From the IMG/VR virus record IMGVR_UViG_3300025333_000001: 20,000 nucleotides of DNA; one strand, written 5' to 3'. The position numbers and the translations under genes were made by a program. Shown here one piece after another: positions 1 through 20,000 of this stretch. The stretch is from an uncultured virus (IMG/VR IMGVR_UViG_3300025333_000001) (taxonomy: Duplodnaviria > Heunggongvirae > Uroviricota > Caudoviricetes > Thumleimavirales > Hafunaviridae). The notes under the pieces are model-generated. The model searched no databases and was not told the origin of the DNA. It worked only from the letters and a program-made list of their open reading frames with translations. Numbering within the stretch: position 1 is the first letter of the stretch; every line of letters begins with the position of its first letter.

Positions 1-23
1 ATTGGCCGCTACCCCATGGGACT
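1..23 (-). tRNA. 5' part of a tRNA, probably tRNA-Gln (runs off the window edge)
   Basis: Minus strand reads AGTCCCA TG GGGT AGCGGCCAAT: acceptor 5' strand, D-stem and D-loop with GG. It closely resembles the start of haloarchaeal tRNA-Gln as I recall it. The anticodon lies outside the window. Confidence 0.75.
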
Positions 24-61
24 GCCGTGACGACGGCTCTCTCAGAGGTTGTGGTTATCTT

Positions 62-547
62 TTATTTATCATCTTGAGTCCGAATTGATTGAACGACTCC
101 GAAGCCACTCAATACCTCTGTTAATTCGTCGCTTGGCTCACCTATCACAAACATGTGACTTGCAAATGGGGCTGACGAATTTCCTTCGCCGAAAGACAAT
201 CTCTGATCAATGAAGCACACGAACGATGCGTGTTCATACAAATCGTGCCACCAATTCGTCGATGAGTCCCCCTTTACAAGGAAGATAATCAGTTCAACAT
301 CATCTTTCGAGGACTCCGAGATCCCCTTATTGACCCACTTGTCTGGTTCCGAGTAAGGTGGATTACAGTAGACCGTACCAAACCACGGATTCGCTAAACC
401 ATCATCTTCTATAGTGTATCGTTCATCTGCGATTGGGATTTTCTCAGCTCCTGAACAGGGATCAAGATCAACTCCGTTGGTTCCCTTGTTGATTCTCTTG
501 GCCACCCATCGAGGTGTCGCATATTCATTTGAGGAATTCTTAGCCAT
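62..547 (-). CDS. Phage-type DNA N6-adenine methyltransferase (Dam family)
   Basis: EYATP, DLDPC, TIEDDGL, W.G.VYCNPPYS and ST.WW motifs typical of phage Dam-family MTases; 161 aa. Confidence 0.9.
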   Translation of the reverse strand: MAKNSSNEYATPRWVAKRINKGTNGVDLDPCSGAEKIPIADERYTIEDDGLANPWFGTVYCNPPYSEPDKWVNKGISESSKDDVELIIFLVKGDSSTNWWHDLYEHASFVCFIDQRLSFGEGNSSAPFASHMFVIGEPSDELTEVLSGFGVVQSIRTQDDK

Positions 548-600
548 AATTGGTCCTTTGAGTCGTCTCGCTCGTTGTGATGCGGTGAGCTACCCCGCGA

Positions 601-673
601 AGATCAGGGCCGGATTCGAACCGGCGTCTGTACGGATCTGCAATCCGTTGCGTAACCACTCGGCCACCTGATC
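601..673 (-). tRNA. tRNA-Cys (GCA)
   Basis: Full cloverleaf: GATCAGG/CCTGATC acceptor, ACGGA-TTGCAGA-TCCGT anticodon arm, GCCGG-TTCGAAT-CCGGC T-arm. U73 discriminator; CCA not encoded. Confidence 0.95.
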
Positions 674-791
674 GAACGGAATGAAGCGGGAGTGCGGTCA
701 ATGGGATGTTTCATCACGGTCAACAACGAGTTTTCATGGTTGACTTACTCGGTAGTGTAATCATAATGTCGTTCATATTGTTCTAACATCT

Positions 792-1274
792 GTGAGTGTC
801 GTTATTCTTACGGCCCCTTACCTCCGTTGGCTACAGCCCGCTCTAACGGGGGCACACCGACGCGGAGTTCCGGTTAGCACTCGCTCTGATGGTATCGGGT
901 AATAGTTGTTTTACGTCCCACGGAGGGGGTTGACCACCCCACTATCCGATCAAGGGTAATTCACTCGTGAGACGAATGGTTCCAGTGGGATTTGAACCCA
1001 CGTTGCATGTCAGAGTAGGTTGCTCCTACCCGTGCTACGGAAGCGTGTTGTCCGTGCTACACTATGGAACCGAAAACGGACGGGCGAACAACCCGTCCAC
1101 GTCCTACCGGAACGGCGGGACACAACCTATTTGCCAACGAGGGGTAAGCGGCCCTCACCCTACACCATGCGCCCATGAGGTTTAACTCTGCATGGTAGAA
1201 ACGAAGGGAGTGTAGGGAGAGAACCGACAAGTACTCGGAGGAGGTCGCCACCCTGTCTCGGGTCACGTCCTCAC
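792..1274 (-). ncRNA. Candidate large structured ncRNA enclosing a tRNA-like domain
   Basis: No credible ORF. Nested long-range helices 1153-1133/831-812 and 1125-1115/921-911 (plus 1131-1127/905-901), helix 1217-1210/1165-1158, several local hairpins, and a TATA-like element at 1296-1303. Confidence 0.55.
977..1071 (-). tRNA. Atypical tRNA-like element (95 nt) with intact acceptor, D and T arms but no canonical anticodon arm
   Basis: GGTTCCA/TGGAACC+A acceptor, GTGT/ACAC D-stem, GTGGG-TTCAAAT-CCCAC T-arm. The middle holds a GGGTAGG-AGCAA-CCTACTC hairpin instead of a 5-bp/7-nt anticodon arm. Confidence 0.75.
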
Positions 1275-1292
1275 TAAACTATTTCTCGCCTA

Positions 1293-1310
1293 ATGACTTA
1301 AGTCTTGCGA
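1293..1310 (-). promoter_or_regulatory. Putative BRE/TATA promoter for the RNA cluster
   Basis: Minus strand GCAAGA CTTAAGTC, ending ~22 nt upstream of the predicted RNA 5' end at 1274. Confidence 0.5.
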
Positions 1311-1404
1311 GTATATTCTTTCGGGCAAATCAACACATTTGGTAAGCAAAAAAATCCTATTTGCACAGTAGGGACCGCCTACCCGGTCATTATCGCCGTT
1401 TAGC

Positions 1405-1422
1405 GCCAAAACGATTAAGTCG
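1405..1422 (+). promoter_or_regulatory. Putative BRE/TATA promoter for the 1452 gene
   Basis: CAAAACG ATTAAGTCG about 30 nt upstream of the ATG; 13/14 identical to 2561-2574. Confidence 0.5.
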
Positions 1423-1451
1423 GTAGGGAATGATCTTATAGATGAACAATC

Positions 1452-2009
1452 ATGAGTGAGTCCCCATCATCTGCGCACTCCAACGGCGAGCGAACGGTCA
1501 AATGCCCAGTCGAAGGGTGTGATCACACTGGCCCGTCACGCGGGCTACACCTTCATGTCCTGCGCAAATCGGGCGGTGGTCACGGTGAACAAAACGATGT
1601 TCCCCCGGACCTTAACCTTGTCAACGCCGAAACCGTAGGCCGACAGGAGATAACGGTTGACTACCCCGAAACGCGAAAAACCGAGAACGTCGCCCGGCAG
1701 TGTCCGTACTGTGGACAGGTCTACCGCGGCAAGCAAGGACTGGCCATTCACTTCGGGCAGGTCGTCGGACGAAAGAACCATCCGTCTGACCGCGCTGAGT
1801 TCCCCGCAGCGTCCGACTGTGCTATTGTTCACGTTGATGATGACCAGAACATCATCGAAGTACTCGAAGCCGATCAGAGCAACGTCATGCCGTCTACACG
1901 GCTTCGGCGACAAGACTCCGACCGAGTGGAGCAACTGTTGTCGGAAATCGAGGACGCCGCCGGCGGAGAAACAGCAGATAAAGTTCGGAACCTAATGCTC
2001 GCCGATTAA
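1452..2009 (+). CDS. Protein with two C2H2-like zinc fingers
   Basis: CPVEGC..GLHLH..H and CPYC..GLAIH..H; acidic 185 aa. Confidence 0.75.
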   Translation: MSESPSSAHSNGERTVKCPVEGCDHTGPSRGLHLHVLRKSGGGHGEQNDVPPDLNLVNAETVGRQEITVDYPETRKTENVARQCPYCGQVYRGKQGLAIHFGQVVGRKNHPSDRAEFPAASDCAIVHVDDDQNIIEVLEADQSNVMPSTRLRRQDSDRVEQLLSEIEDAAGGETADKVRNLMLAD

Positions 2010-2554
2010 GCTGCGAGGTCTTCCGACCACTCTTCGCGGAAGAACTCGGCTGTGTATTTTGGGTTTTTTCCTTGCCGCGTTTCGTCTCGGATTTCATCTA
2101 ACGCTTTGATGATCTCGTAGAACCCCTGCTTGGTGAGGTGTTTTCGCTGTTCCATACTCGGGATGATAAACGAGAGCATGATCTGGGCGTTCTCGAATTG
2201 TGTCACGAGGTATGGCATCAGCGGTTCGAGAAACCGTGTAACCGAATTAGGCTGCTTGATGACAAACTCGAACGACTCGGTTCCGTTACGGGTGACCTCA
2301 TTCAGCGAGAACTGGACGCCATGCTCACTGCAATACTCGTCTATCTTGCCGAAAATGTAGGAATCCTCGGCAGGTCTGGTGATTCGAACCATCGGTTCAA
2401 ACCGATACCCGATTGTTGCGTCTCCTTTTACGATGTGACCGCTGATTGTTCCGGCAGCATCGAAGAATCCAGCAATGTGGGCTGTGTCTGGTTTGTCCAT
2501 ATCTACTTGTTCTACCCGCTGGGTTGATAACGGTTGTGATTGGTTTTCAGTCAT
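2006..2554 (-). CDS. Single-motif LAGLIDADG homing-endonuclease-fold protein, probably catalytically inactive
   Basis: HIAGFFDAAGTI motif, FLEPLMPYLV and the C-terminal KHLTKQGF..I signature. The catalytic acidic position is Ala. Confidence 0.85.
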   Translation of the reverse strand: MTENQSQPLSTQRVEQVDMDKPDTAHIAGFFDAAGTISGHIVKGDATIGYRFEPMVRITRPAEDSYIFGKIDEYCSEHGVQFSLNEVTRNGTESFEFVIKQPNSVTRFLEPLMPYLVTQFENAQIMLSFIIPSMEQRKHLTKQGFYEIIKALDEIRDETRQGKNPKYTAEFFREEWSEDLAA

Positions 2555-2679
2555 GATTGCAAACGTTTAAGTCGCTCCGCGATAATTGTTTAGTGAGAGC
2601 AAGCCAGCCACGGCGAGCTACTGCTATTCCATTCGTTGGGGTGTTGAGGGTTGGTACTCCGAGTATCAACTCTCCGCGC

Positions 2680-2735
2680 TTCAACTGGGTTTCAACTGGG
2701 TTTCAACTGTGGGGTTCAACCACTGGGGTTCAACC
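2680..2735. repeat. Degenerate tandem repeat TTCAACTGGGT (5 units, 11-14 nt)
   Basis: Units start at 2680, 2691, 2702, 2715 and 2729. Confidence 0.85.
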
Positions 2736-2979
2736 TCACAGTAAGTACAGTACTACAGCACTAACCGTTAGAGCAACCTCATCGAGTTACAACACCGAGT
2801 TGTTACACCACGGTTTAGACTGCGGTGTTAAACAATGGGTTTATACCTCTGTAGCAACTAAGCTGTGTTGTAGCGGTGCGTTGCTGTGTGGTGCTGTGTG
2901 GTGCTGTACTGTTGTGTTATTGTAGTAGCCCCGTCCTCGAATTACAACACGAGTTGTTACAACACTGGGTTGATACCTT

Positions 2980-3076
2980 CAGTAGTAACCCTACAGTAGT
3001 AACCCTACAGTAGTAACCCTACAGTAGTAACCCTACAGTAGTAACCCTACAGTAGTAACCCTACAGTAGTAACCCT
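2980..3076. repeat. Perfect 14-bp tandem repeat CAGTAGTAACCCTA, ~6.9 copies
   Basis: Units at 2980, 2994, 3008, 3022, 3036, 3050 and 3064 (last 13/14). Confidence 0.97.
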
Positions 3077-3146
3077 TAAGGTAATCCCCCTTCTGTATGT
3101 TTCCCCCTTTGTAGCAAACCGTGGGTGGCTGCCCTCGTGTTTCCCG

Positions 3147-3632
3147 ATGGAACGAGTCAACGAAAAGCAGCCGCCAGAGGTTGTCACGTCTGATACTGAC
3201 AACGCCACGGCTATCCACCCGAAAGACGCACCGAGTCACAAACAAGCGCAGTACAAGCGGTTCCGAGCGTACAACACTGGCCTGTGGAACGGCCCCCGAC
3301 GTGAAAACAAAGAAGCGATGTACCGACAGGACAACCTGCATCGGTACGATGCCATTGCTTCACAGGTCGGCATTACTGACTACCAGAAAAGCCGAGGTCG
3401 GGAAATTCTCGATGGTATCGACATCCGAGATACTGGCAAGCCACTCGACCACCTCGCGTTTGCCGTCTGTGTGATCGTGGCCAACGCCGACTGTCAAGGC
3501 AAGCGGTACTGGCCACATCCAGATAAAACTGACAACGACGAGGAGTTCGCTGCCATGGGTCACGATCTCGGCATGGATTCAACTGACCAAATAAGTGTTA
3601 TCATGTCAGTGAAAAACCGCACGGAGTTATAG
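3147..3632 (+). CDS. Hypothetical protein, possible cyclin/TFIIB-like helical fold
   Basis: The DAIASQVGITDYQKSRGREILDGID...LAFAVCVIVAN pattern resembles a cyclin-box repeat (recalled, not searched). Coupled to the next gene. Confidence 0.55.
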   Translation: MERVNEKQPPEVVTSDTDNATAIHPKDAPSHKQAQYKRFRAYNTGLWNGPRRENKEAMYRQDNLHRYDAIASQVGITDYQKSRGREILDGIDIRDTGKPLDHLAFAVCVIVANADCQGKRYWPHPDKTDNDEEFAAMGHDLGMDSTDQISVIMSVKNRTEL

Positions 3633-3633
3633 C

Positions 3634-4125
3634 ATGGCAGTATTTACCATTCTCGTTGACCGACGAGAACAGAAGCCATGGCTGTTCGAGAACTACCCGG
3701 TCGATACCAAAGAAGTAACGCTCGAAACCGGCGACTACACCATTGCGGAACTCTGTGAGTACAACGACGAATACGACACCTGTGTTCCCTCACTGGCCGT
3801 CGAACGGAAGTCCGGCCCCGATCTTCTACAGTCGATTACTCACGAACACGCTCGATTCCGCCGCGAGATTGTTCGTGCAGAGGATTGGGACGAACCGCTG
3901 CAAATCTACGTCGAAGAGCCATGGGGGACGTTCATGAACAACCGCGGGTTCATGGACTACCGCGATGTCAGCCCGGCACAAGTCAATGGCATTGTCACGA
4001 CCATGGGAAGGAAATACAACGCCGACTTCAACTTTTACTCGGATCGTCAACGAGCCGAGCAAGCGGCGTTCGATAAGCTGATGACGTGGTATCGTGCAGA
4101 GCAGTACTCGCCAGCCTCACCGTGA
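3634..4125 (+). CDS. ERCC4/XPF-domain structure-specific nuclease
   Basis: VDRREQ, LETGDY and VERKS..DL..SI motifs. Confidence 0.9.
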   Translation: MAVFTILVDRREQKPWLFENYPVDTKEVTLETGDYTIAELCEYNDEYDTCVPSLAVERKSGPDLLQSITHEHARFRREIVRAEDWDEPLQIYVEEPWGTFMNNRGFMDYRDVSPAQVNGIVTTMGRKYNADFNFYSDRQRAEQAAFDKLMTWYRAEQYSPASP

Positions 4126-4229
4126 CCGGGCTAGCAGGGCGGCTGCTGTCGTCTTTGCACTGGATATGACCAATGACACTCGGTTGGACCAAACGCGCTG
4201 AGAACGGCTGTCAGCGGCTCGTGTTTCAT

Positions 4230-4658
4230 TCACGATTGATACTCGCCATACAACTCCGACATGTGTTCGGCTAAGGAATCAGAATCTGCCGGATCGATTG
4301 TTTGACCGGTTGCACTGTCGTTGTGGCGCACCAGATCGAGACACTGCGGGCAGACCTCGTTGCGTCCGACCGTTAGCTCGTTGCCACAGACCTCGTGGTG
4401 GATGCACTGTTTCGTCTCGCCCTGTTCGGCGGCCTCCTCGAATTGCGACTCGTCGTATTCATACGCCTTGTCCATCCAATACGAGATTTGACTCGGGGAC
4501 GCCCCGAGAACGTGGGCAATTTCATACTGGTATTCATGCCGTTTGTCCAACTTCAACATCAGCTTGGGATCTTCCCACGGCTCATTCTTTTTGGCGAAGA
4601 ATGGGTTGGGACTGGGGCCGAGTTCGGCTTCGAGATCGCGTTCTGATTTGGTTGCCAT
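4230..4658 (-). CDS. Hypothetical protein with HTH-like segment and Zn-binding motif
   Basis: QYEIAHVLGASPSQISYWM; CIHHEVC..CPQC; acidic. Confidence 0.7.
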   Translation of the reverse strand: MATKSERDLEAELGPSPNPFFAKKNEPWEDPKLMLKLDKRHEYQYEIAHVLGASPSQISYWMDKAYEYDESQFEEAAEQGETKQCIHHEVCGNELTVGRNEVCPQCLDLVRHNDSATGQTIDPADSDSLAEHMSELYGEYQS

Positions 4659-4661
4659 GGT

Positions 4662-4976
4662 TTACTGGTCAAGATCGCCATGTTCGATGAGCGAGTCAAG
4701 CGCATCTGCGAACTCTTGGATCTGCTCGCGAGGCAAATCGTCTTCCGGATCTACTTCCCATTGCTCCGTTGTGGTCCATTGATTCCGGCCTTTCCGCCGC
4801 CCGGTTTTCTTTTGGATGCGAACGAGGTACGTTCCATAGACTGAGACGCGCCACCCGGCGACACCGTGTTTTCGGAACAGATCACCATCTTCGCCGCTGT
4901 ACGGGAAGAAACTGCGGGCTTGGAGTTCATCCATCACACACCCGTCATCGAAGTCAGCGTCACTGAATCCAGTCAT
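4662..4976 (-). CDS. Hypothetical protein (104 aa, MTGFSDADF...)
   Basis: Start reassigned to the ATG at 4976, which overlaps (ATGA) the stop of the upstream small ORF. Confidence 0.7.
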   Translation of the reverse strand: MTGFSDADFDDGCVMDELQARSFFPYSGEDGDLFRKHGVAGWRVSVYGTYLVRIQKKTGRRKGRNQWTTTEQWEVDPEDDLPREQIQEFADALDSLIEHGDLDQ

Positions 4977-5077
4977 TCGTCGCCATCCTCGCGGTTTTGC
5001 CGTTTGTACCGTCGCGCTCGCTCTTCCTCGGTTCGCCGTCTCGTTCCGCCGTACCAACTGATTTGTTCGTATTTCAT
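4973..5077 (-). CDS. Small 34-aa Arg-rich protein MKYEQISWYGGTRRRTEEERARRYKRQNREDGDE
   Basis: Below the ORF-track cutoff. The ATG sits directly behind a mini-tRNA/hairpin leader like the other genes, and it has an ATGA overlap with the next gene. Confidence 0.6.
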   Translation of the reverse strand: MKYEQISWYGGTRRRTEEERARRYKRQNREDGDE

Positions 5078-5150
5078 AGCTTCAGTCCCACACGATGTGG
5101 GAAAGCTGCCGAGGGGGCGTGACCCCCGTGGAGTCTTACTCTTCGGCAGT
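5078..5150 (-). ncRNA. Module 1: mini-tRNA (5150-5105) plus leader hairpin
   Basis: ACTGCCG AA GAGT-AAG-ACTC CA CGGGG GTCACGC CCCCT CGGCAGC, then TCCCACA-TCG-TGTGGGA, then ATG. Confidence 0.65.
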
Positions 5151-5224
5151 TACCGCACTGTCAACACGCTCGGCGACACGGCAGTCAGCCCCGGTCGTTG
5201 TACATTCCAACCACATCACATTCA

Positions 5225-5836
5225 ATGACACGAAAACTCCATCAGCAAGATGTCTGCGAGGTCACGGATAACGACCTGCAGACCGAGATCACTCGTCACC
5301 TCACTGGTGATGTCCTCGCGCTTGCAGTTGAGGACAGTCGCCTACAGTCTCTCGTCCCGATCGCCGGGCAAACCACGCTGTTCGGTGGCCACCTCGACTT
5401 CGGAGAAACCTCGGACCTGTACGCTGCACCGTTGTATGACCCGAACAATGAACAAGCGGCGTACTTCCCGCGGAACAAGAACGAACGCTTCCACTACGGC
5501 ACAAACTCGTACGATACCATCGTGACGCTGTTCCCGAAATGCGGGTACTTCCAACGCCCACCGCCGTTCATGGACATGACTCGAATCGTCCGTCCCGGTG
5601 GAACGCTCGTTGCGGTGACTGGCTTACAGCCAGAATCACCGGATGACCATGACGCGAAATGGTGGGTGCCTGCCAGCGATGACGTTGACTTGGATACCAT
5701 TCGCATCCTTCGGTCGAGTGGGTTCAAAACCCCGATTCTCGTGAACGTCTTCACCGTCACGACAAGTACGGAACGGCATCCTGAAGCAGCAGTCGTCACG
5801 GGGCCTGCAGACCGCCGAGAGGAGGTTCAAGCATGA
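5225..5836 (+). CDS. Class I SAM-dependent methyltransferase-like protein
   Basis: YGTNSYDTIV and MTRIVRPGGTLVAV motifs; the Gly-rich motif I is not obvious. ATG at 5225. Confidence 0.6.
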   Translation: MTRKLHQQDVCEVTDNDLQTEITRHLTGDVLALAVEDSRLQSLVPIAGQTTLFGGHLDFGETSDLYAAPLYDPNNEQAAYFPRNKNERFHYGTNSYDTIVTLFPKCGYFQRPPPFMDMTRIVRPGGTLVAVTGLQPESPDDHDAKWWVPASDDVDLDTIRILRSSGFKTPILVNVFTVTTSTERHPEAAVVTGPADRREEVQA

Positions 5837-6948
5837 AGCTAACCGATTACACTGACAACGCTGAAACGGACAGTCAGGACCGTCCTGTTGACGCGTTCGA
5901 TAGCGAAGCGCTGCACGAAGAAGAACACGAACAGAACGACAATTGGGAATGGAGCGCGGAATTTACGGAGTTCATCCACGACGAGATCGAAGGGCGGTCG
6001 TTGAAGGTCTGTCCGGGACTCCGTCCGATCTGCGACGTGAATCTGGACATCAAACATCTCGGTGACATCGCTGACTCCGACAACGCAGCTTTCAACGTCG
6101 AACCCATCACGAGTAGTTCTGACCGGCTGCAAGACCTTCGTGGAACGGTTAGTGATGATGCCGGGGAAGACATCATCTACGGTCGCATCACCGGTGAGAA
6201 CGGCGACACGGACGGCCTGTACGACGGGTACGCGTGCTACGGCGACATGTTCGAACTACCGTTCGATGACAACTCGTTCGACACGGTCGTCGGGGACCCG
6301 CCGTGGTTGAACCTCACAACAGAGGAACGTCGAGTGCTCTTCGAGGAAATCGTTCGCGTCACTGCCCCGACAGGGAAAATCATGTACAACGCCACGTGGA
6401 TACCGGAGGATGAACACGCTCGACAGTTCCAACTCCGATTCCGGCAACAACTGGACTATTGGGGCGGACCGAGCTTCGCAGCGTTCTACCGCCGTTCCGC
6501 TCGTGACATCCCCGAACTGTTCGATGCACATGATTACGAATCCGTAGAGCGATACCCGGAGGAATCCGCGTTCTGGTCAGAGGCGTTGAGTACTGAGCAT
6601 AACACTGACCCGAAGAAAGTCAGTGGTGACTCTGACTATCACCAGTACTGTTGCCCGATGTGCGGGTGCGCGCAACTCGGGCACCTTCGCGGCGAGTTCT
6701 TCGAAACCAGTGACGGTGAGTACAACACGTATCAGTGTCATAACTGCGAATTCCGTGTTGATTCTGCGGAAGTTAATCGTCTCGCTGAGGCACTGGAAAC
6801 CGCAACTGCTGAACAGAACGTCTCCGTACAGGAACTCACCGATATTGAGTACACGCCTTCCTGCGTTGAACAACAGTTAGAACAACTCGGTCCAAATGAC
6901 TCGTTGGATGATGCTCCGTTCTCTGCGGACCTTCCGTGGGTACCGTGA
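5833..6948 (+). CDS. Amino-methyltransferase-like protein (DPPW) with C-terminal zinc ribbon
   Basis: GDMFELPFDDNSFDTVVGDPPW, EIVRVTAPTG and CPMC..CHNC; ATGA overlap with the upstream gene. Confidence 0.75.
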   Translation: MKLTDYTDNAETDSQDRPVDAFDSEALHEEEHEQNDNWEWSAEFTEFIHDEIEGRSLKVCPGLRPICDVNLDIKHLGDIADSDNAAFNVEPITSSSDRLQDLRGTVSDDAGEDIIYGRITGENGDTDGLYDGYACYGDMFELPFDDNSFDTVVGDPPWLNLTTEERRVLFEEIVRVTAPTGKIMYNATWIPEDEHARQFQLRFRQQLDYWGGPSFAAFYRRSARDIPELFDAHDYESVERYPEESAFWSEALSTEHNTDPKKVSGDSDYHQYCCPMCGCAQLGHLRGEFFETSDGEYNTYQCHNCEFRVDSAEVNRLAEALETATAEQNVSVQELTDIEYTPSCVEQQLEQLGPNDSLDDAPFSADLPWVP

Positions 6949-7066
6949 TACGAGCATGCAGTCGCATCTGAAACCCCGTCCCCGCATTGCAGTCCACCGT
7001 GCAGGCATAGGAGTATGATCACTCTCAGTCCTATCAGTGCTATTCCCGCGACGACCATCACGGTGA

Positions 7067-7267
7067 TTACCCTTCAGTCCATGTCTCAAACTCGTTACCG
7101 CATGTTTTACAACAATGCTGGTAAACCATTGAGTCGGAATATTTGGGAATTGCTTTGGTGCCATAAATCGCGTCTTCGCCACATTCACACGGCTGTCCTT
7201 TGTTGATGTGCAATCCACACCGGTCGATCTGATCGAGTGATTTCTTTTGTGCGTCAGTGAATGCCAT
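7067..7267 (-). CDS. Small zinc-finger protein (66 aa, MAFTDAQKK...)
   Basis: CECG..CKTCG; start reassigned to the ATG behind the leader hairpin. Confidence 0.7.
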   Translation of the reverse strand: MAFTDAQKKSLDQIDRCGLHINKGQPCECGEDAIYGTKAIPKYSDSMVYQHCCKTCGNEFETWTEG

Positions 7268-7337
7268 AACTACCCCACACGGTGTGGGAAAGCTGCCGTG
7301 GGGCCGTGAACCCCGTGGAGTCTTACTCTTCGGCAGC
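7268..7337 (-). ncRNA. Module 2: mini-tRNA (7337-7292) plus leader hairpin
   Basis: GCTGCCG AA GAGT-AAG-ACTC CA CGGGG TTCACGG CCCCA CGGCAGC (perfect 7-bp acceptor), then CCCACA-CCG-TGTGGG. Confidence 0.75.
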
Positions 7338-7595
7338 GGTCGCACTGTCAACGCGGTTGGCGACCCGCCTCAACATGGCCGCCTGATACTGCTCGTCGGT
7401 TGCTTCTTTCGGGTTTTCACGGTGATACCGTGCGAACCCCGTTGCCAACTCGCGGGCGTCCTCGGGTGACAACGCCCGTTTTTGCTCGCCGATCTGTACC
7501 CCCACTCGTTTACCATCTTCCGCGACCCATACCTTCATCTCATCGGGACCGCGCATCATGTTCCAGTCGGGGTCGTCAGCAAAGCCGAACGCCAC
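7323..7595 (-). CDS. Hypothetical protein (90 aa)
   Basis: Acidic ORF starting 2 nt after the stop of the DUF932-like gene. Confidence 0.7.
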   Translation of the reverse strand: MAFGFADDPDWNMMRGPDEMKVWVAEDGKRVGVQIGEQKRALSPEDARELATGFARYHRENPKEATDEQYQAAMLRRVANRVDSATAAEE

Positions 7596-7597
7596 GA

Positions 7598-8959
7598 CTA
7601 CTCGTCGGCTGCCGTGGGGGCAACCAACATTTCTTGGAGTTGTTCCTGTCGCGTTTCGAACTCTTCTTTCTGGTCTTCGACCGTGGCTTGGAACTTCTCG
7701 ACGGCTGCCCCGTAGGACATGGCATCGAGTTCGCCCTCATCTTCGGCGGCAGCCCGCTGTCGGGCTTCGCGCTGCTGGGCGTTGTTTTCCGTCCGGTCGA
7801 TGGCCTGCGCCGGATTCATGATCATGTCGTTGCTCGCCGATACCAACTCGTTGAGGCGGTTGGTGTTCTCCCCACCGCGGTAGTGGTGCGTGATGGCGTA
7901 GGTTGCCCCACTCTGCATCTCCCACATGGTGGGGAGGAACTGGTTGTCGGCACGACTCCGAACGTGACTGGACGCCTCACGGGCGAGGTACGACGGGAAG
8001 CCCGCCATCTCGAACCACGCTTGCAGGTCGTCGGTGTGGCCCACAAGCTCCGAGAACTCGAAACTCAGGTAGTCCACGTCGATCTGGTTGGCCGTCTCGA
8101 TGACTTCGGCCAGTTTGTCAGTCATGAGATCCATGTCGGCAAGAATCTCGTCCCACCATTCGCGGGTTTCCGATGGCTCACCGACGTGACGACGCGACTT
8201 CTGGTCGGTCACGTTGCGGATCGAGTTGGAACACCACGTATCCTGTGCGAACCCTTCGGCGTACATGGCTGTTCCACCGAAGTAGTCGTAGCCAGTGCGG
8301 ATACCGAGGAGGATCGGGCCGCCCGACTCGCCCCCATCGGTAGCCACGTTGGGGTCGGCTCCGGGGTTGTCAATGCGGAAGGCATCGAACAGCATCTCGA
8401 TGTGAACCTCACCGCCACCTTTGTAGGTGCGGATCTCCCCGAACACGGCGTCCCCGAGTTCCTCCTCGCGGATGGCCTCTTCGAGCGGGCCGTAGAAGTC
8501 GAGGGGGTTGACAATCGCGTAGTCTTTTGTCGGGTTGTGCCACAGGGGGTCGATCCACTGGTTGTTGTCGTCCCGTCGGGCATCACCCTGAATCCAGCTT
8601 TCGAGCTTGTCGGGCGAGATCACCGACTGGAACCGGTCGGTTTGAACGAACACGTTGCCGTCCATCGTTTCGTGGAACGTGACACCATCGGGGGTGTCGT
8701 CGCTCAGTTCGTCCACGTCGATGTTGCGAGCGACCTGCTCGGGAATCTTCCACGCGTTGCCCGTTTCTTCTGCTCGTTCAAGGCCACGGATGGCTGTTGC
8801 GAGCGAGGTGTCGGGCATATCGTCGGGGTAGAACCCGTTGTCTCGGCTGTGATCACCGCTGGCTGCGTCTGCTGCCTTCTCGCTGAGTTCGACATTGTTA
8901 TGGCTGGTTAGTCCTGCAAACTGTACCGTTTCGTCTGGGGTTGAACTTCGTCGGTTCAT
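7598..8959 (-). CDS. DUF932-like phage/plasmid protein with C-terminal coiled coil
   Basis: YAIVNP..F, GYDYFGG, CSNS and RRHVG pattern recalled for DUF932; strongly acidic 453 aa. Confidence 0.65.
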   Translation of the reverse strand: MNRRSSTPDETVQFAGLTSHNNVELSEKAADAASGDHSRDNGFYPDDMPDTSLATAIRGLERAEETGNAWKIPEQVARNIDVDELSDDTPDGVTFHETMDGNVFVQTDRFQSVISPDKLESWIQGDARRDDNNQWIDPLWHNPTKDYAIVNPLDFYGPLEEAIREEELGDAVFGEIRTYKGGGEVHIEMLFDAFRIDNPGADPNVATDGGESGGPILLGIRTGYDYFGGTAMYAEGFAQDTWCSNSIRNVTDQKSRRHVGEPSETREWWDEILADMDLMTDKLAEVIETANQIDVDYLSFEFSELVGHTDDLQAWFEMAGFPSYLAREASSHVRSRADNQFLPTMWEMQSGATYAITHHYRGGENTNRLNELVSASNDMIMNPAQAIDRTENNAQQREARQRAAAEDEGELDAMSYGAAVEKFQATVEDQKEEFETRQEQLQEMLVAPTAADE

Positions 8960-9051
8960 AGGTTTGTCCCACCAATTGTTTAACCGGAGTCGATGGCGGG
9001 TTTCGACTCGATGAGGCGGCGCAGAGTCGAACTGCGCTACACCAACGCCTC
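8960..9051 (-). ncRNA. Module 3: mini-tRNA (9051-9013) plus H-type pseudoknot (9009-8968)
   Basis: GAGGCG TTGGTGTA GCGCAG TTCGACT CTGCGC CGCCTC A, then GAGTCGA AA CCCGCCA TCGACTC N12 TGGTGGG ACAAACCT ATG. Confidence 0.8.
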
Positions 9052-9090
9052 GGCGGCTACCGGTCGCTAACTATTCGTTTCCTCGTTGAT

Positions 9091-9576
9091 TTATCCGTTG
9101 ACGACTGCCTCGGCGAACAGACGACCCGACTCAAAGTCGTCTGGCTTAGCGATTACGACTGGGTAGCTGTATCCCCAGTTGTAGTCAGTGAGCCGCTTTG
9201 CAATCGAGTGCATCACACCACTCACTGCGTAATGGTAGTCCGTCGTGTCGTGTCCCGTGGGAGATAGGTACTCCTTATACCGCGCATCATCAGTAGCTAA
9301 CACGATCACGTCGTCTGTTTCCTCTACAAGCCGGTAGTGACCTTGCTCGATACCATACATGTGCTCACTCCACGTCTCCTCAGCGGACCGCTGGAACGTT
9401 TCGAGAGCTTCGCGCACTTTATTGATATCTTGGATCGCCCCGCCGTCGGTCCCGTGTTCGATGTCGTCGTTGGTGATGTGCTGGGTTCGATCATCGATCT
9501 CACCGCCGTCGGTTCGGATCTCTGTTGTTTCGCTGACGCACTCTTCAAGATCGTCAAAGTGGACTCGTGGGTTCAT
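9091..9576 (-). CDS. Hypothetical protein (161 aa, MNPRVHFDD...), paralog of 17878..18195
   Basis: Acidic; ATG 1 nt after the upstream stop; shared H..A..LTDY.W...PVV..K motif. Confidence 0.75.
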   Translation of the reverse strand: MNPRVHFDDLEECVSETTEIRTDGGEIDDRTQHITNDDIEHGTDGGAIQDINKVREALETFQRSAEETWSEHMYGIEQGHYRLVEETDDVIVLATDDARYKEYLSPTGHDTTDYHYAVSGVMHSIAKRLTDYNWGYSYPVVIAKPDDFESGRLFAEAVVNG

Positions 9577-9577
9577 G

Positions 9578-10183
9578 TTATTGCTCAATTGTAGCTGCGG
9601 TTTGTTCGTCGTCCTGTTCGGCGGCGTCTTCGAGTTCCGACCCGAAGAGGGTCGGCGGCATTTCACCCTGATGGCTGCCATCGTAGGCTTCGGAATCGTC
9701 GGCCTCAACTAAGATGAGTTGGGCGACTGGGTACCCCACTGGCAGGTGAACACAGTCCAACGACTGTGGCACTTGCAGGAGGCCCTCACCAACGCCGTTG
9801 TAGCCTTGATCCCACACCGCAGTGGTGATCTCCATTCCCGACCGCATGAACCGACTGCGCGGCTTCACGAGGCCGACGTGGCCTTCAGGAATGGTGATGT
9901 GTTCGCCGTACTCGATGATATATGACCCCGAATAGACACGGTAGAACGGCGACTTGGTGTTACCCATTGGGTCAAACGTTCGCATTCGAGTTCGCTGGCC
10001 GTGATCGTAGCCATCGTCGTTGCCCTCGGCGTCGGCATAGAAGTGAACTGTTCCGCTCGTTCGGAGCAGATCACCAACTGTCAGGTCAACCCCGTTGGGC
10101 TGAATTTGGTCGTCGTCAATCGGTTCGCCGGTTCGGTTTTTGGTGAGGTGTTCAACTACGAACTCCCCGGATCTGACTGTCAT
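9578..10183 (-). CDS. dCTP deaminase / trimeric dUTPase family protein
   Basis: IQPNGVDLTV, PRSRFMRSG, AVWDQGYNG, VAQL and YDG..QG motifs. Confidence 0.9.
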   Translation of the reverse strand: MTVRSGEFVVEHLTKNRTGEPIDDDQIQPNGVDLTVGDLLRTSGTVHFYADAEGNDDGYDHGQRTRMRTFDPMGNTKSPFYRVYSGSYIIEYGEHITIPEGHVGLVKPRSRFMRSGMEITTAVWDQGYNGVGEGLLQVPQSLDCVHLPVGYPVAQLILVEADDSEAYDGSHQGEMPPTLFGSELEDAAEQDDEQTAATIEQ

Positions 10184-10259
10184 AGTTTGGATTTTATGTG
10201 TTTGTTCATCAACTATTCGCTCTCGAAATTTTGGGCGATTTTCCGTGAGTTTTGACCGT

Positions 10260-10733
10260 TTATGCTATCGCCCCATTGTGATTTATCGACCATTCAACGT
10301 AATCGCTCCATTCTTTGGCGAAGTTGTTGCGTTTTTTCGCGTTGAACTCGCGGATGGTATCGAGATCTTCGGCACTCCACCCGTATTCAGCCGCCTGTTC
10401 TCTATCACGAAGATACGGCCATGCGGTTACGGCGATCAGATAGCCGTCGTGGTGGTGTCCGGCAATGAACCACCATTCGACGCCGTCGTTGTGTCTCATC
10501 CAATGAAAGGATGAACAGCCGTCGCCGTTGTTTTTCAACTCACCCTCAACGATTGTTCGCTGAATGACCTCGTTGGTCAAAAACCGCTCAGGATCTTTGA
10601 ACCGCTGTCGGAAGTGATCTGTTCGCCGGTATTTGTGTGGTTGGTGAGGGTAATCAGCGGGGTCAAACGTTCGTGACCGATCAACGGGAACCCGCTCATC
10701 GGAATTGTGCGGTACTTGTACTGTTGGATTCAT
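10260..10733 (-). CDS. Hypothetical protein (157 aa, MNPTVQVP...)
   Basis: Start reassigned to the ATG behind the leader hairpin. TDHFRQR...AVTAW is loosely like RelE/DUF4258-type folds (unverified). Confidence 0.7.
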   Translation of the reverse strand: MNPTVQVPHNSDERVPVDRSRTFDPADYPHQPHKYRRTDHFRQRFKDPERFLTNEVIQRTIVEGELKNNGDGCSSFHWMRHNDGVEWWFIAGHHHDGYLIAVTAWPYLRDREQAAEYGWSAEDLDTIREFNAKKRNNFAKEWSDYVEWSINHNGAIA

Positions 10734-10811
10734 GGTAGTATTTGTCCCGTCGAACTGCACGACGGGGGATGCACTGCCGGGGAATCGAACCCCGAGTCGC
10801 CCATTCAGTGC
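10734..10811 (-). ncRNA. Module 4: mini-tRNA (10811-10771) plus leader hairpin
   Basis: GCACTGA ATGGGCGACT CGGGG TTCGATT CCCCG GCAGTGC A, then CCCGTCG-TGCAGTT-CGACGGG ACAAATACTACC ATG. Confidence 0.8.
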
Positions 10812-10908
10812 TGGCATCACGAGTCCCCACTCGATGACGCCGCCGACGGAGGTTGCTCACTCCGAGTAAATAATTAACTCGGGGGGACTTAGTTGTTACG
10901 TCCGGGGG

Positions 10909-12006
10909 TTACTCGTCGTCCAGAATGATGACGCTTCGAGCCATCGGCTCCTCCTCGTGCCGCTCGATGTCGAAGGCTACGTTGACCCCCTGTTCGATGC
11001 TGTCGATCTCGATCTCCGTGGGATAGAAGAACACGTCGTCAGCAACATCTTCGGACTCGATGAAGCCGTAGCCACCAACGTCGTTGAAGAAGGCGACCTC
11101 ACCCCCGTAGTCTCGACCGTGGAGTGGGTCTTTCCCTTCGGCGACCTCCTCGCTTTCCTGCTCGCGTTCTTTGACTGCTTCGACTTCGGCTTCAAGTTCG
11201 GTTCGAAGATCGTCAATAACGTTGCGTGTCTCGCCTGCAATCGGAGCGCGGTTGGCAGCCTGTTTGATGTCATGCCATCGGCCGAAGAACAGGTGTAGCT
11301 CTTCGGCAATATCCGATGGAACCGAATGAACCGCTCCAATCGATTCGAGAGCTTCGGCAATCGTCGGCTGGGTATCCCGCGTGTGATCGTTGACCATCTC
11401 TCGGTACTTGTGGCAGAAGTCCATCAGCACGTCGTTGTCTAGTTCCAGCACGCTTTCGAACTTTTCCTGATCTTCGAAGACAACCACGTTGGAAAAGGCG
11501 ATGAAGTCGATCCACATCGCCAACTCGTTGACCCCACAGTGACAGAACGGGCAGAACTCCATCTGACTGGTGAACGCGTCTCGAACGTTGAGCGAAGACC
11601 GAATGTCGTGGTTGTTCTTACCATCCGAGTGGCCGTGGTACAGCCCACAGACCTTACACTCGTACCCCGAAGTTTCGCTGTGTTCGACCATGCTACTCGC
11701 TTCTTCGAGAACGCCAGCCAAATCGGGGTTGACATCCTTGATCCGGCTGATCTCGTTTTCGATCTCGTCTTTGCTGATCCCCGATGGGACGCTGTGACTA
11801 CCGAGCTTCCACTGGCTTACATAATCGGGTTCTTCCGGGGGAGTGTAGGACTCGCCCTGTTCGGCGGCGTCCCCGGTTTCCGACTCCTCTTCGTCCCCAG
11901 CGAGCCGACCGAGGAAATTTCGCACCGGGTCTTCGAATTTGCGTGCGGTTGATTCGTCGTTGGTTTCTGCGTCGTTGCTACCGTTGTTGTTGTTGCTTCC
12001 GAACAT
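10909..12006 (-). CDS. Cys/His-rich protein fused to a C-terminal cold-shock (OB) domain
   Basis: GEVAFFNDVGGYGFI..DDVFF..GVNVAFDIE; CKVCGLYHGH and CPFCHC. Confidence 0.8.
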   Translation of the reverse strand: MFGSNNNNGSNDAETNDESTARKFEDPVRNFLGRLAGDEEESETGDAAEQGESYTPPEEPDYVSQWKLGSHSVPSGISKDEIENEISRIKDVNPDLAGVLEEASSMVEHSETSGYECKVCGLYHGHSDGKNNHDIRSSLNVRDAFTSQMEFCPFCHCGVNELAMWIDFIAFSNVVVFEDQEKFESVLELDNDVLMDFCHKYREMVNDHTRDTQPTIAEALESIGAVHSVPSDIAEELHLFFGRWHDIKQAANRAPIAGETRNVIDDLRTELEAEVEAVKEREQESEEVAEGKDPLHGRDYGGEVAFFNDVGGYGFIESEDVADDVFFYPTEIEIDSIEQGVNVAFDIERHEEEPMARSVIILDDE

Positions 12007-12099
12007 AGGTTGTATCCCGCTTGTTTTATGTCATTGCGCTCGGCGGGCTTGCGCTCAAGTCCCGGTGGGGGAGTCGAACCCCCTTACGCCGTCACCGGG
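12007..12099 (-). ncRNA. Module 5: mini-tRNA (12099-12061) plus pseudoknot, family B
   Basis: CCCGGT GACGGCGTAA GGGGG TTCGACT CCCCC ACCGGG, then GCGC AAG CCCGC CGA GCGC N15 GCGGG ATACAACCT ATG. Confidence 0.8.
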
Positions 12100-12175
12100 T
12101 TAGCCACCGCTGGGTGTGGGCCGAGATGAACGGGCCACCCTTCTCGGCCCAAAATAAACGTCACCGCAGATACGC

Positions 12176-12550
12176 TCACATCAATCGGCGCTCAGCGCCG
12201 TACACGATTTTCGAGGATGCTTCGTACCCACAGTTCCGGCACTCGAACCAGCGCTGAATCTTCGCACCGTCAGCCGTTTTCCCCCCGATTGCCACGTCGC
12301 TGTTCGGACACTCGGGACAACTCAGTTCGGGCGCTGGCCGTTTCCGTAGCTCATCACGAAACGATTTCGCGTCCTTCGTCTCGTACCCCCGCGACCACAC
12401 TGGGTAGCCGTCTACGAGGATTACGCCACGCCACTTGTAGCGGTACGAATTCGGTGCTTGGTGTAAGACCGCCAGAGCGCCGGTCTCGGTATTCCGGTAT
12501 GCGAGTGTGGGCGTGCGGCTTTCACGTCGCCAGTTTGTGATTCTGGGCAT
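12176..12550 (-). CDS. Zinc-ribbon protein of a type common on haloarchaeal mobile elements
   Basis: CPEC..CRNCG. The MPRITNWRRES start is familiar from haloarchaeal hypotheticals (recalled). Confidence 0.75.
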   Translation of the reverse strand: MPRITNWRRESRTPTLAYRNTETGALAVLHQAPNSYRYKWRGVILVDGYPVWSRGYETKDAKSFRDELRKRPAPELSCPECPNSDVAIGGKTADGAKIQRWFECRNCGYEASSKIVYGAERRLM

Positions 12551-12647
12551 AGGTTGTATCCCGCTTGTTTTGTGTCATTGCGCTCGGCGGGCTTGCGCTC
12601 AATGCCTAATGGGGGCCGTGAACCCCCCGAGGTCTTAGCTTTTAGGC
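12551..12647 (-). ncRNA. Module 6: mini-tRNA (12647-12604) plus pseudoknot, family B
   Basis: GCCTAAA AGCTAAGACCTCG GGGGG TTCACGG CCCCC ATTAGGC A. Leader 12548-12602 is 54/55 identical to 12004-12058. Confidence 0.75.
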
Positions 12648-13010
12648 GGTTGCATCAGGCAGCCACAAGTCTTTGTATTTTCGGCTGTCGAACCCGATTT
12701 TCTTCGGCGCATCATCGATGCCAGTACCATTGAGAATGACATCCACGTTTTTCTCCGAAGTTAGTCCGGCTGTTGAGAAGTGGCACTTCGTTGTTTGTGA
12801 TCCGGCCTGACTTCGGGTGTTTGAACCGTTGGCCCACCCTGCAAACGTCACGATGAACCCCTCAGCGGTTCGCAGGGCGTACACCGCGTGGCCGTACCCC
12901 ACGAGAATGGTTCCCCCTTGATCCGTTTCGTGGATTTTCATGTTCGATGCAGTTCCGCTCGTTTCTCCGCGTAGAAACCGTCGTCCGAGTTCGTGTTGGT
13001 TGTAACTCAT
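12642..13010 (-). CDS. Hypothetical protein (122 aa)
   Basis: 4-nt overlap with the upstream gene; in the operon orientation. Confidence 0.7.
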   Translation of the reverse strand: MSYNQHELGRRFLRGETSGTASNMKIHETDQGGTILVGYGHAVYALRTAEGFIVTFAGWANGSNTRSQAGSQTTKCHFSTAGLTSEKNVDVILNGTGIDDAPKKIGFDSRKYKDLWLPDATA

Positions 13011-13696
13011 TGGTTGTTAGGTGCGTTTTTGAGTGCCCAAATGGACTTTGCAAAGAACTCCATCTCGCTGTCCGAAAGACGGAACTTCTGGCCGTCAATT
13101 GTTAGCGTACGATCCATGTCTTTGGTTGCTGACTGGACGTTTATCTTGTACGCTTCTTGCGACGAGCCGTTGCTGACTGCCGAACCGCTCACCTGACGGC
13201 TGGTGGTGTCGGGGTGGTGGAACTTACCTTCGAATGTCAACAGGAGGTGATCGTAGATCAGCCACCCCCCATCCTCGTGTTCGACTGCTTGTGAGAATGG
13301 AGCTTTCGTTGCCAGCGATTCGAAGACGTGGGTTCGAATCTGCTTGTTTCGAATCGAATCGAACATCTGAATCAACTGCTCCGGGGTGTCCGATTCGTAG
13401 TGGTCCATAAGTGCATCAATCAGCCGAGATTGATGGTGTGAACCGAGATGCAGCGGTTCGAGGTCGTCAACAACCAGAGTGTAGCTGTTGTCTTCATCCT
13501 CGATGGGGGCCACTTCAACTCGTGGGGTGGTGTCGGTGGCACCGATCATCAGTATTTCGTCGCCTTCTCGGAGCAGCCCCCACAGATCGTGATCGTACAG
13601 CAGCTTGTTCATGGGGGACAGGGAGATCATTTCTACCCGTCCATCGTCGTGTTGGACTAACAGGTTTGCGTCAGTTTCGTCTAATATTGTTGGCAT
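13007..13696 (-). CDS. Hypothetical protein (229 aa)
   Basis: Long acidic ORF in the operon orientation. Confidence 0.8.
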   Translation of the reverse strand: MPTILDETDANLLVQHDDGRVEMISLSPMNKLLYDHDLWGLLREGDEILMIGATDTTPRVEVAPIEDEDNSYTLVVDDLEPLHLGSHHQSRLIDALMDHYESDTPEQLIQMFDSIRNKQIRTHVFESLATKAPFSQAVEHEDGGWLIYDHLLLTFEGKFHHPDTTSRQVSGSAVSNGSSQEAYKINVQSATKDMDRTLTIDGQKFRLSDSEMEFFAKSIWALKNAPNNQ

Positions 13697-13702
13697 GGTA
13701 TG

Positions 13703-13849
13703 TCACTCATCGGCGGCGTCCTCGATTAGTTGCTCGTCACTATCCTCTTCAGCATACCCCTCTTCCCACTCGTACAGTGAGTGATACTCATCGGGGTCAA
13801 TATGGTTGTGTGCCCGGCCTTTTTTGTGCGTTAACGGGGGTAGATCCAT
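13703..13849 (-). CDS. Small acidic protein (48 aa) MDLPPLTHKKGRAHNHIDPDEYHSLYEWEEGYAEEDSDEQLIEDAADE
   Basis: Fills the gap between two genes; SD-like GGATGTGAT upstream; halophilic composition; below the ORF-track cutoff. Confidence 0.55.
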   Translation of the reverse strand: MDLPPLTHKKGRAHNHIDPDEYHSLYEWEEGYAEEDSDEQLIEDAADE

Positions 13850-13874
13850 GATCCCAGTATCACATCCCTTCCGG

Positions 13875-16658
13875 TCACTCGGAGTCTTTGTTCCAGCCCC
13901 GGTCGTCTACGGTTCCAACGGTCTTGCGAAGCGACAGGGCGTCCATGTCCATGGGGTTGAGGCCCACATCGTACAGGCCGAGGATCATGTTTTCAACCCG
14001 GCTGTCGGCATCTTTAAGGAGCGAGTAGACACCGCTGTCGTCGTCCCATTCGGGCGTTTTCGCCTTGAGCCGGTATTCCGACTCACTGCCAGACAAGTAG
14101 TCGAACGAGATCCGGGCTGGCCCACGGTAGTAGTTGCCATTGGTGCCACCCCATGTGGATTTCACCCCGTGGATGTTGTTGATGATGCACTTGTTGAGAG
14201 CGAATGCCATCCGTTCGAGGGTTCGATCATCGGCCACCCCGACAACCACGTCTTCGATCTCCGGCTTGTTGTCACTCCCAGTCGACCAGTACTGGCCGTT
14301 GACCTCGTCTTCGGCGTAGTAGTAGCGAAGCTGGGCCATCTCCTCAGTGTCGGCCATCATGGTTTTGACCGTGTTGTTGTGAGCGTAGACAACCACCGCG
14401 AAGTCAGCGTCGCTTAGTTCGGCTGCCGTCATGGCACCGTCACTCGTTGCCATGACCGCGTTCTCCGACATCTCGGTGAACTCCTCGTAGGATACCACCC
14501 GGTCGTATTCCGACAACACATCGAACTCTGCGGCAGAACAGGAAGCGATTGCCCCGTATTCCTGCATCGGGTAGTGATCCGAGATGTTGGCATCGCCGTT
14601 TCGTGGGAACAGGATTACGTAGTTGTGACCCCACATACGGATACCATCATCGAGCTTGTCGGTGAGGGTGCCGATTGTCGCCCGTTTGTCAATCGACTGG
14701 TTGTTGTTGTTGGTTCGGAACTTGAGTGTCACCTCATCGATGTTGTCCGCTTTGCCCCCGCCGTTCGATGTGGATTTCTTGCGCTTGTGACGACTGTGAA
14801 TCGCGTCGGACACTTCGAAGTCATGGTCGTCACTCTGCTGCATTGGCACGTCGTTGAGCCGTTGGAACCCGAAGATGCCCTCGAACTGATCGTAGCCAAT
14901 CGACGCACCACTGGTCGAGATAACAGCCGGATCATCGAAGGTATCATGGACCACCTTGTACTTGTCCTCGTTGATCGTCTTCCCCATAAACACCTGTTCC
15001 GGCGGGGTTGACGACAGGATCTCGCCCACCATCCGCCCGGTTCGGTTGGACTTTTGGCTGGGTGCATGGCATCGCTTACCGGCATAACTTACGTCTTCGA
15101 ACAGTCGGAACACCTGTTCTCGGAGTTCATTATCCCACCCGGATAACTCGGCATGGTTATCAACGAACTTGTCGAACTCGTTGCGGCGTTTCGTCGCGTT
15201 GTAACTATGGTAGTCAACCATGCGGTAGAACAGTTCCCACGACTGGGTGTCGTTCCGAAAGACATCTGTCGGGCGATCTGCATCCCGCATTTTGTCAGCG
15301 ATATCACTGACCTTTTCCATCTCGGCGTCTTCCACCATCTCGCTCAACATGGCGAAGAACCGCTCAGTCTTGCCGTCACGCTGTAGTCGATCCCGGTCGG
15401 TGGTTGGCTCCGGCATCGGTGCGTCAAGCTCATGCAGTTTGCCCTCGCGCTTTTCGACCTCGTTCCGGTACTCACCGCGGTGTGGCCCCATCACGATCTT
15501 ACCCTGTTCATCGTGAATGTGAATGAGAACCTTCCAGAACGATTTGACCTTCTTGTTCGTGTTGCGATCAATCTCCATGCCGACCAGCCACGTATCAGGA
15601 TCTTTGTAGCTGTTAGGCAGATCAGGCCCTGCAATCAGGGTGAACTCGCCGGGTCGGTCGATCACAACTGATGGGGTTTCGCCAAACGCCTCGGCGAATG
15701 GCTGGCCCCCGAACTCCTCTTTCTCACGGTTTCGACCAGCCTCATGCTCTTGATAGAGGACCGGAACGGCCAGTTTCGAGGCGTATTTCCGTGTCCACGA
15801 CAGGAACTTGTCCATGTTGACCGACTCCTGAATGGGAACATCGAACCGCGTTCCCCGAAAGTCGTCATCAATGTCGGCCGACGGCATGGGGTCGAACCCA
15901 GCGAGGTAGGTGTAGGCTTTGATGCCTTCGTAATCGTAGTCTTTGGCATCGGGTCGTCGGGTCCGTGACGTGACTTCCATCCCGCCCTGCTTGCCGGCGA
16001 TGGCCCCAAACGTCATAGCTCCGATCCCCCACTTCCCCCCGGTGTCGCCATCGATAGATGACCCCGAGTCGAACGTGGAGTTGTAAGCGTCGTTGAACTC
16101 TTTGACCGTCATACCAATGCCGTTGTCTTCGATCACAATCTTCCGCTCATCGCGGTAGAGATCGACCTCGATGGTTGGATCGTAGCCGAGATCACGAGCC
16201 GCGTCAATAATCTCGTGAAGGCTGCGGGGAATCTTCATTTCGCGGAACTTGTCACCGTCAAGGGACCACTCGGGTAGCAGACTTTGGTTGGCATCCTCTT
16301 GATCGAGCGTTTCCCCCGTTTTGGTGTTGACCCAGATCGTGGGGTTCAACCACTCCACCCCATAATCGGGGTGCTCTCTCAACAAAATGCGAGCCGCCCG
16401 AATACAGGCTGTCTGTGCGTTTTGAAGGAACTCCCGAATGAACGATGAATCGTCCGAGTAGATCGACTCGGCCAACACCTCGTTGGCCTTTTCGATGTTC
16501 ATCGTTCGCTCTTGCGACCCGGTGCTTCCCAGACCCCGTGCAAGGGGGTTGTTTTCGTCTACCGCGTTGATGTTTTTCGTTTCGAGATCACTTTCGACGT
16601 TCTGCACGCTTGATTCGTAACTATCCTTCGTTTCTGGCAGGTGTTCTGAATCGCTCAT
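13875..16658 (-). CDS. Large GHKL (Hsp90-like) ATPase-domain protein, 927 aa, possibly rIIA-like
   Basis: IYSD..FIREFLQNA, IEDNGIGMT, GKWGIG and GTRF motifs. Start reassigned to ATG 16658 behind the repeat leader. Confidence 0.85.
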   Translation of the reverse strand: MSDSEHLPETKDSYESSVQNVESDLETKNINAVDENNPLARGLGSTGSQERTMNIEKANEVLAESIYSDDSSFIREFLQNAQTACIRAARILLREHPDYGVEWLNPTIWVNTKTGETLDQEDANQSLLPEWSLDGDKFREMKIPRSLHEIIDAARDLGYDPTIEVDLYRDERKIVIEDNGIGMTVKEFNDAYNSTFDSGSSIDGDTGGKWGIGAMTFGAIAGKQGGMEVTSRTRRPDAKDYDYEGIKAYTYLAGFDPMPSADIDDDFRGTRFDVPIQESVNMDKFLSWTRKYASKLAVPVLYQEHEAGRNREKEEFGGQPFAEAFGETPSVVIDRPGEFTLIAGPDLPNSYKDPDTWLVGMEIDRNTNKKVKSFWKVLIHIHDEQGKIVMGPHRGEYRNEVEKREGKLHELDAPMPEPTTDRDRLQRDGKTERFFAMLSEMVEDAEMEKVSDIADKMRDADRPTDVFRNDTQSWELFYRMVDYHSYNATKRRNEFDKFVDNHAELSGWDNELREQVFRLFEDVSYAGKRCHAPSQKSNRTGRMVGEILSSTPPEQVFMGKTINEDKYKVVHDTFDDPAVISTSGASIGYDQFEGIFGFQRLNDVPMQQSDDHDFEVSDAIHSRHKRKKSTSNGGGKADNIDEVTLKFRTNNNNQSIDKRATIGTLTDKLDDGIRMWGHNYVILFPRNGDANISDHYPMQEYGAIASCSAAEFDVLSEYDRVVSYEEFTEMSENAVMATSDGAMTAAELSDADFAVVVYAHNNTVKTMMADTEEMAQLRYYYAEDEVNGQYWSTGSDNKPEIEDVVVGVADDRTLERMAFALNKCIINNIHGVKSTWGGTNGNYYRGPARISFDYLSGSESEYRLKAKTPEWDDDSGVYSLLKDADSRVENMILGLYDVGLNPMDMDALSLRKTVGTVDDRGWNKDSE

Positions 16659-16745
16659 AGGTTTTATCCCGGTCTTATATCGCGCCGTTCCGGGGTTATG
16701 GCGCAGGGGCCGCCGGGGAGTCGAACCCCGGTACTCCAACGGCCT
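16659..16745 (-). ncRNA. Module 7: mini-tRNA (16745-16707) plus pseudoknot, family A
   Basis: AGGCCGT TGGAGTAC CGGGG TTCGACT CCCCG GCGGCCC, then TGCGCC ATAAC CCCGG AAC GGCGCG ATATAAGA CCGGG ATAAAACCT ATG. Confidence 0.8.
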
Positions 16746-16787
16746 ATCGTCTGTCGTCTGTACTGACCGCAACCGGGTTAGAATGTA

Positions 16788-16976
16788 TTATCTGTTGAAT
16801 TCCTCAACAGAACCCGTTAATTCAATGACACGCACTGTACGGTGATCATTTTGGGGAACAATTTTGCACGGTTTGTCACTCCCGTTGGCGTTGTACACCC
16901 GCACTCTTTGCTGAAGGGCGTAGACTATTTCCTTCCCGTTTATGGTACTGACTGTTTTCCAACGGCTGTAGCTCAC
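16788..16976 (-). CDS. Small hypothetical protein (62 aa)
   Basis: GTGA start/stop overlap with the upstream gene. Confidence 0.5.
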   Translation of the reverse strand: MSYSRWKTVSTINGKEIVYALQQRVRVYNANGSDKPCKIVPQNDHRTVRVIELTGSVEEFNR

Positions 16977-17764
16977 GGTTCACCCCAGACAAACCCTTCG
17001 GCGTCCATCATCGGCTTAATGCTGTATTCGTATTGGTGCATCGGCGTTGTTTCCGAGCCGAGGACCCGAAGCCAGTGGTCGCCGCCTTCTAACTCGGCGT
17101 TGTGGTCGTAGCGAAGCCGCTTCAGGAACGAGTTGTGAAGTTTCACTGACGACCGATGCCACTCCTTGCGGCTTCGGGTGTTTTTCTGAAGCACGTCGTT
17201 CGACTCTTTCGATGGGCGAACTTCGTAGTCGAAAAACGATTTGTAGAACGTGAACTTTAGCATCTCGTCCCAGAGCTTCAGTCTCTCGTCGCGGTTGATG
17301 ACGCCGAACTTCTCGGCAAGCATCTGCCGCAGGGCGATTTTTCGCTCGAAATGCTGCGGGTGGTGGTAGGTGGTTCGCTCTGCTATATCGAGTTCGTGTT
17401 GAACTACGGTCTGCTGAAGCCACTCGGGAACAGCTTTGAGTTCGTACTCGATGCTGTTGATGTAGCGCAAAACGTCGGCGTTGCGGTTGCCACTGATGCC
17501 GGACGACACCCAGTCGAGCAAGAGGCTCCGAATCCCCTCGAACGCCTCATCATCGCTAACGGCGACGTTAACGAGCGTACCCCTCTTGATGCCGTTCTCC
17601 CCATCGAGACTCAGTACACCGCGAATTGCGTCTCTCTCCACCGGCTCAACGCCGCTTTCTGGCTCGCCTTCCAGCAACATTTGCGCCATGTCTCTCGCTC
17701 CGATGTGTTTCAGCACTTCGCCGACCATTTCCTCTGCTCGGATTCGTCGTGTATTTTGGTTCAT
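16973..17764 (-). CDS. Hypothetical protein (263 aa, MNQNTRR...)
   Basis: Start reassigned to the ATG behind the repeat leader. Confidence 0.75.
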   Translation of the reverse strand: MNQNTRRIRAEEMVGEVLKHIGARDMAQMLLEGEPESGVEPVERDAIRGVLSLDGENGIKRGTLVNVAVSDDEAFEGIRSLLLDWVSSGISGNRNADVLRYINSIEYELKAVPEWLQQTVVQHELDIAERTTYHHPQHFERKIALRQMLAEKFGVINRDERLKLWDEMLKFTFYKSFFDYEVRPSKESNDVLQKNTRSRKEWHRSSVKLHNSFLKRLRYDHNAELEGGDHWLRVLGSETTPMHQYEYSIKPMMDAEGFVWGEP

Positions 17765-17860
17765 AGGTTGTATCCCGGTCTTATATCGCGCCGTTCCGGG
17801 GTTGTGGCGCAAGAGTCGTCGGGGGGATTGCACCCCGAACCAGCGTGGTTACTGCGACTT
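17765..17860 (-). ncRNA. Module 8: mini-tRNA (17860-17813) plus pseudoknot, family A
   Basis: AAGTCGC AGT AACCA-CGC-TGGTT CGGGG TGCAATCC CCCCG ACGACTC, then the pseudoknot at 17812-17774. Confidence 0.75.
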
Positions 17861-17877
17861 GTCGTTGATGTTCACTG

Positions 17878-18195
17878 CTACACCAATTTGTCAAACACGA
17901 CTGGATCAACAGCCGCCCAATCATAGTCAGTCAGTTCGCGTGCAACCTCGTGGTTCCACGCGTAAAACGCATCGCAATCCTCTTCAGTCATGTTAAAGTC
18001 AGACACCCACTCATTCAGCTCATGCCCAGTGTGGTCGGCCACAACGATCACCTGATCGTCTTCGTAGACGACCTCAGCGTCAGTATGAGGATCTTTGCGG
18101 TATTCGTACTCAAACTCACCGAAGTGCTCGGCCATCGAGATTTTCATCGCCTCGCTTCGCGGATCGTCGGTGCTGATGAATCCTTGTGTGTTCAT
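17878..18195 (-). CDS. Hypothetical protein (105 aa, MNTQGFIS...), paralog of 9091..9576
   Basis: ATGA overlap with the upstream gene; very acidic. Confidence 0.75.
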   Translation of the reverse strand: MNTQGFISTDDPRSEAMKISMAEHFGEFEYEYRKDPHTDAEVVYEDDQVIVVADHTGHELNEWVSDFNMTEEDCDAFYAWNHEVARELTDYDWAAVDPVVFDKLV

Positions 18196-18452
18196 TGTCG
18201 GTTGTTTTGCTCCATCCATTCGCGGGCCGGTTCGGCGGCGTTTTCGGGTTTGAGACCGACTTCGACGTAGTCGATTACCTGATTGTCTTGATAGTAGTTT
18301 TCTGGGAGTGTCACTACGTTGTAACTACTCCTCCCTTCCCGCTCAATGGCAAGCACAAGGCCATCGCGTCGCCGCTGAAACGTCTGTCGCTGGTGGTCGA
18401 ACTCTGGTTCAATCTCGGTCCATCCGGCTGGGGGTTTGACTTGCTGGTTCAT
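18192..18452 (-). CDS. Hypothetical protein (86 aa, MNQQVKPPAGW...), copy 1
   Basis: Close paralog of 19654..19914; ATG behind the repeat leader. Confidence 0.8.
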   Translation of the reverse strand: MNQQVKPPAGWTEIEPEFDHQRQTFQRRRDGLVLAIEREGRSSYNVVTLPENYYQDNQVIDYVEVGLKPENAAEPAREWMEQNNRQ

Positions 18453-18548
18453 AGGCTGTATCCCGGTCTTATATTGCGCCGTTCCGGGGTTGTGGCGCAA
18501 AAGCCGTCGGGGAGATTGCACCCCGAACCAGCGTGATTACTGCGACTT
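18453..18548 (-). ncRNA. Module 9: mini-tRNA (18548-18501) plus pseudoknot, family A
   Basis: AAGTCGC AGT AATCA-CGC-TGGTT CGGGG TGCAATCT CCCCG ACGGCTT. Differences from module 8 preserve pairing. Confidence 0.75.
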
Positions 18549-18596
18549 GTGGTTGATGTTCACTGTCGGTTGTTTTGCTCCATCCGTCTGACTCAC

Positions 18597-19259
18597 CTAT
18601 ATCTCTCGGTTGATAGCTTCGCTGTGGTATGCCTCTCGGAACGCGGGCAACACATCCTCTTTATGGATATGATATCCGATATCGGTAGGTGTGGTGTCGT
18701 AAGGCGCGTAACCAGCCAATTGTTGCAGTTGTGGGGCGATATTGTTGATGTATTGCGCCGAATCGGTTGGGATTTCGTAATGTTCGTCTGGAGCGAACAC
18801 ATCGGTAGGAGCATAGTCCCGACCAATTTCCGCAGCGCGTTCGGCAGCCTTTTCGCCGATCTCTTCAATGGTGAGACAATCTGTGTCTGCAAAGCCGCCC
18901 AACTCCTCCGTCATACGCAGGCGGAAGCGCAATTCTGGGTCATACGACTTGTGGACGAGCAGATTCACGTTAAGCGGTTTTTCACAGTCCTCGCACACTG
19001 GCGCTGGATAATCCCATTCAGCATCACCGAAGATTGCGCCATTATCATTATCAGCTAATTCCTCATCAGTAGCACAGTTACCACAGATGATATCGCAGTC
19101 ATTGACCACGATCCCCGCAAGACCGTATGGGGCATATCCTGATGGTGTTTGCGATTTGAGGTTAGCATGGTCCTCGTACAGTGCTTCGGTCGAACTTACG
19201 ATGATTTCGTTGTTCAGGTCTTCGGCTCGCTGTCGTCGGGTTTGGGTGTCGTCACTCAT
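18597..19259 (-). CDS. Hypothetical acidic protein with CxxC..CxxC motif (220 aa)
   Basis: CGNC..CEDC; ATG behind the repeat leader. Confidence 0.75.
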   Translation of the reverse strand: MSDDTQTRRQRAEDLNNEIIVSSTEALYEDHANLKSQTPSGYAPYGLAGIVVNDCDIICGNCATDEELADNDNGAIFGDAEWDYPAPVCEDCEKPLNVNLLVHKSYDPELRFRLRMTEELGGFADTDCLTIEEIGEKAAERAAEIGRDYAPTDVFAPDEHYEIPTDSAQYINNIAPQLQQLAGYAPYDTTPTDIGYHIHKEDVLPAFREAYHSEAINREI

Positions 19260-19356
19260 GATTTGATTTCCCGGTCTTATATTGCGCCGTTCCGGGGTTG
19301 TGGCGCAAGAGTCGTCGGGGGGATTGCACCCCGAACCAGCGTGGTTACTGCGACTT
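19260..19356 (-). ncRNA. Module 10: mini-tRNA (19356-19309) plus pseudoknot, family A
   Basis: Nearly identical to module 8 over 19270-19358, with a different spacer to the ATG (AAATCAAATC). Confidence 0.75.
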
Positions 19357-19364
19357 GTGGTTGA

Positions 19365-19395
19365 AGGTTTAACCCGGTGGGGTTAAATCTTTGTG
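19365..19395 (-). promoter_or_regulatory. Putative BRE/TATA promoter inside an 11-bp inverted repeat
   Basis: Minus strand ACAAAGA TTTAAC, ~27 nt upstream of module 10; palindrome AGGTTTAACCC-GGTG-GGGTTAAATCT. Confidence 0.5.
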
Positions 19396-19414
19396 TCGTT
19401 ATTCGGTGACGGCG

Positions 19415-19657
19415 CTACAGGTGGTCCGGCTTTTCGACGGGTTCGATGTTTTTGACCACCGGAAGCACATCAGAGGCTGTTACCGTCACCTTCGTGATCA
19501 TCTTTCCGCCGGAAAGGTAGTGTTCGACCTCGATTCTGTCGGAGTCATCGGATTCGAGAACGTGAATGTGATCGATGTAGAAATCGCGGAGTTGGCCGTC
19601 TTTCCACAGTTTCCACTGCTGTCCGATCTCATACCACCCGGCAATGTCGTGTTTCAT
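19415..19657 (-). CDS. Hypothetical protein (80 aa, MKHDIAGW...)
   Basis: ATGA overlap with the upstream gene. Confidence 0.65.
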   Translation of the reverse strand: MKHDIAGWYEIGQQWKLWKDGQLRDFYIDHIHVLESDDSDRIEVEHYLSGGKMITKVTVTASDVLPVVKNIEPVEKPDHL

Positions 19658-19914
19658 TGTCGGTTGTTTTGCTCCATCCATTCGTGGGCTGTTTCGGCGG
19701 CGTCTTCGAGTTCGACACCGACTTCGATACAGCCGATCACCCGATTGTTTTGATAGTAGTTTTCAGGGAGTTTCACGACGTTGTATGCCGCGTGTAATTC
19801 CTGTTCGACACTCACCACAAGTCCGTCTCGTCGTCGCTGGAATGTCTGTCGCTGGAATTCGAACTCCGGTTCGATCTCGGTCCATCCGGCTGGGGGTTTG
19901 ACTTGCTGGTTCAT
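19654..19914 (-). CDS. Hypothetical protein (86 aa, MNQQVKPPAGW...), copy 2
   Basis: Same length as, and clearly similar to, 18192..18452. Confidence 0.8.
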   Translation of the reverse strand: MNQQVKPPAGWTEIEPEFEFQRQTFQRRRDGLVVSVEQELHAAYNVVKLPENYYQNNRVIGCIEVGVELEDAAETAHEWMEQNNRQ

Positions 19915-20000
19915 GAGTTGTAGACGAACCACTCGGTATCAATGAGAGGTCCAAGGTTGGTGTAGCGCAATTCGGGAGTGATGGTTATGTCTAACAGATC

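Follow-up and report, generated by a model that had tools for sequence, protein, structure and literature searches.

A conserved folded leader heads a predicted tRNA transcription unit in a Hafunaviridae-like virus

The window, the whole stretch of 20,000 nucleotides analysed here, comes from an uncultured virus (IMG/VR IMGVR_UViG_3300025333_000001). Close to one of its ends lies a 904-nt stretch without credible ORFs, which holds two tRNA matches on the same strand (Rfam, ARAGORN). The locus contains the following features.

1296..1301, minus strand: TATA-like box TTAAGT of the leader and tRNA unit, with a predicted start about 1275/1274
1241..1272, minus strand: H1, the 5'-terminal hairpin of the leader, which folds in every lineage despite differing sequence
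1158..1217, minus strand: H2, a variable stem-loop CCCUACAC...GUGUAGGG present in several folds
1139..1156, minus strand: H3, GAGGG-loop-CCCUC, a local hairpin in four lineages
1114..1130, minus strand: the most conserved block of the leader, with AGGUUGUGUCCCGCC at 1128-1114 invariant in four lineages
1101..1121, minus strand: H4, hairpin GUCC-C-GCCG-loop-CGGU-A-GGAC, kept in four lineages with differing loop sizes
1078..1098, minus strand: H5, a G+C-rich hairpin 6 nt upstream of the tRNA-like element, with UUUU (1076-1073) after it
977..1071, minus strand: aberrant tRNA-like element of 95 nt (Rfam tRNA, ARAGORN)
914..974, minus strand: structured tRNA trailer, a local helix CGUCUCACG/CGUGGGACG around two small hairpins
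792..898, minus strand: part of the spacer between tRNA slot and tRNA-Cys, previously taken for the 3' domain of a large RNA; missing in the near-identical strain G001
601..673, minus strand: tRNA-Cys(GCA), a normal cloverleaf (Rfam 54.3 bits; ARAGORN), identical in the relatives L036 and L038
62..547, minus strand: Dam-type DNA adenine methyltransferase gene inside the tRNA array (Pfam PF05869, E 9.9e-21)

The HSP90-like protein of the window shows 44% identity to the Hafunaviridae isolates HSTV-2, HRTV-7 and HCTV-6, which bears out the assignment to an archaeal virus made in a preliminary description of the locus. The virus is Hafunaviridae-like and known from salt-lake metagenomes. Among deposited phage genomes there is no sequence homologue of window positions 700-1400 at E 1e-5, and in HF2-like loci that share a neighbouring 185-aa gene the non-coding region is without similarity.

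Relatives show what kind of locus this is. In L036, L037 and L038 the same locus carries tRNA-His and tRNA-Trp, then the same trailer and spacer, followed by tRNA-Cys and tRNA-Gln. A complete relative of 70 kb (G002) has all four of its tRNAs in this single cluster. The tRNAs are thus arranged as in a viral polycistronic tRNA gene cluster: they lie on one strand, have no ORFs between them, and occupy the same slots in relatives.

The contents of these slots change between close relatives. G001 is 99.4% identical to the window over 1-541 and 100% identical over 899-5325, and the intervening 558-898 is absent. L014 matches the window down to about 1278, with unrelated sequence following, and L015 and L032 depart at 1418. 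In DNA contigs, at least two other tRNA 3' ends are joined to the same trailer at 979. The tRNA-Gln genes of G001 come after the Dam methyltransferase gene; in the L036 type, tRNA-Gln follows directly after tRNA-Cys, with no Dam gene between. Judged from these alignments, the locus is a modular mosaic, whose cassettes appear to be swapped or lost exactly at module borders. The borders would be the predicted start site, the tRNA slot, and the spacer plus tRNA-Cys. On this evidence, the tRNA clusters of haloarchaeal viruses are sets of interchangeable cassettes that have one promoter in common.

The promoter itself resembles one that has been studied in the halovirus HF2. As far as the available text of the HF2 study goes, class I intergenic repeats serve as promoters and are composed of an alpha, a beta (TATA) and a gamma (start-site) motif; the beta motif CTTTAAGT(C) acts as a promoter by reporter assay and primer extension, and its AT motif begins at -26 from the start site (PMC8707807). 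The window carries CTTAAGTC, one base short of that beta motif, with G/A at the predicted +1. The TTAAGTC before the leader is likewise similar to CTTTAAGTC, as the beta motif is also given, and AGTTAAGTCAT is kept in an alignment of the window, the L036 type and Mincapvirus. TTAAGT at 1301-1296 lies about 26 nt upstream of 1275/1274, and we infer from the sequence that transcription starts there. In strand, promoter position and approximate 5' end, this prediction agrees with the preliminary description.

There is also a hint of transcription from metatranscriptome contigs, which may contain DNA: both RNA runs have contigs over 1059-1244, and one of them also over 777-977. Positions 1245-1395 have no RNA contigs, though DNA runs cover them (the RNA contigs come from one study). 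RNA depth is 62.8-fold on 777-977 and 9.35 on the leader. Since the DNA run X1 shows the same ratio of about 7 to 1, the 62.8-fold depth is no sign of a stable RNA. A gap in the RNA contigs at 978-1058 was considered as a signal and discarded as uninterpretable, because only contigs are available and variants branch there.

Downstream of the promoter, the preliminary description saw a single RNA of about 480 nt. The unit that survives is smaller: a conserved folded leader of about 200 nt (1274-1072, minus strand), which heads the viral tRNA cluster and consists of the local hairpins H1-H5. We found the leader in four virus lineages. These include all six Mincapvirus isolates in culture, whose annotation lacks it. 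The H1-H5 architecture is common to the window, L036 and five Mincapvirus isolates. The leader is also more stable than expected by chance, with fold z of -3.35 in the window and -3.49 in L036, and 0 of 200 shuffles as stable in each. Two of the local elements described before, the hairpin at 1098-1078 and one at about 948-921, are present in the minimum-energy fold, and the helix CCCUACAC/GUGUAGGG (1217-1210 with 1165-1158) is present in folds as well. With the six cultured isolates and at least three uncultured lineages, carriers of the leader include the tractable viruses HSTV-2, HRTV-7 and HCTV-6, which makes it testable at the bench. HRTV-2 is a further cultured carrier, and in HSTV-2 the leader occupies about 46,680-46,885 on the minus strand.

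Individual hairpins keep their pairing while their sequence changes. At the top of the H1 stem, the window pairs A with U, L036 pairs C with G and HSTV-2 pairs G with C (read by eye). At 1210-1165 in H2, the window has C-G, contigs of runs X24 and X3 have U-G, and one contig of X23 has U-A, a compensatory series. Between the window and the L036 type, H5 keeps seven of seven pairs, three of them via changes on both sides, and a hairpin at the same position is also found in Mincapvirus and L020. MAFFT alignments of H1 and H5 are out of structural register, and no formal pair count was made on them. The segment between H1 and H3 is 75 nt long in both the window and HSTV-2, and 30 nt long in L036.

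A covariance model (R1) built solely from Mincapvirus sequences recovers the leader elsewhere. It matches L036 and L038 at 38 bits (E 2.5e-7), L020 at 28.1 bits (E 4.8e-5) and the window at 1073-1139 with 26.6 bits (E 1.1e-4), in each case upstream of tRNA genes. The combination that we propose as diagnostic of the Hafunaviridae leader, H3-H4-H5 and the invariant AGGUUGUGUCCCGCC upstream of same-strand tRNAs, is present in the window. In the R1-fitted alignment 99.1% of cells pair (97.6% for H4), and six pairs change on both sides compared to 1.2 in shuffles (0 of 500 reach six) and at most one in slid controls; this covariation is drawn from few independent lineages (four), and the alignment is fitted to the structure. 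The same alignment misplaces H3 of the window (true position 1156-1139) and misses H5 of L036. We set aside a pair count on an alignment with weak model matches (E up to 1), because fitting inflates it. A loose leader pattern occurs at 58 loci, four of them on contigs of this virus group. From the conserved architecture in four lineages, the leader appears to be the unit under selection.

Could the leader region be something else? An ORF of 69 codons at 1266-1057 was rejected as coding, given that the indels of relatives are not multiples of three and that a natural variant has lost 2 nt at 1161. A separate short RNA could terminate at the UUUU that follows H5, in which case we would be looking at an independent small RNA gene rather than a leader. 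H5 has a weak, terminator-like match to SorX that stays below threshold (22.8 vs 46.6).

The tRNA-like domain that the preliminary description had seen embedded in its RNA is real. It scores 42.4 bits against the Rfam tRNA model (RF00005, gathering score 29) with a 34-nt local insert, and is also called by ARAGORN. All pairs form in the acceptor (7/7), D (4/4) and T (5/5) stems. It has no canonical anticodon arm, in which a 5-bp stem would carry a 7-nt loop containing U33: the 'Ala(agc)' call of ARAGORN has three of five pairs in the anticodon stem, and at minimum energy the centre folds into a 7-bp hairpin with the 5-nt loop AGCAA. One DNA variant has two changes, both of which disrupt this central hairpin. 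The element occupies the slot that holds tRNA-Trp(cca) in relatives. It is probably defective and non-decoding.

Other origins for the element do not hold up. We rejected an intron-containing archaeal tRNA, because the anticodon region 1045-1002 has no bulge-helix-bulge (3-nt bulge, 4 bp, 3-nt bulge). A scan of 1300-540 gives 24 loose motifs of this type vs 20.4 in shuffles, which is chance level, and of 1045 in-silico excisions 359 were called by ARAGORN, but the calls agree on no single anticodon (agca 166, Ala 80, Cys 61). Descent from the tRNA-Trp of relatives was rejected as well, as the generic T-loop alone matches (13 nt). The element contains a 9-nt internal direct repeat, GTAGCACGG, and removing sequence between its copies never gives back a cloverleaf (judged by eye). 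In IMG/VR, a 28-mer and a 25-mer of the element matched only G001.

What follows the tRNA slot falls into two parts. The trailer helix keeps nine of nine pairs in relatives, one of them by a compensatory change from C-G to U-A. Compared with shuffles, the spacer shows no excess stability: 976-674 has a z of +0.27, and 60 of 100 shuffles fold as well. Its part at 792-898 is 99% identical in L036 and L038. This is no significant excess over the neighbouring Dam gene (96.7%), and hence nothing can be concluded from it about spacer function.

We propose that these parts form the head of a tRNA transcription unit (1301-558, minus strand) in a Hafunaviridae-like haloarchaeal tailed virus. Transcription driven by the HF2-type TATA box (TTAAGT, 1301-1296) would begin at about 1275/1274, and the 5' part of the RNA would be the leader of about 200 nt with its five local hairpins. 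Next would come the tRNA slot with the aberrant, probably non-decoding element, then the short structured trailer, an unstructured spacer of about 235 nt, and tRNA-Cys. Further downstream, and probably part of the same RNA, would be the Dam methylase gene and the tRNA-Gln genes. Cleavage by RNase P and tRNase Z at the ends of the tRNA and the tRNA-like element would set leader and spacers free. We assign a probability of about 70% to this reading as a whole, a modular cluster head made up of promoter, leader, aberrant tRNA slot, trailer, spacer and tRNA-Cys.

Comparable arrangements are known from viruses of the same family. Accounts of the HF1 group (Haloferacalesvirus, Hafunaviridae) describe, in their available portions, an aberrant 'tRNA-Pro', a partial tRNA-Arg with a 28-nt deletion and a tRNA-like attP (PMC7230728, PMC8707807). 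According to the same portions, tRNA genes lie in the early/middle region, some of them weak or non-canonical and beside normal tRNAs, and tRNAs are swapped or deleted between close relatives. The element in the window differs from these: there is no sequence similarity, and compared with what those portions describe it is not a truncation, since it has intact acceptor, D and T arms and an aberrant centre of 34 nt. An attP role is unlikely, as the element is not next to an integrase.

The tRNA region of phage T4 is transcribed as one precursor that contains tRNAs and small stable RNAs, 'species 1 and 2', of unknown function. Our locus is similar to T4-type clusters in that one promoter, several tRNAs and structured non-tRNA segments come together, with release by tRNA-end processing (which for our locus would be the predicted route). 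It differs in its archaeal host, its TATA-type promoter and its unrelated sequences. GOLLD (RF01998) is also a large viral non-coding region adjoining tRNA genes, and the preliminary description drew this analogy. The analogy finds no support in Rfam, where GOLLD has no match; moreover, what is conserved at our locus amounts to some 200 nt of simple hairpins, and the embedded tRNA is replaceable.

Outside the tRNAs, no Rfam family reaches threshold, as the preliminary description had anticipated. When 500-1600 was searched at E up to 10, the non-tRNA families stayed far below their thresholds (Plastid-ycf2 26 vs 65.7, YrlA 16.6 vs 69). The Y RNA-like YrlA (RF02553) was rejected for a further reason: its match falls on the tRNA-Cys gene, and the long-range closing stem at our locus is not conserved.

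The leader has an invariant core. AGGUUGUGUCCCGCC, 15 nt long, is the reverse complement of a box, CGGGAYACAACC, that is found at start codons. The window contains six copies of the box vs 0.28 expected (0 of 200 shuffles reach six), of which five, all minus-strand, immediately precede an ATG and the sixth lies on the plus strand in the leader. HSTV-2 has the same arrangement, with six minus-strand copies 0-8 nt before annotated start codons and one plus-strand copy in the leader; these boxes precede the first genes after intergenic gaps (genes 58, 80, 83, 89, 90 and 102). The window also has its own repeated intergenic modules with a conserved box beside the start codon. The box is comparable to the gamma motif of HF2 class I repeats as presented in the available text, although it reads CGGGAYACAACC where the gamma core reads CGTCTNNTAGAG. 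That text does not mention an inverted copy inside a transcribed tRNA leader for class I repeats (PMC8707807).

One could argue that the leader acts in trans as a small RNA of the virus. Its AGGUUGUGUCCCGCC would base-pair with the box, (G)CGGGAYACAACC(U), just before the start codons of several viral transcription units, and tune their translation or processing. The RNA would be released by RNase P at the 5' end of the tRNA or tRNA-like element, or end at the UUUU, and the tRNA-like element would be a processing handle. No part of the leader is better conserved across the four lineages than this block, its first 6-7 nt form a single-stranded linker between H3 and H4 in the folds, and it is complementary to the boxes over 12-17 nt. 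In the window the match is exact except for a G-U at the box T, and four of the five sites also deviate elsewhere in the box. Three of the six HSTV-2 boxes are preceded by hairpins and have no AT-rich motif at the expected distance (by eye), so they may be transcribed. The remaining sites, however, have an AT-rich box about 26-28 nt before the ATG. This predicts leaderless mRNAs that would lack the box, and the box would then be an element of the DNA close to the promoter, comparable to the HF2 gamma motif in the available text (PMC8707807). In addition, the block is invariant and the boxes vary between C and T, hence the two do not co-vary between lineages. On balance, a small RNA of this kind seems unlikely to us. 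The same goes for its extension, in which the leader would represent an undescribed Hafunaviridae family of regulatory RNAs, matured by tRNA enzymes, with a core that pairs with the boxes and the tRNA-like element as cleavage handle; we regard this as doubtful.

If it were true, one small RNA would co-ordinate a set of early/middle genes in five to six viral transcription units. Either way, the antisense relation between leader core and start-codon box is a concrete lead on gene regulation in haloviruses, a subject of which little is known according to the authors of the HF2 promoter study, as far as its available text shows (PMC8707807).

Alternatively, everything could happen at the level of DNA. 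The inverted box in the leader would bind the same viral regulator as the promoter-proximal boxes, the hairpins would be relics of terminators or recombination, and the RNA would be no more than a precursor destined for degradation. The box does lie between a TATA-like motif and ATG at several genes, intergenic repeats are suggested to hold binding sites of viral regulators in the available text of the HF2 study (PMC8707807), and the cassette borders match promoter and tRNA edges. Yet H1, H2, H5 and the trailer helix all show compensatory changes, which point to selection on RNA pairing, not on DNA sequence, and the leaders of two lineages fold well below shuffles. We therefore consider an explanation at the DNA level alone to be quite improbable.

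Least probable by far is the reading that the locus encodes one ornate non-coding RNA of about 480 nt (1274-792), folded as a single molecule whose long-range helices close around the tRNA-like domain. A giant RNA of this kind, folded around a tRNA, would have added a remarkable new class of RNAs, but the reading fails. Its outer helix (1153-1133 with 831-812) is real in the sequence, with a duplex energy of -31.4 kcal/mol, and forms when 792-1274 is folded to minimum energy (-194.5 kcal/mol, z -3.03, none of 100 shuffles equally stable). In a long-range shuffle scan the outer pairing is the best long-range duplex of the region, at -34.5 kcal/mol. When the 483 nt were dinucleotide-shuffled, three of 150 shuffles matched it, as did one of 60 for the 904-nt non-coding stretch. 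The helix is unusual, not overwhelming.

The relatives decide against it. The preliminary description had itself named lack of conservation in homologues as grounds for abandoning the RNA, and neither long-range helix is conserved. In L036 and L038 the 3' strand of the outer helix is unchanged, yet eight of 17 pairs are broken without compensation; the duplex of the homologous strands reaches -20.6 kcal/mol in L036 vs -36.3 in the window, whereas shuffled windows average -28.6 for their best duplex in the long-range scan. The nested inner helix has four of 16 pairs broken and none compensated. It competes for the same 3' strand with the local trailer helix, and the compensatory change backs the local helix. 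The 3' strand of the outer helix lies in 558-898, which is missing from the near-identical strain G001 (100% over 899-5325), and with it 898-792, the 3' third of the claimed RNA. The 3' part is the unstructured spacer, and the embedded element is replaced by other tRNAs in relatives. H3 competes with the outer pairing too, as its loop carries CUUACC, part of the claimed helix. The 5' strand lies partly inside an insertion specific to the window, CGUUGGCAAAU. Judging by these comparisons, the helices that seemed to close the RNA are specific to this strain. One variant, A1145G, preserves its outer-helix pair as G-U, and the outer helix may form a strain-specific long-range contact.

The locus is a modular viral tRNA cluster, and its real conserved non-coding element is a hairpin-rich leader of about 200 nt that cultured Mincapvirus isolates also have; in the window a defective tRNA-like element comes after it. 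The window comes from a haloarchaeal tailed virus. It encodes a 965-aa HSP90-like protein with 44% identity to counterparts in HSTV-2, HRTV-7, HRTV-2, HRTV-11, HCTV-6 and HCTV-15, and a 185-aa zinc-finger-like protein (1452-2009, plus strand) with 46-48% identity to proteins of HF2-sized IMG/VR genomes. Further genes are a Dam methylase, an ERCC4 nuclease, a dCTP deaminase and a weak LAGLIDADG match. At least 22 metagenome runs from salt lakes or lakes contain DNA of the studied region, as do two metatranscriptome runs. There is no credible ORF in 548-1451, and the first two features below are the sole Rfam matches at gathering threshold in the whole window; a permissive Rfam scan of 500-1600 gave nothing credible beyond them.

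601-673, minus strand: tRNA-Cys(GCA), Rfam 54.3 bits
977-1071, minus strand: tRNA-like element of 95 nt, Rfam 42.4 bits
2006-2554, minus strand: 182-aa ORF with a sub-threshold LAGLIDADG endonuclease match (21.9 bits, cut-off 23.1)

By eye, a homologue of the 182-aa ORF lies directly upstream of the tRNA-cluster promoter in L036-type viruses, whereas the window has the 185-aa gene as an insertion between the two.

The preliminary description proposed one ornate RNA of about 480 nt, closed by long-range helices around the tRNA-like element. The sequence features it described are present, and when 792-1274 is folded to minimum energy (-194.5 kcal/mol, z -3.03, none of 100 shuffles as stable), the outer helix and the hairpins appear together with a tRNA-like cloverleaf frame. 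No other long-range duplex in the region is as stable as the outer pairing of 1153-1133 with 831-812 (-34.5 kcal/mol). Shuffling the 483 nt gives an equally good duplex in 3 of 150 cases, and shuffling all 904 nt of the non-coding stretch does so in 1 of 60, which makes the pairing unusual at roughly the 2% level, not more. Two other null models gave no information.

The nearest relative found, G001, matches the window over 1-541 (99.4%) and 899-5325 (100%) and is missing 558-898; at its junction ...AACAACTATTAC is joined directly to the 10 nt preceding the Dam start codon. Hence, an otherwise identical virus does without the 3' strand of the outer helix, the entire proposed 3' domain and tRNA-Cys. 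Scanning IMG/VR with that 3' strand returned three contigs (L036, L037 and L038), in which the strand is unchanged and the homologous 5' strand is not complementary to it. In these L036-type relatives 8 of 17 outer pairs are broken or missing, and the duplex energy is -20.6 kcal/mol versus -36.3 in the window (the mean best duplex of window shuffles in the long-range scan is -28.6). The 5' strand of the window lies partly within a window-specific insertion, CGUUGGCAAAU. The inner helix (1125-1115 with 921-911) has 4 of 16 pairs broken in relatives, none of them compensated. The G-to-A change left unbalanced in it does find a compensating partner in a local helix that competes with it and lies just 3' of the tRNA; there CGUCUCACG/CGUGGGACG becomes CGUUUCACG/CGUGGAACG with 9/9 pairs kept. 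Folding of the spacer (976-674) is at the level of its shuffles (z +0.27). Lack of helix conservation in homologs is an outcome that the preliminary description itself named as refuting. With neither helix conserved, the spacer unstructured and the 3' strand missing in G001, the observation is confirmed in part, and the interpretation as a single large RNA is not supported.

Viral tRNA clusters can also carry small RNAs, as in T4, to which the halovirus tRNA cluster can be likened. At the same locus, L036, L037 and L038 have tRNA-His and tRNA-Trp(cca), then trailer, spacer and tRNA-Cys (92-100% identical to the window), and then tRNA-Gln. Close relatives cease to resemble the window at module borders. 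L014 has 97% identity as far as about 1278, shortly upstream of where the start site is predicted, and L015 and L032 have 96-98% as far as 1419; beyond these points all three are unrelated. DNA contigs from two metagenome runs (X1 and X3) show at least two other tRNA 3' ends fused to the same trailer at position 979, and a contig from an RNA run continues from the leader through 13 nt of the tRNA-like element into unrelated sequence at 1059. All four tRNAs of a complete 70-kb relative, G002, lie within this cluster. In more distant, HF2-like relatives the homologous gene has different tRNAs next to it on the same strand (Arg, Asn, Tyr, Gly and others); in one such virus (L004, 402-474, minus strand) ARAGORN finds a tRNA with a four-letter anticodon, ttga, and therefore an 8-nt anticodon loop. 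G001 has two tRNA-Gln genes after its Dam gene. By its coordinates (tRNA-Gln at 9159-9231, window position 1 at 9209), the window starts (1-23) inside a minus-strand tRNA-Gln gene. The two Dam N-termini differ by a 21-nt in-frame indel (527-547; MAKNSSNEY... in the window, MAKKHKSKSNNSSDEY... in G001) that adjoins the 341-nt deletion. Partial and aberrant tRNAs, and tRNA differences among close relatives, are described for the HF1 group in the available parts of PMC7230728 and PMC8707807.

The leader (1274-1072, minus strand) folds into local hairpins H1-H5 (z -3.35, 0 of 200 shuffles), and the shorter leader of L036 has the same kind of fold (z -3.49, 0 of 200 shuffles). A pattern from its most conserved block also matched HSTV-2. 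All eight deposited records of the six cultured Mincapvirus isolates hold an unannotated non-coding stretch of about 445 nt between a divergent gene and their only tRNA-Gln; it is 96.5-100% identical among records, and its first 200 nt or so are homologous to the window leader. In the phage collection the conserved block occurs only in these records, besides one chance match (E = 6). Folds computed for each lineage agree in the order of elements, H1 through H5:

first, H1
second, conserved UCCGAG
third, the variable H2 segment (75, 30 and 75 nt)
fourth, GUGAGGGC with H3
fifth, a single-stranded linker
sixth, H4
seventh, the G+C-rich H5

Between the window and L036, H5 keeps 7/7 pairs with three double changes, and the H2 pair 1210-1165 occurs among natural variants as C-G, U-G and U-A. 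A covariance model built solely from Mincapvirus sequences picks up three more groups, in all of them a short way upstream of tRNA genes. L036 and L038 score 38 bits, the window scores 26.6 bits, and a fourth lineage, L020, in which tRNA-Thr, Pro, His and Gln follow, scores 28.1 bits. In the fitted alignment (9 significant matches, 6 distinct rows), which leans towards structure, 99.1% of cells pair; two-sided pair changes number 6, where shuffles give 1.2 (none of 500 reaches 6) and slid controls no more than 1. This alignment mis-places H3 of the window and misses H5 of L036.

The tRNA-like element has an intact acceptor stem (7/7), D arm (4/4, with a normal-looking D loop) and T arm (5/5), and the intervening 43 nt form no canonical anticodon arm. 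ARAGORN calls it Ala(agc) with 3 of 5 anticodon stem pairs. Its minimum-energy fold (-36.3 kcal/mol, z -3.84) has a 7-bp hairpin whose 5-nt loop reads AGCAA, along with an extended arm on the D side. The reading as an intron-bearing tRNA finds no support, as no in-silico excision restores a consistent tRNA; a bulge-helix-bulge motif was sought in the element and not found. Nor is there a specific likeness to the tRNA-Trp of relatives. In a natural DNA variant (99% identity over 975-1324), the central hairpin is broken by each of two changes (1029 and 1018), uncompensated. We read the element as non-decoding and defective; it may be a decaying gene or may be retained as a processing handle. Directly after H5 and UUUUC, L020 has a stretch (2520-2604, minus strand) whose opening resembles the 5' half of a tRNA (AGGCUGGUGUAGCUCAG...). 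No tRNA is called in it by ARAGORN or by Rfam at E up to 1, and this stretch may represent another defective tRNA-like element following a leader.

In every lineage AGTTAAGTCAT stands upstream of the leader and resembles the beta motif of HF2 class I intergenic repeats, CTTTAAGT(C) (PMC8707807). These repeats are demonstrated promoters according to the available parts of that paper, with the AT motif starting at -26 relative to the start site. The leader should therefore start at about 1275/1274, which agrees with the 5' end first proposed. Contigs from two metatranscriptome runs, both belonging to one study, span 1059-1244 (depth 9.35 and 7.29) and the divergent gene; one run also covers 777-977 (62.8) and 551-651 (3.1). 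Positions 1245-1395 are covered by DNA runs and by neither metatranscriptome run. As a DNA run shows a like ratio of depths, and neither ends nor strand can be read from the contigs, this coverage is a weak hint of real transcripts. In the spacer, GTAAGTCAA (723-731, minus strand) resembles the TATA-like TTAAGTCAT of the leader. Some 55 nt separate it from the tRNA-Cys downstream, which makes it a possible internal promoter; in relatives a 26-nt insertion at this very place changes the distance.

The invariant leader core AGGUUGUGUCCCGCC (1128-1114) is the reverse complement of a box, CGGGAYACAACC, found before viral start codons. With at most one mismatch the window has six copies versus 0.28 expected, a number reached in 0 of 200 shuffles. 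Five are minus-strand copies within repeated intergenic modules, all placed 1 nt ahead of an ATG, and the single plus-strand copy is inside the leader. In HSTV-2, six copies likewise lie on the minus strand, 0-8 nt ahead of the annotated start codons of genes that come first after an intergenic gap (genes 58, 80, 83, 89, 90 and 102), and a seventh, inverted, is in its leader. The available parts of PMC7230728, PMC8707807 and PMC8651126 mention neither the inverted box nor a conserved non-coding leader at tRNA genes. The modules form two families, both upstream of minus-strand genes:

16651-16771, 17757-17877, 18445-18565 and 19253-19373: four copies of 121 nt
11989-12083 and 12533-12627: two copies of 95 nt

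Both are laid out as an AT-rich box, then CGGGAYACAACC, then T-ATG, and because ORF calling runs through them, spurious shared N-termini (...RHNPGTARYKTGIQPMNQ) arise. The same DNA site could be used in both orientations. The AT-rich motif, where visible, lies about 26-28 nt before the ATG, which predicts leaderless mRNAs that do not contain the box and so favours a DNA element. Alternatively, the leader RNA could pair with box-containing RNAs. Three HSTV-2 boxes, by eye, have no AT-rich motif and follow hairpins.

Hairpins resembling T arms stand just upstream of the promoter modules, at 12060-12083 and 12604-12627 (plus strand); examples are GGGGGTTCGACTCCCCC (window, gene strand) and GGCGGGTTCGAGTCCCGCC (HSTV-2 locus L117). 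These hairpins could be terminators or relics of tRNAs. A 14-nt unit, CCTACAGTAGTAAC, forms a tandem array in the interval that separates the LAGLIDADG-like ORF from an ORF at 3147 (2962-3090; seven overlapping 45-nt copies among those listed). In HF2, promoters are embedded in regularly spaced 12-bp direct repeats at 14-15 bp spacing, as the available parts of PMC8707807 describe, and the array could be a regulatory or origin region.

Follow-up and report, generated by a model that had tools for sequence, protein, structure and literature searches.

Repeated mini-tRNA elements with hairpin or pseudoknot leaders head gene groups in a hafunavirus-like virus and may be processing sites for host tRNA enzymes

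The window analyzed here (the whole 20,000-nt stretch) comes from a hafunavirus-like tailed virus infecting haloarchaea and constitutes its non-structural gene arm, in which each group of one to four tightly packed genes is headed by a two-part RNA leader module: a mini-tRNA element, followed by a hairpin or an H-type pseudoknot. There are up to ten such elements per 14 kb of viral genome, all preceding protein genes. Cleavage of the viral messages at these elements by host RNase P and tRNase Z is, judging from the sequences, the best explanation, and one to which we give an even chance. The ten stretches picked out by an earlier, sequence-only reading were all found where it had placed them, and its overall observation is confirmed; each forms, on the minus (sense) strand, a closing stem together with a 3′ hairpin. 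As claimed, all ten are sense-oriented and intergenic, and the proposed spacing of ∼25–55 nt to the ATG agrees with a measured 24–54 nt. That reading had described a single class of element, which gives way here to three sequence families (A, B, and C), and its description lacked the obligatory downstream hairpin or pseudoknot. Between 7266 and 19414, an element is present in nine of the ten intergenic gaps of at least 50 nt separating co-directional minus-strand genes, the sole empty gap being 10184–10259; the tenth element, at 5105, sits beyond a plus-strand insert and outside this count. All elements and leaders described below are on the minus strand.

The bare topology of these elements is common: a loose descriptor yields 66 plus-strand vs 41 minus-strand matches, and the folding energies alone are unremarkable, with modest z-scores of −0.6 to −3.8. 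A strict descriptor (loop TTCRANN, a T stem of at least 4 bp, and a directly stacked acceptor of at least 5 bp) gives no plus-strand and four minus-strand matches, compared with a mean of 0.25 in dinucleotide shuffles (n = 300), none of which reached four. A covariance model recovers only the four family A elements at E ≤ 3e-4 (next match, E = 0.11), and all matches in the strict-descriptor and covariance-model scans are on the coding strand.

Family A is a conserved, strand-specific mimic of the tRNA top half, in which the acceptor and T stems stack to 11–12 bp, the loop reads TTCGAYT, and the linker contains GG. Its members in the window are located at 9013–9051 (acceptor GAGGCG/CGCCTC, linker TTGGTGTA, T arm GCGCAG-TTCGACT-CTGCGC; E = 5e-16), 10771–10811 (acceptor GCACTG/CAGTGC, loop TTCGATT; E = 2.8e-4, and 3.2e-8 with model R2), 12061–12099 (acceptor CCCGGT(G)/(C)ACCGGG, T arm GGGGG-TTCGACT-CCCCC; E = 5.6e-7), and, upstream of an HSP90-like gene, 16707–16745 (acceptor GGCCG/CGGCC, linker TTGGAGTA, T arm CCGGGG-TTCGACT-CCCCGG; E = 6.5e-17). 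The first of these has an identical copy at the syntenic site of contig G002 and a diverged copy in HRTV-7, upstream of a gene 84 homolog, and the module at 12061 has a 98% identical counterpart in G002.

We aligned 18 distinct family A copies (23 matches) from the window, contigs G002 and G003, HRTV-7, HSTV-2, HCTV-6, HF2, and one further contig, which together represent at least seven viruses, both cultured and metagenomic. Across the distinct copies, 94.7% of alignment cells are paired and 11 of the 12 pairs show compensatory (both-side) change; the covariation score of 0.726 compares with 0.173 in shuffles (none of 500 reached 0.726) and with at most 0.177 when partners are slid, and a smaller set (A3) agrees. 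The structures, their covariation, strand, and position, and their conservation in cultured viruses are demonstrated by this analysis. Every linker carries GG, and the loop is TTCGAYT in 21 of 23 aligned rows; the exceptions are TTCGAGT, in a single sequence that recurs three times, and a B-like pentaloop in one row. Read on the coding strand, the alignment contains five G.U cells vs one A.C cell. Since the first acceptor pair is open in 9 of 17 distinct copies, the usual stack is 11 bp. The acceptor stems are 5–6 bp instead of 7, which counts against cleavage by tRNA enzymes.

Family B comprises three Y-shaped elements, at 5105–5150 (closing stem CTGCCG/CGGCAG, small hairpin GAGU-AAG-ACUC, hairpin GGGGG-UCACG-CCCCC; z = −3.8), 7292–7337 (closing stem GCTGCCG/CGGCAGC; z = −3.65), and 12604–12647 (closing stem GCCTAA/TTAGGC). 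What had been taken for a T-loop in this family is better described as a UCACG pentaloop with U-A, U.G, or G-C as its closing pair, and the GG linker is missing. The claimed stacking of acceptor on T arm, which holds for family A, does not extend to B, where a 1-nt mismatch or bulge separates the hairpin from the closing stem in all three window copies; pentaloop, missing linker, and junction mismatch all count against the tRNA-enzyme reading. The 5105 element lies within a 94-nt direct repeat (D4), the small hairpin of the 7292 element holds the TAA stop of the upstream ORF 7323–7595, and the closing stem at 12604 includes the stop codon of ORF 12642–13010, while the hairpin of this element and the T arm of the A element at 12061 line up at every position (repeat D5). 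Family C, also Y-shaped but with a T-loop-like arm, is found at 17813–17860 (acceptor AGTCG/CGACT, small hairpin CAGU/GCUG, T-like loop UGCAAUCC), at 19309–19356 (identical), and at 18501–18548 (a variant whose acceptor, AAGTCG/CGGCTT, includes one U.G pair). These are copies of one 121-nt repeat (D1), 83–94% identical, and no independent covariation was found among them and one further copy, present in G002 only; this too counts against cleavage.

The second part of the module starts 2–4 nt after the mini-tRNA and ends 9–13 nt before the ATG, its 3′ strand reading ..GGGA. Simple hairpins occur at 5078–5104 (CCCACA/TGTGGG; ATG 5077 of a 34-aa ORF overlapping the start of the next gene), 7268–7291 (CCCACA/TGTGGG; ATG 7267 of a 66-aa Cys-rich ORF), and 10734–10770 (CCCGTCG/CGACGGG, then ACAAATACTACC; ATG 10733). 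Pseudoknots occur at 8960–9012 (S1 GAGTCGA/TCGACTC, S2 CCCGCC/GGTGGG, then ACAAACCT; ATG 8959–8957), 12007–12060 (S1 GCGC/GCGC, S2 CCCGC/GCGGG, then ATACAACCT; ATG 12006), and 16659–16706 (S1 GCGCC/GGCGC, S2 CCCGG/CCGGG, then ATAAAACCT; ATG 16658). The second of these recurs after a B element at 12551–12603 (ATG 12550; both copies in D5), and the third recurs after the C elements at 17765–17812 (ATG 17764; D1), 18453–18500 (ATG 18452), and 19260–19308 (ATG 19259). Both pseudoknot helices covary (five sequence types of S1; six of S2, with U.G pairs), as do the simple hairpins, and from these sequences the leader, too, appears to act at the RNA level. Most window leaders are without an SD, and those of G003 have an SD-like GGAGGTG or GGAGAG between hairpin and ATG.

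In the mechanism we favor, long sense transcripts would arise by read-through from upstream units or from promoter starts just upstream of the module, and we infer that transcription passes through it. The mini-tRNA (in A a true acceptor/T-arm mimic with a D-loop-like GG linker, in B and C a Y-shaped variant) would fold within this transcript; its 5′ side would be cut by host RNase P, and the cut after the discriminator base would be made by host tRNase Z. The two cuts would separate the upstream message and release a ∼40-nt mini-tRNA, so that the downstream mRNA would begin at the foot of the stable hairpin or pseudoknot, a structure that would block 5′-to-3′ decay and set the distance to the start codon. 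The host precedent invoked by the sequence-only reading is sound: Haloferax processes t-elements with RNase P and tRNase Z (PMC4326828, PMC4946936, PMC3296008). Genuine tRNA genes, tRNA-Cys(GCA) at 601–673 and tRNA-Ala(AGC) at 977–1071 (with a 34-nt insertion), are on the minus strand, as is the element-bearing gene run, which counts in favor of cleavage; G002 has four genuine tRNA genes. Counting against it, Haloferax tRNase Z is said, in work by Schierling from 2002, to lose much of its activity on substrates without a D arm. The earlier interpretation therefore survives in part, upheld by the tRNA mimicry of A, the strand, and the host precedent, and weakened by B without a T-loop, by C without covariation, and by a 5′ end mapped inside an element of HF2.

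HF2 has two A-type mini-tRNAs (2905–2945 and 4375–4414), both in the repeat-free first 16 kb. Within Haloferacalesvirus, the acceptor of the second shows two independent compensatory doubles (GCTCTG/CAGAGC in Serpecor1 and GCCCCG/CGGGGC in HRTV-24), which argues that an RNA containing both strands is under selection. A single published 5′ end, T-4384, maps near an A element; it was obtained by primer extension, and its authors interpreted it as the start of transcription downstream of the motif CTAAAGACTTAGAA at 4343–4356 (PMC8707807). This nucleotide is position 10 inside the element, not its boundary, with the promoter motif ∼30 nt upstream, whereas cleavage by tRNase Z would give a product beginning near 4416. 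It complicates pure "punctuation" and counts against cleavage, and because of it the elements may be parts of 5′ leaders that follow promoters no less than punctuation marks within transcripts. On the other side, HF2 transcripts reach up to 35 kb by RT-PCR vs at most 9 kb on Northern blots, which counts for cleavage, and the transcript names suggest that F2 starts at the second CDS, so that a break would fall within the gap bearing the 2905–2945 element.

The same 5′ end favors a reading, in our view rather unlikely, in which the modules are DNA-level intergenic control regions with a promoter per gene group in or beside each module, the stems being protein-binding inverted repeats or incidental. 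The model would be the class I/II repeats of HF1/HF2, from the same virus family, which are repeated intergenic modules heading transcription units, conserved in position among relatives; those of HF2 are AT-rich (58 bp and 29 bp), have BRE, TATA, and initiator elements and demonstrated promoter activity, but no tRNA-like fold (PMC8707807). T-4384 follows an alpha-like motif, and AAAGACT stands ∼20–30 nt upstream of both HF2 elements, invariant in six viruses, so the elements may belong to promoter modules; the conserved TAAGAC of B elements resembles this motif, the pseudoknot loop and the sequence preceding some elements contain AT-rich stretches, and modules are duplicated together with cassettes. 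DNA binding, however, leaves the canonical T-loop, the GG linker, the one-strand G.U pairs, and the compensatory changes in four different helices unexplained. In the modules of the window, the AT-rich stretch spans −24 to −15 relative to the ATG, at a varying distance and too close for the TATA box of a leaderless mRNA; the G003 leaders, with their SD-like sequence, are without an AT box, and the beta and gamma motifs of the HF2 repeats do not occur in the window above chance.

Structured RNA ends could also serve without tRNA enzymes, as 3′-end stabilizers of the preceding message and 5′-end stabilizers of the following one, or as sites for a viral RNA-binding protein, with any cutting done by another nuclease and the tRNA likeness a relic of viral tRNA genes. 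The overlap of B elements with upstream stop codons fits this, as does the occupation of the same slot by A and by B and C without a canonical T-loop. A cold-shock-domain protein is encoded in the run (10909–12006), and HF1-group viruses have truncated tRNA genes and aberrant tRNA-like sequences (PMC7230728). We nonetheless think it unlikely, since A preserves an invariant T-loop and GG from genus to genus even though its stems vary freely, a pattern suggesting that the tRNA elbow itself is selected, and since Haloferax enzymes cut t-elements wherever placed (PMC4326828, PMC4946936).

The module is kept as cassettes move: in HSTV-2 the order is B element, pseudoknot, gene; in HRTV-7 it is B element, LAGLIDADG gene, A element, pseudoknot, gene; and the plus-strand insert of the window is flanked by duplicated B modules. 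Conserved boundaries whose main effect is cassette exchange between viruses by homologous recombination would account for modules that are 92–100% identical between the window and G002 where flanking genes are 67–77% identical, for metagenome contigs whose junctions (11986 with 12594, 13011 with 17766) fall at modules, and for repeats D1, D4, and D5 as module copies. This is quite improbable as their purpose, as it explains the conservation but not the structure, strand bias, or covariation; contigs are also prone to break at repeats for assembly reasons, and recombination more likely follows from the repetition of functional modules than explains it. A translation device, in which mini-tRNA and pseudoknot recruit or position ribosomes by tRNA mimicry for internal initiation, would suit the fixed 9–13 nt to the ATG and the mostly SD-less leaders, on which haloarchaea do initiate, but is very improbable given that mini-tRNA and leader are exchanged independently of each other (A, B, or C can precede the same pseudoknot), that G003 leaders carry ordinary SD-like motifs, and that we know of no archaeal precedent.

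No description of such elements in haloviruses was found in the literature searched. In Haloferax volcanii, from the same host group, t-elements are likewise small tRNA-like folds within a longer transcript, adjoining the upstream side of the RNA whose 5′ end they define, and are used to release icrRNAs; Hoelzle reportedly described, in 2008 and 2012, a tRNA-like structure upstream of its 5S rRNA. Those elements, to which the viral ones are likened by description and not by sequence, are cellular, single-copy, and rRNA-linked, whereas the viral elements are multi-copy, are placed before protein genes, come in three structural types, and are in every case paired with a hairpin or pseudoknot. 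In the punctuation model of animal mitochondria, tRNAs between coding regions define mRNA 5′ and 3′ ends. Plant mitochondrial t-elements, tRNA-like folds between coding regions, set mRNA ends via RNase P and RNase Z (Forner, 2007; PMC1920247). Mitochondrial systems belong to organelles, rely on different enzymes (PRORP), and lack a pseudoknot leader; the present one is viral and archaeal. In MALAT1 mascRNA, MEN-beta, and the tRNA-miRNA units of murine gammaherpesvirus-68, neighboring RNA ends are made by RNase P and/or tRNase Z, brought in by a tRNA-like fold, the last being viral with hairpins directly after; these differ in being eukaryotic nuclear, with full or near-full cloverleaves and ncRNA or miRNA rather than mRNA products. 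The tRNA-like domain of tmRNA and acceptor/T-arm minihelix substrates also stack an acceptor stem on a T arm and replace the D arm by a short strand containing GG, but the viral elements are without an mRNA-like domain, tag reading frame, and encoded CCA. The only Rfam signal is a weak match to tmRNA (tRNA-like domain) at 16713–16777 (E = 0.011; 15.5 bits, far under the gathering threshold of 47).

All ten elements proposed by the sequence-only reading are present, each folding on the minus strand into a closing stem and a 3' hairpin, but the single structural kind in which that reading had grouped them resolves into three families: type A (9013-9051, 10771-10811, 12061-12099, and 16707-16745), type B (5105-5150, 7292-7337, and 12604-12647), and type C (17813-17860, 18501-18548, and 19309-19356). 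The seven acceptor sequences described for the ten copies stand. The coaxial stack of ∼11-12 bp, in which an acceptor stem continues into a T arm, holds for type A (5-6 + 6 bp without a junction nucleotide) and type C (5 + 6 bp) and is interrupted by a 1-nt mismatch or bulge at the junction in the type B copies of the window (6-7 + 4-5 bp). Likewise, the T-loop UUCRAnY (U54, C56, R57, and A58) is found in all four A elements, is partial in the three C elements, and is replaced by a UCACG pentaloop in the three B elements.

Element topology by itself is weak evidence, since a loose topology descriptor matches the window on both strands (66 times on the plus strand and 41 on the minus strand) and the folding z-scores of the elements are modest, at -0.6 to -3.8 only. 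A loose pattern scan of genome contigs also returned bacterial tRNA genes among the matches listed, and the descriptor matches at 55529 and 56125 in G002, a metagenomic relative of the window, are parts of real tRNA genes and hence false positives. Chance does not account for the specific features of the elements: the window has no plus-strand and four minus-strand matches to a strict descriptor (loop TTCRANN, stacked stems), and 300 shuffled sequences gave a mean of 0.25 matches and none with four. A first covariance model, which drew on two copies from the window and two from relatives, found exactly four elements, those of type A, at E ≤ 3e-4 (next match E = 0.11).

In type A, an acceptor-like stem of 5-6 bp is followed by a linker of 8-10 nt, which contains GG in every copy (alignments A3 and A7), and by a T stem of 5-6 bp whose loop is TTCGACT or TTCGATT; directly after this stem comes the 3' acceptor strand, with no junction nucleotide. 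An improved model gave 23 matches (18 distinct) from the window, G002, a second metagenomic contig (G003), HRTV-7, HSTV-2, HCTV-6, HF2, and one further contig, and all of these lie on the coding strand of their genomes, in agreement with the sense orientation previously claimed. In the alignment, 94.7% of cells are paired, both-sided change occurs in 11 of 12 pairs, and the sense strand has five G.U cells vs. one A.C cell. The covariation score of 0.726 was attained by none of 500 shuffles (0.173), and sliding the partners gave no more than 0.177; the alignment was fitted to the model and therefore favours structure, a bias that the slid controls share. In the tRNA elbow, G18 and G19 pair with positions 55 and 56. 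The conserved T-loop and GG of type A are the requirements of such an elbow, with the GG as D-loop-like partner, from which we infer a tertiary contact between the two, and they explain the only Rfam signal, a weak match to the tmRNA tRNA-like domain. The covariation, the coding-strand bias, and the T-loop with GG together identify type A as a real, selected, and strand-specific mimic of the tRNA top half.

Five further haloferacalesviruses have exactly two type A matches each. At the site homologous to HF2 4375-4414, the T arm is invariant and the acceptor stem has undergone two independent compensatory double changes (GCTCTG/CAGAGC in Serpecor1 and GCCCCG/CGGGGC in HRTV-24), which implies the existence of RNAs carrying both acceptor strands, for example read-through transcripts.

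Type B is a three-helix Y. Its closing stem occurs as seven sequences in eight copies (window, G002, and HRTV-7/HSTV-2), with pairing in all; its second helix is a small hairpin, GAGU-AAG-ACUC or a variant, and its third is the hairpin GGGG(U)-UCACG-(R)CCCC, with the closing pair U-A, U.G, or G-C. The linkers lack GG, and a C.A mismatch or a bulged T or A separates the UCACG hairpin from the closing stem in the window copies, as opposed to the copy at 57753 in HRTV-7, which has 7 + 5 bp without a bulge. Because the B hairpin aligns with the T arm of an A element position for position (repeat D5), type B looks like a diverged A. The elements at 7292 and 12604 contain the stop codon of the upstream ORF. 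The type C copies belong to one 121-nt repeat (D1), leader included, whose T-like loop UGCAAUC keeps U54, C56, A57, and A58 and has G55 instead. Since the sole copy found outside the window is in G002, type C gave no independent covariation; in the 18501 variant of C, pairing is kept through a U.G pair and an A-U pair is gained.

A feature absent from the sequence-only reading lies 2-4 nt past every element, where the leader of the downstream gene forms a hairpin or an H-type pseudoknot. The hairpin stems are CCCAC../..GTGGG, CCCGC/GCGGG, CACCC/GGGTG, and CCCGTCG/CGACGGG. In the pseudoknots, the first stem (GAGTCGA, GCGC, GCGCC, GAGCGCC, or GGACG) carries CCCNC in its loop, which pairs with GNGGG downstream of an A-rich linker to form the second stem (CCCGCC/GGTGGG, CCCGC/GCGGG, CCCGG/CCGGG, CCCGT/GCGGG, CTCGCC/GGCGGG, or CCGCC/GGCGG). 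The 3' strand of the leader is followed by A-YAMAAC.., with the ATG 9-13 nt on. MAFFT alignments of the pseudoknot leaders and of the B elements were out of register, and covariation in both was therefore judged by eye from the sequences themselves; among six viruses, the hairpins that follow the two HF2 elements also covary. An identical leader type can stand behind A, B, or C (12061 and 12604; 16707 and 17813), so the mini-tRNA and the leader are independent modules. The leaders in G003 have a Shine-Dalgarno-like GGAGGTG or GGAGAG between hairpin and ATG; together with covariation that includes U.G pairs, this means that the leader acts as RNA, either contiguous with the mini-tRNA or starting right after it. 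Searches of the leaders against Rfam (E ≤ 10) returned no preQ1 or other pseudoknot riboswitch.

The minus-strand gene run extends from 19,681 to 7,067 and most of its genes are unannotatable, with Pfam matches to an HSP90-like ATPase, DUF7568, a protein with a terminal cold-shock domain, and a dCTP deaminase. The HSP90-like ATPase (927 aa, 13875-16658, minus strand) shares 44% identity with proteins of HRTV-7, HSTV-2, HRTV-2, HRTV-11, HCTV-6, and HCTV-15, which all belong to the Hafunaviridae genus Mincapvirus. A search of viral contigs with this protein found no close relatives of the window; the nearest usable one is G002, a complete IMG/VR contig of 70,466 bp that is collinear with the window in a mosaic manner, with genes 67-77% and intergenic modules 92-100% identical. 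The claim that the elements punctuate the run holds in nine of its ten intergenic gaps of at least 50 nt, and the genes within the groups so delimited overlap or lie 2-25 nt apart. The exception is 10184-10259 (minus strand), an AT-rich and unstructured gap (with the stretches ..CCCAAAATTTCGAG.. and ..ACACATAAAATCC..) that is the sole long gap of the run without a structured element, and which may hold an ordinary promoter of the dCTP deaminase gene. The cold-shock domain (Pfam E 1.1e-9), a nucleic-acid-binding domain, is at the C-terminus of a 365-aa protein (10909-12006, minus strand); encoded amid structured leaders, this protein is a candidate viral RNA chaperone or binder.

While the structure of the elements is well supported, their function is a candidate only. 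Here the sequence-only reading had host RNase P and tRNase Z cutting a polycistronic transcript at all ten mini-tRNAs. The closest known system is that of the t-elements in Haloferax, which are reported to be cut in vivo by both enzymes whatever RNA they surround (PMC4326828, PMC4946936), and tRNase Z is reported to make the 5S rRNA 5' end adjoining a tRNA-like structure (PMC4326828, PMC4946936, PMC3296008). By analogy, these enzymes should cut a type A-bearing RNA in haloarchaeal cells on either side of the element. The product downstream would have its 5' end 1-4 nt ahead of a stable hairpin or pseudoknot, and such a head would be a plausible shield from 5'-to-3' decay, which in haloarchaea is carried out by RNase J. 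Plant mitochondrial t-elements work alike, as do mitochondrial tRNA punctuation, MALAT1/mascRNA, and the tRNA-miRNA units of MHV68.

The HF2 transcripts bear on this mechanism in two ways. They are reported to reach 35 kb by RT-PCR and at most 9 kb on Northern blots, a gap that is unexplained in the account of the HF1/HF2 group (PMC8707807). In that account, F1 starts at the first annotated CDS, and F1 and F2 are separate RT-PCR transcripts (PMC8707807, section 3.4); from the transcript numbering we infer that F2 starts at the second CDS (HrrHF2_010, at 2979), which would place the F1/F2 break in the gap holding the HF2 element at 2905-2945. Such a break fits processing, and separate promoters and terminators would equally give it. 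Secondly, a 5' end at T-4384 was mapped by primer extension, in which primary ends, processed ends, and reverse-transcriptase stops are indistinguishable, and was assigned to a transcription start behind the motif CTAAAGACTTAGAA (PMC8707807). This motif is located at HF2 4343-4356 and the A element spans 4375-4414, so T-4384 is position 10 of the element, in the linker and not at a boundary; the tRNase Z product would be expected to start near 4416. AAAGACT occurs ∼20-30 nt upstream of both HF2 elements (AF222060.2, 4343-4356 and ∼2882-2888), has homologs in the five haloferacalesviruses, and is invariant in the six viruses; within the class I repeats of HF2 it is the motif called 'alpha'. T-4384 and AAAGACT speak against a simple punctuation model, and T-4384 points to a promoter immediately ahead of one A element. 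A conserved TAAGAC in the small hairpin of type B resembles AAAGACT, and the two may be a shared regulator site tying promoters to mini-tRNAs.

The most economical picture, to which we give about an even chance, has promoters just upstream of at least some modules, with the mini-tRNA trimming leaders close to promoters as well as read-through transcripts to one common mRNA headed by a pseudoknot. The mapped HF2 end could also be read with modules that act at the DNA level, as promoters or regulators, and this we consider unlikely: the AT-rich pseudoknot loops of the window, at -24 to -15 from the ATG, misfit the TATA box of a leaderless mRNA, as their distance is variable and too short, and the window lacks the motifs of the HF2 class I repeats. 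It is slightly less likely still that the modules are structural or protein-binding RNA ends made without tRNA enzymes. We doubt still more a far-reaching version of processing, in which exchangeable hafunavirus cassettes have leaders that hijack RNase P and tRNase Z, tailor every mRNA, and flood the cell with mini-tRNAs. If that were true, every mRNA would have a pseudoknot-capped 5'-monophosphate end, and at least ten species of ∼40-nt mini-tRNAs would act as small RNAs, e.g., as rivals for host tRNA maturation, modification, and CCA addition during takeover; types B and C would be diverged versions tuned for other timing or efficiency.

The modules also have a history at the DNA level. The window, G002, and HRTV-7 all retain an element ahead of the 453-aa gene, with differing acceptors. 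HSTV-2 has the order B element, pseudoknot, gene; in HRTV-7, a LAGLIDADG gene (85), absent at that HSTV-2 site, is inserted after B, and an extra A between it and the pseudoknot restores the order of element, pseudoknot, and gene. In the window, a 2-kb plus-strand insert (5198-6948) comprises a gene of no family (5198-5836) and one with a methyltransferase domain (5833-6948), and is flanked by direct 94-nt copies of the B module that are 87% identical (repeat D4, 5087-5180 and 7274-7367); this arrangement resembles the insertion of a cassette accompanied by duplication of the module. D4 spans the B element with its leader hairpin and takes in the final codons of ORF 7323-7595, and a 66-aa Cys-rich ORF (7067-7267, minus strand) lies beside the insert. 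The paralogous segments D2 and D3 (18191-18460 and 19653-19922, 87% identical and 1462 nt apart) and the three C-plus-leader copies indicate a tandem cassette duplication; ORFs 17878-18219 and 19415-19681 have the common N-terminus MDGAKQPTM. At module sites, metagenome contigs from other salt-lake samples connect position 11986 with 12594 and 13011 with 17766, and these joints suggest that population variants differ by whole cassettes bounded by modules, although contigs break at repeats for assembly reasons too. The joints skip the DUF7568 cassette or a 4.7-kb block. Four DNA contig sets yielded only module joints and no usable variants within elements among the 40 differences listed (620 further). 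The HSTV-2/HRTV-7 rearrangement, the B-flanked insert, and the contig joints thus point to modules that travel with cassettes and act as recombination joints. That linking cassettes is their primary role is nevertheless very unlikely, and a device for translation is the least probable role of all.

Several known identities were rejected. The elements are not genuine tRNA genes, as they form no cloverleaf and the Rfam tRNA model has no match on the ten at E ≤ 10. Nor are they HF2-type intergenic repeats: class I beta (CTTTAAGT) has six one-mismatch matches vs. 7.45 expected and class I gamma (CGTCTNNTAGAG) one vs. 0.95 expected, none within a module. An attP site would be a contiguous 3' part of one host tRNA beside an integrase gene; here both acceptor strands are there, the middle is missing, and the ten copies have seven acceptors over 14 kb. 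An archaeal intrinsic terminator is excluded by the sequences that follow (ATCGAG, ACTTGA, CTGCGC, TTGCGC, and TTTCCC), which have at most three T and no oligo-T run. The HF1-group record describes an attP fragment, a truncated tRNA-Arg, and an aberrant tRNA-Pro upstream of terL (PMC7230728), and our full-text literature searches turned up no account of mini-tRNAs in the intergenic regions of haloviruses.

RNA processing has hardly been studied in archaeal viruses, and a conserved mini-tRNA/pseudoknot module heading gene groups offers a concrete, testable mechanism. The module is present in cultured viruses (HF2, HRTV-7, HSTV-2, HCTV-6, and the five further haloferacalesviruses), so that function is directly testable in virus-host pairs, and tested tools for t-element processing and RNase P knock-down are reported for the host group (PMC4326828, PMC4946936). 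If true, tRNA punctuation would extend from organelles and a single archaeal rRNA operon to viral gene expression, and the modules would be natural, compact processing cassettes for haloarchaeal genetics.

ARAGORN found only tRNA-Cys and tRNA-Ala in the window; these genuine tRNA genes (601-673 and 977-1071, also detected with Rfam) are on the minus strand, as is the gene run. Directly upstream of tRNA-Ala, a GC-rich hairpin followed by GTTTTC (1072-1145, minus strand; weak Rfam SorX match, E 0.13) is a terminator-like structure preceding a tRNA gene, and the sequence just after tRNA-Ala is conserved in G002, though the tRNA there is Trp. The module also flags probable wrong start codons in published annotations. 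In HRTV-7 (KC292021.1), genes 84 and 103 have annotated starts within mini-tRNA elements or upstream of them, and an element overlaps the end of gene 85 (loci 14423-14527, 4454-4545, and 13795-14439); farther downstream stand conserved ..GGGACACAACC..ATG motifs, which suggests true starts ∼60-85 nt later than annotated.

Follow-up and report, generated by a model that had tools for sequence, protein, structure and literature searches.

A repeated leader cassette joining tRNA-like minihelices to predicted pseudoknots or hairpins in a Hafunaviridae-like haloarchaeal virus

The window, that is, the whole 20,000-nucleotide stretch of DNA that was analysed, belongs to a Hafunaviridae-like halovirus. 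Seven leader modules on its minus strand contain a predicted H-type pseudoknot shortly before an ATG, and these fall into three sequence families. Family A has four copies with S1 (T)TGCGCC/GGCGCR(A), S2 CCCGG/CCGGG, an L3 of 8 nt and a spacer of 9-10 nt. In copy A1 (19270..19307), S1 pairs TGCGCC at 19307-19302 with GGCGCA at 19288-19283, S2 pairs CCCGG at 19296-19292 with CCGGG at 19274-19270, and a 10-nt spacer leads to the ATG at 19259-19257. The other three copies each have a 9-nt spacer: A2 (18462..18499; S1 18499-18494/18480-18475, S2 18488-18484/18466-18462, ATG 18452-18450), A3 (17774..17811; S1 17811-17806/17792-17787, extended by an outer U.G pair immediately beyond these spans, S2 17800-17796/17778-17774, ATG 17764-17762) and A4 (16668..16705; S1 16705-16700/16686-16681, S2 16694-16690/16672-16668, ATG 16658-16656), the last opening a gene for a 927-aa HSP90-like ATPase. 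The two family B copies have a short, palindromic S1 of 4 bp (GCGC/GCGC), S2 CCCGC/GCGGG, an L3 of 15 nt and a 9-nt spacer. They are B1 (12560..12598; S1 12598-12595/12583-12580, S2 12591-12587/12564-12560, ATG 12550-12548) and B2 (12016..12054; S1 12054-12051/12039-12036, S2 12047-12043/12020-12016), where the ATG at 12006-12004 opens the gene for a 365-aa protein with a cold-shock domain (Pfam CSD, E 1.1e-9). The single family C knot (8968..9009) combines S1 GAGTCGA/TCGACTC (9009-9003/8993-8987) with S2 CCCGCCA/TGGTGGG (9000-8994/8974-8968) and loops L1, L2 and L3 of 2, 0 and 12 nt; its 8-nt spacer, ACAAACCT, precedes the ATG at 8959-8957 of a 453-aa protein gene. The sequence-only reading had listed these seven copies, which amount to just three independent sequences, and its stems, families and minus-strand coordinates were exact. 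It was likewise correct in assigning a classical H-type topology to S1 and S2, in noting that the 3′ side of all seven closes with GGG, 8-10 nt of spacer then leading to the ATG, and in describing the U-A/U-G variation of S1 inside family A, the G-C to C-G swap in S2 between families A and B, and the A-rich L3 of the window copies.

The remaining three of the ten window modules carry simple CCC..GGG hairpins, as had been claimed: CCCGTCG/CGACGGG at 10746..10766 (spacer ACAAATACTACC, ATG 10733), CCCAC..GTGGG(G) at 7273..7288 (spacer GTAGTT, ATG 7267) and CCCACA tcg TGTGGG at 5087..5101 (spacer ACTGAAGCT, ATG 5077), all on the minus strand. Several more hairpin-only modules occur among relatives, so the knot is not obligatory. 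Between helix and AUG lies a G-poor, A/C-rich stretch of consensus ACACAACC, 6-20 nt long over modules (45% A, 38% C and 4% G, against 28% G for the sense strand overall). An SD-like tetramer precedes the ATG in just 1 of 40 modules, in line with the earlier proposal that these leaders have no Shine-Dalgarno (SD) sequence. Conservation is highest where the helix meets ACACAACC: insertions fall between ACACAACC and AUG rather than at this junction, and the motif also stands ahead of some ATGs that have no helix. Given that a stable hairpin serves the same role in other modules, what the modules have in common as a requirement seems to be a stable helix that closes with GGG beside ACACAACC, rather than the knot itself.

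This pattern of conservation would also suit an operator, in which the knot and the GGG-ACACAACC strip would bind or nucleate an RNA-binding protein of the virus or its host, and this protein would adjust, in concert, the translation or the stability of every operon headed by the cassette. Phage T4 gene 32 offers a parallel, as a pseudoknot at the 5′ end of its leader serves as the nucleation site for protein that binds an unstructured start region. The conserved junction, the confinement of insertions to one side of ACACAACC and the helix-less copies of the motif fit such a role, as does the cold-shock-domain protein that the virus encodes directly after module B2. However, loop sequence and length differ among families, and the recognised surface would therefore have to be the helix end and the single strand. 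We consider an operator unlikely; it would, in any case, be compatible with the explanation preferred below rather than exclusive of it.

Upstream of each knot, on the same strand, lies a tRNA-like element. Those before A1 (19310..19355), A2 (18501..18548), A3 (17814..17859) and B1 (12604..12647) appear in MFE folds, the first as an acceptor-like helix with a T-arm-like hairpin that neither ARAGORN nor the Rfam tRNA model called. The element before A4 (16708..16744) has the T-loop TTCGACT, which recurs before B2 (12061..12099; acceptor CCCGGTG/CACCGGG of 7 bp, T stem GGGGG/CCCCC) and before C (9013..9051, read directly; acceptor GAGGCG/CGCCTC, T stem GCGCAG/CTGCGC). At 16713-16777 Rfam gives a weak tmRNA-type match (E 0.011; 15.5 bits against a gathering score of 47), which reflects the acceptor/T-arm shape of the A4 minihelix. 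On the related contig G001, a full-length tRNA replaces the tRNA-like element. In 19 of 19 modules, 0-6 nt separate the end of the tRNA-like fold from S1, so that cleavage after the discriminator base would leave the knot at the extreme 5′ end, and we lean slightly towards its lying at such a processed end. According to PMC4326828, RNase P and tRNase Z cleave tRNA-like t-elements in Haloferax, where tRNase Z also generates the 5′ end of 5S rRNA.

We assessed how the stems vary among related viruses. The cassette is also present in the Mincapvirus isolates HSTV-2, HRTV-7, HRTV-11 and HCTV-6 and in five more distant viral contigs; of the eight IMG/VR sources reached through the HSP90-like protein seven have it, and so does G001. 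Across 25 pseudoknot modules there are 17 distinct S1 helices (4-7 bp) and 20 distinct S2 helices, with loops of 1-5 (L1), 0-3 (L2) and 7-17 nt (L3); these are paralogous repeats, so their grouping into families does not amount to a phylogeny. A 12-sequence alignment (A8) had 85.9% of cells paired, compared with 31-44% when the 3′ partner was slid, and both sides had changed in 8 of 14 pairs (shuffled mean 4.5; 2 of 500 shuffles as high); a 9-sequence alignment (alignment A3) agreed. S2 was 94.9% paired in A8, and of its seven pairs (CCC../..GGG) one never varied and four varied on one side only, so that the case for S2 covariation comes from a few positions and from the more distant families. 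Ahead of the 453-aa gene, S1 is GAGTCGA/TCGACTC in the window but GGACG/CGTCC in the orthologous HSTV-2 leader, and both helices have changed together between the homologous modules G001 498 and HSTV-2 38317. When strands were mixed and matched, 3′ strands gave -11.0 kcal/mol with their own upstream regions versus -9.2 kcal/mol for foreign strands, a modest effect that none of 5,000 permutations equalled. G.U pairs make up 23 of 284 pairs, which on the opposite strand would be A.C mismatches. Some relatives are degenerate; L153 9649, for example, retains an S2 of 3 bp, and no knot was detected there. The stems thus covary across many relatives, as the structural half of the sequence-only interpretation had it; that interpretation as a whole is partly supported. 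Sequence, position, covariation, strand specificity and distribution among relatives are established for the cassette, and no Rfam family or publication describing the leader element was found.

The knot topology exceeds chance. A blind pseudoknot finder returned the described topology as the best H-type knot in 13 of 13 leaders, with dinucleotide shuffles reaching the score in 0 of 300 cases for eight leaders, 1 of 300 for two, 3 of 300 for two and 17 of 300 for one. Among 1,572 non-module 56-nt background segments of the same DNA, counting those in which S2 stopped 6-16 nt short of the segment's end, 2.6% reached the family B score, 0.3% that of family A and none that of family C. In an energy estimate with a generic 9.6 kcal/mol pseudoknot penalty, the knot beat the nested MFE fold in 4 of 12 leaders and lost in 8. 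The estimate is a rough one (37 °C, 1 M salt, without triplex or coaxial-stacking terms) and, taken alone, does not favour a pseudoknot. S1 and S2 might instead form as mutually exclusive or unconnected hairpins, or as a switch between the two, with only a stable helix near the 5′ end and a paired GGG mattering: nested MFE folds hold S1 alone or S2 alone, the energy estimate prefers them in most leaders, and 3 of 10 window modules are hairpin-only. Yet the 5′ strand of S2 lies within the S1 loop in 25 of 25 modules, loop lengths permit both helices at once, and both helices covary. In addition, L3 is 52% A (152/294 bases), as in knots that minor-groove triples stabilise. We judge this knot-free reading to be unlikely, and the knot probably forms.

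The position of L3 raises a different question, namely whether the repeat is a DNA element. In several families an A/T-rich L3 lies about 17-29 nt ahead of the ATG, a feasible TATA position for leaderless mRNA, and the L3 boxes of families A and C, of M2 and of G001 8943 begin 21-27 nt before it. A promoter with L3 as TATA box and GGGACACAACCT as proximal or initiator region would yield leaderless mRNA from the ATG, as would be the case for the intergenic repeats of HF2; according to PMC8707807, these carry promoters whose TATA motifs start at -26 or lie within -19 to -26. By contrast, the compensatory changes in two helices and the G.U pairs point to selection on the transcribed sense strand, on which L3 is A-rich, not T-rich. 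Several L3 loops are unlike TATA (e.g., GACGGCCAGCCTCA and AATGACACAAAACAA), hairpin-type modules with GGGACACAACC have no A/T box, and the stretch separating the L3 end from the ATG (S2 of 4-8 nt plus spacer of 7-18 nt) varies by more than 10 nt, being about 13 nt in L155_11713 and about 25 nt in L157_14896. In the window, no exact match to the HF2 repeat core CTTTAAGT occurs, and the six one-mismatch matches are at chance level; in L153 and L158 an HF2-type core, TAAGACTYAA, precedes the minihelix rather than forming part of the knot. A promoter is hence improbable as an account of the knot.

The topology, with its A-rich 3′ loop and its G-rich strand 8-10 nt before AUG, resembles that of small H-type riboswitches (preQ1, SAM-II, fluoride); the S2 3′ strand would then be a weak ribosome-binding site in a ligand-sensing switch that sequesters the SD. 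But the modules match no Rfam family even at E up to 1, the loops vary between families, the element precedes about ten unrelated genes, and the G-rich strand reads GGCGG, GGUGG or CCGGG, not GGAGG, making a riboswitch very improbable.

The best explanation overall, to which we give about even chances, is a repeated RNA expression cassette that heads operons of one to four genes in a Hafunaviridae-like haloarchaeal virus. On the sense RNA its parts run in the order tRNA-like minihelix, 0-6 nt of single strand, knot or hairpin, A/C-rich stretch and AUG. Host RNase P and tRNase Z would cut the minihelix out of long transcripts, and the downstream mRNA would then begin with a 5′-phosphate a few nucleotides ahead of a very stable, compact fold. 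The fold would protect this new end against 5′-end-dependent decay of the aRNase J type (an enzyme that Haloferax possesses, according to PMC10470531) and would keep the neighbouring A/C-rich strip and AUG unpaired, allowing the small ribosomal subunit to load without SD pairing. These two roles are compatible; stabilisation of the mRNA by the knot is a tentative proposal, and help in translation is put forward with equal reserve. In its likeliest function, the cassette would thus let RNase P and tRNase Z punctuate long transcripts and would leave each message with a folded 5′ end and an open strip on which ribosomes can land. Such a cassette offers a handle on how messages of a salt-lake archaeal virus are cut, protected and translated without an SD.

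Several known systems share parts of this arrangement. The cassette follows the order of tmRNA: an acceptor/T-arm domain lacking an anticodon arm, then an H-type knot and, after about 10 nt, the start of a reading frame. However, the cassette's minihelix closes on itself and is continuous with the mRNA, the frames begin with AUG and run to as many as 927 codons, ARAGORN found no tmRNA, and none is known from Archaea. The E. coli rpsO operator and the T4 gene 32 leader, single-gene autoregulatory sites that contain or adjoin an SD, also place an H-type knot just 5′ of an unstructured start region, and once folded their RNA docks to the 30S platform or seeds protein binding; here there is no SD, many genes are involved and the host is archaeal. 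The xrRNAs of flaviviruses and plant viruses offer an analogy only: a pseudoknotted fold lies 5′ of the protected RNA as a proposed stop for 5′-3′ exonucleases, but the window modules match no Rfam xrRNA family, no three-way junction or ring around the 5′ end is seen, and plain hairpins replace the knot in sister modules.

HF2 (Haloferacalesvirus) is of the same virus family, and repeated intergenic control elements head its operons too, in the order promoter repeat, tRNA(s), hairpin 1-5 nt past the tRNA end, conserved leader motif and AUG of the first CDS. A hammerhead ribozyme is annotated between two of its CDS, and such self-cleavage is another form of RNA punctuation. The HF2 repeats differ in being AT-rich DNA promoters of unrelated sequence with the leader motif ..AACCAGAGA.., and the first 45 kb of HF2 contain no GGGACACAACC module and no knot. 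In MALAT1 and MEN-beta, RNase P makes the 3′ end at a tRNA-like mascRNA and a triple helix upstream protects it. Common to both systems would be tRNA-like punctuation that creates a new RNA end beside a compact, A-minor- or triple-rich fold acting against exonucleases; here, however, tRNase Z would create a 5′ end with the knot downstream of the tRNA-like element, in another domain of life and with no sequence relation. The Haloferax volcanii t-elements combine, according to PMC4326828, a tRNA-like acceptor/T-arm inside a longer transcript, cleavage through which RNase P and tRNase Z set the neighbouring RNA ends, and a structured RNA directly downstream, and they were used there to release icrRNAs. 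The predicted element described here differs in being viral, in recurring about ten times in 15 kb at the head of protein-coding operons, and in its coupling to a conserved knot or hairpin with an A/C-rich leader.

Unless marked (+), all features described here lie on the minus strand of the window, where ten intergenic modules were read directly, with their ATGs at 19259, 18452, 17764, 16658, 12550, 12006, 10733, 8959, 7267 and 5077. Each module, or cassette, runs from a tRNA-like minihelix through a knot or hairpin and an A/C-rich spacer to the ATG, and heads a unit of one to four genes, the inner genes of which mostly overlap from stop to start. Seven of the modules are of the knot type and three carry a CCC..GGG hairpin; the sequence-only reading had described two interleaved complementarities in the seven, falling into three sequence families (A, B and C), and a hairpin in the remaining three, and both were found on the minus strand where it had placed them. 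The ORF at 13875-16658 (927 aa) has an HSP90-like ATPase domain and shares 44% identity with proteins of HSTV-2, HRTV-7, HRTV-2, HRTV-11, HCTV-6 and HCTV-15, all members of the Hafunaviridae genus Mincapvirus, and the 453-aa ORF behind pseudoknot C (7598-8959) shares 67-71% identity with the corresponding proteins of these isolates. The DNA sequencing runs containing the stretch are salt-lake and lake-water metagenomes. Together, the protein identities and salt-lake metagenomes indicate a haloarchaeal tailed virus that is kin to, and distinct from, the cultured Mincapvirus.

The same sequence carries two full tRNA genes, Cys-GCA (601-673) and Ala-AGC (977-1071; 95 nt, probably containing an intron), and its bases at about 1-20 resemble the start of another tRNA, like the one before the knot at 8943 in G001, the nearest relative record. 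Adjoining tRNA-Ala on the opposite strand is a module-like element (1080-1131 (+); likewise in contig L127, 9968-10019) comprising a hairpin GGACGGG..CCCGTCC, then CGGCGGGACACAACCT, then ATT in place of ATG (23.7 bits with R1, our covariance model of the leaders), which could be a decayed cassette or one with a non-ATG start. Non-coding sequence at about 2700-3090 holds tandem arrays with some eight copies of a 14-nt unit, GGGTTACTACTGTA, and CCAGTTGAAAC-type repeats nearby; these may mark an origin or iteron region. Module edges (9074, 12550, 16710, 17883 and 19275) are where contig ends, loose ends and joints concentrate in the metagenome assemblies. Examples are the joint from 11986 to 12594, which lies between the two B modules, and that from 13011 to 17766; the pattern reflects either repeat-induced breakage of the assembly or real mosaic recombination at the cassettes. 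Among the 40 variants listed, of 686 in metagenome DNA contigs from four runs, one lay within a module (12028 A>G, in loop L3 of pseudoknot B2).

Chance pairing was assessed with our own finder of H-type pseudoknots (stems S1 and S2 of at least 4 bp, G.U allowed; loops L1 of 1-8, L2 of 0-4 and L3 of 3-20 nt; scores from ViennaRNA stacking energies). The best solution was the topology already proposed from sequence in 13 of 13 leaders, seven from the window and six from Mincapvirus isolates. Among 300 dinucleotide shuffles per leader, none reached the leader's score in eight cases, one did in two, three did in two and 17 did in one. In 1572 segments of 56 nt drawn from this 20 kb outside the modules, with the end of S2 required to lie 6-16 nt from the segment end, the score was reached by 2.6% for family B, 0.3% for family A and none for family C. 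The seven copies represent only three independent sequences, and finding three knots where one window offers five or six independent types of leader is far beyond this background. The interleaved arrangement, in which the 5' strand of S2 lies in the S1 loop and its 3' strand downstream of S1, holds in all seven copies and in 25 modules in total. H-type knots follow a loop-length rule for both helices to form together, and the loops are compatible with it (L1 of 1-5 nt crosses an S2 of 4-8 bp, L3 of 7-17 nt crosses an S1 of 4-7 bp, and L2 has 0-3 nt). As to stability, a crude estimate with a generic knot penalty favoured the knot in 4 of 12 leaders and a nested fold in the other 8, such that modelled thermodynamics alone leaves the choice between them undecided. 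S1 of family B has just 4 bp, and certain modules of relatives are degenerate.

Covariation offers a separate line of evidence. Nine and then twelve leaders (five and six families) were aligned with MAFFT in structural register; family A and the G001 module are absent from these counts because neither MAFFT nor R1 placed them in register. Across the twelve, 85.9% of cells were standard pairs, compared with 31-44% when the 3' partner was slid by 1-3 columns. Covariation of the knot stems had been noted from the sequence, and the counts agree: double-sided changes affected 8 of 14 pairs against a shuffled mean of 4.5 (2 of 500 shuffles as high), and the covariation score was 0.342 against 0.213 (0 of 500 as high). 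S1 had double changes in six of seven pairs, and S2, with 94.9% of cells paired, had two double-change pairs and four one-sided ones, mostly wobble; the nine-sequence count was consistent. The finer variations read earlier also held: S1 of family A alternates between U-A and U-G, and a G-C pair of S2 in family A is C-G in family B.

Orthologous leaders display the same behaviour. Ahead of the 453-aa gene, S1 is GAGTCGA/TCGACTC in the window and GGACG/CGTCC in HSTV-2, with identical flanks. The homologous modules at G001 498 and HSTV-2 38317 share flanks and L3, and S1 changes from GGCG/CGCC to GAGGU/GCCUC and S2 from CCACCC/GGGUGG to UCCCG/CGGGA; further S2 sequences are CACGCGU/ACGCGUG (G001 8943) and GUCCCGA/UCGGGAC (14896 in L157, a more distant viral contig). 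The HSTV-2 module at 3385 has an extra hairpin upstream of the final helix, with three compensatory pairs between HSTV-2 and HRTV-11. When 3' strands were exchanged among 40 modules, pairing with the upstream region averaged -11.0 kcal/mol for a module's own strand and -9.2 kcal/mol for foreign ones (0 of 5000 permutations). The reading that these leaders form hairpins only, with no knot, is weakened by the constancy of the interleaved geometry and the covariation of both helices. Hairpin modules keep the GGG-ACACAACC junction, ACACAACC being the A/C-rich consensus strip, which suggests that the shared feature is a stable helix with a GGG-ending 3' strand, of which the knot is an elaborate form.

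The same data bear on whether the element acts as DNA, namely as a promoter with the A/T-rich L3 as TATA box. The position of some A/T-rich L3 loops fits this idea, some boxes starting 21-27 nt before the ATG, yet several L3 loops are not A/T boxes, the distance to the ATG varies, and covariation, G.U pairs and hairpin-type modules are all at odds with a promoter. G.U pairs make up 23 of 284 in the 25-module table, which was produced by our own script from each module's own sequence and so leans towards pairing, and they argue for selection on the sense RNA and not on the opposite strand or duplex DNA.

The cassette is present in HSTV-2, HRTV-7, HRTV-11 and HCTV-6, before several genes on the same genome arm, and R1, built from nine leaders, matched only that arm and two other sites across the complete genomes of HSTV-2 and HRTV-7. 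Aligned HSP90-like proteins retrieved eight further IMG/VR sources (35-41% identity), seven of them with module matches; contigs L153, L154, L155, L157 and L158 gave new knot families, and G001 two more, for a total of 25 knot-type modules with 17 distinct S1 and 20 distinct S2 helices. No module was found in HF2 (first 45 kb) or HRTV-DL1. A scan of viral contigs for the 15-mer pattern GGGATAMAACCTATG returned, among the matches listed (115 stretches), a module only in contig L035, and the other stretches look like chance matches. As a single query against viral contigs the 927-aa protein found nothing, and the alignment of the 453-aa protein (A1) found only near-identical contigs, in both viral and metagenome contigs. 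Neither A1 nor a further protein alignment, A5, matched genome contigs; with no match for A5, the search yielded no provirus copies. Deposited genomes carry no annotation of the elements, which calls for an annotation correction. In HSTV-2, motifs at 6265-6309 (GACACAACCT-ATG) and 7378-7424 (GGCGGGACTCGACCGAAA-ATG) lie inside the annotated coding sequences of genes 96 and 94, and L119 and L120 have the corresponding motifs. The first motif shares the reading frame of the annotated start, and the ATGs behind the motifs may be where both genes truly begin.

Upstream of the knot, minimum free energy folds of 95 nt gave, in 19 of 19 knot modules, a helix enclosing a T-arm-like hairpin and ending 0-6 nt before S1. 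The acceptor-like and T stems sum to 11-12 bp, several T-loops read TTCGANT, and the T-arm part resembles phage tRNA-Thr genes (84% match). ARAGORN and Rfam called no tRNA at the minihelices of the window, as expected given that the D and anticodon arms are missing; in G001, a full-length tRNA occupies the minihelix position. The A-rich L3, the terminal GGG of S2 and the 8-10 nt spacer had all been read correctly. Overall the spacer measures 6-20 nt and has 45% A, 38% C and 4% G (compared with 28% G for the sense strand overall), its consensus ACACAACC sitting directly at the helix end. The reported lack of a Shine-Dalgarno motif was borne out, SD-like tetramers preceding the ATG in 1 of 40 modules.

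L3 opens with RAUGA right after S1 in 9 of 25 modules: B1 and B2 of the window (12579-12565 and 12035-12021), L154 (13571, 12617), L155 (11713), L157 (14896, 11868), G001 (498) and HSTV-2 (38317). Three of these read GUGAUGA, like a C box or kink-turn half. The AUG of this RAUGA also starts short upstream frames, and in the HSTV-2 module at 11400, where AUGA stands at the 3' end of L3, an eight-codon frame was seen by eye whose terminal UGA overlaps the main AUG. As an explanation of the knot region across the whole family, coding or upstream frames were rejected: an upstream ATG does not occur in every family, and the family A repeat has a stop. Trans-translation of the tmRNA type was likewise discarded, given that no tmRNA was called by ARAGORN, that the minihelix closes on itself and that the reading frames open with AUG.

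By sequence, the cassette has the features of both an H-type knot and a t-element. In Haloferax, RNase P and tRNase Z cleave t-elements, and tRNase Z generates the 5S rRNA 5' end (PMC4326828); Haloferax has aRNase J and no exosome (PMC10470531). These systems, together with the layout of HF2, led us to propose that the cassette punctuates long viral transcripts through its tRNA-like part. Cleavage would leave a 5'-phosphate end only a few nucleotides ahead of a compact knot or hairpin, which would bury it, and the unpaired A/C-rich strip after the fold would serve as a landing site for SD-independent initiation. Punctuation, a protected 5' end and a landing strip are most likely how the cassette works, with its roles in processing, protection and translation all inferred; the functional interpretation first attached to the leaders, 5' protection and SD-independent initiation, is a plausible proposal. 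The data are also compatible with an operator bound by a protein, perhaps the cold-shock-domain protein of the virus. This 365-aa protein, the product of the gene following module B2 (10909-12006), has its cold-shock domain at the C terminus (Pfam CSD, E 1.1e-9) and is a candidate for binding the A/C-rich leaders as single-stranded RNA. We consider it unlikely, if conceivable, that this archaeal virus uses the cassette in the manner of an internal ribosome entry element and also as a cap-like 5'-monophosphate shield. The knot or hairpin would then dock on the 30S platform in place of the SD helix, whether or not the minihelix had been excised, and present the ACACAACC strip and AUG to the decoding site for factor-light, SD-independent initiation on leadered mRNAs.

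In haloarchaea, many leadered mRNAs are translated without Shine-Dalgarno pairing by an unexplained route, for which an entry element, if real, would supply a defined cis element. To our knowledge, little is known of what spares archaeal mRNAs from decay once processing has given them 5'-phosphate ends. The cassette is natural, short (about 100 nt), placed before some ten operons per genome, and kept with compensatory changes in the cultured viruses HSTV-2, HRTV-7, HRTV-11 and HCTV-6, the hosts of which can be grown; these properties make tRNA-like punctuation, structural 5' protection and SD-independent start selection directly testable. As a tool, it could release and express several genes from a single haloarchaeal transcript.

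Comparison with known systems set the cassette apart from several of them. A cmscan of the whole window at E values up to 1 found no Rfam match to an xrRNA, and at the sequence level the leaders differ from flaviviral xrRNAs in having two helices only, without the third stem or three-way junction. A small H-type riboswitch (preQ1, SAM-II or fluoride) fails as an explanation, with no Rfam match in the window and loops that differ between families. The core of the HF2 class I/II repeats, CTTTAAGT, had no exact match in the window, and one-mismatch matches were at chance level; the HF2-type core TAAGACTYAA, absent from the window, occurs upstream of the minihelix in L153 (2692, 6415 and 9533), L158 (11613), L155 and L157, where it lies with its inverted partner GAGTCTTA about 70 nt upstream of the knots. 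On these sequence features, the cassette does not match an xrRNA, a small riboswitch or an HF2 repeat. Searching the window returned no Rfam family for the element, and we found no description of the cassette in the open literature searched, which included PMC8651126, PMC7230728 and PMC8707807. What the leaders share with Haloferax-type t-elements is the coaxial acceptor-like and T-arm-like helices with a T-loop (19 of 19 folds). HF2, of a sister genus, has a parallel layout of promoter, tRNA and structured leader: validated promoter repeats are followed by tRNAs, a hairpin 1-5 nt past the tRNA end, a conserved leader and the first coding sequence, and behind repeats IR2 and IR3 (18366-18640 and 20655-20990) the shared leader motif ..AACCAGAGA.. 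precedes the ATG. A type II hammerhead ribozyme (10292-10359) is further annotated in HF2, in the gap separating two coding sequences. We regard the cassette as a combination of two known kinds of element, tRNA-like punctuation and a structured 5' leader.
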